Source of the DNA: an uncultured Gemmatimonadaceae bacterium
GTDB lineage: Bacteria > Gemmatimonadota > Gemmatimonadetes > Gemmatimonadales > Gemmatimonadaceae
Direction: 5' to 3'
Assembly: GCA_963829055.1 (NCBI GenBank)
Contig: CAWHHI010000003.1
Coordinates: forward strand, 288,001 to 352,000
DNA: 64,000 nucleotides
Below, piece after piece: positions 1 through 64,000 of this stretch. A program made the translations under genes and the position numbers. The notes under the pieces are model-generated. The model saw only the letters and a program-made list of their open reading frames with translations, had not been told where the DNA came from and did no database searches. How positions within the stretch are numbered: position 1 is the first letter of the stretch; every line of letters begins with the position of its first letter.

Positions 1-2
1 GC

Positions 3-122
3 GGCGGCAACGCGATCGAGCGCGGCGCTCGCAAAGTCGCGGACAAGCTCGACGACGTGAAGGACCGCGTCGATGGCAATCCGGCATCACGACCCGGCCC
101 TGACGCGACCGACCGCCGCTGA
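3..122 (+). CDS. 3' end of a hypothetical protein, truncated by the window edge
   Basis: Frame 3 reads GGNAIERGARKVADKLDDVKDRVDGNPASRPGPDATDRR* with high-GC codon usage; TGA at 120-122. Confidence 0.55.
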   Translation, partial: GGNAIERGARKVADKLDDVKDRVDGNPASRPGPDATDRR

Positions 123-213
123 TCGGCGCAGCGATCGGCGTTAGGCACGGAGGAAACGGCACCAAGCGCGACGGGAGCGAGGCTGAGCCTCGCTCCCGTC
201 GCCGCATCCCGAC

Positions 214-1758
214 CTAGTCACTGCCCGTAGCCGCTCTGAGTGCGAGCGTGAACTTCGCGCCTTGCGATTCCTCGCTTTCTACGGTCAGGTCTCCACCCAT
301 GGCGCGCGCCAGCTCCCGACTGATGGCGAGCCCGAGTCCGATCCCCTGATCACCGTCCGGCGTTAGGTGGCGGTCCACCTGCACGAACGGCTCGAAGATC
401 TCGCGCTGTCGCGACAGCGCGATGCCGCGCCCGGTGTCGGCGACCTGAATACACACCACGCTGTCGACCCGGCCGGATGTGAGCGTGACGCGCCCGCCGG
501 ACGGCGTGAACTTGCACGCGTTGTTGAGCAGGTTCACGAGAATCTGCTGCACCTTGTCGCGGTCCGCCCGCGCGCGGAGCCCCGGGAGCGGACGCTCGAC
601 GTCGAACCGCAGCCCGCGCGCACGCATCTGCGGCGCCACGAGCGACTCGGCCTCCGAGACCACGTCGTCGAGCGGCACGTCCTCCATGCGGATGTCTACG
701 CGCCCAGCTTCCAGGCGCGCGAAGTTCAGGATGTCGTTCACGAGTGAGAGGAGGTGCCGCTGACTGCGCTTGATACGACGCAGGTCGTCGCGCTGATCCT
801 GGCTGATGGCGCCACGGATCCCGAGCTCCATGAGGTCCGCATAGCCGCCGATCGCGTTGAGCGGAGTCCGGAGCTCGTGACTCATCGTCGCGAGGAACTC
901 GCTCTTCGCGCGATTGGCCGTCTCCGCCGCTTCCGTTCTCAGCGCCAGCTCATCCGCCGTCGTTTGAATCTCCTCCTTCTGCATCTCGAGCTCGAGAGCC
1001 TGTGATTGCAATTGCTCCTGCTGCAGCTCGAGCTCCATCGCCTGGTCTTGAAGTTGTGCGTTCTGCTCGCCGAGCAACTGCGCGGCGGCCGCCTGCGCGT
1101 CGGCGTCTCGTGCGAACAGGCGGTTCGTGTAGTTGGCGATACCAGCCGACCCGACGGTGCCGATGACGACCGTTACGACCACGAGTGCGTACCACCACTG
1201 CGAGCGCGTGTCGCGCTCGTCGTACAGCCGGCGCTCCTCCGACACGATCCCCGATATCACGCGACGGATCGAATCCATCACCAATCGACCTGAGTCGGTC
1301 CGCACGATAGCCAAAGCCGCGTCCGCCTGACCAGCGCGCCGCAAGGCAATCGTTCTGTCGAGCTCGGCGAACTTGGCGACGAAGAGCGGCGACAATGCAT
1401 CGAGACGGCGCTGCTGCTCGGGATTGTCGCGCGTCAGCTGGCGGAGAAGCGTCGTGTCTGCCGCGACCGCGCCACGCCCCGCAAGATACGGCTCGAGATA
1501 TCGATCCTCGTTCGTGAGGAGGTATCCGCGCTGCCCGGTCTCCGTGTCCGCGAGATGACTCATCAGCGTTTCTACATGAGCGAGCACTGTGAGTGTGTGC
1601 CTGACGAGCGCGCGACTCTGCCGTAAGCGGTCGATGGTGACGAGCATCACGATCCCGATCACGATGACGATCGCGGTGGATGCAAGCGCCACGAGGCGGC
1701 GACGACTGGCTTCGCGAGGCAGAGAAGAATCGAGCAGAGAAGAGTTCGACACCGACAT
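214..1758 (-). CDS. CHASE3-domain sensor histidine kinase
   Basis: Two TM segments around CHASE3 (DTETGQRGYLLT); H-box FLATMSHELRTPL; N-box NLLNNACKFT; G-boxes DTGRG and GIGLGL. Confidence 0.95.
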   Translation of the reverse strand: MSVSNSSLLDSSLPREASRRRLVALASTAIVIVIGIVMLVTIDRLRQSRALVRHTLTVLAHVETLMSHLADTETGQRGYLLTNEDRYLEPYLAGRGAVAADTTLLRQLTRDNPEQQRRLDALSPLFVAKFAELDRTIALRRAGQADAALAIVRTDSGRLVMDSIRRVISGIVSEERRLYDERDTRSQWWYALVVVTVVIGTVGSAGIANYTNRLFARDADAQAAAAQLLGEQNAQLQDQAMELELQQEQLQSQALELEMQKEEIQTTADELALRTEAAETANRAKSEFLATMSHELRTPLNAIGGYADLMELGIRGAISQDQRDDLRRIKRSQRHLLSLVNDILNFARLEAGRVDIRMEDVPLDDVVSEAESLVAPQMRARGLRFDVERPLPGLRARADRDKVQQILVNLLNNACKFTPSGGRVTLTSGRVDSVVCIQVADTGRGIALSRQREIFEPFVQVDRHLTPDGDQGIGLGLAISRELARAMGGDLTVESEESQGAKFTLALRAATGSD

Positions 1759-2040
1759 GGAGTGAACGCTCGCGCCAATCCGAGCATATTGCTATAGTAG
1801 GACGCAGCAGAATACGCCGCCGAAAAATTGCGCGCCGCCGTTCTGTTTCGGCTTCGCACCGCTCTCGTCGAGCGGCGCGATCGCTTATATCCGCGCTCCA
1901 TTCGCGCTCGTGAGAACCGCTCTGGTTCTCGAGCGTCGTTGTCCATTCATAGTTGTGACGGCGCCATCTGCGCGTCGTCGTGTCGGGACAGGAGCTCACG
2001 CGACGGTCACGCGTGAGCATGTCTCCCGCCGGTCTCACGC

Positions 2041-3921
2041 ATGCTCCGTCGTCTCTCGATTCTTCTCGCCTCGGCTCGTCAGCGTCTCGGCAAACAGCCG
2101 CGCTGGGCCATAGCAATCGTCGCGGTCGCTTGTGTCGCTTTCGGCGTCGTGATCTTCAAGTCCGTCGATCATCGGCGCTCGAACCTTCCGATCCCCGGCG
2201 TACCGTACTCGGAGATCGCTGCTGCGCTCGACGCGCGTCAGGTTCGCGAACTGTCTGTCGAAGATGGGGGAACGCGACTCATCGCTCAGCTCAGCGTTGC
2301 GCGACGCGTTGGCTCCAGCAACGTCACGCGCGTATCCGCCGAAGTGCCGAAGGGCGCGGTCGGACTCACCGACCTCGAGCGCTGGTCGGCTCGCGGTGCG
2401 CGAGTGCAGGTCGAAGGCCCAGGGCGACTCCCCGAAGATCCGGTCTCGTTCGTCGTCTCCTTCGTGCTCATCGGCGTGACACTAATGCTCGTCGCGCGCC
2501 TGAGGGCTGGCGTGGTAAGCGGCGGCAAGAAGTTCGAGAAGGTCGCAGAGGATCGGCAGCTGACGCTCGCGGATGTCGGCGGGGCGAAGGAAGCTCGCGC
2601 GGACCTGCAGGACATCATCTGGTTCCTCAAGGATCCGTCGCGCTTCAAGAAGATGGGCGCGCGCTGCCCCGCCGGCGTCTTGCTCGTCGGCCCGCCGGGC
2701 ACCGGGAAGACGTTGCTCGCTCGCGCAGTGGCCGGCGAAGCGGGCGTTCCGGTATTAGTCGCATCAGGCTCCGAATTCGGTGAGATGTATGTCGGCGTTG
2801 GCGCTCGTCGCGTGCGCGATCTCGCGTCCAAGGCCCGCGCGCTCGGACGCTGCATCATCTTCATCGACGAGTTCGACTCCATCGGCGGCAAGCGTGGTCG
2901 TCCGAACCGCACGAGCGAAGAAGACCTGACGCTGAATCAGCTGCTCGTCGAAATGGACGGCATGGCAGGCGGCGAAGGCATCGTGTGGATGGCGGCGACC
3001 AACCGTGAAGACATGCTCGATCCGGCAGTGCGTCGCCCGGGTCGCTTCGATCGCGTGGTGGAAGTCGGCATGCCGACGGCCGCGGATCGTCTCGAGATCC
3101 TCAAGGTGCACGCGTCCAAGCGGCCGCTCGATACGGACGTCGATCTGCAGGAGCTCTCCACGCTCACCGTCGGCTACTCCGGCGCCGAGCTCGCGAATCT
3201 GCTGAACGAGGCCGCGATCCTCGCGGTGCACTCGGGCAGCGCAGTCATCAGCCGCGCGCATCTCGACCAGGCGCGTGACAAGATCCTGCTCGGCCGCGTG
3301 CGCGCGGGCGTGATCGTGTCCGACGAGGAGCGTCGCCTGATCGCGCTCCATGAGGCCGGGCACGCGGTCGTCGGCCTCCTCACCTGCCCCGAGGATCGTC
3401 TCCACAAAGTCACGATCGAGCCCCGCGGACGCTCCCTCGGCGCCGCGCACTTCGCGCCGGATACCGATCGCCACCTGCACTCGCGCCGCTACCTCGAGGG
3501 CGTGATCGCCAAGGCGTTAGGCGGCCGAGCGGCGGAGCTGGTGTTCCTCGGACCGGATGCGGTGACGTCGGGCGCCGGGAGCGACCTCGTACACGCGACG
3601 GGCGTGGCACGGCGGATGGTGGCGGAGTTCGGCATGAGCGAGGAAGTGGGCCTGGTGTCCGCGGATCCGTCCGCACACGGCGGCGCTCCGTCGGCGCAGC
3701 TGCAGAGCGAGATCGATTCGGCCGTTCGCACGCTGATCGGCCATCAAGCGGCACGCGCGGAGGCGATCGTACGTGACCACGCCAGTGCCCTGGACGCGAT
3801 CGCACGAGCGCTGGTGGAGCGAGGGATGCTCATGGCGGACGACGTGATCGCGATCGCTGAGGAGCATGGAGTGCCGCTCCAGCAGAAGGCCACCGAGAAG
3901 GTCGAGCTGCGCGTCGCCTAA
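2041..3921 (+). CDS. ftsH: ATP-dependent zinc metalloprotease FtsH
   Basis: Two N-terminal TMs, Walker A GPPGTGKT, pore motif MYVG, Walker B IIFIDEFD, SRH RPGRFDR, zinc motif HEAGH. Confidence 0.95.
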   Translation: MLRRLSILLASARQRLGKQPRWAIAIVAVACVAFGVVIFKSVDHRRSNLPIPGVPYSEIAAALDARQVRELSVEDGGTRLIAQLSVARRVGSSNVTRVSAEVPKGAVGLTDLERWSARGARVQVEGPGRLPEDPVSFVVSFVLIGVTLMLVARLRAGVVSGGKKFEKVAEDRQLTLADVGGAKEARADLQDIIWFLKDPSRFKKMGARCPAGVLLVGPPGTGKTLLARAVAGEAGVPVLVASGSEFGEMYVGVGARRVRDLASKARALGRCIIFIDEFDSIGGKRGRPNRTSEEDLTLNQLLVEMDGMAGGEGIVWMAATNREDMLDPAVRRPGRFDRVVEVGMPTAADRLEILKVHASKRPLDTDVDLQELSTLTVGYSGAELANLLNEAAILAVHSGSAVISRAHLDQARDKILLGRVRAGVIVSDEERRLIALHEAGHAVVGLLTCPEDRLHKVTIEPRGRSLGAAHFAPDTDRHLHSRRYLEGVIAKALGGRAAELVFLGPDAVTSGAGSDLVHATGVARRMVAEFGMSEEVGLVSADPSAHGGAPSAQLQSEIDSAVRTLIGHQAARAEAIVRDHASALDAIARALVERGMLMADDVIAIAEEHGVPLQQKATEKVELRVA

Positions 3922-3939
3922 CGTTTCAGCTTGGCAGGG

Positions 3940-4152
3940 CTGGCATCCGGCGGCGGCATGGTCAGCTCCAAGCCGTCAGCGACCGCTCAGTACGAGGTGT
4001 CAGGCATCAGGTCCGCGTCTACACGGTGGGGCGCGCTATCGGTGGAACGGCGGCGGTGACAACTGCCGCCGTTTGCTCATCCTGATGCCTGATGCCTCGT
4101 ACTGACCCGGCTCACTGCTGAGTGACTGGCCAGGCCGCCGAGATGATGCCAG
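3940..4152 (+). repeat. Nested inverted-repeat element (~210-nt hairpin) downstream of ftsH
   Basis: 3987-4011 pairs with 4081-4105 (25 bp, two G-U); outer ctggcatc/gatgccag; inner hairpin 4046-4073. Confidence 0.75.
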
Positions 4153-4205
4153 ATACTCCCAGACCGTTCCCTCCATAATCGACCACGCGCACATAGAGCC
4201 CGCCA

Positions 4206-4517
4206 ATGATCAGCAGAGTGTGGCACGGCTGGACGAAACCCGAGCACGCTGACACCTACGAAGCGATGCTCCGCTCCGAGATCCTACCGGGCATCCACCG
4301 CGTTCCGGGATTTCGCGGCGCGACACTGCTCCGCCGTCGGGACGGCGCCGAGGTCGAGTTCGTGACCATCACGCGCTTCGATGACATGGCCGCCGTCCGC
4401 GCGTTCGCCGGCGACGACTACGAGTTGGCCGTGATCGCCCCCGACGCCCGGCCGATCCTCGCGCACTACGACGCCCGCTCCGTTCACTACGAGACGGTGT
4501 TCACGCTGGACGACTGA
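4206..4517 (+). CDS. Antibiotic biosynthesis monooxygenase (ABM) family protein
   Basis: MISRVWHGWT...ADTYE...GFRG...EVEFVTITRFDDMAAVRAFAG.DYE.AV pattern, 103 aa. Confidence 0.85.
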   Translation: MISRVWHGWTKPEHADTYEAMLRSEILPGIHRVPGFRGATLLRRRDGAEVEFVTITRFDDMAAVRAFAGDDYELAVIAPDARPILAHYDARSVHYETVFTLDD

Positions 4518-4539
4518 CCAGGCGTTTCGTCCGGCGGTA

Positions 4540-4584
4540 TTGACGTCTCCTGATACGGCGCGTATACTCTCCTGTTCAGGAGAG
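4540..4584 (+). promoter_or_regulatory. Sigma70-like promoter with palindromic operator for the Xre/RES operon
   Basis: TTGACG (4540-4545), 17-nt spacer, TATACT (4563-4568); perfect 8-bp inverted repeat CTCTCCTG-tt-CAGGAGAG at 4567-4584. Confidence 0.75.
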
Positions 4585-4618
4585 CCTCGTTCCCGTTCCC
4601 TGGTCCCGGTTCCCTACC

Positions 4619-5059
4619 TTGGCCGCCAAACGTCTCGCCTACCCGACCAGTCGCTACGACCCGTCTCCGCTCGTCGACCTGACGGCGCGCGCTGCGCGCG
4701 AGCGGCTCAGCGCCTCGGCACTCAAGGCGTTCTTCAACATCGTGGCCCGCTGGCAGGTACGCGACGAGGACGCCCGCGGGTTGCTCGGCGGCGTCTCCAA
4801 CGGACCGTACTACAAGATGAAGAAGGATCCCGACCGCGTGCTCGACGCCGACACGCTGCTCCGCATCTCCTACCTCATCGGGATCTTCAAGGCGCTGCAC
4901 ATCCTGCACGGCGACGCGCTGGCCGACGAATGGGTTCGGCTCCCTAACGCGAACCGGATCTTCGGAGGCCAGACGCCGCTCGACTACATGCTCGCCGGCG
5001 GCGTGCCCGCGATGCAGACGGTGCGTCGCCTGCTCGACGCGCGGCGCGGCGGCGTGTGA
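4619..5059 (+). CDS. Xre/MbcA/ParS-type antitoxin (DUF2384 C-terminus)
   Basis: RISYLIGIFKALHIL...ADEWVRLPN.NRIFGGQTPLDYM..GG...VRRLLDARRG; TTG start; GTGA overlap with RES gene. Confidence 0.9.
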   Translation: MAAKRLAYPTSRYDPSPLVDLTARAARERLSASALKAFFNIVARWQVRDEDARGLLGGVSNGPYYKMKKDPDRVLDADTLLRISYLIGIFKALHILHGDALADEWVRLPNANRIFGGQTPLDYMLAGGVPAMQTVRRLLDARRGGV

Positions 5060-5781
5060 CGCCAGCGGCGACGTCCCGCCGGCGGCTGCCGCGCACCACA
5101 CTCGTTCGCGAACACGACACGCACCGCCTCATCCCGTCGCGCTACCGCCCGCGCAACGAGAGCGTCCTCGCGCTCATCGCCGACGACGACGCGCATCTCG
5201 CTGACCTGTTCGACCTCGACCACGCTACCAACGAGCGTCTGCTGGCCGAGCATGACCTGCTGCCCGGCATCGGCGTGCACGAGCTGGTGTTCGGCGTCCC
5301 GAACTCTCGCGTCGTCAACGCCGCATTCGCGCACCCTCACCCGCTCGGCAGCCGATTCAACGGGCCAGAACGCGGCGCGTGGTACGCCGCCCTCGAAGTC
5401 GAGACGTCGCAGGCGGAAGTCGCCTTCCACAAAACGGTCGACCTGGCGGAGATCGGTCGGTTCGAGGACAGCGTCACGTACGACGATTACCTCGCGGACA
5501 TCACCGCCGAGCTGCACGACCTGCGCGACGACCGGCAGTTCGCGAAGTGCCTGGCGCCCGACAGCTACGTCGCCTCGCAGGCGCTGGCCGAGATGCTGCT
5601 CGATGCGGGCGCGTTAGGCGTCGTCTACCCCAGCGTCCGGCGCGCCGGCGGGACCTGCATCGCATGCTTCCGGCCCGCGCTCGTCGCGAACGTGCGGTGG
5701 ACGACGACGTACCGGTTCACGTGGGATGGTACGCCGACGCCGGCCATTGAGGTGGTCACGCTCCCGCGGCGCCCGTCGTGA
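5056..5781 (+). CDS. RES-domain toxin (NAD+ phosphorylase family)
   Basis: SRFNGPERGAWYAA...AEVAFH...SYVASQ.LA...GVVYPSVR..GG.C.A.FRP; coupled to the antitoxin. Confidence 0.9.
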   Translation: MTPAATSRRRLPRTTLVREHDTHRLIPSRYRPRNESVLALIADDDAHLADLFDLDHATNERLLAEHDLLPGIGVHELVFGVPNSRVVNAAFAHPHPLGSRFNGPERGAWYAALEVETSQAEVAFHKTVDLAEIGRFEDSVTYDDYLADITAELHDLRDDRQFAKCLAPDSYVASQALAEMLLDAGALGVVYPSVRRAGGTCIACFRPALVANVRWTTTYRFTWDGTPTPAIEVVTLPRRPS

Positions 5782-6133
5782 CAGCGGTCTTCATGAGGCC
5801 TAACGAGAGCCCCTCCGTATCGAGCACGACCGCCATCTCGTCACCGCCGGGAAGTACCTGGGGCGGGATCACGACCTGGCCACCGAGCCGTTGGGCCTGA
5901 GCGACGCACGCTGCGACGTCGCTCACTTCCACGAACAGCTGCACGTGCGGGTGTCCGTCATTGCCGATCGGCCACACGCCGCCCTTGATCCCGCGCTCGG
6001 ATCCGGTGTCCACCATCCGGTAACCCATCGGGTTGTCCGCGTTCACGCGCCAGCCGAACAGCGTGCTGTAGAACGCCGTCACCGTGTCGGGATCGCGCGC
6101 GAGAATCTGCCACTGCATTACCGGCTGTCCCAT
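5756..6133 (-). CDS. VOC/glyoxalase family protein
   Basis: PVMQWQI.ARDP....FYS.LFGW...GIKGG...V.DV...A..LGG.V.IPP..LP. Confidence 0.9.
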   Translation of the reverse strand: MGQPVMQWQILARDPDTVTAFYSTLFGWRVNADNPMGYRMVDTGSERGIKGGVWPIGNDGHPHVQLFVEVSDVAACVAQAQRLGGQVVIPPQVLPGGDEMAVVLDTEGLSLGLMKTAVTTGAAGA

Positions 6134-6136
6134 CGG

Positions 6137-6925
6137 TCACGATTCCATGGTTGCGAGATCTGCTACGGGAAAGAACGCCAACTCCAGGCAATACACCTGA
6201 TCGCGCTCGCCGCTTTCGCCCTCCAGCATCTCGGCGATCTCGCGACGAAACTGTTCCACGCGCTCGGCGATGCGCCGGCTCGTCGCCGTGGAGACGGCGA
6301 CGGTGGTCGTGCTGTAGTGCGCGGCGTGGTCGCTCGAACCGAGCAACGCTCGCGCGCGACTCGCCAGCGCGCTGATGGCGCTCACCGACAGTGAATCGAC
6401 GCGCGCCTCGGCGTTTCCCGCGGCATCGACCCACTCCGTGCGAGAACGCATGTCGAGCAAGCCGAGTCGCGCGAGCCGGGTGATCGCGACGTTCACGTCG
6501 TCTACGGGGACGTCGAGCACGCGTGAGATCCATCGAACGTCCGGCCTGAAGCTCGCGAGCCGCGTCAGCTCGAGAATGGCGTGGTGGTGCCACTCCGCGA
6601 GCGAGAGCGCGGCGTCTCGGGAGAGCTGCCGCAGCTCGCGCGATGTCCACGACTCCGCCGGTCCACGCTCGCGCTCCACGAATTGCGTGATCATGTCGGC
6701 CGGCAGGGAGAGTCGCTTGCCAATGCGCTCGATGGTGCGCGCCGTGAAGCGGCGGCGGCCGCGAAGCATTTGCGACAACGTGGAGTGATCGAGTGTGAGG
6801 TAGCGCGCGAACGCTCGGAGCGAGTAGCGCGGATTGCGTGCGCACCGCTGCGCGAGCTCCTCCTGGAGAAACACGCGGAAGCAATGCGTCGGCGGCGCGG
6901 CGTCGTTGAGCACATGAGCTTTCAT
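6137..6925 (-). CDS. TIGR02147/DUF4423-like HTH protein
   Basis: FLQEELAQRCARNPRYSLRAFARYL.LDHSTLSQMLRGRR, W.HHAILEL, C-terminal VYCLELAFFP; start may be 6925 or 6952. Confidence 0.8.
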   Translation of the reverse strand: MKAHVLNDAAPPTHCFRVFLQEELAQRCARNPRYSLRAFARYLTLDHSTLSQMLRGRRRFTARTIERIGKRLSLPADMITQFVERERGPAESWTSRELRQLSRDAALSLAEWHHHAILELTRLASFRPDVRWISRVLDVPVDDVNVAITRLARLGLLDMRSRTEWVDAAGNAEARVDSLSVSAISALASRARALLGSSDHAAHYSTTTVAVSTATSRRIAERVEQFRREIAEMLEGESGERDQVYCLELAFFPVADLATMES

Positions 6926-7023
6926 GACGCGATCATATCGCCGGCGCGTCATGTTAGGAACGATGACGCGGAGTTACAATCGTCGCGGCGCTCAAAGTGG
7001 GGCGAGCGGTTTGCCCCGGATGG

Positions 7024-7184
7024 TTGTCATTCCGAGCGGGGTCGTCATTCCGAGCGAAGGGCCGGAGGCCCGCAGTCGAGGAATCGAGACCAGACGCGGT
7101 AGAGAGGCCTCGATCGGGACGATCGCGATTCCTCGACTCGCGTCGACCGCTTCGCTCGGAATGACAACCCGCTCGGAATGACAA
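7024..7184. repeat. GTCATYCCGAGC palindromic element with doubled termini
   Basis: Two TGTCATTCCGAGCG-like left arms and two CGCTCGGAATGACA right arms; inner GTCGAGGAATCG/CGATTCCTCGAC stem. Confidence 0.9.
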
Positions 7185-7277
7185 TAGCTGAGATACGATC
7201 CTGTTCTTCCGCGTCATCCGCGTAATCGCCGTTCCCCTGTCGACCACAAGGCGGTGATGAAGCATCCGCGCCAATCG

Positions 7278-7685
7278 CTACTTCCAGAAGAGGTCCCACG
7301 CCTCCTGATCACTGAACTGCGCCCACACTTCGACGCAGCGGTTGTTCTCGAATCGCCACAGCTCCGCCAGCGTCTGATCGAGCCGCTTCCCGTTGCGCGT
7401 TGCCGTCACATGGTGGAGCAGCGCGACGAAGTCCCCGCTGCCCGACAGGGCGGTCGATACCGCCGTAAACGTCCCGCCTGACAACTCGGCCATCCGCTGC
7501 ATGCACGCGGCGACGTTCGCGCGTCCGCGGACGCAGCCGCCGAGGGGGCTCGTGCCAGGTGCGTGCAGCACAACGTCCTCGGCGTGTAGCTCGAACAGCG
7601 GGGCGGGGTCGTTCCGGTTCTGGTCGAAAACTTCCTTCGCTCGTCGCACGCGGGTCACGTAAGGGTGTTCCGGAGCGATTCTCAT
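7278..7685 (-). CDS. NTF2/SnoaL-like protein
   Basis: AEDVVLHAPG.SPLGG..RGR.NV...LSGGTF...WRFENNRCVEVW...DQEAWDLFW. Confidence 0.85.
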   Translation of the reverse strand: MRIAPEHPYVTRVRRAKEVFDQNRNDPAPLFELHAEDVVLHAPGTSPLGGCVRGRANVAACMQRMAELSGGTFTAVSTALSGSGDFVALLHHVTATRNGKRLDQTLAELWRFENNRCVEVWAQFSDQEAWDLFWK

Positions 7686-8006
7686 TGGTCGAAGCTCCTG
7701 ATATATGCGTTCAGACGGCGCAGCACTGATGCGGTGCGCCGTTCGTGAGGAGCAACCTAGGGGAACGCGCGCGCGGCGGGCAGCGGCCACGCGTCGGATG
7801 CTTCGCCTAACGGTAGCTGGCCGCCACGTGGCCAATGGCTGGGGCCGATCCCTGACCTTCGGCGGGTCCGTCGCAGTGTACCGACCGGCCTGGATAGCCC
7901 GCGTCGGCGCGTACTACGCGGCCCACGCGGCGTTCGCGTTACGCACGTGCGATGTCCCGTTCGTGTTCGTGCTGATCGTGATGCCGTCGGCCTAACGGGA
8001 ACGCGC

Positions 8007-8981
8007 TCACCAGAACGCCACGCGGAACGTGACGCCGCCGCGGACGCGGTGGTATACCGAGACGAACGGGATCAACACTGACGTCACGACGACCTCCGCC
8101 ACGTGGTCCAGGCTTCGCCTGGTGGCACGCAATCGTCGGAAGGCGAGCGCTGCCGTCAAGCTGAGCCAGGTCGCAAGCCCCGCAGCCGTGACGGTGTCCG
8201 CGCCCTTCCAGACGCCGATCACCGCGATCACCAGCGCGATGAGAATGGCGTAGTACAGGTACGGGCGATCCGGGCGGATGAATTCCGCATAGAGGCGCGG
8301 ATGTTTCTTGTACAACAGCGCGTCGAACATGTGCTTGCTCTCGGCGCGCAGGCGGCCGCCCCACGGGACTGGACGCACTGGGTAGACGACGGTCGCGTTG
8401 GTCGCCTCGACCACGTCGAAGCCGGCCGAGATCAGCCTGAAGAACAGATCGCTCCCGTCGCGCCACGTCGAGCGGAAGCGTGGATCGAAACCACCGATGC
8501 ATTGGAGCACGGAGCGCCGACAGAAGCAGTTCGCGGTGACGAACCCCACGCTCGCGAGCCGAGCGGCGTCGAGCTCGTAGTCCGTCGGGTCGTCCGGTAG
8601 TGGAACCACGATGCGCCCGCTGGCGGCGTCCGCCGCATCATCGGCGAGTGCGCGAATGCCCTGCCGCAGCCAGTCCGGCTCCGGAATCGCGTCGTCGTCC
8701 GTGAACGCAATGACGTCTCCGCGCGCCGCACGCCACCCCGCATTGCGCATGGCCGCCGGCCCGCGATCGGGCGTCGGTACGCTCACGTACATAATGGCCA
8801 CCGGGTGGGTCTCGCGCCATCGCTCCACCTGAGCGCGAGTTTCCTCGCTCCCGGCGTCATCGCACACGATGATCTCGAACTCGTCAGGCGCGAGGTCCTG
8901 ATGCCCCAGCGCGTCGAGGAGACGCTCGAGGAGCTCTGGCTGGCGATGTGTGATGGGAATGACGACTGAGCCGCTGATCAT
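8007..8981 (-). CDS. Glycosyltransferase family 2 with C-terminal TM helices
   Basis: SVVIP, EIIVCDD, GPAAMRNAG, AFTDDD, GGFD.RF. Confidence 0.9.
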   Translation of the reverse strand: MISGSVVIPITHRQPELLERLLDALGHQDLAPDEFEIIVCDDAGSEETRAQVERWRETHPVAIMYVSVPTPDRGPAAMRNAGWRAARGDVIAFTDDDAIPEPDWLRQGIRALADDAADAASGRIVVPLPDDPTDYELDAARLASVGFVTANCFCRRSVLQCIGGFDPRFRSTWRDGSDLFFRLISAGFDVVEATNATVVYPVRPVPWGGRLRAESKHMFDALLYKKHPRLYAEFIRPDRPYLYYAILIALVIAVIGVWKGADTVTAAGLATWLSLTAALAFRRLRATRRSLDHVAEVVVTSVLIPFVSVYHRVRGGVTFRVAFW

Positions 8982-9169
8982 GCGTTAGGTCCGGCAGTGC
9001 TACGGGTTGGCTTCTCGAGCCTTCACACCTTCACACTGGGCAAGCGACGGACCGCGCCGTCTTTCGTCGCGGCGAATTCTCCCCGTCGTGCGATCGTAGG
9101 TTGGTTTCCAAACTGTTCTGCTCGTTGAGCAGCAGGGAGCGACGGTCGCGCGCGTCGCGCTCCCGGCGC

Positions 9170-9943
9170 CTACTTCGTCGCGACGGCGATCACGCTGCGC
9201 GACGTCAGCATCGCCGCGCTGTTCATGTCGCGGAGCACGCCCGCATTCTCGGCGACGACATCGGCCTTTTTCGTCTCGAGTCGACGCCGGAACAACGCGT
9301 GCGCGATGCCGATGAACGGCCCCCACAGGGCCAGCAGCGCCCGCGCCGACGTCTTGAAGCGATCGTAGTGCGCGGTGACGGACCGGAAGCCGGCGCGACG
9401 CAGCTGGTACGCGAGGTAGTAGTACGGCACCGGGTTGATGTGCCCGGCCGTGTGGCGTGGGTCGTCACTCGAGATGAGGAGCGGGTCGAACAGGACCGTG
9501 AACCCGGAGTGCAGATAGCGCACGCGCGAATTCAGGTTGAGCACGTTAGGCGTGCTCACGATCGCGACGCCGCCGGGCTTCGTCACGCGACACAGCTCGC
9601 GCGTGAACGCGAACTGGTCCTTGATGTGCTCGATGACCTCGAGACTGCAGACGACGTCGAACGACGCATCGGCATAGGGCAGCGAACCGTCGGCGTTGAT
9701 CGGGTCGCACGGCACGCCCGGGTACCGGAAGAACTGCGGGAAGAGATCGCACGCGGCGAGCACGCCGGACGGCGGCTGCCCGAGCTCCGCCTGCACGGCG
9801 TCGCCGACCATCTTCGAGAAGTACCCTTCCCCGGCGCCGACATCGAGCACCCGCGCGCCCCCACGCAGATACGGCCGCACGAGCGCGAAGACCTTGTCAT
9901 TCGTGCTCTGATGCGAGATGGGTCGAATCTCTTCGGGCGACAT
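9170..9943 (-). CDS. Class I SAM-dependent methyltransferase
   Basis: VLDVGAGEG, FDVVCSLEVIEH, KPGG..IVSTPN. Confidence 0.9.
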   Translation of the reverse strand: MSPEEIRPISHQSTNDKVFALVRPYLRGGARVLDVGAGEGYFSKMVGDAVQAELGQPPSGVLAACDLFPQFFRYPGVPCDPINADGSLPYADASFDVVCSLEVIEHIKDQFAFTRELCRVTKPGGVAIVSTPNVLNLNSRVRYLHSGFTVLFDPLLISSDDPRHTAGHINPVPYYYLAYQLRRAGFRSVTAHYDRFKTSARALLALWGPFIGIAHALFRRRLETKKADVVAENAGVLRDMNSAAMLTSRSVIAVATK

Positions 9944-10063
9944 GGCGGAGAATCTAGCGATCAGGCCGGAGGAAGGAGGCCGGCGAGGCCAAAGGAAGGA
10001 GGCCTGAGGAAGGAGCTATGTCATCCCGAGCGCAGCGCTTGTCATTACCCAAAACTCTGCGCC

Positions 10064-10294
10064 TCAAGCAGGAGCGCCGCCCCTTCGGCCATCGCCTGCA
10101 GCCGAGGGCACCTTCCCTTCGGGCCAGTTGGCGGGATCCGACCACCGCTTGGCGTTAGGCGGGAGCGTTGTTTCCGCGACTGGGCCGCTGCTGCTGCTCG
10201 TGGGGAGCACTTCGTCGGCGCGCGAACACGCGGCGAGCGTGAGCGGCGAGAACGAGGCGTCGCACTCGCGGCATTCGCGCGAGTTGGGCGACAT
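10064..10294 (-). pseudogene. Truncated 5' end of a G8-domain lipoprotein gene
   Basis: LTLAAC lipobox-like sequence, then RWSDPANWPEGKVP (start of a G8 domain) and an early stop; a palindromic-element half lies at 10019-10037. Confidence 0.45.
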
Positions 10295-10657
10295 GACATC
10301 CGAGGCTACTTCAGACACAAGCGACCTCGACAGTATCGGCACGCCAGCCGCGGTCTTTAGTGATTTGTTGGGATCCAATCGCCACAGGAGGGGTGGTCGG
10401 CGCGAAGTCGCGACTGGTCGGCGGCCCGATGTGATCCTCGTCGCGCGAAATACCGCTACGGCGTTCACAAACCATTACCTGACAATGGCTTACAGCCTTT
10501 CTTCCCCGATGACGAATCGGCCCGCATTTCGGAAACGGGTTGGCGCTGGCGACGCCGCGTCACGAGTATTGCAGCTCGACTTGCACGCAACGAGCGTCGG
10601 ACGTTGGCTGGAGCCGTATGCGTGCCCTGTAACCGGTCCGCTTGTCCCTCCGTACAG

Positions 10658-11390
10658 ATGGCCATGTCGCCTGCATTCCAAGAACAAGTCCCGACGCCGC
10701 CCATTCCGCCGACCCCTCCGGGGCGGCCTGACCGTCATCACCGGGCCCAATGGAGATGTTCAAGTCGTCTTTCAGGACGCGCCGCTCACCGCGCGCGACG
10801 TCCAGGCGCTTCGCCAGCGCGGCAGCGAGCTGTCGCGACAGCTGAACTCGGCCAATGGGCGCCGTGACGAGCTCTCGCGGCAGCTCGAAGACGCGGAGGG
10901 AGTGAATAAAGCCGGCATCGAACAGCGCATCGCGCAGCTCGACCAGCGCATCATGGGGATCGAGGCCGACATCGCGGCCAACGGCCGCCGACTGGCGAGT
11001 GCGCCGGCGAGGGCTCTCCCCGTCAGCAGCGAGTCGTCAGTGCCGGCGCCGTTCGGACTCAGCTCTGACCAGATCACCGGCATCTCGATCGTCGGCACGC
11101 TCTTCGTGCTCTTCCCGCTGTCCGTCGCGATGGCGCGCAACATCTGGCGGCGGGGCTCGCGTCACGCCGCTCCCGTGCAGTCGGCCGAGTCGACACAGCG
11201 CATGGAGCGACTCGAGCAGGCGGTCGACGCCATCGCGATCGAGATCGAACGCGTGTCCGAAGGGCAGCGCTTCGTGACGCGCCTGCTCACCGAGGGCAGC
11301 GCGCCCGCGCTCAGCGTCGGTCAGAAGGCGGCGGAGCCGGTGCGCGTTCCCGACCGCGAAGCGTTACGCGCGTCGCGCGAGATGGGCTGA
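10658..11390 (+). CDS. Coiled-coil single-pass membrane protein (one frameshift near 10722)
   Basis: MAMSPAFQEQVPTPP... continues as LTVITGPNG...; TM segment; C-terminal RMERLEQAVDAIAIEIERVSEGQRFVTRLL. Confidence 0.7.
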
Positions 11391-11486
11391 TATCTTCGGT
11401 ACATCCACTAACGAAGGCTTGCCTAACGTCGGGCACGGAATCACCCGTGCCCGACGCGTCGCGGAGATTGCGGTTCATGAGGAGCC

Positions 11487-11822
11487 ATGAGTAGCAGCTA
11501 TTCGGTCACGCGCCCGACGAAGTACTGCCACGCCTGCGGCACCGTGATCGACGCGTTGGCCGTCGTGTGCCCGCGGTGCGGTGTGGTACAGGGAGCGTTG
11601 ACGCTTCCGGGGTCGGAGAAGCGCATCCTTCCGGCGTTCCTGCTCTGCTTCACGCTCGGTCTCTTCGGCGCCCATCGCTTCTACGCCGGTAAGTTCGGCA
11701 CGGGCGTGCTTCAGCTCCTGACGCTCGGCGGCTTCGGCATCTGGACGCTCATCGACATGATCATGATCATCGTGGGCGCGTTCACGGACAGCGAAGGGGA
11801 GAAGATCGTCGATTGGACATGA
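11487..11822 (+). CDS. Zinc-ribbon plus TM2-domain protein
   Basis: KYCHACG...[49 protein letters not shown]. Confidence 0.9.
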
Positions 11823-12197
11823 CGGACTCACAGCCGCGGCCGAGGCAATGACGATGGCGATAGCATCTTCGCTGTCGTGGCGCAGCTCGCCCGTCGCGCG
11901 TCGGACGGCCAGCTCGTCCTCGCGGCCGCGGCCGGCATCGCCGCCGCGGCGATCGTGGGTCTCGTGCGCCCGGACTGGTGGTTCGTCGCGCTGCCGCTCC
12001 TCTGCGTCGGCTCGTTCGGCGTGTGGGGAATTGCCGAGCGTACGGCAGCGGAGCGACTGGCGCGCCTGGGCCCGGACTTCGGCGGCCGTCGTGCGCTCAC
12101 GAGCGTGCGCCTGACGGCGGCGGTGGTCGGCACGCTCTCGGGCACGCTCACGCTGCTCGTGATCGTGGCGCGGATGGTTGGGACGTGGAAGAGCTGA
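11819..12197 (+). CDS. Small membrane protein (frameshift near 5' end)
   Basis: ATGA overlap with the TM2 gene; three hydrophobic segments. Confidence 0.6.
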
Positions 12198-12200
12198 AAT

Positions 12201-12310
12201 AGCTATCAGCTATCAGCTATCAGCTCAGCAATGCAGAACCCTCGGGACGTTTCTCGGCCGAGAAGCATCCTGAGGGTTCGCCGTTAGCTGATAGCTGATA
12301 GCTGATAGCC
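12201..12310. repeat. Inverted heptamer repeat hairpin (GCTATCA)n/(TGATAGC)n between convergent genes
   Basis: Arms at 12201-12225 and 12286-12309; inner gaaccctc/gagggttc and ttctcggccgagaa stems. Confidence 0.85.
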
Positions 12311-12317
12311 GACTAGC

Positions 12318-13893
12318 TCAGATCGCCCACCCAGACTCGGTATTCCCTCGTCAGGTACTGATTCGCATCCGCCGCGTTCGTGAACTGCATGTTCGCGCGC
12401 GTCGTAGAGCACCTTCTTGCCCTGACCCGCGCGCAGCGCGGCGATGCCTAACAACATCGTCTCCGTGAGCATCGACGAGTACTCGAACGGCGCGCTCGCC
12501 TTCGCCTCGCCCTTGCACGCCTGCGCGAAGTTCACCTCGTGCGGCACCTCGATGCGCGGGAACGTCTTCGGCACCCGCTCGGCCGCCTTCGCCACGCGAC
12601 TCGGGGTAGACCTTCGGGTTGTTGCCGTACGTCTCGTAGATGAGAATCCCCTTCGAGCCGACGAACACGCCACCGCCACCATCGCCGCGCGGGAGCGTGA
12701 TGTCGTCCGGGAGGAACGGCGGGCGCGGCGGCATGAGGCCGCCGTCGTACCAGTAGCAGCTTCACCGGCGGCTGCGCCGGCCGTGCCGCCGGCCGCGGGC
12801 CGCCCGGCGAACTCGTACTGCACCAGCGTCGCGAGCGGATACGACGCCGGGTTCGTCGCGCCCGCCACCCCACGGCGTCGACGACGACGAGATGCTCGTG
12901 GGATACGTCAGGCCTAAGCGCCCAGAACACCTGATCGATCAGGTGCGCGCCCATGTCACCGATCGCGCCGACGCCGAAGTCCACCCAGCCACGCCAGCTG
13001 AACGGATGATACGCCGGGTGATACGGGATCTCCTTCGCCGGACCGAGGAACAGGTCCCAGTCGAAGCCCGGCGGCGGCGTCTGCGGATTCTCGGCCATCG
13101 CCTTGAGCACCGCGTTGTCCACCGTTCGCATGTTCCATTGTGGCGGCGGCGGCGGACCGTCGGCGGCTGCGTTGCCGTCGTCGGCGCGGCGGCTGCGCGG
13201 CGGAGCGGCGTTAGGCGGGACGCGGACGCGGGATGCCCTGCGCCCAGTAGCGCACCGGGCGATCGGTCCACACGTGCGCCTCGCGCACCGGCCCGATGAT
13301 GCCCGACGCAATCAGCTCGTTGATGCGGCGCGTGCCTTCCATCGAGTGACCCTGATTGCCCATCTGCGTCACGACGCCGGTCGACTTCGCCGTCTTCGCG
13401 AGGAGACGCGCCTCGTACACCGAGTACGTGAGCGGCTTCTGCACGTAGACGTGCTTGCCCGCCTGCATCGCCGCCATCGCGATCACGGCGTGGAGATGAT
13501 CGGGCGTCGCGATGACGACGGCGTCGATGTCCTTCTGCTTGTCGAGCATCTGCCGGAAGTCATCGTACTTCGTCGCCTTCGTGTACGCGTCGCGCAGCTT
13601 CTCCGGCCTCCGGCGTCGGACCGGTCGCGTCCTTCGCGCGGGCGGAGCTCGCCGGCCAGCGAGCGCTCGACGTACGGGAAGTCCACGTCGCAGATCGCGA
13701 CGATGTTCTCGCCGAGGAAGCGCTTCATGTTCTGCATGCCCATGCCGCCAATGCCGACGCAGGCGACGTTCAGCGTCCGACTCGGCGGCTGATAGCCGCG
13801 CCGCCGAGGACGTGGCGTGGGACAATCATCGCGCCGAGCGGCGAGCTTGGCGGTGTCACCGACGAAGTCGCGGCGAGTGTAGCGATTGGACAT
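12318..13893 (-). CDS. Tat-exported Gfo/Idh/MocA oxidoreductase (multiple frameshifts)
   Basis: TRRDF Tat motif, [57 protein letters not shown]. Confidence 0.9.
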
Positions 13894-14153
13894 GACGGAT
13901 CCCCGGATGGGAGTGGCTCGGCGATAGTTCCGGCGGACTATACGTCGTCGGTGCACACGCGGGACGACGGGAGACTGGCAGACGTGCCGGTGCAGACTGG
14001 GATGACTGGGAGACGTCGGCAGACGTGGAACCCTCGGGATGGCATCTCGCTCAGCGGGATCGAGCAGTCCCGGAGCTCGCACGTCTCCGCATCCTGTCGT
14101 AGTTGCCGTTCCCGTTGCCGTCATCCGCCAATCCTGTCCCGCTCGTCGGCAGT

Positions 14154-15344
14154 CTAGTCGCTCGTCATGATGAACAGCGGCGCTCCATCGAACTCGTAGA
14201 TCGGCCGCAGCCGCTCCGTGTTGTAGTACTTCGGCACGTCCACGACCTTCTTCTCCGACGTCACGCTCGTGATCGGCACGCTGTCGTAGAACCCTTTGTG
14301 GATGCTGACGAGTCGTCCGTACTGCTTCTTGAGGATCAGGTCGAGCGCGAGATTGCCGAACGCCATCGGCACGATCGAGTCGAGCGCGTCGGGGTCACCC
14401 GAGCGAACGAGGTAGCCGAGCCGCTGGTTCACGACGTCGATGCGACGGCCGTTGTTGTACTTCGGCGAGTACTCCTTGAGCGCCGCGGCGACCTTGTCGC
14501 CAATGCCCGCCGAGCTTGCGGTGGCCGAACATGTCCACGTCCTCGCCCTCGAAGCTCATCCCCTCCTGCGACGTTAGGCGCGCCCCTTCCGACACCAGCA
14601 CCACGGAGTAGCGGCTCGGGTTGCCGATTGCGGTCGTACGTCAGCAGCTCCGCCAGATGCTCGACGTCGACGGCATGCTCGGGGATGACGCAACGGTCGG
14701 CGGCGCCGGCCATCGTCGGGAGCAGCGCGGTGAAGCCCGCGTACCGGCCGAACACTTCGATCACGAGAAAGCGCTCGTGCGAGCCGGCCGACGTGCGCAG
14801 GCTGTGCGTGAGCTCGATCGTGCGCGTGACGCACGTGCTGAAGCCGATGCAGTAGTCGGTGCCGTAGACGTCGTTGTCCATCGTCTTCGGGATCGCCACG
14901 ACGTTCACGCCCTCGTCGTGCAGTCGCTTGCCGTAGCTCAGCGTGTCGTCGCCACCGATCGGGATCAGCGTGTCGACGCCGATGTGCTCGAGGTTCTTGA
15001 GAACGTCCTTCGTGATGTCGTTGACCGTGTCTGTCGTAGCCGGTCAGTGCTGCGGCACGCGCTCTCGCGGCAGATGGCTCGGCCGCGTGCGCGACGTGTG
15101 GAGGAACGTGCCGCCGGTGCGACCGGCGCGGTTCACGATCGCCTCCGACAGCTCCTGCACGTTGTCGGTGTTGTCGGCGCCTTTCTCGCGCTCGTAATCC
15201 ACGAGCCCGGCCCAGCCGCGCCGGATGCCGACGCACGCGGTAGCCCTCGCGCAGCGCGCGGATCGTGATGGCGCGGATCGCCGGGTTGAGACCTGGCACG
15301 TCGCCGCCACCGGTCAGTATCGCGATCGTCCCCTTATCTGACAT
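14154..15344 (-). CDS. pfkA: 6-phosphofructokinase, group III, with PPi-dependent signature (frameshifted)
   Basis: [51 protein letters not shown]. Confidence 0.9.
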
Positions 15345-15524
15345 GCACGCTTCTCGTTGACTTGTAATGCGGAGGCGATTCCGTGGGAGTGCTGTCGAAG
15401 CAGCTGAACGGAGTCGCCGGCACAGGCGTATCTACGGTGTGCGTCCGCGGTCTATGCGCCAGCATGGTCGTGCGCTCGCGGTGCAACTGCTGGCCGCTCC
15501 CCACCCATCACGTTCCCCGACCAC

Positions 15525-17627
15525 GTGAGCTTGTTCATGTCCAGCGCTTCCTTCCGTTCTCCGGTTCGTCTTGCCGCCATCGTCGCTGCGCTCTGCGTCG
15601 CGGCGGCGTCCTCGGCGGTCGCGCAACGCGCGTCAAAGGTTCTCGACCGCGCGAATCTCGACACCACCTGTGCGCCGTGCACGGACTTCTACCAGTTCGC
15701 GAACGGTGCGTGGCTTACGCAACCACACCATTCCTCCCGACAAGAGCGGACTCGGCAGCTTCGGAATGCTGAGCGACAAGAACCAGGAGGTCGTTCAGAA
15801 AATCGTCATCGACGACGCGAGCCTCGCACGCGACGGCGAGACCAAGCAGGGCACGAACGAGTGGAAGATCGGCACGTTCTACATGGCGTGCATGGACACC
15901 ACTTCCCTCGACGCCGCTGGCTTCAAACCCATCAAGCCGCTGCTCGATGCGATCGCGGCCGCGAAGACCACGGACGATGTGGTGAAGCTATTCGGCAATA
16001 GACGCGGTGGGGGAGGTGGCGGCGGCGGGCGCGGCGGTGGCGGCGGCTTCGCCCCCTTCGGTCTCGGCCCACAGACTGATCCGAGAAACAGCACGATGGT
16101 CATTCTGTCGGCGAATCAGGGCGGGCTCATCCTGAACCGCGAGGACTACCTCGATACGAACGACCGCGCGACGAAGCGGCGGCAGCAGTACACCGCGCAC
16201 GTTGCGCGATCGCTGCAGCTCATCGGCGAGTCGGAGGCGCAGGCCAAGGCCGATGCGCGACTCGATCCTCGCGCTCGAGACGAGGATCGCGAAGATCTCG
16301 ATCCCGCAGGCGGACCTGCGCGACCCGAACGCGACGTACCACAAGATGACGCTGGCCGAGTTCGGGGCGATGACGCCGCACTTGAACTGGACGCGGTACC
16401 TCGCAGCAGCAGGGCGCGAAGACGACGGCCGACGTGAACGTCCGCACACCGACGTTCTTCACCGCGCTCGATTCGCTCGTGCCCGCGGTGTCGGTGGATA
16501 CCTGGAAGGCGTACCTGCGCTGGCATGCGACGAGCGGCGCGATGGGCTCGCTCAGCTCGCCGTTCCGGAAGGAAGCGTTCCGCTGGCAGCAGGTGACCAC
16601 CGGCGTGCAGCAGCCCGAGCCGCGGCTCAAGCAGTGCGCTGCCGCGACGAACGCGGCGTTAGGCGAGGCCGTCGGCGAGGACTGGGTCAAGCGCAACTTC
16701 ACGCCCGCCGCCAAGGCGCGCGCGACGAAGATGGTGGACAACCTCGTGTCGGCGCTGCGCGATCGCATCCGCCAGCTCGACTGGATGAGCGAGCCGACGA
16801 AAGTCCAGGCGGTCGCGAAGCTGGACGCGTTCCTCCGCAAGGTCGCGTACCCGGACAAGTGGCGCGACTACTCGACGCTCGCGATCGTGCCCGGCTCGTA
16901 CTTCGAGAACCAGCGCGCCGTCGCCGAATGGAACTCGGCTCGCAGCTGGGCGCGGGTCGGCAAGGCGCCGGACCGCAGCGAGTGGAGCATGACGCCGCCG
17001 ACGGTGAACGCGTCGTACAGCTCGTCGCTCAACCAGATCCAGTTCCCAGCGGGCATCCTGCAGCCGCCGTTCTTCGATCCGAACGCCGACGACGCCGTCA
17101 ACTACGGCGCGATGGGCGCCGTCATCGGACACGAGATGACGCACGGCTTCGACGACTCCGGCCGGCAGTTCGACGCGAAGGGCAACCTGCGCGACTGGTG
17201 GACGCCGGAGGATGCCGCGAAGTACAAGTCAGCCGCACAGCTCGTCGTCGATCAGTTCAACGGCTTCACGGTCGTCGACGACCAGTCGCACGTGAACGGC
17301 CGCCTGACGTTAGGCGAGAACATCGCCGACCTGGGCGGTCTGACGGTCGCGTACTTCGCGCTGCACAAGGCGATCGGCGACAAACCGCAGCCGAAGATCG
17401 ACGGCTTCACGCCCGAGCAGCGGTTCTTCCTCGCGTGGGCGCAGATCTGGCGCGAGCTGCAGCGGCCGGAGGCGGTGCTCCAGAACCTGAAGACGAACCC
17501 GCACTCGCCGGGCAAGTGGCGCGTCAACGGACCGCTGGCGAACATGCCGGAGTTCAAGGCGGCCTGGGGATGCAAGGAGGGCGACGCAATGGTGCGCCCC
17601 GACAGCCTGCGGGCGAGAATCTGGTAA
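15525..17627 (+). CDS. M13 family metallopeptidase (frameshifted)
   Basis: Signal peptide, PCTDFYQFANG.W, VNASY, FPAGILQPPFF, GHEMTHGFD, GENIADLGG, PHSP. Confidence 0.95.
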
Positions 17628-17639
17628 CGAGCGCGGAGC

Positions 17640-17675
17640 AGCGAAGGCCGGGTCCGAACGGACCCGGCCTTCGCT
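17640..17675 (+). terminator. GC-rich hairpin after the M13 peptidase
   Basis: agcgaaggccgggtccg-aa-cggacccggccttcgct perfect 17-bp stem; weak U-tract. Confidence 0.65.
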
Positions 17676-17725
17676 TCACCCTGATATGCGCGATACCGCG
17701 CAACGACTCGCGCGGAGTCACTGGA

Positions 17726-17959
17726 ATGAACGAGGACGTCTTCAACCTCGACCTGCGAAAGTTCCTCAAGCGCTTCGGCGTGACCGCGCAGCGCGAGATC
17801 GAGCGCTCCGTCACGGAAGCGATCGAGAACGGGACGCTCACCGGTTCGGAGACGCTGTCCGTCCGCGCCACGCTCACGATCCCCGACGTGCTCGGCGAGC
17901 TGCGCATCGACGGTGAGATCGGGCTCGCGCGCACGTCCTCGCCCGAGCCCGGCGCCTAG
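17726..17959 (+). CDS. DUF6494 family protein
   Basis: MNEDVFNLDLRKFLKRFGVTAQREIERSV...L.G.E.L.VRA.L. Confidence 0.85.
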   Translation: MNEDVFNLDLRKFLKRFGVTAQREIERSVTEAIENGTLTGSETLSVRATLTIPDVLGELRIDGEIGLARTSSPEPGA

Positions 17960-17960
17960 G

Positions 17961-18120
17961 GTCATTCCGAGCGGCGGGTTGTCATTCCGAGCGACGAGCC
18001 GAGTGCCACGAAGGGGCGCAGTCGAGGAATCGCGATCGGTGCCTGGATAGAGAGCTCTCTACCGTAGCACGCCAAGCGATTCCTCGACTGCGCGCCTTCG
18101 CGGCTTCGCTCGGAATGACA
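17961..18120. repeat. GTCATYCCGAGC palindromic element
   Basis: Two GTCATTCCGAGCG left arms, GCTCGGAATGACA right arm, GCGCAGTCGAGGAATCGC/GCGATTCCTCGACTGCGC inner stem. Confidence 0.9.
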
Positions 18121-18122
18121 GC

Positions 18123-20833
18123 TCAGTCGCTCCGCAGCGCGACCATCGGGTCCACGCGCGCGGCGCGGCGCGCGGGAATGAGACACGCACCGATCGCCAC
18201 GAGCCCGAGCAGCGTCGGGACGGCAATGAACACCGCCGGATCGTTCGGCGTCACGCCGAAGAGGAATCCGGCCAGCACCCGGCTCGCGCCGAGCGCGCCG
18301 ATGATGCCTAACGCCACGCCGGCGGCCGCGAGCGTGCCGCCTTCGCGCAGCACCATCCCGAGCACGTCGCGTCGCGCGAGCGCCGAGCGCCATGCGGACG
18401 CCGATCTCGCGCGTGCGCCGCACGACGGCGTAGGCCACCACGCCGTAGATGCCCGACGGCGCCAAGGGTAAGCGCCACCGCCGCGAACGTCGCCAGCAGC
18501 AGCATCGTGAAGCGCGCTCGCGCGGCGGAGTTGGACACGAGGTCCTCGAGCGGCCGCACCGCGTTCACGGGAACGTGGGATCGACGGCGGCGACGGCGCC
18601 GCGAAGCCGCGACGTGAGCGTCGCGAGAGATCGCCCGTCGCCGCGCACCACGAGCGTCATCTGCGTCGGAGAAGCTGAACCCGGCGATGTCTCCCCATCG
18701 GGAGATACACGCTCACCTCCCCGGCGCTGCTCAGGCTGTCACGCTTCACCGTCCCGACGACACCCGACGACCGTCATCCACGACTTCACCCAGACCGGCC
18801 GGAATCGCTGGCCGATAGCGCTCGGCGTTAGGCCAGAGACGCCGGGCGGTGAGCTCGTCCACGAGCGCGACCGCCGGATGCACCCGATCGCGATCCGCCG
18901 CGCCGAAGCCTCGTCCGCGAAGGAGCGGAATGCCCGATCGTCTTGAAGTAGTCGTCGCTCACGACGGTGCGCACGAGCATCGGTGCCGAGCGCGCCCGGC
19001 GGCAGCGGGATTCGCCTCGATGCTCGGACGCGAACGAGCTCTGCATGCTGCCCGTCGCCACCGAATGGCAGCACGCTCGCGACGGCCGCGGACGTCACGC
19101 CCGGCATCGTGCGCGCCCGCTCGAGCACCGCCTCGTAGAACGCCGTGCGCGCGCACCGCGGTGTCCGACGGGAAGCTCGGAATCGGAATGTCCGCCGCGA
19201 TCACCTGCTCGGGACGAAAGCCCAGCTCGACCTGGTGCAGCCGCCAGAAGCTCTTGATGAGCAGCCCCGCACCAGCGACGAGCACGACGCCGAGCGCGAT
19301 CTGCGCGACGACGAGCCACTCCGAGAGTCGGCGCCGCGCGAGACGTGCCGCCCGCATTGCGCGTGGCACCGAGCACCGCCTGGAGCGTCGGCCGTGATGC
19401 GCGGAGTGCCGGCGCGAGCCCGAACGTCAGGCCCGTCGCGAGCGCGGTGACCATCGTGAACGCGAGCACGCGCAGTCGATCGCGACTTCGGTGACGCGCG
19501 GCATGCCGGCCGGCAGCAGCAGGAGGAGCGCGCGAACGCCAGCCGCCGCCGACCGCCGAGTCCGAGCGCGCCACCGACGCAGCGCCGAGCATGACGCTCT
19601 CGGTGAGCAGCTGCCTAACGATGCGACCTCGGCCGGCTCCGAGCGACGCGCGGATCGCGATCTCGCGCTCGCGCGCGGCCGCGCGACTCAGCAGCAGGTT
19701 CGCGACGTTGACGCAGGCGATGAGCAGCACGACCGCGACTGAGCCGAACAGCACGACGAGCATCGGCCCCACGTCACCCATCGACCTTGCGCTCGAGCGG
19801 CACGACCGTGACGCCCGTCCCCCACGCGTCCGGCATCCGCCACGGGAACGACGCTGCGGCTCCGGTCCACGAGCATGGCGATCTCCTGCTCGCGCCTGCG
19901 CTAACGCTCACGCCGCGCCGGAGCCGGCCGATGACGTTGAGGTGACTCGTGCCCCAGTACCGGACCGATGTTCGCCGGCGACGCGTCGAGCGACACCGGT
20001 ACCCAGAAGTCGACTGCCGGCGACGGAAAGCGGAAGCCGCCGGCATGACGCCGACGACGGTGCGCGCGATGCCATCGACGATCACTGATCGGCCAATGAC
20101 GCTCCGGTCGCCACCGAAGCGCTGCTGCCAGAGCGCGTGCCCGAGCACGGCGACGCGGTCGCGGCCCGGCAGGTCCTCGCCCTCGAGCAACGTGCGGCCG
20201 ACCTCCGCCGTCACGCCGAGCACGTCGAAGAAGCGGCTCGTGACCTCGGACTGCACGAGGCGCGCCGGCTCCGACTGCGCCGGTCATGCTCACGGCGACG
20301 TACCACCCGAATAGCCGGCGATCGGCATCGAGCGTCCGCGTCCCGTCGCGCACCTCGCACGAACACGCCCGGCATCATGGCGCCCTCGGGCCACACGCTG
20401 ACGAGCCGATCCGGGTCGGCGTACGGAAGCGACTTGAGCAGCGCCGCGTCGACGACCGAGAAGATCGCCGCGTTGGCACCGATGCCGAACGCCAGCGTGA
20501 GGACGGTGATGACGAGGAAGGACGGACGGCCGTGGCAGCGCGCGCGTGGCGAAACGCACGTCCTGCCGCAGCGCCTCCCACCAATCCGCGCGGCGCTCGC
20601 GCTCGACGCGACCGCGATCGATCGCCGCGATCTCGTCGCGCGCGGCGCGGAGGTCACCGAACTCCGTGCGCGCCTGCGCTTCGGCTGCCTCGACGCGTGA
20701 GGCCGCGCGACATGAGCACCTCGATGCGCGTCTCGACGTGGAACGCGAGCTCGTCGTCGACCTCGCGCTCCACGTCGCGCGACGCGCCGCCGGCTGGCGC
20801 AGCAATTTCCGAATACCGGATCCCAGATCTCAT
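18123..20833 (-). CDS. ADOP-type duplicated ABC permease (MacB/FtsX domains; heavily frameshifted)
   Basis: [13 protein letters not shown] prefix, [57 protein letters not shown]. Confidence 0.9.
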
Positions 20834-20852
20834 GCGTGTATCTCCCTCGGGC

Positions 20853-21192
20853 TCACGATGCCGCTCGCAGCACCTTGAACACCGCCTCGGCGTACGTGCG
20901 TCCAGCGCGTCGTCTCGGCGCGGAGCTGCGCGCGGCCTCGCGTGGTGAGCTGGTAGTACTTCGCCTTGCGGTTGTTCTCGGAGAGTCCCCACTCGGACTC
21001 CACCCAGCCCGCGGTCCTCGAGTCGGTGCAGCGCGACGTAGAGCGCGCGGTCCTCGACGTTCAGCGTCTCGTCCGACGTCTCGCGAATCCAGTCGCGACG
21101 GCGTAGCCGTGTCGTGGCCCGAAGACGAGCGCCTTGAGCACCAGCACGTCGAGCGTGCCCTGGAGGAGTGCGAGGTCACCGGCTGGCGGCAT
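20853..21192 (-). CDS. PadR-family regulator, acidobacterial type (frameshifted)
   Basis: LLQGTLDVLVLKAL..GPRHGY...ALYVALHRLE...SEWGLSENNRKAKYYQLT. Confidence 0.9.
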
Positions 21193-21198
21193 TGGCGA

Positions 21199-21249
21199 TT
21201 CCCCGGAAATGTTCCGGGGAAGGGTGCGCAGAAATCCCCGGACGGTCAA
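21199..21249 (-). promoter_or_regulatory. Putative PadR operator and -35 element
   Basis: TTCCCCGGAA-atg-TTCCGGGGAA at 21199-21221, 6 nt from the start codon; extra half-site TCCCCGGA at 21235-21242; minus-strand TTGACC at 21244-21249. Confidence 0.7.
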
Positions 21250-21408
21250 GCTACGCGAGACATCAGACACTCGACATCCGCGGAGGGTTGGCTCGAGCGT
21301 GAACGCGCTCGAGGTGGACACGCTTCGTGCGGCATCACAGTAGCGTCCGAATCGGGACGCGAGATCGGATCCCGAGCCACCCGTCGTTCCGCTCACGGAG
21401 GGCCAGCC

Positions 21409-21939
21409 ATGACCGAGTACGCCCGTCGCTCCATCGTCGACCGGATGAGAGGGGCCGCGCTGCTCGACGTCGCTACCTATGAGGAAGTCGAGCACGACAA
21501 CGAGGCGACCGGTCAGGCGGCGGTGGTCGTGGTCATCGTCGCCGATCTGCACGGCGATCGGCGCGGTCTGGCGCGGTGGTCCGTCGATCATCATCGGCGC
21601 CGATCAGGCGCGGTGCTCGGCGTGGCTGTTCTGGTCGGCGATGACCTACGTGATCGGCGACAAGCTGCTGGGCGGCACGGCGACGTGGGGCGAGCTGCTC
21701 CGCACGATCGGGTTCGCGCAGGCACCGGGCGTGCTCATGATCTTCGGGATCATCCCGATCCTCGGCGGGCTGGTGCGCGCGGTGGTCGCGGTCTGGCTGC
21801 TGTTCACCGGCGATCGTCGCGATTCGTCAGGCGCTCGATTTCTCGACGGGGAAGGCGATTCTGACGGCGTTTCTCGGGTGGATCGCAATGGTCGCGCTGA
21901 CGTTTCTCACCGGCGGCGGGCGGCTGGTTCCGGATGTGA
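21409..21939 (+). CDS. Yip1-family membrane protein (frameshifted; 3' end approximate)
   Basis: DRMRGAALLDVATYEEVEHD..ATGQA, TWGELLRTIGFAQAPG, AIRQALDFSTGKAI. Confidence 0.8.
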
Positions 21940-21941
21940 GC

Positions 21942-22070
21942 TGTCATTCCGAGCGGAGCGAGGTCCGCGATCGCGGTAGAGGGTCGCCTGACGCGGCAGA
22001 GGGATCGCTGCATCGTCCGGTAGCGAGCCCTCGATCGCGACGTCGGATTCCTCGGCTCGCTCGGAATGAC
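21942..22070. repeat. GTCATYCCGAGC palindromic element
   Basis: TGTCATTCCGAGCG ... CGCTCGGAATGAC between convergent genes. Confidence 0.85.
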
Positions 22071-22075
22071 GTCCG

Positions 22076-23390
22076 TTAGGCGCCAGGCCCGAACGGATCC
22101 TCCAGCGACGGACTCTGCGGCGTCATGAGCTCCGCGCCGTCCGCCGTGATGATCATGTCATCCTCGAGCCGCACGCCGAACTCACCCGGGATGTAGATCC
22201 CCGGCTCATCGCTGAACGTCATGCCCGGCTCGAGCTTCTGCGTGTTGCCCTTCACGAGGTACGGCCACTCGTGGCCGTCCATGCCGATGCCGTGGCCGAC
22301 GCGATGCGTGAAGTACTTGTAGCCCGGGCCGAAACCGGCGTCGACGATGACCTTTCGCGCCGCGGCGTCCACCGCCTGACATTCGACGCCCGGGCGCGCG
22401 GCCTTGAGCGCCGCCGTCTGCGCCTGGTGCTCGATGTCGAACACCTTCTTCATCCGATCCGTCGCCTTGCCTAACACGAACGTGCGGCTGATAGTCGGAG
22501 TTGTAGCCCTCGACCTGGCAGCCGCCGTCGATGAGCAGGATCGTTCCCGGGCGGATCACCTGCGGCGTGACCGATCCGTGCGGGAGCGCGGAGTACTCGC
22601 CGACCTGCACGCCGGCATCACCGCGGTAGCCGAGTCGCTGGTGCGCGGCCGACGACGAAGCCGGCGAATTGATTCTGGGTCATGCCATCGGCGAGCGACT
22701 TCCACGCCGCCTCGTACGCCTTGAGCGTGACCGCGCTCGCGTGACGCATGAGCGCGAGCTCGGCGTCGGACTTCACGCCGCGACAACCGGCGGTGACGGG
22801 CGTGCCGCTCGTCAGGCGGAGCGTCGGGCAGCGCCTTCGCCACGTTGTCGGAGAAGACGAAGCGCACCGTCTCCTCGATGCCTAACGTGCCGGTCGCGAG
22901 CCCTCGCGACCGGAGGCCGTCGGCGATCAGCGCGGACGGGCTCTCGTCTTCCTCCCACGTGTGGACCTCGGTGCCCTTGTCGAGCGGACCCGTGCGCACC
23001 TGCTCCATCGCGCCGCTCTTCCTCGAACTTCGGGCAGACGATGAACGGCGTGCCTTTCACCGGAAGGATGAGCGCGAGCATGCGCTCGCTCAGGCCCCAG
23101 CGGATGTTCGTGAAGTACTCGCATCGACGTGCCGCCCGTGAGCATGAGCGCGTCGATCTCTGTTCTCCGCATGAGGCGCGTCGCCTTGTCGATGCGCGCG
23201 CGCCGCTCCTCGACCGTGATCGGCTTGACGCCCGCGGTCATCGGCTTGAGCGCGGCGATCGCCGGTGGCAGCGTGCCACCCTGATGCGGCCTCGTCCGTG
23301 AGCGACGGCGTCGGCGACGGTGGCGCGGGCGGCGGTGGCCGCACAGCGCGGCGGCGTGCTGGTGCCGAGGAAGGTGCGGCGGGTAGGCAT
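22076..23390 (-). CDS. Tat-exported M24 Xaa-Pro peptidase (frameshifted)
   Basis: PTRRTFL Tat motif; LIDGGC..GY.SD, HRVGHGIGMDGHE, EPGIY, GVRLED. Confidence 0.9.
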
Positions 23391-23498
23391 TCCGGCTCCG
23401 GAGGCAGGGTGCGTGTGAACGAACGACGTTGCCTCACCGCGCAGTCGGCGGGCAAGGGGCAGGCCGTGCGCTTCCCTTGCGCCGACCGTTGCCTCGGC

Positions 23499-23904
23499 CT
23501 ACTGCTTCGCGTAGCTCGAAGCTCCTGCGTGTAGCCGTCGATCTCGAGCGTGCCGGCGAGGTGCGTCGCGTCGGTCAGCGTGCCGGTGAACGACTCGCCC
23601 AGGCCGTAGTCACGCGTGATCGTCAGCGTCAGCGTCCTGCCCGACCGTCCCGTCGATCGTCGTCGGCCCTGCGCGTCCGGCTTCGATGCGCGTAGTGCCC
23701 CGTCCCGGTCACGTGCGAACCCGACCTGCTCAGCGTCATGGACTCGCGGTAGACCGGCCCGATGCCGGTCGTGCGCCCAGGTTCCGCGAGATGGCCTGGC
23801 TCGCCGGTGAGGCTGGGTCGTGAGTGTGTCGTCCTGGCGTCTGCGCACGAGGCAGCCATGATGGCGACGATCCGTGACGACCACATCTTCGAGCGTCTGC
23901 GCAT
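23499..23904 (-). CDS. Small exported beta-rich hypothetical protein (frameshifted)
   Basis: Reconstructed ...ESMTLS..GSHVTGTGHYAIEAGR...GRTLTLTITRDYGLGESFTGTLTDATHLAGTLEIDG. Confidence 0.5.
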
Positions 23905-24037
23905 TGATTCCGTCCGATGGAGCGTAGTCTCTTCGAGCTGTCGTACGCGAAGTCCTGACGCTCGCTGCTGCATCGGCCCAACCCGAACCCACTCGCGTCG
24001 TCACTGACTCACTGCAGACACTCACTCTCCTTCCGTC

Positions 24038-27000
24038 ATGCCCAACCCAGATCCGCTTTCCGTTCTCCGTCACGCTCGCGCTGCTCGTCCTCGGCTTCGG
24101 TCTCGCCGCATCGCCGCGCAGGGCTACGACCCATCGCTCTTCCAGGAGATGCGCTGGCGGATGATCGGACCGTTCCGCGCCAGTCGCACGAAGGCCGGCA
24201 CCGGCGTGCCGTCGCAGCCGAACGTGTTCTACATCGGCGTCGTGAACGGCGGCGTGTGGAAGACGACCGACTACGGCCGCACCTGGGACCCGATCTTCGA
24301 CGAGCAGGGCACCGGTTCGGTCGGCGCGATCGCCGTCGCACCGTCGGACCCGAACATCGTCTACGTCGGGAGCGGCGAGGGACTGCAGCGCCCCGACCTC
24401 TCCGTCGGCGACGGCATCTACAAGTCCACCGACGCCGGGAAGACGTGGACGCACCTCGGCCTTCGCGACGGACAGCAGATCCCGCAGATCATCATCGACC
24501 CGCGCGACCCCAACCGGCTGTTCGTCGCCGTGCTCGGCCATCCGTACGGGCCTAACGCGGAGCGCGGCATCTTCCGCTCGACCGACGGCGGCCGGACGTT
24601 CGAGAAGGTGCTGTACAAGGACGAGAACACCGGCGGCATCGACGTCGCGTTCGATCCGCAGAACGCGCAGACCATCTACGCCGTGCTGTGGGAAGCTCGT
24701 CAGGCGCCGTGGGAGAACGGCGCGTTCAGCGGGCCGGGCTCCGGAATGTTCAAGTCCACCGACGGCGGCACGACGTGGCGTCAGATCGGCCAGGGACTGC
24801 CGACGTTCGACCGGCGATGGACTCGGGCGCATCGGCATCGGCATTGCGCCGAGCCTGCCGAGTCGCGTGTTCGCGACGGTGGATGCGGCGCGGAACGGTG
24901 GGTTGTATCGGTCGGACGACGGCGGCGAGACGTTCACGCAGGCGACCGAGCGATGCGCGCGTCGTGTCGCGCGCGTCGGACTTCGCCGAAGTGAAGGTGA
25001 GTCCGAAGAATCCGGATATCGTGTTCACGGCGAGCGTCGTCGCGTGGAAGTCCACCGACGGCGGCAAGACCTTCTCGGCGCTACGCGGCGCGCCCGGCGG
25101 CGACGACTATCACCGATTCTGGATCAACCCCGACAACCCGGACATCATCCTGCTCGATCGCCGACCAGGGCGCGGTGATCACGCGTGAATGGCGGCAAGA
25201 CGTGGAGCAGCTGGTACAATCAGCCGACGGCGCAGATGTACCACGTGATCCACGGACAATGCGTTCCCGTACCGCGTCTGCAGCGGGCAGCAGGAGTCGG
25301 GCTCCGCGTGCGTGCTGAGTCGCAGCGACAACGGTCGCATCACGTTCATGGATTGGCATCCGGTGTCGGTGGAGGAGTACGGCTACGTCGCGCCGGACCC
25401 GCTCGACCCCGACATCGTGTACGGCGGCAAGGTGACGCGTTATGATCGCCGCACGGGTCAGGTGCAGAACGTGGCGCCGAAGCTGTCGCGGTCGCCCGAC
25501 TATCGCGCGCTGCGCACGGCGCCGCTGCTGTTCTCACCGGTGAATCCGCGGAAGCTGTACTTCGCGACGAACACCGTCTGGCAGACGACGAACGGCGGCC
25601 AGAGCTGGCAGGAGATCTCGCCGGACCTCACGCGCCGCGACTCCGTCGTGCCGCCTAACGTCGGCAAGTATTCCGGAGGAGCGCGGCGCGACAGCGCGGC
25701 ATCCGGGCGTGGTGTACACGCTCGCGCCGTCGTACGTGAAGGAGAACATCATGTGGGCCGGCAGCGACGACGGGTTGATCCACGTGACGTTCGACGGCGG
25801 CACGACGTGGAAGGACGTGACGCCACCGGCGCTCCGGACACGTCCGTGGAGCAAGATCTCGATCATGGACGCGTCGCACTTCGATACGCTCACGGCGTAC
25901 GCGGCGATCAACACGCTGCGTCTCGACGACATGCGTCCGCACCTCTACCGCACGCGCGATGGCGGAAAGACGTGGACGGAGATCGTCGCCGGCATCGACT
26001 CGGGCGCGATCACGAACGTCATCCGCGAGGACCCGAAGGCGCGCGGGCTGCTGTACGCCGGGAGCGACCGTCAGGTGTGGGTGTCGTTCGACGACGGCGA
26101 TCACTGGCAGTCGCTGCGGCTGAACATGCCGGCGCACGTCGATCCGCGATCTCGTGATCAAGGACGACGACGTGGTGATCGGCACGCATGGGCGGTCGTT
26201 CTGGATTCTGGATAACGTGACGCCGCTGCGACAACTCGGCAGCGGGACTGGGGACTGGGGACTAGCGGGAACTCGACGGGAAGCTGCCGGCGTCTAGCTT
26301 CCCGCAGTCCCGAGTCCCCAGTCCCCAGTCCCGCTTGTTCAGACCGCAAACAGCCACCCGAATCCGGTACAGCCAGTGGCCCGACACCCCACTCCCGCCG
26401 GACGAGCCCGCGGCGGAGAATCCGCCGGACGGCGCGATGATCGACTACGTCATCGGCACCGGCGGCGCCGGCGGGAAGCCGGTGACGCTCGAGATCCTCG
26501 ACGGCACGACGGCTCGTTAGGCGGTACGCGAGCACCGACACCGCCATGGCGCCCGCCGACATCGGCAACGTCCCGCGCTACTGGATCCGCCCCACGCAGG
26601 TGCTGTCGGCCGAGCCGGGCATGCACCGGTTCGTCTGGGACCTGCGCTACCCGGCGCCCGGCGTCCTCAACGTCCAGTACCCGATCTCGGCCACGCCTAA
26701 CAACACGCCGCGCGAGCCGCGTGGACCGTGGGTCGTGCCAGGCACGTACACGGTTCGCCTCACGGTGAATGGCCAGACATACACGCAGCCGCTCACCGTG
26801 CGCATGGACCCGCGCGTGAAGGCGTCCGCCGCGACGCTCGCGCGGCAGTTCGCACTGTCGAAGGGCGTCTACGACGACATCAACCGCACGCGAGGCGTGC
26901 TCGACGAGCTCCGCACGCTGCGCGCGAACCTCCGCGAGCTTCGAGGACGCGCGACCGGCGACTCACGGCCGCGCTCGATTCGATCGATCGTGCCGCCGCC

Positions 27001-27272
27001 GCGCTCGAGGGCGCTGGAGGTGGGTTCGGAGCGGAGGGGGAGGCGGTCGCGCGAGCAGGCTCACCGACGCTGACCGGAACCATCGGCGAGCTCGGCCAGC
27101 TGTACGACGCACTGCAGGAAGCCGACGTCGCAGCCGACGACGCAGCTCGTCGCGGCGGTCCAGGACGGCACAGCGCCAGGTGCCGCGCACTCTCGCTCGC
27201 TGGGACACCCTCCGGACCCGCGCGGTCCCGGCGCTCGGCACGCAGCTCCGGCCGCTCGGCCCGCCGAAGTGA
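24038..27272 (+). CDS. BNR/VPS10-repeat glycosyl hydrolase-like secreted protein (frameshifted)
   Basis: WRMIGPFRASR, repeated KSTDGG.TW Asp-boxes, GGDDYHRFWINP, WYNQPTAQMYHV, THGRSFWILD, GMHRFVWDLRY. Confidence 0.9.
26241..26335. repeat. Intragenic (GGGACTG)n palindrome
   Basis: Perfect 23-bp inverted repeat 26241-26263/26313-26335 inside the BNR gene. Confidence 0.9.
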
Positions 27273-27354
27273 CCGGAGCTAGGCGATGCGCAGGCGGTTC
27301 AGCGACGTCAGACCCGACGCACGCTCACTTCAACGATTCGCCGGAGCGACGACC

Positions 27355-27531
27355 ATGGCACGGAAGCCAATGGCAGCGGCGGTGGTCGGGACCCTTCTGA
27401 TGGTCGTGTGCGATGACGGCGCGGTCTACGAGCTCGACCCGAACGGCGCATGGGTCGAGCGCGCGCCGGTGCCCGGCACGCCCGCGGCACATGCGGACGA
27501 GATCCGGCGACCAGGAGCCGCGATTCGACTG
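27355..27531 (+). CDS. Small hypothetical protein (stop probably frameshifted)
   Basis: GGAG RBS; MARKPMAAAVVGTLLMVVCDDGAVYELDPNGAWVERAPVPGT. Confidence 0.5.
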
Positions 27532-27594
27532 AGCTCCGAGCGACCGGGGGAGGCATGGCCCAAGCTGGCCCGGCGACGTATAGTCATTCCACCT

Positions 27595-27897
27595 ATGCCG
27601 TGCCTGCTCGTCGTCCTCGCGCTCGCTACGCCGCGTCTCGTGATCGCGGTGCTGTGCTTTTTCACGACGTGGTTCAAGGGCCTGTTCGACACGCCGCTCT
27701 GGCCCATCCTCGGCTTCGTTTTCCTGCCGACGAGCTTTCTCTGGTTCACCGCGGTGCAACACTGGTTCGGTGGGCAGTGGACGCTGTGGCCGATCGTCGG
27801 ACTCGTCGTCGCACTCATGATCGACATCTCGCCGGCGGGCGGGCGGCGAAAGAAGTCGTTGAAGATCCACCGCGTGACACGTCACGCCATTCTCTAG
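27595..27897 (+). CDS. Small membrane protein
   Basis: MPCLLVVLALATPRLVI...LWPILGFVFLPT; three hydrophobic helices. Confidence 0.75.
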   Translation: MPCLLVVLALATPRLVIAVLCFFTTWFKGLFDTPLWPILGFVFLPTSFLWFTAVQHWFGGQWTLWPIVGLVVALMIDISPAGGRRKKSLKIHRVTRHAIL

Positions 27898-27911
27898 GAT
27901 GATGAACGACT

Positions 27912-28519
27912 ATGAAAATTCCGCTGATCGGTGCCTGCGCCGGTGCTGCGTGCGCTATCGCTTCCTTGGCGGCGCAGAAGTCCGGCGCAGGAGCAGATCC
28001 TGCCACCGGCGAAGCAGATCGCAGGCGGCGATCGCCGCGGCTCCGGCGGAGCTGCGCGATGGCGCGCGGCGTGTGGGGATACGACGCGAGCAAGAAGCTC
28101 GTGAAGCTGCGCGAGGGGACGAACGACATGATCTGCCTCGCGAGCAATCCGGACGGCGAGCAGTTCCACGTCGCGTGCTACCACAAGCTGCTCGAGCCCT
28201 TCATGGCGCGCGGTCGCGAGCTGCGCGCGCAGGGCGTGAAGGGACGATCAGGTGGACACGGTTCGCTTCAAGGAGATCAAGAGCGGCAAGCTCGCGATGC
28301 CGTCGGACGCCGTCAGCGCTGTACACGCTGACGGGTCCGCCGACCAGCTTCGATGCGGCACGGAAGGTGACGGGCGCGAAGTGGCTCTACGTCGTGTACA
28401 TCCCGGGCGCGACGATCGAGAAGTCGACGGGGATCACGGAGAAGCCGGCGGCGGGGGTGCCGTGGATCATGTACCCGGGGACGCCGAAGGCGCACATCAT
28501 GTTTTTCACCGGGATGTAG
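27912..28519 (+). CDS. Secreted hypothetical protein (frameshifted)
   Basis: Signal peptide; AAPAELRDGA, LREGTNDMICLA, VACYH..LEPFMARGRELRA, PWIMYPGTPKAHIM. Confidence 0.75.
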
Positions 28520-28643
28520 GATTACCGTAACGCGTTACCCGCTCGCCTCACGTTTGCGCTGTGTCGAATCTGTGCCGGGTCCCGTTGGCTTCGGGCGCGA
28601 TCCGGGACGCTCAACCGCGGAACTATTTCATTTTCGCGCCACG

Positions 28644-28907
28644 ATGGCCATGCTCGTCAACCCAAGCGAAAGCGGGAGCGGTAACGTGGCGGAAACCGTT
28701 GCCGCGGGTATCGCGTGCGGCAGCTGCGGCACCATCCTCCCGGCGGAGTGGGCGAGTGAGCCGCGCGACCAGCGCTCTCCCTGCCCCAAGTGTCGTGGCA
28801 CCCAGCGTCGGACGGCGTTCGCAAAGAGCGCAACAAGCGCCGAGCCCCAGCGCCCGCCCGGCCTACTCGGGTGGATCGGGAAACTGATACGGCGGGGGCG
28901 GGGATGA
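28644..28907 (+). CDS. Small zinc-ribbon protein with amphipathic C-terminal tail
   Basis: CGSC...CPKC; ends PQRPPGLLGWIGKLIRRGRG*. Confidence 0.6.
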   Translation: MAMLVNPSESGSGNVAETVAAGIACGSCGTILPAEWASEPRDQRSPCPKCRGTQRRTAFAKSATSAEPQRPPGLLGWIGKLIRRGRG

Positions 28908-29127
28908 CGCGCGCGCCAGCCGGACCCTAATAAAGCGCGACGCCATCGTGCTGGCCGTCTTCTTATTCGACGTATGGGCCGTCGATCTCGCGCTCAGTAA
29001 GCGGAACTGTCGCCGCGAGGGCGGCACGCCTGTCGTGAGCGATGCCGCGGTGGTTTGCCTCCGACCGGGTGGTGTGCCTAACGGGTTCGTGCCGGCGGTG
29101 CCTACCGCCAAGCGGGGGCGGGGATGA
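28904..29127 (+). CDS. Small single-TM hypothetical protein (needs one indel near 5' end)
   Basis: ATG inside the junction repeat; frame LIKRDAIVLAVFLFDVWAVDLALSKRNCRREGG...CLRP...AKRGRG*. Confidence 0.45.
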
Positions 29128-29651
29128 GAATTTGGGCCGTGCTCGGCGCGACATTGGCGATCGCCTGCGCGGATGGCGCAACGGCTCCGGGCGACGTACG
29201 CGGCACGTTTCGAGTTACCGTCAGCAACGCTATCGCGCGCGACGTCTCCGGAGTGGCGAGGTACTTCGTCTTCAGTGAAGGGGCGTCCTCGACGTATCGA
29301 ATCGAGTTGGCGGAGACGAGCGCCGTTAACGGGTTTTGGCTCACGATTGCGGGCGACGGCGCCCGCCCGCCCGTGGGCACGCACGCGATTATGCCCGGAC
29401 CAGGCGCGTCCCCGCAGGCGCCGACGGTGATCGCCGCGGCGTGTGCGGACCGCTCCCAGCGCTGCTTTCCCGCTTGGAGGGTAGCGTCGTCGAGCGGCGG
29501 CGCGGGCCGGCTGGAGATCGCCCGGTCGGCGGCGGGCGGTTTAGCCGGTAGCCTCGAGGTCGACCTGCTCGGCGAGGGAGATTTCTCCGGCGAGACGCTT
29601 CATGTATCGGCAAAGTTCAACGCGGCCTGCGAGCCGCCGGCGTCGTGCTGA
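29124..29651 (+). CDS. Hypothetical lipoprotein
   Basis: MRIWAVLGATLAIAC lipobox; beta-rich body; starts inside the junction repeat. Confidence 0.75.
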   Translation: MRIWAVLGATLAIACADGATAPGDVRGTFRVTVSNAIARDVSGVARYFVFSEGASSTYRIELAETSAVNGFWLTIAGDGARPPVGTHAIMPGPGASPQAPTVIAAACADRSQRCFPAWRVASSSGGAGRLEIARSAAGGLAGSLEVDLLGEGDFSGETLHVSAKFNAACEPPASC

Positions 29652-29732
29652 ACTTCTCGGAACCGAGCGCCGAACCCCAGCGCCCGCGCGGCTTATTGCG
29701 TGGATCGCGAGATTTATGCGGCGGGGGAGCGG

Positions 29733-29957
29733 ATGACACACCCGTTCACCGCGCCTAACGGCACCGTGTTCTACCATAACGCGGGCTACTCTGGCGACAT
29801 GCATATCGTGCCCGCGGTCGGTGAGCCGTCTGTCGAAGTGCCGATCGACGACCTAGTGGCCTTCGTCGCGCACCTCGTGACCGACCGGCGCATCGATGGG
29901 ATGCGCGCCGACATCGAGCTCGGCGAGCTGCTCGAGCGGAAGCGGGGGCGGGGATGA
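29733..29957 (+). CDS. Small hypothetical protein
   Basis: MTHPFTAPNGTVFYHNAGYSGDMHIV...VEVPIDDLVAFVA...KRGRG*; both ends lie in junction repeats. Confidence 0.6.
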   Translation: MTHPFTAPNGTVFYHNAGYSGDMHIVPAVGEPSVEVPIDDLVAFVAHLVTDRRIDGMRADIELGELLERKRGRG

Positions 29958-30616
29958 CCAGTTCGTGGCGCGTGCGCCGCGGCGCCTCACTGCTCGCCGT
30001 GCTCGCCGGGGTCGTCACGCTCGCGACGTTCGCATGGCAGCCGGCCGCGGCGACCCGCAGCACGGCCCGCACACATCGTCAATGGCACAACAAGCCGGGA
30101 TGGGCCCCGCCGCTGTTCCGGGAGCCGGTTCAGGGTGTGAAGGTCGCCGGGCAATGCACGTTTCCGACCTACGACGAGGTTGCCCGGAAGCACCCCGAGC
30201 TCGCGGCAACAATCGGCGAGGACGACACGGAGACGTGCGCGGGCGTCATGTACTTCGGCGACTGGGCCGGAGAGCTCGAGCGGCTCGAGAGAAGTGCGAT
30301 CGAGAACGGGGCGCGCACGGACACAGTTCGCGCCGCGAGGCTCGACAGGTAGCGCGCCAGCGTGCGGCTACTCGCAAGGCCGAGCGATTGAAGCAATACC
30401 GAGCGCTAAGCCGGTCAGAGGGCGACATCGCCACCATCATGGCCGGCAAGATTCGCCTCGGATTTACAGCTCGCCAAGTTCGTGAGTCAATTGGCCGGCC
30501 TGAGCGGATCAACACGACAATCACCGGAAGCGGCACGCACGAGCAGTGGGTTTACGGAGACAACTACGTCTATGGTCGACAACGGGATTGTCACCTCAAT
30601 TCAGACCAGCCGTTGA
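29954..30616 (+). CDS. Exported protein with C-terminal SmpA/BamE- or DUF2845-like domain (frameshifted)
   Basis: Signal peptide; KIRLGFTARQVRESIGRPERINTTIT.SGTHEQWVY..NYVY..NGIVTSIQ. Confidence 0.65.
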
Positions 30617-30991
30617 GAGCGCGCGTCGGTACCAGAGGTTAAGGGATTCAGTCGACACACAGCTCGTTCTTTATCCGCAAGCCGACACCCCTGGTCCGCG
30701 GCCAGCCTAACGATGCGCGAACGTTCTCCACCGGCGGCGCGATCTTCTGCGGGTTCGCATGGCGGCCGAAGGCATGAGCGCGCACGAGATGCGACCTCCT
30801 CATGCGCGGCCGGCCGCGGGAGCGGAAGTAACAAGAGACGATCGCCCGTCTACGGTCCGGGTCCCGACATTCGATGGGTCACACCTGACGTTAGGCGTGG
30901 CGGTTCTGTAGCGGCGGCTGGTACCCGGCCGCGTCTTCCCGCAGCAGTTCGATTGCCTACGAGCGCCACTCGTCGCGCTCGCAGGCTCGGC

Positions 30992-32116
30992 CTATTCGCC
31001 TTCCACACGGATGCGCGCCAAACCCGACGCGCTGCCGCTCGTCGCCGTGACGGTCACGTTCCCCTGCCGCTCTCCACGCACTCGACCGTCACTGTCCACG
31101 GTCGCAACCCGCGTGTCGCTGCTCGTCCACGTCACCTCCGCCCCCGGGATGACGTTGCCGCGCGTGTCGTATACCGTCGCGGTCAGGCGGAACGAGCCGC
31201 CCACCGCGATGGTAGCGGCCGCCGGCGTGACATCCACGCGCTGGACTGTCGGAGGCGTCACGGTGACCTGCGCAGTACCGCTTCGCCCTTCGCTCGACGC
31301 CGTGATCGTGGCCGTGCCTGCACCCACAGCGATCACGAGCCCCGACGAGGAGACGGTCGCGACCTGCGGCGCATTCGATGACCACGCCACCACGCGGCCA
31401 GGGAGCGGCTGACCGGACGCGGTGCGCGGCTCCGCCTCGAATGCGATAGTCTGCCCAACGACCAGCGACGCCGAGGTCGGGGTCACGGCCACGGTCGCGA
31501 TGGGGGCGGGCGAGACCGTGACAGCCGCAACCCCGCTCTTCCCTTCGGCGGCCGCAGTGATGACCGCACTGCCGGGGGCGATCGCCGTGACCACACCGCT
31601 CGCGCTCACGGTCGCGACGGTAGGGCGGCTCGTCGTCCACGCGACCGGCCGACCGGTGAGCACGGCGCCTCGTCCGTCGAGCGTCTCCGCCGTGAGCGTC
31701 GTGCTTTCGCCGACCGTGAGATCGCGGCTCGCCGGTGACACGCGGACCGTGGCTACCGGGATCGGGATGACGATGACCTGGGCGGTCGCGGTCTTCCCCT
31801 CGATGCTCGCCGCAACGGGAACTGTCCCGACGTACCTGCCCGTCACGACGCCGGCGTCGGTTATGGTCGCGAAGTTGGAATCGGCGGTCGCCCAGCGCAC
31901 CTTCCGCCCCGTGACCACGTTCCCGGCGGCATCAAGCACGGTGGCGGTGAGCGACACAGTCGCCCCAATCGTAACAGTCACCGTCGGGGGAGCGACCTCG
32001 ACTGTGGCGACCGCTTCGCCGCTGGGATGCAGCGTGTCATCGACGCACGCGGAGCCCGCTGCGGCAATCGACGCGGCCACTGCCCACCGCATCCACGTCA
32101 GTTGTAAGCGTCTCAT
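30992..32116 (-). CDS. Lipoprotein with four Big_2 Ig-like domains
   Basis: AAAGSAC lipobox; four repeats of V.V.P....L.VG...L.A...D..G...GR.V.W.SS...VATV...G.V. Confidence 0.9.
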   Translation of the reverse strand: MRRLQLTWMRWAVAASIAAAGSACVDDTLHPSGEAVATVEVAPPTVTVTIGATVSLTATVLDAAGNVVTGRKVRWATADSNFATITDAGVVTGRYVGTVPVAASIEGKTATAQVIVIPIPVATVRVSPASRDLTVGESTTLTAETLDGRGAVLTGRPVAWTTSRPTVATVSASGVVTAIAPGSAVITAAAEGKSGVAAVTVSPAPIATVAVTPTSASLVVGQTIAFEAEPRTASGQPLPGRVVAWSSNAPQVATVSSSGLVIAVGAGTATITASSEGRSGTAQVTVTPPTVQRVDVTPAAATIAVGGSFRLTATVYDTRGNVIPGAEVTWTSSDTRVATVDSDGRVRGERQGNVTVTATSGSASGLARIRVEGE

Positions 32117-32388
32117 ATCGAAGTCGCAGGCTGCACGAGTAGAACCTTCGTGGCAGTCGCTCCGGACGCAAGCGTCAAGATCGCTCCCATGGCCCGCCGT
32201 GCGGGGCGCCGACAGCGGCCCGCGCCCGTCGCCGGCTCAGACGGTGCCGTAGCGACGCACGTAGGCAGAACGCATCCCGGCCGATTGCCCTGACGGAGGC
32301 TCCGCCCGCCTAACGCGTTCCCAGCCGGCGGGTCGAGCATGTCTTTCCGAGTCCTTCGACTGCGCTCAGGGGAGGCACGTCGGGGACA

Positions 32389-32640
32389 TCAGGGATCCGA
32401 CGCGTCGAACAACCGGTGAAGTGTCTGCTGTCCGCGCCAATCCATCGGACCGCCGACCCAGCGCGCGAAGCGCTCCTCGCCCTCGCGCTCGAACCGGATC
32501 ACGAGGCACAGGTTAGGACCGTCGATCGACGGCGACACGACCTTGAACTCGGCCACCTCGGAAGCGCGCCACACGCGGCCGTGGCGATCGCGGTACTCGA
32601 TCGGGCGGCGGAGCCGTTCGCGGGATACGGGACCGGGCAT
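32389..32640 (-). CDS. Small hypothetical protein
   Basis: YRDRHGRVWRASEV...CLVIRFEREGEERFARW...LHRLF; GCAGG upstream. Confidence 0.55.
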   Translation of the reverse strand: MPGPVSRERLRRPIEYRDRHGRVWRASEVAEFKVVSPSIDGPNLCLVIRFEREGEERFARWVGGPMDWRGQQTLHRLFDASDP

Positions 32641-32816
32641 GCTACACCGACCTGCAAGCGGGATGCCCGCGTCTCCACCGCGGGCCACGCGTATAATAAC
32701 ACAACGCCCCCGTGGGGTCCCGGGGGCGTTGGCACTCCACTCCACCGAGTCTGTATCGGAGGAGCATCCGTAGTATGCACGCCCAGCGCGCGTTTGGGTA
32801 CTCGGGGTAACCCCAG

Positions 32817-33938
32817 GTGGTATTGCTTGCTGGCGCGGGACTCATGGTGCGCACGCTCTCGCAGCTCGGGCACGTGAGCGTCGGCTTCGACGTCGACCGA
32901 CTGCTGACGATGCGCTTCGGCATGCCGGGGACTCGTTATGCAACGCCCGCGGAGCGGACGGCTTACCTGCGTCGACTCATCGATCGGTTCGAGAACATCC
33001 CGGGCGTCGAGTCCGGGGCGTTCAGCACACGGCTGCCGCTCGACCCCGCGTACGGCGTCGCGTCGATCGAGATCCAGGGGCGGCCCGTCGCGGCGGGCGA
33101 ACGGCCGGTGGTGGGCGCCCGCGTGGTGAGCGAGAAATACTTTCGGACGATGGGGATTCCTATTCGGTCCGGCAGAGACTTCACCGTTCGGGATGACGAC
33201 AAGGCGCCGTCGGTCGTGCTCGTGAACAACGCGCTGGCCGCGCGCTTCTGGCCAGGTGAGAACGCGGTCGGACGCCGCATTGGATTCGGCGATGGCAGTT
33301 GGTTGGATATCGTTGGCGTCGTGGGCGACGTGAGTCACGATGGCGTCGGGTCCGAGCCGATCGCCGAGATGTACATCCCGTTCGCGCAGTCGCCGGAGAC
33401 TGGCGGCGCGCTCGTGCTGCGGGCGTCGCGCGACCCGGGCGCGCTCGACGCGGCGGTGCGGCGCGCGGCGCTCTCGGCCGATCCCGATCAGGCGCTCATC
33501 GACGTGCGGCCGATGCGCGACACGGCAGCGGATTCTACGGCGCTCCGCCGATTCATGATGCTGCTGCTGACGGCATTCTCGGCGGTCGCGCTGTCGCTCA
33601 CCGCGATCGGGATTTATGGGATGCTCGCGTTCACGGTCAGCACGCGCACGCGCGAGCTGGGCATCCGCGCCGCACTCGGCGCGCGTCCGGCACAGTTGGT
33701 GTCGCTCGTCGGCCGCCAGGGCCTGGCGCTCACCGCGTTAGGCTTCGCGCTGGGAATTCCGGGCACGCTGGCGTTGACGCGGCTGCTGTCGTCGCAACTG
33801 TACGGCGTGACGCCGCATGATCCGGTGACGCTGGGGACGGCCGTCGCGGTCCTGGCGGCGGTTGCACTTGTAGCGACGTACTTCCCCACGCGCCGCGCGG
33901 CGAACGCGGATCCAGTGAAGGCGCTGACGAAGGACTAG
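32817..33938 (+). pseudogene. 5'-truncated ADOP permease (second half only)
   Basis: Starts mid-motif at VVLLAGAGLMVR; intact second MacB/FtsX unit; first half absent upstream. Confidence 0.75.
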
Positions 33939-33982
33939 CCGTCGATAACGCACATGCGCAACAACGGCATCTAAGACAAAGG

Positions 33983-34256
33983 GGCGAACGGATTCACCGG
34001 ATTGGGCAGATCGACTCCGTTGTCATCCCGAGCGACAAGCGAGGGACTTCTCGAACATCATCGTGGCCGGACTGGCTACGATGCCATCACAGAAGGTCCC
34101 CGTCATGCACCTGCCTGCGGCGAGGTTCCCACGTTCCTCGGGACGACAGTGTTGCAGTTTCCTGCGTGCCTCCTGGGAGTCGCGCGTTCGACGCGGCCCG
34201 CGATCAGCCTCCCGCCCGAAATCGATCCGACAGATCCGCGGCATCCGTTCGCCGCT
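33983..34256. repeat. Composite palindrome: GCGAACGGAT/ATCCGTTCGC arms around a degenerate GTCATCCCGAGC element (34021-34148)
   Basis: Nested inverted arms between two convergent permease genes. Confidence 0.7.
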
Positions 34257-34285
34257 TCGTCTGAGATGTCTATGTTCCAGTCCTC

Positions 34286-36736
34286 CTATTCGTCGCGCAG
34301 CGCCACCACTGGATCGACCCGCGTCGCACGCATCGCCGGCACGAACGTCGCCAGCGCCGCCACTCCCACCAGCGTCGTCGCCACGACCAGGAACGTGCTC
34401 GGGTCACTCGGCTGGACTCCGAAGAGCTGACTCGCGATGAGGCGCGTCAGACCGAATGCGCCGGCGAGCCCGATCGCGACGCCGATGCCCACCAGCAACA
34501 ACCCTTGCCGCATGACCATCCCCAGCACGTTCCGGCGCGCCGCGCCTAACGCCATGCGGATACCGATCTCGTGCGCACGCTGCGTCACCGAGTACGACAT
34601 CACCCCGTAGATTCCGATCGACGCCAGCACCAGCGCCATCGCGGCGAACAGTCCGAGCAGGAGCATCGCGAATCGACGCTGGCCCATCGAGGCGGTGATG
34701 TTCGCGTCCATCGTGGCGATGTTCGCGATCGGCACGTCGGCGTCGATGTTCCGGAGCGCGGACCGAACCGCGGGGAGCATGCGGGTCGGATCCCCGGTCG
34801 TGCGTACCGCGAACCCCATGAATCCGCCCACGAACCCGGACGCCGCCCGGTACGGCAGGTAGAGCTGGACCCGGTTCTCGGCGTCCAGGCCCTCGTGCTT
34901 CGTGTGCCCCACCACGCCCACGACCGTGATCCAGTCGACCACTGAATCGCGCTGCGGATTCCCGAACGCGATGCGCTTGCCGATCGGGTCGGCGTTAGGC
35001 CAGTAGCGCTTGACCATCTCATCGTCCACGACCGCGACCGGCGGGCCGCTCGCGCCGTCCTGCTCCGTGAACAGGCGGCCCTTGATGAGCGGGACCTTGA
35101 GCGCCGCGAAGAACCCGGGGCTCACCACGCGCAGGTCGCCCCACGGACCGGGTTTGTTGGGCGGCGGCTGATACCCCTCGACGGCAAAGCTCCCGGTCCT
35201 CCCACCGCCGCCGAACGGCAGCGTGGACGTGATGCCCACGCCAGTCACGCCCGGGACCGTGCGCACCGCTTCGACGGCGCGATCGAAGTACTGGATGCGA
35301 GCCGTGTCCGAACCATAGCGGGCGTTGGGAATCGACACCGTGAACGTGAGCAGACTGCTGGAGTCGAATCCCGGATTGACGTGCTGCAGCAGCGCCAGGC
35401 TCTTGATCAGGAGCCCCGCACCGGTGAGCAGCGCCAGCGCCAGCGCCACCTCGGCGACCACGAGCACGCGTCGGAGCGCATGCCCGCTCCGATCGCTCGA
35501 CGAGCTCCGGCCTCCCTCCTTGAGCGTCTCCTGGAGGTTCGTGCGCGACGTCTGCACGGCCGGCGCGAGGCCGAACAGCAGCCCGGTCACGACCGAGACG
35601 CCTAACGTGAATAGCGCGACGACCCAGTCGATCCGCAGCTCGTTGATGCGCGGTACGTTGGCCGGCTTGAGCGCGATCAACCCCTTCATGCCGAGCCAGG
35701 CCAGGCCCAGCCCGAGCACGCCACCCAAAACCGCCAGCAGCATGCTCTCCGCGAGCAGTTGGCGGAGGAGGTCCCCGCGCTTCGCGCCGAGCGCGGCGCG
35801 GATGGCGACTTCCTTGATCCGGGACGCCGCGCGCGCGAGCAGCAGGTTCGCCACGTTGGCGCACGCGATGAGCAGCACGAATCCGACAGCGCCGAGCAGG
35901 ACGAGCAGCGCCGGACGGATGTCGCCGCTCACCTTCTCGTTCATGGACGTGACCTTGAGCGTCCAGTCCGTGGGGTAGCTGTTCGGGAACTGCGCCTTGA
36001 GCTGACTCGCGAACGCCTTCATGTCGCTGCGCGCACGCTCGATGGTGATCGCGGGCTTGAGCCGCGCGACCAGCGTCAGGAACTCGCTCGTGCGGTTGTT
36101 GTCGGAGAACTGCTCCGGCGTCAGCGCCAGCGGGGTCCAGAGATCCACGGGACGTCCCCTGAAGTCGCCGAACGTCTGCTGGCATCACCCCGATCACGTC
36201 GTACGGCTCGCCGTTCAGCGTGATCGGCTTCCCGATGACGGAGCGATCAGCGCCGAATTGCCGCTGCCAGAACCCGTCGCTCAGGACCACGACTCTGTTG
36301 TTCCCGGGGTGTCCTCTTCCGGCGTGAAGCTGCGGCCTATGGCCGGTGCCACGCCGAGCGTCTTGAAGATCAGCCCTGACGCGCGCGTACCCTGAAGGCG
36401 CTGCGGGTCGCCGCTGGTACCCGTCAGCGTAGGTGCCCACCCGGTCATCACGAACACGCCGTCGAAGATCGGTGCCTTGTCCCGGAGATCGCGGAACCCC
36501 GGCGGCGATGCACCAGCCTCGAGGTTGTTGAGCGACGGATAGAAGTGGTCGACGATCACGAGCTGCTCGGGGGCCCGATACGGGAACGGCCGCAGCAGCA
36601 CCGTATTCACGACGCTGAAGATCGCGGTGTTCGCGCCGATGCCGAGCGCGAGCGTGAGTAGCACGATGGCCGAGAAGCCGGGCGTCTTGCGCAGCCGGCG
36701 CAGGGCGTACCGGACGTCCTTGAGCAGCGTATCCAT
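34286..36736 (-). CDS. ADOP-type duplicated ABC permease (about 2 frameshifts)
   Basis: [65 protein letters not shown]. Confidence 0.95.
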
Positions 36737-36899
36737 ATCGGAAACCCCGCGACTCGGGGCGTGTTGGCGGGAAACGATCGCGAATGGAGCGATGTTAGGT
36801 AGACAGCCGGGTCGGGGCGATGGTTCGCAGGTCCAGCGGTCGCTCCCGTGCGACGAGTGGTCACCCCCGTGTGTCGGGACGATGAGCGCTCGTACTTCC

Positions 36900-37123
36900 G
36901 CCACTACCGGCCTCCCGCCGCGTGCGCGCTCGACCCGCTTCCCGAAGCGCATGCCGTTGAACGCCTGAAGGGAGCCGAGCAGCGCGTAGCTGAATCCCGC
37001 TACCGGTCGAGGAGCTCGTCGAACGTGTTAGGCACCTCGAGCGACACGACGAGGAGCGTGATCTCGAACCCGAACACGGCGTCGCTCAACCCCTCGATGC
37101 GCGACATCTCGCGACCACGGAGC
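36900..37123 (-). pseudogene. TMEM175 (DUF1211) potassium-channel remnant with internal deletion
   Basis: LRGREMSRIEGLSDAVFGFEITLLVVSLEVPNTFDELL then a jump to C-terminal-like VAGFSYALLGSLQAFNGMRFGKR; no start codon. Confidence 0.7.
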
Positions 37124-37125
37124 CA

Positions 37126-37227
37126 TGTCATCCCGAGCATCCGCGAGGGATCTTCTGTGAACTGTTCGTGGCCGGGCCGGCTGCAATGCCATCAAACACG
37201 ATCCCTCGCTGGGCGCTCGGGATGACA
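37126..37227. repeat. GTCATYCCGAGC palindromic element
   Basis: TGTCATCCCGAGC..GCGAGGGATC / GATCCCTCGC..GCTCGGGATGACA. Confidence 0.9.
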
Positions 37228-37416
37228 CCGCATCCGTTCGCCCTGCCGTCTGAGATGTCGGCGGTTGTGGAATCCGCCGCAGGCCGTAGAATGTCGCTGT
37301 GCCGTTTCGTCGGTGTCCCATATCCGTCATCGCATTCTCACGTCCAGCGATAAACTCGACCCGCGCTCGATTTCATCTCCGGACGATTCAGGTCGTCGTG
37401 ACGGACGACGTCGCTG

Positions 37417-40175
37417 ATGCCTAACGCCGCTGAGCTCGGGCGTCTCGCCGAGGACGCGCGGCGCGAGCGCAACTGGAAGCGGTGGGGGCCTTACCTGTCC
37501 GAGCGTCAGTGGGGCACCGTACGCGAGGACTACTCCGCATCGGGCGACTGCTGGAGCTACTTCCCCCACGACCACGCCCGTAGCCGCGCCTACCGCTGGG
37601 GCGAGGACGGCCTGCTCGGCTTCTCCGACCGCGAGGGCCGGCTGTGCTTCGCGCCTCGCGCTCTGGAACGGGCAGCGACCCCATCCTCAAGGAGCGGCTC
37701 TTCGGCCTCACGGGGCCCGAAGGCAACCACGGCGAGGACGTCAAGGAGTGCTACTACTACCTCGACGCCACGCCGACGCACTCCTACAATCGCGCACTCT
37801 ACAAGTACCCGCAGCGCGCGTTCCCGTACGCCGAGCTCGTGGCCGAGAGCGCGCGGCGCGGGAAGCACGAACCGGAGTACGAGCTCGCGGACACCGGCGC
37901 GTTCGACGAGGGCCGCTACTTCGACGTGCAGGCCGAGTACGCGAAGGGCGGGCCCGACGACGTGCTCGTGCGCGTGACGGTGTCGAACCGCGGGCCGGAC
38001 GCCGCGCCGCTCGCACCTGCTCCCCACTCTCTGGTTCCGCAACACGTGGAGCTGGGGCGGCACCGGTGAGAACTTCCCGCCGCGCGGCGAGATCGCGCTG
38101 CAGGGCCAGGCCCGGCTCCGCGCCTCGCACGCGACACTCGGTTCGTTCACGCTGTTCGGCGAGATCGACGGGGACGCCGGCCCGCCGACGCCGCTGTTCA
38201 CCGAGAACGAGACGAACTTCGCGCGCGTGTTCCGCATGCCTAACGTGCGGCCGTACGTCAAGGACGCGTTCCACGACTACGTCGTCGACGGACGCCACGA
38301 CGCCGTGAACCACGCGAACGTCGGAAGCAAGGCGGCACTCCACTACCACCTGGCGCTCGCGCCAGGCGCGATCCGTCACGGTGCGTCTGCGCCTCGTCCC
38401 GACCGACGAAATCCCGGTCGATCCGTTCGGCACCGCCTTCGACGCCACCTTCGCCGAACGCGCAGGCGGAGGCGGACGCGTTCTACGCGGCGCGGATGGC
38501 GCCCGAAGCGACGGCGGACGAGCGTGCAGTCGTGCGCCAGGCGTACGCCGGCCTGCTGTGGACGAAGCAGTTCTACCACTACGTCGTGAAGGACTGGCTC
38601 GACGGCGACCCGGCGCAACCGCCGCCGCCGGCGGAGCGCCTAACGGGACGCAACTGCCGACTGGCGTCACGTGCACGCGCGCGACGTGATGTCGGTGCCG
38701 GACAAGTGGGAGTACCCGTGGTTCGCGGCGTGGGATCTCGCGTTCCACGTGGTGCCGTTCGCGCAGATCGACCCCGAGTTCGCGAAGAGCCAGCTGCTGC
38801 TACTGCTCCGCGAGTGGTACATGCACGCGAACGGGGAGCTGCCGGCGTACGAGTTCGCGTTCGACGACGTGAACCCGCCGGTGCATGCGTGGGCGTGCTA
38901 TCGCGTGTACCGCATGACCGGCGCTCGCGGGTCTCGCGACCGGGTGTTCCTCGAGCGCGCGTTCCACAAGTTGCTCATCAACTTCACCTGGTGGGTGAAT
39001 CGCAAGGACGCCGAAGGGCAACAACCTGTTCGGCGGCGGATTCCTCGGCCTCGACAACATCGGGGTGTTCGACCGCTCGAAGCCGCTGCCCACCGGCGGT
39101 CATCTCGAGCAGGCGGACGGCACCGCGTGGATGGCGTTCTTCTGCGGCACGCATGCTGTTCATCGCGCTCGAGCTCGCGAGCGAGGATCCGGCCTACGAG
39201 GACGTCGCGTCGAAGTTCTTCGAGCACTACGTCGCGATCTCCGACGCGATGAACGCCGTTGGCGGCGACGGCCTGTGGGATGAGAAGGACGGGTTCTACT
39301 ACGACCAGCTGCACTTCGACGGACAGCTGCATGCCGCTCCGCATCCGGTCGATGGTCGGCATCATCCCGCTGTTCGTGTGCGGCATTCTCGAGGACACTG
39401 TGCTCGCGCGCCTGCCGGGTTTCCGGAAGCGCCTGCAGTGGTTCATCGACAATCGGCCGGACCTCGCGCACCACATCGTGTCCGGCAGCTTCATGCGCGG
39501 GCCGCGCGCGGCCGTTCACAGCGACGGCCAGCCGCTCGAGGGACGGCTCCTGTCCGATCGCGTCACGCGAGCGACTCGTGCGCGCGCTTCGCTACGTGCT
39601 CGATGAGACCGAGTTCCTGTCGCCGTACGGCGTGCGTTCGCTGTCGCGCGTGCATGCCGACCACCCGTTCGTGCTCGATGCGATGGGCACGACGTACAGC
39701 GTCGAGTACGCGCCGGGCGAGTCGGCGTCCGGGCTGTTCGGCGGAAACTCGAACTGGCGCGGGCCGGTGTGGTTCCCGCTCAACTATCTGCTCATCGAGG
39801 CGCTCGACCGCTATCACCTGTTCTACGGCGATGATCTCACGGTCGAGTGCCCGACGGGTTCGGGCACGATTCATGACGCTGGGCGAGGTCGCGCGCGAGA
39901 TCGAGCGGCGGCTGGCGACGCTCTTTCTCGCGGACGCGTCAGGCAGCCCGCCCCGTGCACGGCGGCGACGAGCGCTACGCCAGCGATCCGTACTGGAAGG
40001 ATCTCGTGCTGTTCTACGAGTATTTCCACGGCGACACCGGCCGCGGTGTCGGCGCGAGCCATCAGACCGGCTGGACGGCGCTCATCGTGCGCTCCATCGA
40101 AGAGGCGGCGCGGCGGCGCTCACCGCCGGTCGCCGACGTCGGCGGCCGCCGACTCGGCCTAACGAACCAGGTCGC
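37417..40175 (+). CDS. MGH1-like GH63 glucosidase (frameshifted; 3' end approximate)
   Basis: [88 protein letters not shown]. Confidence 0.95.
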
Positions 40176-42883
40176 TCACCCGTCCGCCCGCATGGCGCTC
40201 AAGCGGATCGACCCGCGCGGCACGCCGCGCCGGAATCCACGACGCGAGCAGCGCGACGACGCCGAGCAGTGCCGCCACACGCGACGAACGTGAATGGGTC
40301 GCGCACACTGACGCCGAAGAGCAGACTCCTGAGCACGCGCGAGACCGCGTACGCGCCGACGCTGCCTAACACCACGCCAGCCAGCGCCAGTACGAGTCCG
40401 CGGCGCACGACCATGGCCGACCACGCGCTCCGCGCTCGCGCCGAGCGCGATGCGGATGCCGATCTCACGCGTCCGCTGCTGTACCGTGTAGGCGATCACG
40501 CCGTAGATGCCCACCACCGCGAGCACGACCGCGAGCGCGGCGAAGACCGTGAGCAGGAGTGACGTAGAACCTCGGCTGACCGAGCGAGCGGTCGATCATC
40601 GTCTCGAGCGTGAACGCGTCGTAGACGGGCAGGTCGCGGTCGAGCGACGCGACCGTCGCCTGCGCTGCCGGAGCGGCGCGGCCGGGTCGCCGCGCGTGCG
40701 CATCACGACGGTGATCTCGTCGAGCGGCCACTGATCGAACGCGGCGTAGACGTGCGGCGTGAGCCCCGCGGTCGAGACTCCGCTGCCTGACGTCCCCGAC
40801 GATGCCGACGATCTCACCGGCGAGCTCGCTCGCCCGTCCTGCTTCCATCCGAACCGGAGCCGCTTGCCGATCGGGTCTTCGCCGGCGAAGAAGCGGCGCG
40901 CCGTCTCCTCGCTGATGACCATCGTGCGCTGGCTGCCTGGACCGGTCCGCGCCGCTGAACGCCCGCCCGCGAATCGACCGGGATCGCCGACCGTCGCGAA
41001 GTACCCGGGACTCACGATACGCACCTGTGCCCTCGGCTCCACGTTAGGCGGCGGGGCGATCTCGTCCCTCGACTTCGAATGCTCAGCTGAAAGCTCTGGC
41101 CCGAGAGCGGGAGCCCGAACGTCACCGCGGCGGAGTCGACGCCGGGGATGCGGCGTACTTCCTCGAGCAACGTCGCCGCGAACGGCGCTGCTGGTCGAGC
41201 GTCTCGTACTTCATCGGACGACGAGCGTCACCGAGAACGTCGACACCCGCGCGGCCTGGAAGCCGGGGTTCACATCGCGAAGTCGCGCGAAGCTCTTGAG
41301 CAGGAGGCCCGCGCCGACGAGGAGCATGAGCGCGAGCGTGATCTCCGCGACGACGAGCGCGCCGCGCGCGCGTGCGCTTCCAGGATCTCGTGCGCGATCC
41401 GCGATTCCCGTCGCGGAGTGAGAGCGCCAGCTGTCCGCGCGGACGCCTGCAGCGCCGGGATCGAGCCGAAGAGCAGCGCCGCCAGCGCCTGTCACGCCCA
41501 GCGTGAACAGCAGTACCGTCGCGTCGACGTGCACGTTGTACAGGCGCGGTATGTCGCTCGGCGCGAGCGAGAGGAGCAGTCGAGTTCCCCAGCGCGGCGA
41601 GCACGAACCCGAGCACCCCTCCGATCAGCGCGAGGCGAGACAGCTCTCGGTGAGCAGCTGCCTGACGAGTCGCCCGCGACCGGCGCCGAGCGCCGTCCGG
41701 ACCGCGAGCTCGGACTCGCGAGCGGCGGTGCGCCCCAGCATGAGACTCGCGACGTTCGCGCACGCGATGAGCATGACGAAGCCCACGGCGGCGAGCAGGA
41801 TGATCAGCGCCGGTCGCACCTCGCCGACCATGTCTTCGCGCAGCGGAACGAGGCTACGTGCCGAGTACCCGCGTCGTGTCTCGGATCCTGCAGCCTCGAG
41901 GCGGCGAGCGATCGTCGTCCATCTCGCTGCTGCGCCTGTTCCCGCGTGACGCCAGGCGCCAGCCGGCCGATGACGTCGATCCACCGCGACCCGCGACTCG
42001 CGTCGGACAGGTCCCGTTGGGAGAAGCGCGTCGTGAGCCACATGTCCACCGGTGATGGATAGCGCATGTCGGCCGGCGCGACGCCGATCACCGTCGGTCG
42101 GGATACTCGTCGAGCGTGATGAGTTGCCGATGATGGCTGGGATCGGCGCCGAAACCGGCTGCGCCACAGGCCGTCGCTCAGGATCACGACGCGCGGCGCG
42201 TCCGCCGCATCCTCGCCGGCGGCGAACGCGCGACCGAGCGCGACGCCGAACGCCGAGCAGCTGGAACATGTTCGCGCTCACGCGCGCCTGCGTGAAGCGT
42301 TCGGCGGTGCCGCTTCCGGTCAGGTTGACCGTGCTCTCGTACGATGCGGCGAGCGCGGAAAACGCTGTCGATTGTCGGCGCCAGTCGGTGAAGTCGGCCG
42401 GGAGAGACCGCGATCCTGCCGCCATTGATCGTCGAGTAGACGCGCGATGCAGCTCGCGCGGGTTCGGCGTAGGGCAGCTCGCGGAGCAGCACGCCGCGGA
42501 CGACGGAGAAGATCGCGGTGTTCGCCCCGATGCCCGAGCGCGAGCGTGATGAGCGCGATGGAGGTGAAGCCCGGATTGCGGCGGAGCTGGCGGAACGCGA
42601 AGCGCATGTCCTGCCGGAGCTCATCGCCCAATTCGGCGCGTCGCTCGTGGTCGCATGCGCGCGCGGTCGTCGTCGTTCAGGTAGCGACGCGTGTATTCGA
42701 GGTCGCCGAACTCGGCGCGCGCACGGTGCTCAGCTTCCTGCGGTGAGAGTGCCGGCGTCGATGAGCTCCTGCGTCTTCATGTCGAGGTGGAAGCGCAGCT
42801 CGTCGTCGACTTCGCGGCGGACGCGCGTCGGCGGAGGACCAGGGGAGTCGGAACGCTCGGCGAATACCGCGAATGCGTCTCAT
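40176..42883 (-). CDS. ADOP-type duplicated ABC permease (heavily frameshifted)
   Basis: [62 protein letters not shown]. Confidence 0.9.
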
Positions 42884-42914
42884 CGAACGCGTGCTCGATC
42901 GGAGTTGCGTCCGG

Positions 42915-43232
42915 TACGCGGTTTCGAGCACCTTGAAGATCGCCTCGGCGTACTGCCTCCATTCGGACGGTTTCGGCGCGGAACTGCGTGCGGCCGGCAG
43001 TGGTGAGCTGGTAGTACTTGGCGCGGCGGTTGTTCTCGGAGAGTCCCCACTCGGATTCGATGAGGCCTTTGCGCTCGAGGCGATGGAGTGCCTGGTAGAG
43101 CGCGGCGTCTTCGACGGTGAGGACGTTGTCGGTGCGCTGACGGATCCACCGGGAGATGGCGTAGCCGTGCATGGCGTCCCACGAGAGTGTCTTGAGGATC
43201 AGGACGTCGAGCGTTCCCTGGAGGAGGTCCAT
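42915..43232 (-). CDS. PadR-family regulator, acidobacterial type (3' end frameshifted, approximate)
   Basis: MDLLQGTLDVLILKTL..AMHGYAI...VEDAALYQALHRLE...EWGLSENNRRAKYYQLT. Confidence 0.9.
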
Positions 43233-43273
43233 GGCGTGGCAGCTGAGTGACGCATTGGCGGAATCGTTTGCCA

Positions 43274-43313
43274 TCCCCTCACAATGTGAGGGGAGTAGAT
43301 TCGAATTGTCAAG
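43274..43313 (-). promoter_or_regulatory. Putative PadR operator and -35 element
   Basis: TCCCCTCACA-a-TGTGAGGGGA at 43274-43294; minus-strand TTGACA at 43308-43313. Confidence 0.7.
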
Positions 43314-43798
43314 CGATGAAGAACCTTGGCGGTTCGTCGGGCGCTCGTCCTAGCCATCCTCGGCGCGGCGAGGCTCGGTCTATGTGTCACGACGTGAAAT
43401 CTGGCTCCGCGATCGCTCCATTAGAATTGACGTTCTAGAATGCGGACATTATCTGACACTATTGACGCGTCATTATGACGCCACCATGCGAGCAAACTAT
43501 TAATAAGTATCAATTTGCTCAGAAATTGGCCACATGAGCCGAAGTACGTTGGTTTGCTGGCGCTCTCCACGGTTGTTGCACGACTTCTAGCAGGGTTAAC
43601 ATCCGGATCCTTCGATCGTCGAGATAGCGTCCTCTGCAATTGTCGAGCAATCGATCGAGAGAACCATCGAGGCCGGTCAGGGTGTCGTAGTAGAGCACGA
43701 TCGAGCTTGGACGAGGCGGCGCAAGCAGGTGGCGCGACGATCGATCCAGGCATTTTTTTGCGAAACGGACGGGTAGCCGCGGTCGTGCGGCCACTCTC

Positions 43799-44619
43799 AT
43801 GGCGCTGCGGGCCGCACGACGCGGCGCCGATGGAGGGGATTCCGAATGGCGAAGTCCGTCAGACCCGTTGTCGTGGTTGAAGCAGGTCGCGTTAGGGATC
43901 GGCGCATTGGGAACGATGATCTTCACCGCGCAGCACGTCCGCCCGGTCTACGCCGGTCGCGCTCCGGTCGTGCGAGAGCTGCTCGAGCCGCGCGCGTGGG
44001 GCGACTCCGCGCTCGCCCGTGCTCCATGGGCGATCGGGATCCAGCGACGTGGCACTCCTCAGCCCACAGTTCGAGATCGACCGACGCGCGTTCATGGAAG
44101 ACCTCATTCGCACGTCCGGCATCACGCCGGGCTCGCGCGGATTCCGTCGCGACGTTCGCGGTGCGTGAGGCCTATCGTCGTCGAGTCCCGCCCGCGCTCG
44201 TGTTCGGCGTCCTCATGGTCGAGAACCGCGAGCTCAAGTCGTCGGCGACATCCAACGCCGGCGCGGTGGGGCTCATGCAGATCGACACGAGCACCTGGGT
44301 GAGCGCACTCGGCAAGCATTTCGGCACGAATCTGCGCAACGACGAGACGAACCTCCGCTACGGCGTGTTCATTCTCAGTCATCTGCTCTACGACAGCGAC
44401 GACGACTGCGCCGGCCGACTCGGCGAACGTGCACGGGTCGCTGCGTCGCGGCCTCCTGCGCTACAACGGATGCGTGCGCGGCACGAACACGAAGAACTGC
44501 TTCCGCTATCCAGAGATCGTGCGCACGCGCATCGACACACTTCGCGATCGTCGCAGTGCGGTTGGCGCGGGTACGAGCGCTGCGTCGCCGAGCCGCTCAA
44601 GTACGCGCTCGACGACTGA
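43799..44619 (+). CDS. Lytic transglycosylase, SLT domain (frameshifted)
   Basis: N-terminal TM; VPPALVFGVLMVEN, SNAGAVGLMQI, TNLRYGV.IL, LLRYNG. Confidence 0.85.
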
Positions 44620-44637
44620 TCCGCTCTGACCGACTCG

Positions 44638-44692
44638 CAGAAAAAACCCCCGGTGATCGCTCTCGGGGAGAGCTCATCCCGGGGTTTCTCGC
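44638..44692 (-). terminator. Hairpin between convergent genes with T-tract on the minus strand
   Basis: aaaaaacccccgg ... ccggggtttc with inner gctctc/gagagc. Confidence 0.55.
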
Positions 44693-44706
44693 GCGTCGCT
44701 GCGTCG

Positions 44707-44973
44707 CTATTTCTTTCGCGCCGCTCGCTTGGTGCCGCTCTGCTTCGCGGCGCGCTTGCGCGGAACCTTCGCGCCTTTCTCGCGGGCCTCGGAGAGCCCG
44801 ATCGCGATCGCCTGCTTGCGACTCTTCACCGTTCCGCCCTTCCCGCCACGACCGCTCTTGAGCGTTCCCTTCTTCCGGCGGCGCATCGCGCTTCCGACGC
44901 GCTTCGATGCCGCCTTCCCGTACTTGCGTCCGCCGGATCGCTTCGAGGTGCTCTTTCGCTTTGCCGTTGCCAT
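44707..44973 (-). CDS. DUF6496 small basic protein
   Basis: KYGKAASKRV..AMR..KKGTLKSG...VKSRKQAIAIGLSEAREKG.KVP. Confidence 0.9.
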   Translation of the reverse strand: MATAKRKSTSKRSGGRKYGKAASKRVGSAMRRRKKGTLKSGRGGKGGTVKSRKQAIAIGLSEAREKGAKVPRKRAAKQSGTKRAARKK

Positions 44974-45118
44974 TGGCTCACCCGGATTGAGGTTGGCTGG
45001 CTAGCCTTGCACAGCCTCGTCCGGCAAGAATTGGCCCTCAGGCGTTGTCAGTCGCGCAGATATCGAGCGGTTGTCATCCCGGAGCGCGAGCTCGAGGAAT
45101 CGAGCGACAGGCTCCGCT

Positions 45119-45732
45119 CTAGATCAGCACGCCGTACTGCGCGCAGCTCTCCGCGCCAAGCGACTCCGGATTCGTGAAGCGAATCGTGTGCATGCCGAGT
45201 GCTGCGGCAGGAGCGAGGTTCTGATCGCGGTCATCGACGAGCAGCGACGACCCGGGATCGGCCTGCGCGATCCCGAGCCCGCGCTCGAAGAACGCACGCT
45301 GCGGCTTGCGGACGCCGAGCCAGCACGAGCTGAGAAACGTCGGGAAGATCGCCTTCAGATCCGAAGCGATCGATGCGATACACGTTCAGCACCGCGGACT
45401 CGTTGTTCATCGTCATGAGCCGCACGCGACCCGACGCGGCGACGTGCTTCGCGATCTCGATGCGTGTACGGGTTCGGCTCGCTCAGCGCGAGCATGTACA
45501 ACTCGAAGTCCTCGCGCGAGAACAGGCGAGGCGTGTAGAACACGGTCACGTCGAGGTATTCCTCGAGCGACATCGCGCCGGTCTCGAACTCGCTCACGAC
45601 CTGATGATGGCGGTGCTCGAAGTCGTCTTCCTCGACGCCGAACTTCTCGAGCGCTCGTGCGCGCTGCTCGCGGTCCCAGCCATTCGTGCCGAGGACGCCG
45701 CCGATGTCGAAGAACACGTGCGTGAGGGCCAA
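45119..45732 (-). CDS. HAD-family hydrolase (frameshifted)
   Basis: VFFDIGGVLGTNGW, MTMNNES, RKP, FIDDR..N; TTG start after GGAG. Confidence 0.85.
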
Positions 45733-45787
45733 GTCCAGCTCCGCTGCGGTTGACCGGAATCTGCTACACGAGCCGTGACGAGAACAG

Positions 45788-46191
45788 CAACGGCAACGGC
45801 AAGACAGGATGGCCAGGATCGGCAGGATTGGACAGGATGATGGCCGGCATTCACCCGTGCTCGCGCAACGCGCCGTGAATAAGGCGACAGCCGCTCGGGA
45901 CGCGACTCTCACTGAGAGCTGTTCCTAGAAACGTTAGGCGGTGCGGCAACTGCAACTGCAGGACAGGATGGCCAGGATGACAGGATTGAACAGAGCCTCC
46001 GTGTCGCGCTCGCGGTCCCTCCCGCAACGAGCCCAGATGAGGGGAACCGCGGCTCGGGACGCCACTCTCCCTGAGATGTGTTCCTTCATTCGTTAGGCCC
46101 CGGCGACACGCTCCCCGACGCCGAAGCGGTCATCTTCTCAATCCTGCCAATCCTGGCCATCCTGTCCTGCAGTTGTTGTTGTTGTTGTTGC
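45788..46191. repeat. Two diverged ~155-bp tandem units plus an inverted terminal arm (ACAGGAT nonamer family)
   Basis: Heads at 45788 and 45946 (gcaacNgcaacNgcaRgacaggatggccaggat); tails gctcgggacgc.actctc.ctgaga...ttcct....cgttaggc; inverted arm 46140-46191. Confidence 0.8.
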
Positions 46192-46206
46192 TTGCTTGCT
46201 GTTCGT

Positions 46207-46779
46207 TCACACGCCGGGAACTCGCACCCACGTCAAATCTTCGATCCGCCAGCGTCCATCCTGTCGTCGTGCCAGGATTCGCCACGCGTTGCGACAATGC
46301 TCGCCGCAGCTTCGTCCGACGTAGGTCGTCGCGGTAATCCCGTCAGGCGCCAACCAGACCGGCGATAGCTCCACCAACCCGGCCGACCCCGAATACTCGC
46401 GGTAGAACGCCGCCCAGCCGTCAGCATTTCTCCGGAACAGGTCGGCGACCGCGTCCTCCGTCAGAGTGCGCGCAGGCAGCGACGGCGCGAGGCGCGTGAC
46501 GTCTATGGCGCGCGGGGCCGCGGATCTCGTGACTACAGACCCAAGCGGTTCGAGTGCGGGCCCGTTGGTCACGTCGGTTGCCCAGAGCACGAGACGCTGC
46601 GCATGCTCGCGACCGTTGAACAGCGAGTCCAGCGCCAGCCGCTGCACGGCGTACGTGGTGGTGTCATCAGCCTGACGCGTAGCGCTGCGGCCGCCGGTGT
46701 CCGTCGCGCATCGCGCGCCAACCACGAGCAGCGCTGCCGTCGCCGTCACGCGCGCCGCGTGGCGCGCGCGGATCTTCAC
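46207..46779 (-). CDS. Hypothetical exported or lipoprotein
   Basis: Hydrophobic leader with Cys; W.AFY..Y.GSAG.VELS.V...DG..A..YVG..CG..C. Confidence 0.7.
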   Translation of the reverse strand: MKIRARHAARVTATAALLVVGARCATDTGGRSATRQADDTTTYAVQRLALDSLFNGREHAQRLVLWATDVTNGPALEPLGSVVTRSAAPRAIDVTRLAPSLPARTLTEDAVADLFRRNADGWAAFYREYSGSAGLVELSPVWLAPDGITATTYVGRSCGEHCRNAWRILARRQDGRWRIEDLTWVRVPGV

Positions 46780-46786
46780 CGGCCGA

Positions 46787-47854
46787 TCATCGCCCGAACG
46801 GCGAGTACGCGATGCCGTCCGGACCGGCGCCGGTGGGCACGTAGCCGACGATGGTGCCACCCGCGATGTCGATCATGCGACGCGCGAGCTGCCCTGCAGC
46901 GCCACGAACGCCGTAGCGACCGTCGCGCGACAGCGATGATGCCCTCCGGCGACGGCGAGCCCGGGAATTCCGCCGTTCGGCCCGCACGCCCTCGGCCGGG
47001 ATCTTCACGGTCGCCCGGTCCTGTCGCGTCACCCGGTCGACGATGCGGACGACGGCGTTAGGCGGATCGGTGATGACGACGGTCCGACTGTCCGGCGTGA
47101 CGGCGAGACGGTAGGGCATCCCGAATCCGGACGATCGTGCCGCTGATCGTGCCGGCCTTCGGGTCGAGGATCGAAACGGTTTTCGCCTGGTTGCTGCCGG
47201 ACCCACACCTGCTCGCCGCCGGGCGCTCACCGCGATGCCCTCGACCGCCGGCGCGACGTTGTACTCGCGCACGAACTTGCGTCCCGGCACATCGATCTCG
47301 CTCACGGTGCCGTCGGCGATGTTGCTCGTGTAGATGCGCCGGCCGTCAGCCGTCAGCGCGAGCATGTGCGACGCCGGATGGTTCGTGGGGATCGAACCAG
47401 CGACCGTCCCGGCGTTGAAGTTCACGAGCACGATCGCTTTGCTCATCTCCGACGTCACGACGAAGAGCGAATCACCGGGCAGGAACGCCGAGCCGTGCGG
47501 GCGCCTGAACTCGCCGAGGTCGATCGTGCGCGTGACGACGGCGGCGGGCACATCGATCACCGTGAGCGTGTTCCCAGGTGCACCGCGCACGCCATAGTTG
47601 CTCACGACCGCCCAGCGCCCGTCGTGCGAGACGGCGACTTCGTGCGCGCCGTTGCCGGTGGGCAGCGTCGCGACGACGCGCTTCGAGGCGACGTCGATCA
47701 GCGTCGCGGTGTTGTCACCCATGTTGGCGACTATGACGGTGCCGCGCGCGGCTCGCCGCCGACGGCGTTCGGCGCGCTCGACGTGCCGTTCGACCTGCGC
47801 GCCGCTGGAACACGCGACGGCGGCGAGGAGCAGCGATGCGAGACGCATCATCAT
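46787..47854 (-). CDS. YncE/YVTN beta-propeller protein (frameshifts)
   Basis: Signal or lipobox; VANMGDNT.TLID, GAHEVAVSHDGR, RPHG, SHMLALTADGRRIYTSN, GAGPDGIA. Confidence 0.85.
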   Translation of the reverse strand: MMMRLASLLLAAVACSSGAQVERHVERAERRRRRAARGTVIVANMGDNTATLIDVASKRVVATLPTGNGAHEVAVSHDGRWAVVSNYGVRGAPGNTLTVIDVPAAVVTRTIDLGEFRRPHGSAFLPGDSLFVVTSEMSKAIVLVNFNAGTVAGSIPTNHPASHMLALTADGRRIYTSNIADGTVSEIDVPGRKFVREYNVAPAVEGIAVSARRRAGVGPAATRRKPFRSSTRRPARSAARSSGFGMPYRLAVTPDSRTVVITDPPNAVVRIVDRVTRQDRATVKIPAEGVRAERRNSRARRRRRASSLSRDGRYGVRGAAGQLARRMIDIAGGTIVGYVPTGAGPDGIAYSPFGR

Positions 47855-47861
47855 CGATTCA

Positions 47862-49477
47862 TCACGAGTTCGTCATTGGCGGTTGCCCTGCGAGCTCCAT
47901 GCCACTTCTGCATTCAGACTCTCGATATCCCGGAAGATGCTGGCGACGGCCAGCGTGCGCCCGCCGCGCTTGAACCGCACCGCGACATCGCGCGCGGACG
48001 GATCGCCATCCACTTCGACCTCGTCCCACTGCTCGGCGTGGCCGACGTAGTTGATCGACACGTCGTAGTGCGCGCTCCAGAAGAACGGGACGTCGTCGTA
48101 GGGCCATCCCAGCACCGAGCATGTTGCGCGCGGCCGCCTGTCCCTGCCGTTCGGCGTGTACCCAGTGCTCGACGCGAATGCGCTCGCCGGTGTACGGGTC
48201 AGGGTACCGCGCGATGTCACCGGCCGCGAATACGTGCGGCGCGCTCGTCTCCAGAAACTCGTTGACGGTGACGCCGCGATCGATGGCCAATCGAGCCTGT
48301 TCGGCCAGACCGGTGCGCGGCCTAACGCCGACGCCGATGACGACCAGGTCGGCGGCGAGCGTTCCCGCCGCTCTTGAGCGTCACGTCGCGGTCGCCAATG
48401 GCTGTCGCCGTGTCCTCGAGGTGGAAGACGACGCCATGCTCCTCGTGCAGCGCCTTGACGAACGTGCCGAGCTCGGTGCCCATGACGCGCTCGAGCGGCA
48501 GCTTCTCGGGCGCCACGACGTGCACGTCGATCTCCGCGCGTTTCGAGCGACGCCGCGACCTCGAGGCCGATGAAGCTCGCGCCGATGACGACCGCGCGCT
48601 TCGCCGTCTTCGCCTTGTCGATGATCGCCCGGCTGTCGGCCGAGCGAGCGCAGGTAGTGCACGTGGGGCAGGTCGGCACCCGGCAGCGGAAGTCGAACCG
48701 GGTCGGCGCCGGTGGCGAGCAGGAGACGGTCGAATCGGTACGTGGCACCGTTCGCGAGCTGCACCTCGCGCTTCGGCGAGTCGAGCGCCGAGACTTGCGC
48801 GTCGTGCACGAGATCGATCCGATGCTCGGCGTGAAAGCCCGGCGGGCGCAGCGGGATCCACTCCTCGGGCGCGTTGCCGGCGAGGTAGTCCTTCGAGAGG
48901 TTCGGACGATCGTACGGCGAGTCGGGCTCCGCGTCGAGCATCGTGATGCGCCCGCTGTAGCCGAGCCGGCGGAGCATCTCGGCGGCGCGTTGCCGGCGGC
49001 GCCAGCGCCGACGATGACGATGTCCTCCGGTGCGCTGGCCGGATGGCGCGACGACGTGCGCGGCGTGCGCCGTCGCTCGCGTTCGCGTGACGCCGCGCTT
49101 CGGCTTCCTCACTCGGCGCGAGCGGATCGCGATCTGTCTTCGCTGGTGACGCGCACGCGATCGCCGGTGCGCTCGACGCGCCAGCACGCGACGGGGTTGA
49201 GTGCCGGCGCGCCGACGGCTTCGCCCGTGCGGAGGCTGAAACACGCGTGATGCCAGGGACACCGAACGGTGTCTTCGACGAGGAGCCCTTCGGCGAGCGG
49301 CCCGCCGTAGTGCGTAGCAGGTGGCGCCGATCGCGAAGACCTCGTCACCGCGTCGAGCGAGCAGCACGGCCTCGCCGTCCGCGTGACCGAGGAGCATCGC
49401 GCCATCGGCGAGGTCGGCCGAGCGGAATGCCTGACGCGAGATCCGGTCCTTTCAGCTCCTTCTCGCCCGCCACCCAT
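47862..49477 (-). CDS. Rieske [2Fe-2S] plus FAD/NAD oxidoreductase (AIFM3-like; frameshifted)
   Basis: HYGGPL...[53 protein letters not shown]. Confidence 0.9.
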
Positions 49478-49545
49478 GTCGCCCCTGCACACGCTGAGTT
49501 GCGGTAATCATATGCTCGGTCGCGAGCGTCCGTCACCAAGGAACT

Positions 49546-49688
49546 GCACTACGCAACGCAGAACGCTCAGGACGCGCAGATCACACAGAAACTGGACCCA
49601 AGAGACGAATTCGTTTCAAATGGCCGCTTCGAGGAGCCGATGTTTCTGCGGATTCTGAGCGCTCTGAGGCTTCTGCGTTGCGTAGTGC
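49546..49688. repeat. Inverted-repeat element with nonamer-periodic arms
   Basis: Perfect 18-bp terminal arms gcactacgcaacgcagaa / ttctgcgttgcgtagtgc. Confidence 0.85.
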
Positions 49689-49700
49689 TGTTTCAGCCGG

Positions 49701-50681
49701 CTACGGGTTTCGCACAGGAGATCCCTCGCTGACGCTCGGGATGACAACGCTGACGCTCGGGATGACAGCGCTGACGCTCGGGGCGACACCGTCGGGGTTC
49801 CGAATCCGACGCGAGAATTCCGGCGAGGTCGCGTAGCGGCGCGCCTGGACATTCACGCGGAAGCGGCGGCGCGCTTCGTCGAGCGAGATCGAGTTGTCAA
49901 TGAGGCCGAGGCTGTACGCGACACCGTCGGCGTAACCGGGCAGGATCGTCCGGATCCCGTGCGGCACCGCGCGCGGCACGATGCGGTTCACGTGATCGAC
50001 CATGTTGCTCGTGCAGTTGTTCGTCAGCGTGTTGTAGAACTCCGGCTTCGTCGCGAGCGCGTTCGAGCGGGTGAGCATTTCCGTGAACAGCGTTCGTGCC
50101 CGCGCCGGAGTGGTGCGGATCGGGTAGACGTACACGTCGTACCCGCCGTACACGGCGCGCGAGCCGATGAGATCGCGTTCGTCGCCGATCACGTAGATCA
50201 CTTCGAACTGGTTGAAGAGTCCGGTGAGCGCGCTGTACGTCTCGGTCGGCTCACGGCGTGCCTCGACCGAGATCGCGACGTACTGCGAATCCGAGAAGCC
50301 GAAGCTGACGAACGTGTGGGCCGGACCGCGCCAGGTCTTCGAGAACGGGGTGACGATGAACCAGACCGTCTCGAGCTTGCTCAGGTCGTAGTCGCGATCG
50401 TCGTACGCCGGCGTGAACTGCTCCTCGCTCGTGTACGTGAAGTTGCGCACGTGATGGAGGTGCACCGAATCGCCGCGAATGTCGGCGTGCGCCATGACCG
50501 CGTGCTGGGCAGCCCACGTGCGATCGGCGCGCGGTTGCATGACGATCAACGCAATCGCCCACGCGACGACGAGCAGCGCGACGGACGCACCAGCGAGTTT
50601 CCCAGCCTTCCTGACGCGCTTCCGTCCGTCGGCCGATGCGTTCATGCGATTCGTCCTCTGGTCGTCCGCCTCGTTATTCAT
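49701..50681 (-). CDS. DUF4105 (Lnb-type periplasmic domain) protein
   Basis: VRNF.Y, AHTFVSFGF, ISVEARRE, ERDLI, FYNTLTNNCT; start uncertain. Confidence 0.9.
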   Translation of the reverse strand: MNNEADDQRTNRMNASADGRKRVRKAGKLAGASVALLVVAWAIALIVMQPRADRTWAAQHAVMAHADIRGDSVHLHHVRNFTYTSEEQFTPAYDDRDYDLSKLETVWFIVTPFSKTWRGPAHTFVSFGFSDSQYVAISVEARREPTETYSALTGLFNQFEVIYVIGDERDLIGSRAVYGGYDVYVYPIRTTPARARTLFTEMLTRSNALATKPEFYNTLTNNCTSNMVDHVNRIVPRAVPHGIRTILPGYADGVAYSLGLIDNSISLDEARRRFRVNVQARRYATSPEFSRRIRNPDGVAPSVSAVIPSVSVVIPSVSEGSPVRNP

Positions 50682-50741
50682 CGCTGTCGACGACGACTCG
50701 TCGTGTGTACAGGTTACCTCCCCGTTGACCCGCAACATGCC

Positions 50742-50850
50742 GGCCAGTATTGGTATCTGTTTGCGACGAAATATAATACGGACGAGGCGGCGGAGCGCGT
50801 GAAGTCGTTAGGCGGCCAGGTGCTGCACGGACCCGATGAATTACCCTCGG
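50742..50850 (+). pseudogene. Fragment of a VOC/glyoxalase gene
   Basis: TDEAAERVKSLGGQVLHGPDELP with no flanking gene body. Confidence 0.45.
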
Positions 50851-50939
50851 CACCGGTCCGGTTGATCCCCGACACGGGGAGCGCCGCGTTCATGACCAGT
50901 TCAGCCTCGCCACGCAGTTTCCGGCTACCTGGAACGAGA

Positions 50940-51804
50940 ATGTCCGTGCGCGCCATCATCACGCTGTTCCTTCTCATCATCACCACCACCGCCGCACGCA
51001 GCGGCGCGCAACAAACATTGACCGGAACCGCGGGCGCATCGGGAGATTCGGTGCGCCCGTCGCTGGTTGTGACGTCGGGGCCAACGAGTCGGCCGGAGTT
51101 CGGACGCAACACTCTCGCGATGGCGACGGGGGCGCTCGGCGCGGCTGTCGCCGTGTCGCTGTTCGACTCGCGCCTGCTCGACTGGAACGCGGCGGCTCGG
51201 GAATCACGCGGAGATGGACCGCGGCTCGGCCTTCGGAAGCATGATCGGCGGACCCGGGCCCATCGCGCTCGGTGCCACGCTGTATGCGGCGGGACGCGGT
51301 CACGGGCGACGGGTTCGTCGACGAGCACTGGTCGCGAAGTCATGCGGGCCGTGGTCGTGAGCGGCGGCCTCACGGCGGTGATGAAGGGGGCGGTCGGCCG
51401 GACTCGCCCGTTCGCATCGCCCGGCGACGCGGATGAGTACAACCCCGGCCACGGGTTTCTCAACAGCGTGCGCGGGCGTCGTTTCCGTCGGGTCACACGA
51501 GCGCCGCGTTCGCCACCGCGACCGTGCTCGTCCGCGAGATGGACGTGGCGCATCCGACACGCCGCTAGATCGTGAATCCGCTCTTGTTCGGCAGCGCGAC
51601 GTTCGTCGGCTTTTCGCGCGTCTACGACCGACCAGCACTGGCCGAGTGACGTGGTGGTGGGGCGGCGTTAGGGTCGATCACCGGATATGAGGTCGTTGCG
51701 CATGCCCACGGCGATCGCTCGCGCATAGACGCTCGGGTTCCTGTCGCACCTCGTGATTGGCCCGCAGAAGCAGTGGCATGCAGCTCGGATGGTCGCTTCG
51801 GTAG
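50940..51804 (+). CDS. PAP2 family phosphatase, exported type (frameshifted)
   Basis: KGAVGRTRP, SFPSGH, SRVY...HWPSDV. Confidence 0.8.
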
Positions 51805-51849
51805 CAAGAGGCAGCGCGTAAGCAAGTTGGACGAATACTGTGTGCGGGC

Positions 51850-52824
51850 GTGCTGCTTGCCGCGTGCCGTGCGCGCTGTCGGTCAGGAGATGGGCACCGG
51901 GTCGCATGCTCGTCGGCGGCCCCCAAGCGGCAACTCGTATGGCGCGACTCGACGACCGCGTTCGTGTACACGCGGCCGCAGCCGTTCCACGCCGTGACCG
52001 GCGTCCCGAAGACGTTAGGCATCACCGCCCGCGAGACGTTTCGCGCGCGGAACGTCCCGATGATGCTGGTGGTCACGACGAGCACGCTGGCCCTCATCGC
52101 GATTGACGAGCCGGTGCTGCACGAGTCTCGTCGGTTGGCGTGGCGATTGGGCCTCCCGCCGAATCACCCGTCGGCGAACGTGCGCCTCGGGCCGTTCAAG
52201 ATGGCGTTCCCAACGACCGTCGGCTCCGGACTCTATTTCATTGGCGACGGGCTGACGAGCGTGGGTCTCGCGTCGGCGTTCGCCGCGCGCGGCGCGCTCG
52301 CCAACGACATGCGGGCGCGACGGACCGCGAGCGAGGTGATCGAGGCGCTTCTCGCGTCAGGCACGGTGGCGCAGGCGCTCAAGCACGTCGCCGGACGACA
52401 GACGCCGTCGGAGGCGACGGTGCCGCGCGGCCGGTGGCGACCGTTTCCCAACCTCCGAGACTACAGCGCGAACGTTCCGGCGTACGACGCGTTTCCGTCC
52501 GGCCACCTAACGACGACGATGGCCGTGGTCACCGTGATCGCCGGGAACTACCCGGAACACCGATTCATCTGGCCGGTCGCCGCTGTGACCATGGGGGCGT
52601 TGTCGTTCACGATGGTGAATAACGGCGTGCACTGGGCGAGCGACTATCCACTCGCGCTGGCGATCGGCACTGCCGTCGGGAAAGTCGTTGTCGCGCGAGG
52701 GCGGCTGGTGGTTCGTCGACCGGCAAACCCATCAGATGCGGTTCCGCCAGCAACCCACCAGTCGCGCGTGCACGTCACGCCGCTTCTCGGCGCGGGCGTG
52801 CTGGGGCTGCGAGCGAGCTGGTAA
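51850..52824 (+). CDS. PAP2 family protein (start uncertain)
   Basis: KHVAGRQTP, YDAFPSGH, NNGVHWASDYP. Confidence 0.85.
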   Translation: MLLAACRARCRSGDGHRVACSSAAPKRQLVWRDSTTAFVYTRPQPFHAVTGVPKTLGITARETFRARNVPMMLVVTTSTLALIAIDEPVLHESRRLAWRLGLPPNHPSANVRLGPFKMAFPTTVGSGLYFIGDGLTSVGLASAFAARGALANDMRARRTASEVIEALLASGTVAQALKHVAGRQTPSEATVPRGRWRPFPNLRDYSANVPAYDAFPSGHLTTTMAVVTVIAGNYPEHRFIWPVAAVTMGALSFTMVNNGVHWASDYPLALAIGTAVGKVVVARGRLVVRRPANPSDAVPPATHQSRVHVTPLLGAGVLGLRASW

Positions 52825-52830
52825 GCGACG

Positions 52831-53574
52831 CTACTCGGGGCCGGGCTTCACCGCGCGCGATCGCAGGTGGAGGCTGATCGTTCCGAACTTGAGGTGTGAC
52901 GTCATCTGCAGCACCAGATGATCCGGATCGTCCGAGATCCAGACCTCGGCGCGTCCGTCTTCCGAGAAGACGCCCTTCGCCTTGATCACCGGTCGGATCA
53001 CGAGAGCGGCGAAACGTCCGGCGGGAACGTCGATCGTGTCTCGTTGCAGGACATCCAGCCGCACCGGATTGCGGTCGGGGATGAAGTAGCGCTCAAACTC
53101 GTACGTCGCTCCGAGCTCCAGCGGCACGGTGCGAAGAAAGTAGAGGAACGAGCCGTCATCGAGCGGGTGCGACACGCTCGCGCGCTCCGGCTTCCCTTTC
53201 GCGATGAACGTCGCGCGCTCGGGAAAGATCTCGTACTCGTGCAGTCGGTCGTGCGACCCTTCCGAGAGCTGCTGGCGAAAACGCAGCGACGAGAATGTCT
53301 CGATGTCGATCCAGCTCTCGAGGATGTCGTTCACGCGAAAGAAGAGCGTCCCGCCGGTGACCTGAAAGCGGGTGTGCCAGGCTCGGCGTCCGCGCACTTC
53401 CTCGATGCCCAGGATTTCCATGTTGGCGCGCCCGACCCTGAGCGGTCCGAACTTCACGTCGTACGTGAGGCGTTCGCCAACGGTGAGCGCCTTCGAGGGT
53501 GGAACTGCGGCGGACTGCCCGCTCGCGACCCGCGGGCCCGCGGCGGTCGCGAGGATGGCGACCACAATGGCCAT
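52831..53574 (-). CDS. DUF3108 domain protein
   Basis: Signal peptide; GERLTYDVKFG, IDVPAGRF, VWISDD..HL. Confidence 0.85.
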   Translation of the reverse strand: MAIVVAILATAAGPRVASGQSAAVPPSKALTVGERLTYDVKFGPLRVGRANMEILGIEEVRGRRAWHTRFQVTGGTLFFRVNDILESWIDIETFSSLRFRQQLSEGSHDRLHEYEIFPERATFIAKGKPERASVSHPLDDGSFLYFLRTVPLELGATYEFERYFIPDRNPVRLDVLQRDTIDVPAGRFAALVIRPVIKAKGVFSEDGRAEVWISDDPDHLVLQMTSHLKFGTISLHLRSRAVKPGPE

Positions 53575-53850
53575 CGTCGACACCCAGCTCCGTTGGTGGC
53601 AAACGCTAGCGGGACGCGCCTGTGTTGCGTGTGTTGCACGCGGCATTTCTGAAAATATCAATGGGAACTCGACCGGAGCTCACAGCATGGCACTCGTCGG
53701 TGTCGAGTCTGATACCCACGATCCAGCACGCGGGACGTAAACCGTTTGATCGTCTACGCGTGTCGGATAGGCGTGTCGGAGACGGGTGGTCCGGTCGCTC
53801 CTCCAACACGTCCGGCTTCTCGGGTTCCTCCATCCCGCACCGAGGCAGAC

Positions 53851-56424
53851 ATGGGCTCGACTCTGTTGCACGACCTGCGCTATGGTGCTCGCGCACTTCG
53901 CGGCGCTGCCGGCTTCACGCTGGTGGCCGTTTCCACGCTGGCACTCGGCATCGGGGCCAACACGGCAATGTTTGGTGTCGTGGATGCGCTGCTCTTCAAG
54001 CCGCCGGCGGAAGTCGTGAGTCCGCGCGACGTCATGAAGGTTCGTGTCGCGGTGCCGCCCCGTGGCGGCGAAGGAAGTCCCGTGCTGTCGTCGGTGCTCT
54101 CCTATCCCGATTTCGTCGACCTGCGAACGCATGCGCGCGGCTTCACGTCGATTGCCGCCTACGCCCGCAACTCGCTGAGCATCGGCGAAGGGACCGAAGC
54201 CAAGCAGCAGCAATCGTTGCTCGTGACAGGGACGTACTTCCCGCTGCTCGGCGTTCGGCCGGCCATCGGCCGGTTGATCGGGCCGACCGATGACCTGGAG
54301 AACGCCGCGGTCCCGGTGGCTGTACTGAGCTGGGACTTCTGGCAGCGCTCGTACTCCGCGGACGCGGCGGTGATCGGCCGGGCGATCCGGATCAACGGGC
54401 GGCCGTTCACCATCATCGGCGTGGCGCCCGAGCATTTCGGCGGCACCGACCTCGACGCGCCGGCGCTCTGGGTGCCCATGGGAACCTCGACCACTCTGGG
54501 CTATGACGCGCGGATGATGCGCTCGCGATTCGCGTCGTGGCTGTCGATCGTTGGCCGACTCGCGCCGGGCACGTCGTTGGAGCAGGCGCAGGCGTCCGCT
54601 CAGGCGGCGCTGCTCGCGGCGCGCGATGCCGGCGAGGCTCCGACGCCCGGTGACGGTCCGCTGGGTGCCGCGCCCGGCGGCGGCGAGGTCCGCGTCGAGA
54701 TCGGCGGACCTGGCCCGGGCGGGCCGGGCAACGGCCCGCGAGCGGCGCCGCCGCCGAGGCAGGTGCGCCTAACGCCGCTCGGTGGGAGCGGCACGTCGGC
54801 ACTGCCGTCGCCGTTCGGCGGGACGCAGCCGGTTCCAGTGTCGCTGTGGTTCCTGGCCGTGACGGGTGCCGTGCTGCTCATCGCGTGCGCGAACGTCGCG
54901 AACCTGTTGCTCGCACGAGCGGCACGGCGCGAGCACGAGATCGCGGTACGGCTCTCGCTGGGCGCGCCGGCCTGGCGCCTAACGCGCCAGCTCATGATCG
55001 AGAGCCTGCTGCTGGCGGCGCTCGGGGGCGCTGGCGGACTGGTGCTCGCGTTCGCCGGCGTGGCGGTGTTGCCGAGTGTGGTGGAGATGCCGCCGATGCC
55101 ACCGTTTCTCGACGCGCGCGTGCTGGGGTTCACGGCTGCGCTGACGCTCGTGACGACGCTCGCGTTCGGGCTCATCCCGGCGATCCGGCTGGCGCGCACG
55201 GATCTGCAGCGCGTGCTGTCGTCGACGGGACGCTCGCGGTCTGGCCGGTCGTTCGGCAAGAACGTTCTGGTCGTCGCGCAACTCGCGGCGTCACTGGTGC
55301 TCGTCATCGGCGCCGGGCTGTTCATCCGGAGCCTGCGGAACGTTCGCGCCGTGAACACGGGATTCGCGGCGGAGCAGGTCGCGTTCGCGTCTGTCGAGGG
55401 TGGCCAGCGGATGACGCGCGAACAGTCGGCGGAATTCTGGCAGCGGGCGGTGGAGCGGGTCCGCGCGCTCCCGGGCGTCCGCAGCGCCTCGCTGGGCGCG
55501 GTGATTCCGTTCGAGATGAACATCATGATGCCCGTCGACGTGCCGGGGTACCAGTCGTCCGACGGCCGCCCGACGCCGGCGCAGATCGACTTCGCGGGGA
55601 CGGACTACTTCTCGACGTTAGGCATCCCCATCCGGCAGGGACGCGCGTTCACGGCCGAGGACCGCGAGGGCGGTGCGCCGGTGGTGATCATCAACGAGAC
55701 GCTGGCACGGCGGGCGTGGGGCGGCGCGTCGCCGATTGGCCGGTGCCTGCGTATCGGCGGCGGTGGCGACGGGCCATGCATGGAGGTGGTCGGCGTGGCG
55801 GCGGATGCGCGGTATGCGGACGTGACGCAGCCGTCACCGCCGTTCGTCTACCGCGCGCTGGCGCAGCGGCCGCGCATGGCGCCGCCGATGACGATCATGC
55901 ACTTCCGCTCGAGCGGCGATCCAGCGGCGGTCGCGGGAGTCGTCAGGCGCGAGCTCCAGGCGCTGGCGCCGAGCGTCCCGTTCGTGCGTGTGGTGCCGAT
56001 GATGGACCTCATCGCGCCGCAGCTCGCGCCGTGGCGGACGGGGACGCTCATGTTCTCCCTGTTCGGCGTGCTCGGGCTCGCGCTGGCGGCCATCGGATTG
56101 TACGGCGTGATCTCGTTCCTCGTCGCTCAGCGTACGCGGGAGATGGGTGTGCGGATAGCGCTCGGGGCGCGCCGCGCCGACGTACTCACGCTCGTGCTGG
56201 CACAAGGCGGGCGGCTGATCGTGACGGGCATTGTGATCGGCGCCGCGGTCGCGATGGCGTCGACGCGGTTATTCGGCTCGATGATGTACGGGGTGAGCGC
56301 GGTGGATCCGGTCGTCTACATCGGGACGGCGGCGTTGTTAGGCGTGGTGGGGTTCGTGGCGCTCATCGTCCCGGCGCGACGGGCCACGAGAGTCGATCCA
56401 CTGGTGGCGCTTCGGGCGGAATAG
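53851..56424 (+). CDS. ADOP-type duplicated ABC permease (intact)
   Basis: [59 protein letters not shown]. Confidence 0.95.
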   Translation: MGSTLLHDLRYGARALRGAAGFTLVAVSTLALGIGANTAMFGVVDALLFKPPAEVVSPRDVMKVRVAVPPRGGEGSPVLSSVLSYPDFVDLRTHARGFTSIAAYARNSLSIGEGTEAKQQQSLLVTGTYFPLLGVRPAIGRLIGPTDDLENAAVPVAVLSWDFWQRSYSADAAVIGRAIRINGRPFTIIGVAPEHFGGTDLDAPALWVPMGTSTTLGYDARMMRSRFASWLSIVGRLAPGTSLEQAQASAQAALLAARDAGEAPTPGDGPLGAAPGGGEVRVEIGGPGPGGPGNGPRAAPPPRQVRLTPLGGSGTSALPSPFGGTQPVPVSLWFLAVTGAVLLIACANVANLLLARAARREHEIAVRLSLGAPAWRLTRQLMIESLLLAALGGAGGLVLAFAGVAVLPSVVEMPPMPPFLDARVLGFTAALTLVTTLAFGLIPAIRLARTDLQRVLSSTGRSRSGRSFGKNVLVVAQLAASLVLVIGAGLFIRSLRNVRAVNTGFAAEQVAFASVEGGQRMTREQSAEFWQRAVERVRALPGVRSASLGAVIPFEMNIMMPVDVPGYQSSDGRPTPAQIDFAGTDYFSTLGIPIRQGRAFTAEDREGGAPVVIINETLARRAWGGASPIGRCLRIGGGGDGPCMEVVGVAADARYADVTQPSPPFVYRALAQRPRMAPPMTIMHFRSSGDPAAVAGVVRRELQALAPSVPFVRVVPMMDLIAPQLAPWRTGTLMFSLFGVLGLALAAIGLYGVISFLVAQRTREMGVRIALGARRADVLTLVLAQGGRLIVTGIVIGAAVAMASTRLFGSMMYGVSAVDPVVYIGTAALLGVVGFVALIVPARRATRVDPLVALRAE

Positions 56425-56503
56425 GAGGGCGGCCTGAGGAAGGAGGCGGAAGGCGGAGCGAAGGCGGATGGCGGAGGGCGGAGCGGCAGCGAGCGGAGCG
56501 CCA

Positions 56504-56629
56504 TGTCATCCCGAGCGCGGGAGCCCGCGCAGCGGGCAGATGAGGGATCTTCTCGATCGTTCTCGTGGCCTGGCCAGCTACAATGACCTCACAGGAGGTC
56601 CCTCGTCGCTAGCGCTCCTCGGGATGACA
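56504..56629. repeat. GTCATYCCGAGC palindromic element flanked by GGCGGAN heptamers and TCCGCGTCA nonamers
   Basis: TGTCATCCCGAG ... CTCGGGATGACA; the downstream ttccgcgtcatccgcgt tract also follows the 7024 copy. Confidence 0.85.
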
Positions 56630-56714
56630 ACGCCCGTATCCGGTGGTTTCCGCGTCATCCGCGTCATCGCTGTTCCCACAGGCCACGGCGTGATGGATCC
56701 GCGCAATCGGGGCA

Positions 56715-57663
56715 TCAGAATTTCACGGAGAACGACACATACGGGATCCCGGGAAACACCATGTCATTCCCCGGCGCGTTCCAGAACGCGAGGTCTGTCG
56801 ACAGCTTCTCGCCGAAGAAGCGCAGGCCGTATGAGATGAGGACGTTCGCGTCCTGGTTCGGGATCACGTAGTTCTCCGTGACGAACGAGACGCGACGACC
56901 CAGCCGTTTCTCGGCGCCGAGCATCGCGACCGGGTAGTCCGCGAACTGGCCGGCGGCGTACGCGAGCCCGGTTCCGAACGAGACGCTGGCGTCAGTCGAT
57001 GCCGGCCGTGCCGACTGCGTAGACGATACCGAAGGTCGCGTTGACGTCGTCGTCGACGAGACCACCGACGATGCCCGCGAGTCCGCCGACCGCTACGTTG
57101 AGCTTGGGTGAGGCGTAGACGCCGAACTTCGGCATGACGAACAGCGCGTTGTCGGAGAAGTCGTCCAGTGGCAGCACCGAGATGCCGCCGCCGAGCGAGA
57201 AGCGCGGACTGATCCCGCCGTGGGCGCTCATGAGGAAGAGGTACGTGTCGTTGAAATAGCCTTCCCCTTTTTCGAGCATGCGACCAGTCGGCGCGAACAG
57301 GAGCCGAGTCGCGTTAGGGTTCGCGGGCCAGACCTCGCCGCTTCGGAGCGACGATGCCGCGACCTCGCGCAGCTCGATGATGTCCGCGCGGGCGAGGGAG
57401 AGTGAGCCCGCCTTGCCGACGAATCGCACCGTGTCCTCGGCGACCTCCGTCACTCGCCCCACGATGGACGATCCGTCGCGAAGCCGAATGATCTGAATCT
57501 GTGTGGGATCCGCCACGCGGATGGCGACCGGTCTGGATACCGGCGCGGGCTGCTGCGCGAGCACGATTCCGGTCGTGGCGACCACCGCCCCCAGCTCGGC
57601 CAGCAGAACGGTCGCGATGCGGATGATCGATCGGGCAATGGCTTCGCGGTGCGTGCGGCGCAT
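56715..57663 (-). CDS. Secreted hypothetical protein, possible outer-membrane barrel (one frameshift near 56995)
   Basis: Signal peptide; I.LRDGS.IVG; NPNATRLLFAPTGRMLEKGEGY; terminal PYVSFSVKF. Confidence 0.75.
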
Positions 57664-57870
57664 AGTGGCCTCCGATTTCAGGACTGAGGGAAGGCGCGAC
57701 TCGCGAGCCGTTCCGTGCACGATCATACCGCCGTGCCCGACGCGGTCGCATGAGCGCCGGTACGTAGCACGAACGCGGAATTGACGTAGAAAAAGGCTCA
57801 GAAAAGGCTCATGGAGGGCTCAATCAGTCTGCCTCTTGAGGCAACGCCGTCCGGCCGGTAGGCTCCGCGC

Positions 57871-58700
57871 ATGACCGCTCGAGCAAAGCCGCGGCGACGT
57901 GAGTGGACACCGCCTGTCGCGTCGTCCTACGCCGAGTACGCCCCGTCGGACGTGTTGCGACCGTTCGTGGAATGCTTCTGGACGCGTGAGGCGGAGAGGA
58001 CACAAACGGTTGCGTCGCAGCCCGGCGTGCAACGCGTGCTGCCCGACGGATGCATGGACGTCATCCTGTCGTTCCCGGAGTGGGACGCGGCACCGGAGTC
58101 CGCGATGGCGGTCGGGACGATGACGAGGGCGCTCGTGCTCGACGCGAGCGTGGCGCCTCAATGTTACGTCGGCGTTCGGTTTCGTCCGGCCAGGGCGGCT
58201 GCTTTTCTGAGCTTGCCCGCGAGCGAGATCACGGACCTCCGTGTGTCGCTCGATGAGCTGTGGCCGGATGCGGCGGAGGTTGGCGAGGCACTCGCCGACG
58301 GGCTCGAGTGTTCGCGAACGAGTGAGGGCGTTCGACCGTGTACTGACGACGCGGCTATCTCCGAGCGCGGTGGCGGACAATCAGCGGGATGTGGACGAGG
58401 CGGTCCGACGGATCGTCGCGGCGGGCGGAAGCTTGGGGCTCACGCGGCTGGCTCCGTCGTTAGGCGTCAGCCGGCAGCATCTGGCGCGGCGGTTCGCGCA
58501 GCTGGTCGGCGTCTCGCCCAAGGTGTTCGCGCGCGTCGTGCGGTTGGGGCGAGTCGTCGAGCGCGTCCGCGCGGCGGCGCCGGGTGAGCACATCCGCTGG
58601 AGCATGTTGGCGCTCGAGCTCGGGTATTACGATCAGTCGCATCTCATCGATGAGTTTCGTGGAGATGACGGGGGTCACGCCGGGAGCGTGGGTGAGGTGA
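57871..58700 (+). CDS. AraC-family regulator (DUF6597 plus HTH; frameshifted)
   Basis: Y.EYAP...LRPFVECFW, RVLPDGCMD, GVRFRP, GVSRQHLARRF...VGVSPK.FARVVR, GYYDQSHL. Confidence 0.9.
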
Positions 58701-58877
58701 GAGGTCGGGATGGGGACTGGGGAGACTGGGGACTGGGGACTGAACGACAACCGGCGGATTCCATTTTTCCAAGACCTTCGGGGCGCATCGTTCTAGCTTC
58801 ATCCTGGCTTCATCGCGAACACAAGCGGGCGCCGCACGAGCGGCCGGACATCACGAGACGAGGAGCGACGGACGACA

Positions 58878-59279
58878 ATGCCTACAATGCAACAGAGTGC
58901 TATGAAGAAGCTGACCCCGGTGATCATGGTCGAGGCCATCGAACCGTGCCTGCCGTTCTGGGATCGGCTGGGGTTCACGAAGACCGCGGAAGTTCCGGAC
59001 GGCGACCGGTTGGGGTTCGTCATTCTCGCGAAGGACAGTGTCGAGGTGATGTATCAGACGCACGAGAGCGTCGAGAAGGACGCGCCGGGGCTCGTGCCTC
59101 GCGCGCATGGTCACGGCGCCGCGCTCTTCATTGAAGTGAGCGACGTCGCGAGCGTCGAGCGCGCGCTGGAAGGAGTCGAGGTGGTGGTGCCGCGCCGAAA
59201 GACGTTCTACGGGATGGACGAGATCGGCGTCCGTGAGCCGGGCGGACATATCGTCATGTTTGCTCAACCGGTCGGCTGA
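58878..59279 (+). CDS. VOC family protein
   Basis: MKKLTPVIMVEAIEPCLPFW...LFIEV.D...RKTFYGM.EIGVREPGG. Confidence 0.85.
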   Translation: MPTMQQSAMKKLTPVIMVEAIEPCLPFWDRLGFTKTAEVPDGDRLGFVILAKDSVEVMYQTHESVEKDAPGLVPRAHGHGAALFIEVSDVASVERALEGVEVVVPRRKTFYGMDEIGVREPGGHIVMFAQPVG

Positions 59280-59287
59280 GATCCGGG

Positions 59288-59421
59288 TGTCATTCCGAGC
59301 GGAGCCGCGAAGCGGCGCGGGTGCCCTCTGGGCGCATCGAGGAATCCTTGCTCTCCCGGCAGAGAGCCCTCTACCGCGCAGGCCGAGGATTCCTCGACTC
59401 GCTTCGCTCGCTCGGAATGAC
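59288..59421. repeat. GTCATYCCGAGC palindromic element
   Basis: TGTCATTCCGAGCG...TCGAGGAATC / GATTCCTCGA...GCTCGGAATGAC. Confidence 0.9.
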
Positions 59422-59429
59422 GAGAGGGG

Positions 59430-59957
59430 CTAGTCGGTTCGCTTGATGCGCTGGGCCGGCGCGCGGAGGAGTGACACCGCGCCGGCCCCATCCCGGACGC
59501 CGACAATGACATCCACGTCGATGCCTGGTCCCCATTTCGGGCCGTCGCGCGCGACCACGTCGAACTCCTTGGCGCCCGGCGTGCGCTGTTGTTCCTCACG
59601 CGGGACCGAGGTCCAGACGTTGTCGCCGTTGACCACCCAGAGGCCCACCACACGCGTACTCGACGGGACGCTCGCGCCATCCACGGAGCGGATGCGTACG
59701 ATACCGACGAGCGGCTTGCCGTTAGGCGGCGAGATCGGCTGAAAGTCTCGCCAGAGGTCTGCGTCGAGCGACAACGCCGTCCCGCCCACCACCACAGTCG
59801 TTGGCGCCACGCGCAGCTCGGCGGGATCTCGCGGCGCGACGGTCGACTCCGGCGTACACGCCACCGCCAGCATCACCACAGCGGTCAGCGCGCGATACCG
59901 CCATGACCACCCTGGTGCGCACCAGGGTGCGCACCCTTTCGTGTCGGCGAACGTCAT
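59430..59957 (-). CDS. Hypothetical lipoprotein
   Basis: VVMLAVAC lipobox; LWRDFQP.SPP.GKPL, ARDGPKWGPG..VDV; start uncertain. Confidence 0.75.
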   Translation of the reverse strand: MTFADTKGCAPWCAPGWSWRYRALTAVVMLAVACTPESTVAPRDPAELRVAPTTVVVGGTALSLDADLWRDFQPISPPNGKPLVGIVRIRSVDGASVPSSTRVVGLWVVNGDNVWTSVPREEQQRTPGAKEFDVVARDGPKWGPGIDVDVIVGVRDGAGAVSLLRAPAQRIKRTD

Positions 59958-60035
59958 CCTATCCTTGGTCTGAGACGGCACGCCGGACGAACGGTCCGGC
60001 CCAATGGATCGGCCCCTTCCAGCACAGCCAAACCC

Positions 60036-60311
60036 ATGTCCACCGACGGGCGTCACGCACCGAACAGTTCAAGGTCAGCGGCGCCAACCTCAAGGCGAAG
60101 CTGAAAGAGATCATCCGCCAGGGCAACGTTAGGCGCGTGGTGATCAAGAACGGCCAGGGTCGGACGGTGCTGGACATCCCGCTCGCCGCCGGGCATCGTG
60201 GGCGCCGCGCTGCTTCCGTTCTGGGCCGCCGTCGGCGGCATCGCCGCGCTCGCCTCGGACTTCAGCATCGAGGTCGAGCGAAACGAGCCGACCGGCATCA
60301 CGAAGAAGTAG
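60036..60311 (+). CDS. DUF4342 domain protein (frameshifted)
   Basis: TEQFKVSG..L..KLKEIIRQGNVRRVVIKN..G.TVLDIPL..G. Confidence 0.85.
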
Positions 60312-60337
60312 CGCGAGCGCCGCACTGGCCGGCGCTG

Positions 60338-60575
60338 CTACCGGCCGCCGTTCAGCTCCTCGACGCGGCGCGCCAGATCGCCAAACGTGCGCAGCCGCTC
60401 GAGGTCGGTCGGGTCGAACTCGATGCGGAAGCGCTCCTCGATCGCCATCACGAGCACGACGAGATCGAGCGAGTTGACACCGAGGTCGCGAAGGGACGAC
60501 GCCTCGAGGATCGTATCGTCCGATACGCCGAGCGACTTCGCGACGAGCCGACGCACCTCGGCGATCGGAATCGGG
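60338..60575 (-). CDS. Acyl/peptidyl carrier protein domain, probably fused to the upstream ferritin-like domain
   Basis: EVRRLVAKSLGV......SSLRDLGVNSLDLVVLVMAIEERFRIEF...L..LRTFGDL; no start codon or RBS of its own seen. Confidence 0.85.
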
Positions 60576-61171
60576 GGTCTCGGTCGCGGTCGGATTCGCG
60601 TAACTGCGCCGCGCGGTACGAGGGGTCGAGCAGCGCTCGCGGGTTGTCGCGGTAGCGCATCGCGGCCTCGTACACGCGCTGATCGACTTCGGTGAACCGA
60701 CGCATCGTCTCGGCCACGAGCGCCGCGCCCTTCTCCGCCGCGTAACGATCGAGGCGGTCCTTCACCCAGCTGATGTGGCCGACTTCGTCCTCGATCATCC
60801 GCTGGAGCGTCTCGATCACCGCGGGATGCATGTTCGGCCACTTGAGGTGCGCGCGGAAGTGGCGGATGACGCGTCGCTCGAACACCTGCGTGAGGGTGAG
60901 GATCTCGAGGAGGCTCGTCGGCGTGCCGATCTCGGCGTAGTAGCGCGTCTGATACGTCTCGGCGACGCGACTTCGGCGTGCCGCCGACTTTCAGAATCGT
61001 CTGCGTCCACAGCCACGCGTGGTTCGCCTCTTCCGCGCAGTGCTCGGTGAGATGCACGCGCAGATCGTCGTCGTCGGTCTCGCGCGCGAGGCGACCCATG
61101 ACGAGCCCTCCCGCGAGCTCCGACTCGCGGTAGTAGCTCAGGATCCAGAGGTCGTTTTCGCTAATTTCCAC
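60576..61171 (-). CDS. Ferritin-like diiron protein B (frameshift near 60968)
   Basis: AAGGAG RBS and GTG; YYRESE...AEEANH...VFERRV...EDEVGH = E, ExxH, E, ExxH ligand pattern. Confidence 0.85.
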
Positions 61172-61896
61172 CGGGAATGGACTCCTTGAGATGTTCGGTC
61201 GGCGCGAGCCCGCAGACGAGGCGGATCTTCCGGTTCACCGCCATGATCGCCTCGAAGTCGTTCTCCTCGGCGACCGGGACCTGCGACGACGTCACTCCCA
61301 TAGTGGCGGAATCGCTCCGCCGCCGCGAGCACCTGCGCGGCGACGTCGGGGTCGGCGGTCGATCCGCTTCTTGAGCACGTCGCCCGCGCTCGCGCTGTGG
61401 CGGAACTCGTCGCGCGACATGTAGCCTAACAGGTCACGCAGCACCGGCTCGTTCGTGCGTCGCGACATGCGCAGGAAGAAGTACGCGGCGAAGAGCTCCG
61501 AGCACATGAAGTTCGTGAGATGCGCGATGAGCTCGTCTTCGACGTATTCGATGGCGAGGGCACGCCCCCGTGCGGCGACGAGTGTCGCTCGCTGAAACTT
61601 CCTCGCGCTGGAAGCCGACGCGGTCGAGGTAGCGCGTGAGGGCCGTGAAGTGCTTGAGCCCCTCGTACAGCTCCATGCTGAGCACAGCCGTCGCATCGAT
61701 GTCATCCCACAGCAGCTGCATGAGACGCGCGGCGTACACGGGCAGATAGCCCTCGATGAGCGCCGCGTCATGCAGCGCCTGATGCAGCTCGCGCTCGGAC
61801 GCCGCGACGCGCTGGTCGATCGCGTCCCACGCGATGGTGGTGTCGAGCGGCCACGCGTTCTCTTCGGTGGCGCGGAGATGAGACTTCGTAGATCAT
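61161..61896 (-). CDS. Ferritin-like diiron protein A, AurF/acyl-ACP-desaturase-like (frameshifted)
   Basis: N-terminal W....IAWD.ID; LIEGY...YEGLKH...MCSE...RDEFRH; ATGA overlap with the methyltransferase. Confidence 0.8.
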
Positions 61897-62790
61897 TGCG
61901 CACGCTCGCTGGTGTCCGGCTGACGTCGTCGTTCGATCTTGCGAGCGACGACGAGCGTCTGCAACCCGACGTCGTCCTGCCGAGTGGTGGCCTCGTGAAA
62001 GCCCGCGATGCGAAGCCAGCGCACGAGCTCGTCGCCGGACGATAGTGCGTGTGGAGCTCCGCGAGCTGTCGCATCAGGTAGTCGGCGATGCGATCGGCCT
62101 GCATGCCGGACGTGACGAACGTACCGCCGTGCCGAAGACGGTCGTGACAGTTCCTGTAGAACTGCACGAGCAGACTCGTCAGCGAGGAATTCACCGAGCC
62201 CTGTGGAGACGATGACATCCAACTCTGACGGGAAACGCCTTCAGATCGAGGGCGTCGCCGTGGGTGAACACGAAGCGATCGTCTTCGCCCGCGAGCTGAC
62301 GCGACAGCTCGAGTGGCGCTGGATCGAGGTCCACACCGAAGAATGTGCTTCGCGCGTAGACCGCGGGGAGCTCATCCTCGATCCGCTTGGCGGCCACCAC
62401 GAGATCGCGCGCAATGCCGCACGGGACCGAGAGAACGCGGAACGGCGCGGTGTCCGGACCGCGCGGATCATTGGCCTTTCGCGTGTGCACCGCACGCGCG
62501 GCGGCGACGATCTCGTGCTGCGTGTGATGGAACCGGTTTCGCATGGAGCGCGCCCCACGCATTCGAAGCAGCATCGCGTCGAGCACGCGGCCGATGCCGA
62601 AGCGCCCACTCGCTTCGTTGCGATATACGTGATCAGCGAAGCGATAGCTGCCGGAGTTCTCGATCCCTTCGCGCGCGAGGTCGCTCGTGCGCATGAGCGC
62701 GTAGATCGGGAGCAGATGCAGCTTGCCCTCGCGCAGCAGCTTTCGCGGGATCGAGTCCGAGGTGCGCGTGCGGTTGTGCAGCGGCGTCAC
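61893..62790 (-). CDS. SAM-dependent methyltransferase, YnbC C-terminal (Methyltransf_20)-like (frameshifted)
   Basis: SGSYRFADHVYRNEASG..GIGRVLD, VLSVPCG.ARD, GVDLD, GDAL, DVIVSTGL.EFL.D; GTGA overlap with the ligase. Confidence 0.8.
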
Positions 62791-64000
62791 GCACGTCGCT
62801 CCGAGCCGACGCGCGGCGTCGCGCCAGCAGGCCGCGTGGCACGCTCGTCGACGCCATGTTGCGCGAGCACGGCCAGCACCCATCGCTCGAGGCCGAACGC
62901 GACGCATCCGCTGTGCGCTGGTCCGTCGGCCGCCAGCGAGATGTCGAATCGCGTGCCGAAGAAGTCGTGATGGTGGTTGAACGACGCGGCGGCAATAGCG
63001 CGGCCAGTCGCCGTCGACGGTGAGCAGCAGCTCGTACTTGAGCGCGCCCGCCTGCTGCATCAGCCGTCGGCCTTCGTCGCCGGCGGTGAAGAACGGGTCG
63101 GTCGCTGGCTCGATCCTGCCGTCGAGGTCGAGCGTCGTCGATGAGGTCGGACGACCTGCCTGACGAGCGACTGCCTAACGTCCTCCACTTGCTCGCGGCT
63201 GCCGAGCACGATGATCTCGCGCATGGTGAAGTCCCAGAGGCGCTCGAGCGGTACGTGGTTGCCGTCCTCGAAGCGGTAGCAGTCGGCCGCGTGCGGTGAG
63301 GATGGTCGGCGTCCGAGCCGACGGTTCTTCCCTGACCATTCGGGGTAGGCGTGATAGCAGACGGCTGGGGAGAGTGCGTGGCGGGATGCCGAGTCGATCG
63401 GGTCGATCATCCCGATGCCAGACAGCAGGTCCCTCGTTCGCACGATCGACGGGCTTCGCTCGGGATGACAGACGAGCGTTAGGTGCTGTGGGAACGATGC
63501 GACCTGTCCGGCGCGCTCGAGGACGCCCAGGTCGATCAGGCTCGGGTAGCGGTGCTCCGTGGCGCCGAGTGCGCGCGCCCATTCGAGCACGCGTGTGGTC
63601 GATCGGCGCGAGGACGTCGAGCGCGAGTCCCGACAGCGAGACCTGGCCAGCTGCCGTTACGACTACGTCGCCTCGCTCCCGCAGCACGCCAAGCGGCGAC
63701 GCGAATCGTGACCGGTCGCCTCGACGCTCGAACAGCCGATCGGGCGGCGCGGCTGACGCGGCCCGACGAAGCGTCCGGGTGAAACGCCAGCCACGATCGT
63801 TGCGATCGTGCGGAAGTTCGCGAGGCTGCACCGCGCGGTCGGGAATGCGCGCGCCCAGCGACTTCTCCACCGCGGCGATGAGGTCGAGGATGCGGAGCGA
63901 GTTCATGTAGCCGTCCTCGAACAGCCGCGTGTCGCGTCCGACGTTCGCGGCGCCGCCCAGCAACGTGACGTTGATGAAGTGTGCGAGCTGACGCTCGAGC
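62787..64000 (-). CDS. Amino acid:[carrier protein] ligase (class II SerRS homolog) with N-terminal carrier-protein domain; 5' end outside the window (frameshifted)
   Basis: ACP part: LFEDGYMNSLRILDLIAAVEKSLG..IPD....LANFRTI; ligase part: SFPQ, LSPAVCYH, CYRFE, RLWDFTMREI, ATDPFF, KYEL, SFNHH, HSGCVAFGLERW. Confidence 0.88.

Follow-up and report, generated by a model that had tools for sequence, protein, structure and literature searches.

A hyper-abundant GTTAGGC word in Gemmatimonadaceae DNA as a possible uptake-sequence-like self tag

The word (C)GTTAGGC (consensus YGTTAGGB) was found in 5,630 copies in a Gemmatimonadaceae genome, on both strands and through genes, and was present on all 20 contigs at densities of 0.57-0.93 per kb. 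It is read here as an uptake-sequence-like self tag that spread by molecular drive, a reading to which we give about an even chance of being correct. Within the window (the whole stretch of 64,000 nt that was analysed), an exact recount returned the 56 copies of GTTAGGC/GCCTAAC claimed by the original prediction, with the same strand split (27 GTTAGGC and 29 GCCTAAC), all 12 of the coordinates that it had listed and 11 GTTAGG[ATG] variants where about 10 had been claimed; the context was CGTTAGGC at 49 of the 56 sites. Two of its estimates were revised: GC content was measured as 67.4% rather than ~69%, and the ~7 copies expected by chance proved too high, 100 dinucleotide shuffles averaging 2.4 copies and never exceeding 7. 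No Rfam match was obtained within the window. The sites, with the coding context of selected ones, are as follows.

GTTAGGC sites, both strands, 140..63179: 140, 3516, 3916, 5613, 5798, 7805, 7990, 9545, 10154, 11421, 12446, 13210, 14573, 16658, 17309, 18306, 18827, 19613, 22075, 22469, 22880, 24550, 25653, 26516, 26695, 29076, 29753, 30705, 30890, 32308, 33737, 34544, 34994, 35600, 37027, 37419, 38238, 38638, 40157, 40364, 41043, 45933, 46092, 47057, 48320, 50807, 52014, 54767, 54977, 55617, 56337, 58459, 59721, 60128, 61424, 63173
3516..3522, plus strand: within the FtsH-type protease gene (2041-3921, plus), GCG TTA GGC (Ala-Leu-Gly)
3916..3922, minus strand: stop codon of the same FtsH-type protease gene, GCC TAA C
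5613..5619, plus strand: within the RES-domain gene (5056-5781, plus), GCG TTA GGC
9545..9551, plus strand: within the methyltransferase-domain gene (9170-9943, minus), ACG CCT AAC (Thr-Pro-Asn)
16658..16664, plus strand: within the M13 peptidase gene (16434-17627, plus), GCG TTA GGC
17309: second site in the same M13 peptidase gene, ACG TTA GGC
26516..26522, plus strand: TAG stop codon (CGT TAG GC) of a short called gene
34544, 34994 and 35600 (34544..35606): within the MacB/FtsX permease gene (34286-36148, minus), Ala-Leu-Gly, Trp-Pro-Asn and Thr-Leu-Gly
54767, 54977, 55617 and 56337 (54767..56343): within the MacB/FtsX permease gene (53851-56424, plus), Arg-Leu-Thr twice (CGC CTA ACG), Thr-Leu-Gly and Leu-Leu-Gly

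Called genes are overlapped by 36 of the 56 sites, 30 in frame (as xLG, xPN or xLT) and six as a stop codon; the remaining 20 fall outside called genes, the gene finder under-calling in this frameshift-rich assembly. The claim that the word forces rare codons in coding sequence was borne out by a codon-preserving null for the genome, under which 165 copies were expected and 3,352 observed (~20-fold), so that the word overrides codon bias. Genome-wide, each of the four stop-free frames uses it, as do stop codons; 1,488 of the 2,528 TTA codons precede GGC, a fraction that had been proposed as a check, and GCCTAAC is read at 195 of 700 TAA stops. The genome count amounted to 27 times the order-2 and 10.5 times the order-3 Markov expectation, the ratio dropping to 1.43 at order 4 and 1.02 at order 5 because the sub-words themselves consist of the motif (7,103 of the 7,392 TTAGG occurrences are GTTAGG). 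Loss of enrichment under a higher-order Markov model had been named in advance as telling against the word; formally this loss was seen with the order-4 and order-5 models, which are circular here; the valid null for GTTAGGC is the codon-preserving one, and enrichment survives it. An artefact of long-read sequencing or assembly was rejected, the word being abundant in all six other genomes of the genus, which are assembled in 260-1,170 contigs and carry CGTTAGGC at 352-682 per Mb. Membership of a longer repeat was likewise rejected, with flanks beyond -2/+8 showing codon periodicity only and no 27-mer occurring more than four times.

The word is non-palindromic and was strand-balanced genome-wide, as claimed, and is in this respect comparable to DUS, USS and HIP1 and unlike Chi and KOPS. 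The suggested ori/ter comparison gave a leading:lagging ratio of 1,836:1,674 (52% leading) and no replication polarity, against 365:98 (79%) for the KOPS-like GGGNAGGG. Sense-strand ratios were 730:527 for genes co-oriented with replication and 492:391 for head-on ones, with no replication-strand effect once gene strand was controlled; the complete motif-rich genome G300 gave 133:138 over 20 stretches, and five motif-bearing viral records were not polar (22:33, 39:32, 21:12, 15:13 and 7:6). A Chi- or KOPS-like signal for a translocating helicase-nuclease or translocase, which a non-palindromic 8-mer of Chi-like density might suggest, is largely refuted by this lack of polarity and is barely credible; moreover, an AddA-like query from G000 matched 8 of 64 genomes, three of them motif-poor, and did not match complete, motif-rich G300.

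Sites avoided one another within ~300 bp in all orientations. Among pair distances examined up to 5 kb, observed/null counts were 0.12 below 50 bp, 0.16 at 50-100 bp, ~0.5 at 100-200 bp, ~0.8 at 200-300 bp and ~1 beyond 400 bp; neighbours closer than 100 bp numbered 101 against 395 expected, every orientation being depleted ('+-' neighbours below 40 bp, 8 among 5,610; '-+' below 100 bp, 22 of 5,610). Spacing was weak in the pooled stretches of G300 (~22 pairs in each 100-bp interval up to 400 bp, ~30 in those beyond), and a 200-bp periodicity hinted at by spacings in the window (185, 400, 606...) was absent genome-wide. Sites were also retained: across the genus the TTA of TTA-GGC was unchanged in 75% of the 63 cases aligned and the CTT of CTT-GGC in 15% of 26, fourfold-site divergence being ~47%. 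The word was missing from foreign-looking islands, the 8.4 kb around one 16S gene held zero sites and a second 16S gene had none inside; in the three largest gaps, which are close to the ends of contigs and may reflect mis-joins, 0 of 116 opportunities were used, against 3,219 of 10,735 overall. Opportunity use was 0.26 on the core-gene-rich contigs C16 and C4 and 0.33-0.34 on C5, C9 and C20; it stood at 0.25-0.26 in the rpo/rps region and core-rich contigs versus 0.30 overall, a comparison made with no proper core set, and rose with GC3 from 0.20 to 0.36.

In the survey of Gemmatimonadota that had been called for, the word did occur elsewhere, the motif-rich genomes being scattered (16 of 400 in the phylum, with G013, G079, G118, G199, G443, G468 and G565 counted in denominators only, as motif-poor); none of 251 Acidobacteriota genomes reached 100 per Mb, the highest having 61. 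The 41 metagenome loci examined, each 4 kb or longer, came from a set of 110; the dispersed-rich ones among them had a median identity of 37-77% to G000 proteins and showed no sign of an origin outside Gemmatimonadota. Named megaplasmids of Gemmatirosa were motif-rich (52 and 36 per 50 kb), 19 sites were counted over 20 kb for a 15-kb G300 satellite, and phage G672 (50 kb, terminal repeats), in which no tyrosine integrase was found, carried 28 sites. Two spellings were distinguished: G000, G014 and phage G415 allow T or G at the last base and carry CGTTATGC, the second enriched word of G000 (583 versus 52), and G300, g40 and phage G414 use the strict-C spelling with no CGTTATGC. Both G414 and G415 encode integrases; the match of spelling to host concerns these two phages, whose hosts were deduced from their GC, their spelling and a handful of genes in common. 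A protein common to two motif-rich phages and the host was dismissed as a candidate, being PKD/beta-helix in one phage and having no Pfam match in the other. No description of the word was found in the published literature that was covered, which takes in few subscription journals and no supplements, where k-mer tables could list it.

These data also bear on the possibility, doubtful but to be taken seriously, that the word, in unmodified form, is bound by an intracellular sequence-specific protein acting over 100-300 bp (a nucleoid organiser, a recombination or repair loader, or a defence-system protein that reads it as a self mark), with selection maintaining roughly one site per kb on whatever DNA resides in the cell. 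Orientation-free spacing and retention would fit such a binder equally well, phages, the G300 satellite and the Gemmatirosa megaplasmids carry the word at host density, use was lowest around the C16 skew switch (0.235), and a link to chromosome structure has been made for HIP1 (PMC5861425, available in part). Against it, no candidate protein was found, pair distances showed no periodicity at 5-595 bp, the exclusion edge around sites was gradual, unlike a footprint, and most of the phylum does without the word. Nor was there a mutation-rate gradient around sites: fourfold-site divergence was 0.46-0.50 whatever the distance, giving no sign of local repair.

Of the three explanations offered by the original prediction, the uptake tag and the nucleoid-protein site remain, with uptake favoured, and the methylation-linked motif was not supported. 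That the word is a site of methylation or other modification spreading by modification-directed repair, as proposed for HIP1, appears extremely improbable. CTAG is strongly avoided (0.29), and very-short-patch repair goes with CTAG avoidance; sites of the MmeI and BREX types are similarly asymmetric. However, a PF00145 (5mC) methylase was not found in four of four motif-rich genomes, one of them 100% complete, in a search that matched in one poor relative and in 9 of 14 controls. The SMRT methylome of G. kalamazoonensis, the named plasmids of which are motif-rich, lists only RGATCY, ATGCAC and CCAGN7TCA (PMC3974934) and thus lacks the word.

The match to the integron core site that had been pointed out is real, but copies scattered through the genome do not constitute attC sites, and the distribution of integrases does not follow that of the motif. 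Because the word equals the attC core box, an integron integrase or a domesticated version of one might be what reads or writes it, but this is very unlikely. In its favour, attC arrays of motif-poor relatives start with GCCTAACA and end with CGTTAGGC (44 of 55 boxes), the second enriched word CGTTATGC is an attC box too, and G000 has an integrase and four attC-like pairs (the C20 integron). However, the arrays giving 44 of 55 were mostly chosen for holding the word, and around independently chosen integrases CGTTAGGC made up 4 of 12 boxes (3 of 3 plus 1 of 9); CGTTAGAC, which accounts for 8 of the 55 attC boxes, shows no enrichment (24 versus 24). Integrases scored above the cut-off in 18 of 31 relatives, the 18 including both rich and poor genomes; none was found in motif-rich G397, and those of rich genomes did not group as a clade (FastTree, 25 rows). 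The dispersed sites, moreover, are unpaired, lie in frame in rpoC and lack the attC architecture of RYYYAAC and GTTRRRY boxes 50-140 bp apart with a hairpin after a small gene. An account that would also embrace the identity of the word with the common attC core box, unlikely when taken as a whole, holds that a DNA receptor of soil Gemmatimonadaceae evolved to recognise the cassette core box and that the box then became a self tag: the receptor would fish gene cassettes from environmental DNA and deliver single strands, the natural attC substrate, uptake bias would have written the box thousands of times into the bacterium's own chromosome and resident phages, and the genome-wide tag could move between lineages with its reader.

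Under the favoured uptake-tag reading, point substitutions would have created YGTTAGGB in genes, stop codons and spacers of either strand, and some component of the DNA-uptake machinery with a sequence preference would recognise the word as a self tag. The bacteria would be competent and their uptake biased, so that tagged incoming fragments recombine more often and the word spreads by molecular drive, as DUS and USS do. Sites may be spaced because one copy per few hundred bases would saturate the benefit, and the reader may have been gained or lost several times. Counted for this reading are the all-frame signal, the lack of polarity, the spacing, the absence from foreign-looking islands, retention, the spellings and the uptake genes; counted against it are the depletion of inverted pairs, the lower use in core-rich contigs, the weak spacing in G300, phage G672 and the 300-bp exclusion, which would imply short fragments. 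ComEC was detected in 63 of 64 genomes, PilM in 59 of 62 and a ComEA-type domain in 5 of 5; ComEC, PilM, pilins and ComEA are present in rich and poor genomes alike, and the layout of the pilus locus is identical in 12 rich and 9 poor genomes. The reader protein was not found among the candidates compared, none of which separated rich from poor genomes: ComEC, PilM, the pilus locus, ComEA, N-methyl pilins, FimT/GspH, the integron integrase, the AddA-like helicase and a C5 methylase. The 77 minor pilins extracted formed no larger cluster confined to rich genomes, ComP (PF16732) was matched in 0 of 5 genomes by a search that had no positive control, and no evidence of competence in Gemmatimonadota was found in the literature covered.

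To our knowledge, two families of host-associated Proteobacteria show sequence-specific DNA uptake, and cyanobacteria have HIP1; GTTAGGC adds a third hyper-abundant word, this one from a phylum common in soil. Its uneven spread among close relatives provides natural contrasts with and without the word for finding the reader and for weighing drive against selection, among them g40 (three rich genomes, with G289 poor) and g73 compared with the rest of its family, and in the cultured, fully sequenced and motif-rich G. kalamazoonensis KBS708 both uptake and binding are testable now. Foreign islands stand out by lacking the word, which could also serve to match phages with their hosts; were the attC match causal, integron cassette capture would be linked to uptake specificity.

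Among known systems, the word resembles Pasteurellaceae USS and Neisseriaceae DUS in occurring about once per kb, non-palindromic, on both strands and in coding sequence, and, as far as the available parts of the sources go, in being retained, evenly spaced, scarce in foreign DNA and written in dialects common to temperate phages (PMC2397512, PMC7811141, PMC6776037). In the same partly available sources, two USS within 100 bp give no increase in uptake in H. influenzae and drive is expected to yield even spacing of USS (PMC7811141), recently acquired genes lack DUS, which are enriched in the core genome (PMC2397512), and Pasteurellaceae temperate phages accumulate USS in the host dialect (PMC6776037). 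Unlike DUS and USS, the word has another sequence of 7-8 bp, belongs to another phylum and is patchy across genera rather than family-wide, with ComP not found; unlike DUS, it showed no inverted pairs at terminators and may not be enriched in core genes. It shares with the attC core box (GTTRRRY) an identical spelling, including the preceding C, and CGTTATGC. It differs in that its dispersed copies stand alone rather than in pairs, sit in frame within core genes and are strict at bases that vary in attC, and in that its occurrence follows neither the presence nor the ancestry of integrases. Like Chi and KOPS/AIMS it is an over-represented non-palindromic octamer; those are strand-biased according to the accessible portion of PMC5861425, and GTTAGGC is not. 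Like HIP1 (GCGATCGC), described in that same portion, it is a hyper-abundant octamer in genes, conserved beyond codon expectation and of unresolved function. The HIP1 palindrome is recognised by methylases (PMC4390886 and PMC13756078, each available in part); GTTAGGC, by contrast, is asymmetric and, in the single motif-rich strain whose methylome is available, is not reported as methylated.

Computed counting found exactly the 56 copies of GTTAGGC (reverse complement GCCTAAC) claimed for the window, against a mean of 2.4 and a maximum of 7 in shuffled sequence. The genome containing it (7.78 Mb, 20 contigs; RpoC with 80-90% identity to Gemmatimonadaceae and Gemmatimonadales records) holds 5,630 copies, with copies on every contig. 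The k-mer enrichment proposed in the original prediction survived Markov nulls of order 2 (27-fold) and order 3 (10.5-fold) and a codon-preserving null. At orders 4-5 it shrank to 1.43-fold and 1.02-fold, since the motif itself makes up the sub-words. Across this genome the GTTAGG core is strict, preceded by C (89%) or T (8%) and followed by C (5,630), T (861), G (462) or A (150); one further variant, CGTTATGC, was enriched (583 observed versus 52 under a core-masked null that is biased low).

Genes were called with our own gene finder (7,593 genes, 74% coverage) and the 5,480 confident ones were used. Where amino-acid sequence and codon usage would predict 165 copies, these held 3,352, which bears out the claim that the word overrides codon bias inside genes, and the excess was found in all four stop-free frames.

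Use of opportunities in confident genes
NNG-TTA-GGC: 1,475 of 12,648
C-CTA-AC: 557 of 2,724
G-CCT-AAC: 917 of 2,320
GTT-AGG-C: 403 of 3,957

The word also forms stop codons in the window genome (195 of 700 TAA, 183 of 1,441 TAG). Since all stop-free frames and stop codons are used, the signal is read on DNA, neither on protein nor on mRNA.

As predicted, the word was strand-balanced when checked against replication direction by GC skew (leading:lagging 1,836:1,674, the slight leading excess tracking gene strand), versus 365:98 for the KOPS-like word GGGNAGGG; twenty spread stretches of a complete rich chromosome (G300) gave 133:138. A polar helicase or translocase-type signal is not supported: the sites lack polarity, and an AddA-like helicase, found in 8 of 64 genomes, was unrelated to the motif. 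For spacing, the null came from permuting the 3,464 sites 100 times over 22,516 codon opportunities of equivalent kind. Neighbouring sites avoid one another at short range: pairs stood at 0.12 of the null below 50 bp, 0.16 at 50-100 bp, 0.48-0.50 at 100-200 bp, 0.75-0.81 at 200-300 bp, 0.87 at 300-400 bp and about 1 beyond. The close-pair depletion was seen for all four orientations, no short periodicity of distances was found in the window genome, and the effect was weaker in a pool of 23 G300 stretches and two named Gemmatirosa plasmid stretches.

Other features of the window
4619-5781: Xre/MbcA-RES toxin-antitoxin pair
7027-7185: REP-like palindromes GTCATTCCGAGCG...GGAATGAC, possibly of a kind linked to Ssn nucleases; related 8-10-mers occur ~700-1,000 times genome-wide
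15571-17627: M13 peptidase gene, split into two frames
34286-36952: MacB/FtsX gene, split into two frames

Split genes are numerous in this assembly and are likely long-read indels.

Genomes with at least 100 CGTTAGGC per Mb were termed rich, those below poor. All seven genomes of the genus were rich (352-682 per Mb). Surveying Gemmatimonadota, as had been suggested, showed that the word recurs in scattered lineages but that most sampled genomes are poor: 16 of 400 in an even phylum sample were rich. Twelve of these were among the 93 sampled genomes of the family and four, each from genus g73, among the 166 of a second family; the 141 from elsewhere included none. A genome of a third family (G030) reached 119 per Mb, and none of 251 Acidobacteriota was rich. 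Rich and poor lineages were interleaved in a quick RpoC tree, genus g40 contained three rich genomes and one poor, and unrelated rich lineages shared the word at the same permissive codons in an rpoC alignment (44 rows). Spelling was tolerant in the window genome and G014 (last base variable, CGTTATGC present) and strict in G300 (271 of 274) and g40 (69 of 73). Separately, three Acidobacteriota (G583, G483, G455) had highly one-sided CGTTAGGC strand counts (168:6, 73:9, 6:58), a pattern that large cassette arrays would produce.

Three pair scans yielded at least 203 viral loci, among which at least five records, with inferred hosts, carried dispersed copies, without strand polarity in any of the five.

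Motif-bearing viral records
G414: 55 copies in 45.6 kb; tailed phage with integrase, strict spelling
G415: 71 copies in 82 kb; tailed phage with integrase, tolerant spelling
G671: 33 copies in 28.6 kb
G672: 28 copies in 50 kb
G673: 13 copies in 68.8 kb

No tyrosine integrase was found in G671-G673, which are 58-62% complete (CheckV). Named Gemmatirosa kalamazoonensis plasmids reached densities of 52 and 36 per 50 kb. A 15-kb satellite-like element (L137, G300:C4) with an integrase, HTH_17 and a DUF5906 protein, whose ORFs recur at +14,997, carried the motif at host density.

Three stretches of 31-50 kb near contig ends (G000:C6:5441-55037, C11:7377-46790 and C6:591809-623330; up to 73% GC) were motif-free, with the word at 0 of 116 opportunities; their sampled genes were mostly non-phage. 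Because of this position they are islands or mis-joins, and the motif could act as a binning check. Retention was assessed in 253 alignments to genus relatives, 184 with G001 and the remaining 69 partly reusing one region. TTA of TTA-GGC was retained in 75% (n=63) and CCT of CCT-AAC in 77% (n=31), compared with 15% for CTT-GGC (n=26) and 33% for CCC-AAC (n=12); CTA-ACG was retained in only 36% (n=25). Site turnover continues (99 shared, 131 lineage-specific), and fourfold divergence was flat with distance from a site.

The suggested methylation-linked motif is unlikely: the methylome of G. kalamazoonensis, whose plasmids are motif-rich, has three motifs, all other than the word (PMC3974934), and a C5 methylase was absent from four of four rich genomes. 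The predicted integron match held in spelling, the word being identical to an attC core box, but integrases do not follow motif status. Hairpin arrays of poor relatives ended in CGTTAGGC in 44 of 55 cases, most loci having been chosen for holding the word; at loci picked by integrase, 4 of 12 boxes matched. Only a few boxes are common, and we put the odds of matching one of them by chance at roughly 1 in 4,000, so a link between word and attC is plausible. The integrase itself is not supported as the explanation, being present in rich and poor genomes without clustering by motif status and serving other boxes for which no enrichment was seen, GTTAGAC among them. The window genome contains a small integron (L017, G000:C20:204500-208960) with four attC-like pairs and a divergent integrase whose score of 265.7 bits lies at the cut-off for the family, and a second integrase fragment (C4:2862-3170). 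Nine IMG/VR viral contigs (L223, L235, L209, L224, L213, L199, L253, L257, L226) carry tandem attC-like arrays (GCCTAAC...CGTTAGGC, units ~350 bp), possibly phage-borne cassette arrays. The two contigs with annotation have phage genes next to the array: HNH, Gam and annealing-protein genes in L223, and two integrases, a methylase and RecT in L235.

The pattern calls for a sequence-specific reader to which orientation does not matter and whose benefit levels off over a few hundred bases. Biased DNA uptake with molecular drive would make the word abundant and spaced out, keep it scarce in foreign DNA and give phages their dialects, as in work on Pasteurellaceae and Neisseriaceae (PMC7811141, PMC2397512, PMC6776037), and we give even odds to the word being an uptake tag spread in this way. 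Genes for uptake exist, but universally, whether a genome is rich or poor, and ComEA candidates did not track the motif. Counting against uptake, inverted pairs of the terminator type were depleted in the window genome, core-genome enrichment was not found, the exclusion range is short and no pilin among the pilus candidates separated rich from poor genomes. An intracellular binder reading the word would account for most of the same data, and we hold it to be a possible, though less probable, reader. FimT has a GRxR DNA-binding tail, which the GRVRR end of a FimT-like minor pilin (L641, G000:C8:164923-165334, split into two frames) resembles; FimT/GspH-like genes are not confined to rich genomes but occur in poor ones too. 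Returning to uptake, integrons of Vibrio cholerae are known to receive single-stranded cassettes through transformation (PMC12614218), so a cassette-fishing version is thinkable.

The word is real and apparently unpublished, no description of it having been found in the literature. Although not a member of the DUS/USS uptake sequences of Neisseriaceae and Pasteurellaceae by word or terminator feature, it stands nearest to them in working, with a putative receptor and a putative role in uptake.

Follow-up and report, generated by a model that had tools for sequence, protein, structure and literature searches.

The window, a 64,000-nucleotide stretch of a contig from an uncultured Gemmatimonadaceae bacterium, holds the last four genes of a six-gene minus-strand operon. 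The operon is conserved across soil Gemmatimonadota, and its gene content suggests that it probably joins a small amino acid to a fatty acyl chain and releases a lipid-like product by reduction. The order of transcription is KAS III-like enzyme, thioester-reductase (R) domain, ACP1-ligase, methyltransferase, FerA and FerB-ACP2, and the features are as follows.

62787..64000, minus strand: ACP1-ligase, a PCP-like carrier fused to a SerRS-like amino acid:carrier-protein ligase
63906-63886, minus strand: MNSLRIL, with the phosphopantetheine Ser of ACP1
63365 (AVCYH), 63281 (CYRFE), 63224 (MREI) and 62912 (SGCVAFGLER), minus strand: ligase motifs
61893..62790, minus strand: methyltransferase, class I SAM-dependent, Pfam PF12147 (Methyltransf_20)
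61161..61896, minus strand: FerA, a 243-aa ferritin-like diiron protein
60338..61171, minus strand: FerB-ACP2, a four-helix ferritin-like diiron domain of about 175 aa with a fatty-acid-type carrier
60481-60461, minus strand: GVNSLDL motif of ACP2
Contig positions about 352034-353146, outside the window, minus strand: R-domain gene, upstream of ACP1-ligase
Contig positions about 353160-354130, outside the window, minus strand: KAS III-like gene, upstream of the R-domain gene
Contig positions about 354240-354695, outside the window, divergent to the operon: SRPBCC gene

The gene overlaps described in the sequence-only reading (GTGA at 62787-62790, ATGA at 61893-61896 and the 11-nt GTGGAAATTAG at 61161-61171) were all found in the sequence, as were the ligase motifs, the iron motifs of FerA and FerB and the carrier serine motifs. 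That reading also expected the operon to run beyond the window, and rightly so, but it was incomplete: the start of ACP1-ligase lies about 37 nt outside the window edge, and retrieval of upstream sequence gave the KAS III-like and R-domain genes, which it had not seen.

Frame changes in the window copy

The motifs of the window copy are spread over different reading frames. Relative to an intact congener, about 12 frame changes are found across the four genes: two in FerB, three in FerA, three in the methyltransferase and at least four in the ligase. They are probably assembly errors, since neighbouring unrelated genes are also broken in the assembly and extra bases at 60970, 63593 and 63767 are absent from short-read contigs of near relatives. 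A pseudogene was judged less likely on the same grounds, and only less likely because no run contained half of the words. Five short contig pieces over the ligase and methyltransferase appeared in one RNA run, a signal too weak for a claim of transcription.

Conservation and distribution

The operon was matched in all six same-genus genomes searched, at 77-81% DNA identity, and is thus not a chance arrangement; it reads intact in most of them. In GTDB loci of sufficient length, the KAS, R, carrier and ligase genes stand upstream of FerA in 57 of 57, so that the gene set is indeed kept together elsewhere, and 78 of the 80 FerA loci come from Gemmatimonadota. FerB accompanies FerA in 68 of 72 loci, the two genes neighbouring and overlapping in most. 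An SRPBCC gene is present in 23/80 FerA loci and an acyl-CoA dehydrogenase in just 3/80.

A search of the phylum gave a ligase match in 22 of 301 genomes, a count of ligases and not of operons. The 17 ligase regions inspected, a set that leaves out three top scorers and one distant match, comprised four copies of this operon, eight regions of the ACP-acyl-CoA dehydrogenase-DUF1839 type, four others and one unresolved. Among 8000 scored candidates, FerA formed 1579 clusters at 90% identity, and plasmids searched with FerA and a divergent FerB gave no match. No description of the operon was found in the literature searched, consistent with the earlier remark that the combination was not recognised from a characterised cluster; papers on such ligases or nitronates, with their supplements, may list such neighbourhoods.

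The ligase and its carrier

The solved structure nearest to the ligase is Bll0957 (E 9e-65, against 6e-31 for type-2 SerRS), and the score with the methanogen-type SerRS model TIGR00415 is 85 bits, far below the cut-off of 489.55. The enzyme is thus a Bll0957-like amino acid:carrier-protein ligase rather than a SerRS, as had been proposed; a canonical SerRS above the cut-off is encoded elsewhere in the genome (contig C16). The tRNA-binding domain is absent and an N-terminal PP-binding domain with its Ser takes its place, ACP1 scoring best with PCP-like carriers. All 66 aligned ligases keep the Zn triad (Cys-Glu-Cys), class II motifs 2 and 3 and both Arg. An Ala, which we take to be the selector of glycine, follows the third Zn Cys in 66/66, as in Bll0957, where both SerRS structures have Gly. 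The ligase is therefore predicted to load glycine on ACP1. Scores with the NCBIfam equivalog NF005479 were 173 and 194 bits against a cut-off of 357; by these scores the ligases share its superfamily but form a separate subfamily.

Bll0957 of B. japonicum and Atu2573 of Agrobacterium have in common with the operon ligase the SerRS-like class II core, the Zn triad, the lack of a tRNA-binding domain and a cognate carrier. The operon ligase, in contrast, has its carrier fused, forms a clade apart from Bradyrhizobium-type neighbourhood ligases in a quick tree, and is accompanied by KAS, R and diiron genes instead of ACP-acyl-CoA dehydrogenase-DUF1839-glycosidase. According to a 2022 review (PMC9437257), the role of these ligases has been unknown since their discovery.

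The KAS III-like and R-domain proteins

Cys, His281 and Asp286 of the KAS III-like enzyme are invariant in 63/63 FerA-type enzymes and in 50/50 enzymes of a sister operon type described below. The Cys, with the His and Asp of GHxxxxD, marks the Cys/His/Asp type (AfcL/AfcO, ChlB3), and we infer a catalytic role for these residues. The Asn of the FabH triad is absent, His281 being found in 63/63 (TIGR00747, 62 vs 292 bits). The FabH-position His250 is kept in all 63 FerA-type enzymes and is Gln in 50/50 of the sister type; Cys135, His250 and His281 are thus retained together in 63/63. The KAS profile aligned to an afcO-like protein with HH probability 99.6, and gave no alignment to an AfcL-like protein (E 0.17).

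Ser/Tyr/Lys of the R domain are kept in 65/65, and GxxGxxG, Ser/Thr, YxxxK and the PF07993 match are all found. The nearest solved structure is the myxalamid MxaA R domain (E 2.4e-40). That domain, part of a PKS-NRPS, releases an amino alcohol, whereas the operon reductase is a free-standing protein.

The diiron proteins and ACP2

FerA (E48, E78/H82, E133, E163/H166) and FerB (E18, E48/H51, E98, E129/H132) each form a four-helix bundle with six conserved metal ligands, in models with pLDDT of 82.6 and 92.6. AurF-type N-oxygenases are marked by a seventh ligand, a His that precedes the second ExxH by four residues (PMC12154687). This His occurs in 49/49 of the AurF-type set and is absent in 78/78 FerA and 69/69 FerB, and neither protein belongs to the AurF/CmlI family, which had been named earlier as an example of N-oxygenation by such enzymes. 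With PF11583, FerB scores 22.8 bits against a cut-off of 29.6 and FerA has no score; FerA also shows no significant similarity to the AurF-type enzyme of Tistrella.

Neither protein had a Foldseek match at E<=1e-3. An aldehyde-deformylating-type protein, ADO, tops the FerA rows at E 5e-3, and FerA has no match to Pfam ADO. The best VIA row for FerA is stearoyl-ACP desaturase (Z 16.1, rmsd 4.0, 230 aligned, 15% identity), ADO-active proteins reaching Z 14-14.7; the score with PF03405 (acyl-ACP desaturase) is 16 against 22.7 bits. AurF and CmlI were not among the best 50 VIA rows listed for FerA, which excludes nothing. In an ESM Atlas probe for distant FerA relatives, the leads were unnamed, AurF 28% and FA_desaturase_2 79% clusters at 0.93-0.94.

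An obligate FerA-FerB heterodimer is doubtful: the partner of FerB is FerA in one operon type and an AurF-type enzyme unrelated to it in the other, FerB lies apart from FerA, together with its own carrier, in 3/80 loci, and 4/72 FerA loci have no FerB alongside. A FerA-FerB co-fold scored 0.00 in two runs (mark 0.32) and bears neither way. For ACP2, the best-scoring models are those of fatty-acid AcpP.

Exchange of tailoring enzymes and the sister operons

The window methyltransferase scores 39 bits with PF12147 (cut-off 21). Across the 80 FerA loci the SAM gene swaps among three unrelated families, PF12147 (34), DUF3419 (37) and ICMT-like (2), and PF12147 and DUF3419 never share a locus. DUF3419 gave no match in PDB or NCBIfam; its operon type has no ACP2, and one subtype carries MMPL, DUF3419 and GNAT.

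Sister operons in other lineages have the same core with a fatty acid-CoA ligase, and a true AurF-type enzyme replaces FerA. The two enzymes were never found together: none of the 80 FerA loci has an AurF-type oxygenase next to the carrier and loading enzyme, as the sister type does, and 58 AurF and 8 FerA loci included none with both. The chemistry of FerA may differ from that of the enzyme replaced, since it lacks the seventh His and any significant similarity. In 10 of 12 sister operons inspected, the gene directly upstream is that of a fatty acid-CoA ligase or is Aas-like; the operon type of the window lacks a fatty acid ligase. An ICMT-like SAM gene occurs in 38/58 sister loci, and in one sister operon a fatty-acid desaturase adjoins FerB-ACP2.

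Related pathways

The afc locus (AFC-BC11, an NRPS-free lipopeptide of Burkholderia) shares with the operon a stand-alone carrier and Cys/His/Asp KAS III-like acyltransferases, and has ferritin-like desaturase homologues, a methyltransferase and a fatty acyl ligase. In the accounts consulted, afc loading depends on an A domain where the operon uses an aaRS-like ligase, and afc has no R domain, while its PLP decarboxylase and citrate synthase are absent from the operon. Among the conserved neighbours of the operon, no afc-type A domain, PLP decarboxylase, citrate synthase or acyl-CoA dehydrogenases were found, and the afc KAS falls in a different clade. Gene names in the locus compared were assigned from gene order.

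Lipothrenin (lit, Streptomyces aureus), an N-hydroxy lipo-amino acid, is a fatty acid-amino acid amide on which a diiron N-oxygenase is proposed to act, and it offers a precedent for N-hydroxylation of an N-acyl amino acid by an AurF-like enzyme (PMC10616846). The locus also has FAAL, ACP and a second ferritin-like gene, its KAS III has a priming role in fatty acid synthesis, and the genes given there include no aaRS-like ligase or R domain.

The glycine-nitronate cassette reported for enteromycin carboxamide and ligase-AurF-nitronate-monooxygenase cassettes such as that of Tistrella mobilis pTM2 likewise place a small amino acid on a carrier beside a diiron oxygenase and a methyltransferase, the Tistrella order being diiron oxygenase-ACP-ligase-nitronate monooxygenase-methyltransferase. 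The sister operons share their oxygenase subfamily and a related ligase. The window operon differs in that its diiron proteins are not AurF-type and there is no nitronate monooxygenase, and it adds the KAS III-like enzyme, R domain, second carrier and FerB.

Proposed pathway and alternatives

All substrates and reactions that follow are predictions from these genes. Within the general scheme, one exact route is put forward tentatively, at a little short of even confidence. The ligase would load glycine on ACP1, and the KAS III-like enzyme would transfer a fatty acyl chain from ACP2 to the glycine nitrogen. FerB, tied to ACP2, would probably oxidise the acyl chain by desaturation or hydroxylation, and FerA would probably oxidise the glycine-derived end, the job of the AurF-type enzyme in sister operons. 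The R domain would free the product by reduction and the methyltransferase would methylate the newly introduced oxygen (N-O or C-O), giving an oxidised, methyl-capped N-acyl amino-alcohol lipid. AfcL, a Cys/His/Asp KAS III-like enzyme, attaches an acyl chain at the alpha-amine of a thioester-bound aminoacyl group (PMC12186527). The afcO-like protein that the KAS profile matches has no assigned reaction, however, and the proven amide-former, AfcL-like, did not align, which would argue against the amide. The earlier idea of an NRPS-independent line with two diiron proteins and a SAM step is supported. It suggested an unusual amino acid, signal or lipid head group as product; a lipid is likelier than a free unusual amino acid, given the KAS III-like enzyme, the reductive release enzyme and a second carrier resembling fatty-acid ACP.

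Oxidation may instead come before acylation. Grouping of the sister ligases (SH-aLRT 99, quick tree) and oxygenases (36-43% identical to the Tistrella enzyme, seventh His in 49/49) with the ligase-AurF-nitronate-monooxygenase cassette points to full amine oxidation, which would be incompatible with an amide. Glycine on ACP1 would then become nitroacetyl/aci-nitro (or an oxime), the KAS would acylate the acidic alpha-carbon, nitroacetyl replacing malonyl, or the oxygen, and reduction by the R domain and methylation would yield an O-methyl nitronate or oxime lipid. Enteromycin carboxamide offers a precedent in carrier-bound glycine, diiron oxidation and nitronate O-methylation (as cited in PMC9967187), and a SAM enzyme is retained in nearly all variants. 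In the window, however, FerA is not AurF-type and the ligase is not placed with support in the Tistrella-cassette clade of the quick tree, and no precedent was found for C-acylation of a nitronate by KAS III; this route is rather unlikely. A bolder and improbable extension is a PLP-free route to sphingoid-like lipids, in which a new diiron N-oxygenase class without the seventh His would oxidise carrier-bound glycine, the KAS III-like enzyme would C-acylate its activated alpha-carbon and the R domain would reduce the thioester to a 2-nitro/2-amino-1,3-dioxygenated long-chain backbone. Methylation or, in the DUF3419 and GNAT subtype, a betaine-type head group with a second acyl chain would supply the cap.

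Retention of His250 with Cys135 and His281 in 63/63 FerA-type KAS enzymes would allow decarboxylative C-C chemistry. An aminoacyl starter and malonyl-ACP2 extender could give a 4-amino-3-oxo acid, which reduction and oxidation would turn into a heterocycle or a small signal, the SRPBCC protein (23/80 loci) acting as cyclase; the dob pathway follows analogous logic (PMC12154687). Yet Gln replaces His250 in 50/50 sister-type enzymes, which belong to the same KAS clade, and the fatty acid-CoA ligases and MMPL transporters indicate long chains, making this quite unlikely. Oxidation of just the tethered amino acid by a FerA-FerB heterodimer, followed by methylation to an unusual amino acid, agrees with the adjoining, overlapping genes and full diiron ligand sets, but would give no role to the invariant KAS, the R domain and ACP2; FerB keeps company with ACP2 rather than with FerA, which lacks an adjacent FerB in 4/72, and the idea is very unlikely. 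Highly improbable is deformylation of an R-released aldehyde by an ADO-like diiron enzyme, as in cyanobacterial alkane synthesis, to a lipid one carbon shorter (alkane, N-methyl amide or enamide): ADO heads the Foldseek rows and ADO-active proteins reach the Z values above, but every row exceeds E 1e-3, Pfam ADO does not match, and stearoyl-ACP desaturase covers more of FerA.

Significance

The operon presents a complete compact pathway around an amino acid:carrier-protein ligase, providing a donor carrier and the enzymes for joining, release and tailoring; the six genes in E. coli could thus yield the product. On a single scaffold, the SAM enzyme can be any of three and the diiron enzyme either of two, and a testable function is offered for two unassigned ferritin-like families, FerA and FerB. 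The operon points to a probable lipid or signal product in a soil phylum that has been little studied. If the sphingoid-like reading were true, a family of membrane or signal lipids free of phosphorus would be spread over several uncultured phyla.

Extent and integrity of the operon

The minus-strand operon at the end of the window had been read, from sequence alone, as a candidate new biosynthetic operon of four genes (60338..64000): a carrier-ligase fusion (ACP1~ligase), a methyltransferase (MT) and two ferritin-like diiron proteins, FerA and FerB~ACP2. It does continue past the window, as proposed, but four genes are incomplete, since two more lie upstream of the ligase on contig CAWHHI010000003.1, of which the window covers 288001-352000:

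About 353160-354130: KAS III-like enzyme gene (KAS), beyond the window end, preceding the ligase
About 352034-353146: SDR of thioester-reductase type (R), beyond the window end, preceding the ligase

The gene order in congeners is (PPTase)-KAS-R-[ACP1~ligase]-MT-FerA-[FerB~ACP2], accompanied by a divergent SRPBCC gene, and the operon was matched in 6/6 same-genus genomes (DNA identity 77-81%). A second related operon of the source genome (contig C20, 130500-135000; L023) contains KAS, R, ACP, ligase, FerA, FerB, DUF3419, GNAT and MMPL, and belongs to type 2, described below. One congener (G005) likewise carries both types.

Every overlap and motif of the sequence-only reading was located where claimed, though the reading frame shifts between motifs. 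Relative to an intact congener, frame changes number two in FerB, three in FerA, three in the methyltransferase and at least four in the ligase. These are read as assembly errors because unrelated flanking genes are likewise broken and extra bases at 60970, 63593 and 63767 are absent from near relatives' short-read contigs. The part-by-part analysis was done on intact homologues rather than the broken window copy.

Conservation and operon types

The operon is real and conserved. A FerA scan of GTDB gave 114 relatives, and the counts in this paragraph refer to the best 80. By title, 78 are from Gemmatimonadota lineages, one is from Myxococcaceae and one is unidentified; distribution across the phylum is patchy. 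KAS, R, ACP and ligase were present in 57/57 loci having at least 4.4 kb upstream, and FerB in 68 of the 72 with downstream sequence, which bears out conservation of the gene set. Type 1, that of the window, has an MT of PF12147 (34 loci), ACP2 and SRPBCC (23 loci). Type 2 has DUF3419 (37 loci), GNAT (33) and radical SAM (13), with a free-standing ACP1 and no ACP2. MMPL occurs in 29 loci, one of type 1 and the rest of type 2. MT and DUF3419 were together in none of the 80; an ICMT-like gene replaces them in two, and contig ends truncate most of the remaining seven. FerB was also seen apart from FerA, in a FerB-ACP2-acyl-CoA dehydrogenase sub-cassette with MMPL in some cases (L048, L067, L069, L231).

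When 251 genomes of the phylum to which the Myxococcaceae record belongs were searched with FerB, one match was strong and two were weak. In the operon of the strong match the gene order is AMP-ligase, ICMT-like, KAS, AurF-type oxygenase, ACP1, ligase, R, PPTase, FerB, ACP2 and MMPL. A metagenome scan led by its KAS yielded 404 matches, and the best 80, a selection biased towards this sister type (type 3), contained an AurF-type gene in 58, FerA in 8 and both in 0; the best 80 of the 114 FerA loci contained no AurF-type match. Among those 58, ligase and R were seen in the 25 long enough to show them, an ICMT-like gene in 38, and FerB in 19 (18 with ACP2). Of 12 type 3 loci inspected, 10 have a gene for a fatty acid-CoA ligase or an Aas-like protein immediately upstream. 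The oxygenases share 36-43% identity with an enzyme from Tistrella whose cassette also encodes ACP, ligase, nitronate monooxygenase and methyltransferase (L134, NC_017966.1), and type 3 ligases cluster with the ligase of that cassette (quick tree only, SH-aLRT 99). Among the source labels of type 3-like KAS, known from KAS proteins alone, are Gammaproteobacteria (label truncated), Actinomycetota, Marinimicrobia and Flavobacteriales bins.

Sister loci L144 (G484, contig C202, 1-8693) and L153-L215 carry an N-oxygenase of AurF type together with an ICMT-like methyltransferase and a fatty acid-CoA ligase; L191 combines the operon with DUF3419 and GNAT, in L163 FerB-ACP2 adjoins a fatty-acid desaturase, and L209 is without ligase. 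A Streptomyces locus (L133, NZ_CP108007.1) has a diiron oxygenase-ACP-ligase cassette with type II PKS/fatty-acid genes.

Ligase, carriers and other enzymes

The ligase, as proposed, is SerRS-like and not a true SerRS: its nearest structure is Bll0957 (E 9e-65, versus 6e-31 and 2e-15 for type-2 SerRS), and an ordinary SerRS is encoded elsewhere in the genome. All 66 of 66 aligned ligases keep the zinc triad, the two motif arginines and the Ala in CVAFG; this Ala, also found in Bll0957, is Gly in both SerRS structures and presumably restricts the site to glycine. ACP1 resembles PCP-type carriers and ACP2 the fatty-acid carrier AcpP. The role of amino acid:carrier-protein ligases is given as unknown in a 2022 review (PMC9437257).

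Related ligases occur in other settings. One clade from Gemmatimonadota and Phyllobacterium (L119-L123, L125, L126, L131, L151) is found with ACP, acyl-CoA dehydrogenase, DUF1839 and GH2 glycosidase, adjoining acyltransferase-like and polysaccharide genes. In L115 and L116, by labels read by eye, the ligase stands with GNAT-like and acetyltransferase-like genes (and ACP in L115) amid glycosyltransferase genes, suggesting that an amino acid is moved onto polysaccharide. A Streptomyces plasmid (L136, NZ_CP108348.1) combines a SerRS-like ligase and a carrier with glycine amidinotransferase, DpgABC and a peptide ligase of PGM1 type; a cluster on a Bacillus plasmid (L140, NZ_CP036072.1:450968-464340) joins a SerRS-like ligase and ACP to five KAS III-like genes, BtrH and acyl-CoA dehydrogenase, and has neither FerA nor FerB.

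R is nearest MxaA (E 2.4e-40), with catalytic residues kept in 65/65. KAS retains Cys135, His250, His281 and Asp286 in 63/63 proteins of FerA-type operons and, unlike FabH, has GHxxxxD in place of GNxSAAS. Its alignment to an afcO-like protein has a probability of 99.6; with an AfcL-like protein none was obtained. According to PMC12186527, AfcL/O have a Cys/His/Asp triad, and AfcL joins an acyl chain onto an aminoacyl thioester at its alpha-amine. KAS of types 1, 2 and 3 form one clade (FastTree, 0.94; rooting weak). Since type 3 has Gln at the His250 position in 50/50 yet keeps Cys, His281 and Asp286, residue conservation points to Cys/His/Asp as the putative working triad.

FerA is a helical bundle best matched by stearoyl-ACP desaturase (Z 16.1, rmsd 4.0, 230 aligned), with ADO-active proteins a close second, and FerB is a bundle of bacterioferritin size. 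Both retain six iron ligands. The seventh His, characteristic of diiron N-oxygenases according to PMC12154687, occurs in 0/78 FerA and 0/69 FerB aligned homologues and in 49/49 type 3 oxygenases, two plasmid enzymes included. FerA also has a near-invariant WDDxD (63-67, L035 congener numbering), additional Glu75 and His197, and a first iron motif of ExxxH, not ExxH; these may form an extra metal ligand or substrate site.

Proposed pathway

Each part of the operon has precedent; none was found for the combination, FerA or FerB in the literature searched. No description of the gene set was found in open PMC and bioRxiv full text, and the operon is apparently uncharacterised.

The exact route can be predicted only tentatively. 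Glycyl-ACP1 would be acylated at nitrogen and released reductively as an amino aldehyde or alcohol, FerB would work on acyl-ACP2 and FerA at the glycine end, and a SAM-dependent step would add a cap. In the lipothrenin pathway, the enzyme proposed to N-hydroxylate the amide of a fatty acyl group and an amino acid is AurF-like (PMC10616846). FerA is put in AurF's place by position only, which is counted against this route, as are the absence of a fatty acid ligase from type 1 and of ACP2 from type 2. In the main rival, oxidation to a nitronate, a step reported in enteromycin carboxamide formation (work cited in PMC9967187), comes before C- or O-acylation; it suits type 3 better than the window, because the window's FerA has no sequence relation to AurF.

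The general scheme behind the N-acylation route is the firmer prediction. With two unlike carriers, an enzyme that loads one of them, a transferase-type KAS and reductive off-loading, and in type 3 also a fatty acid ligase serving the other carrier, the operon is probably a minimal lipo-amino assembly line.
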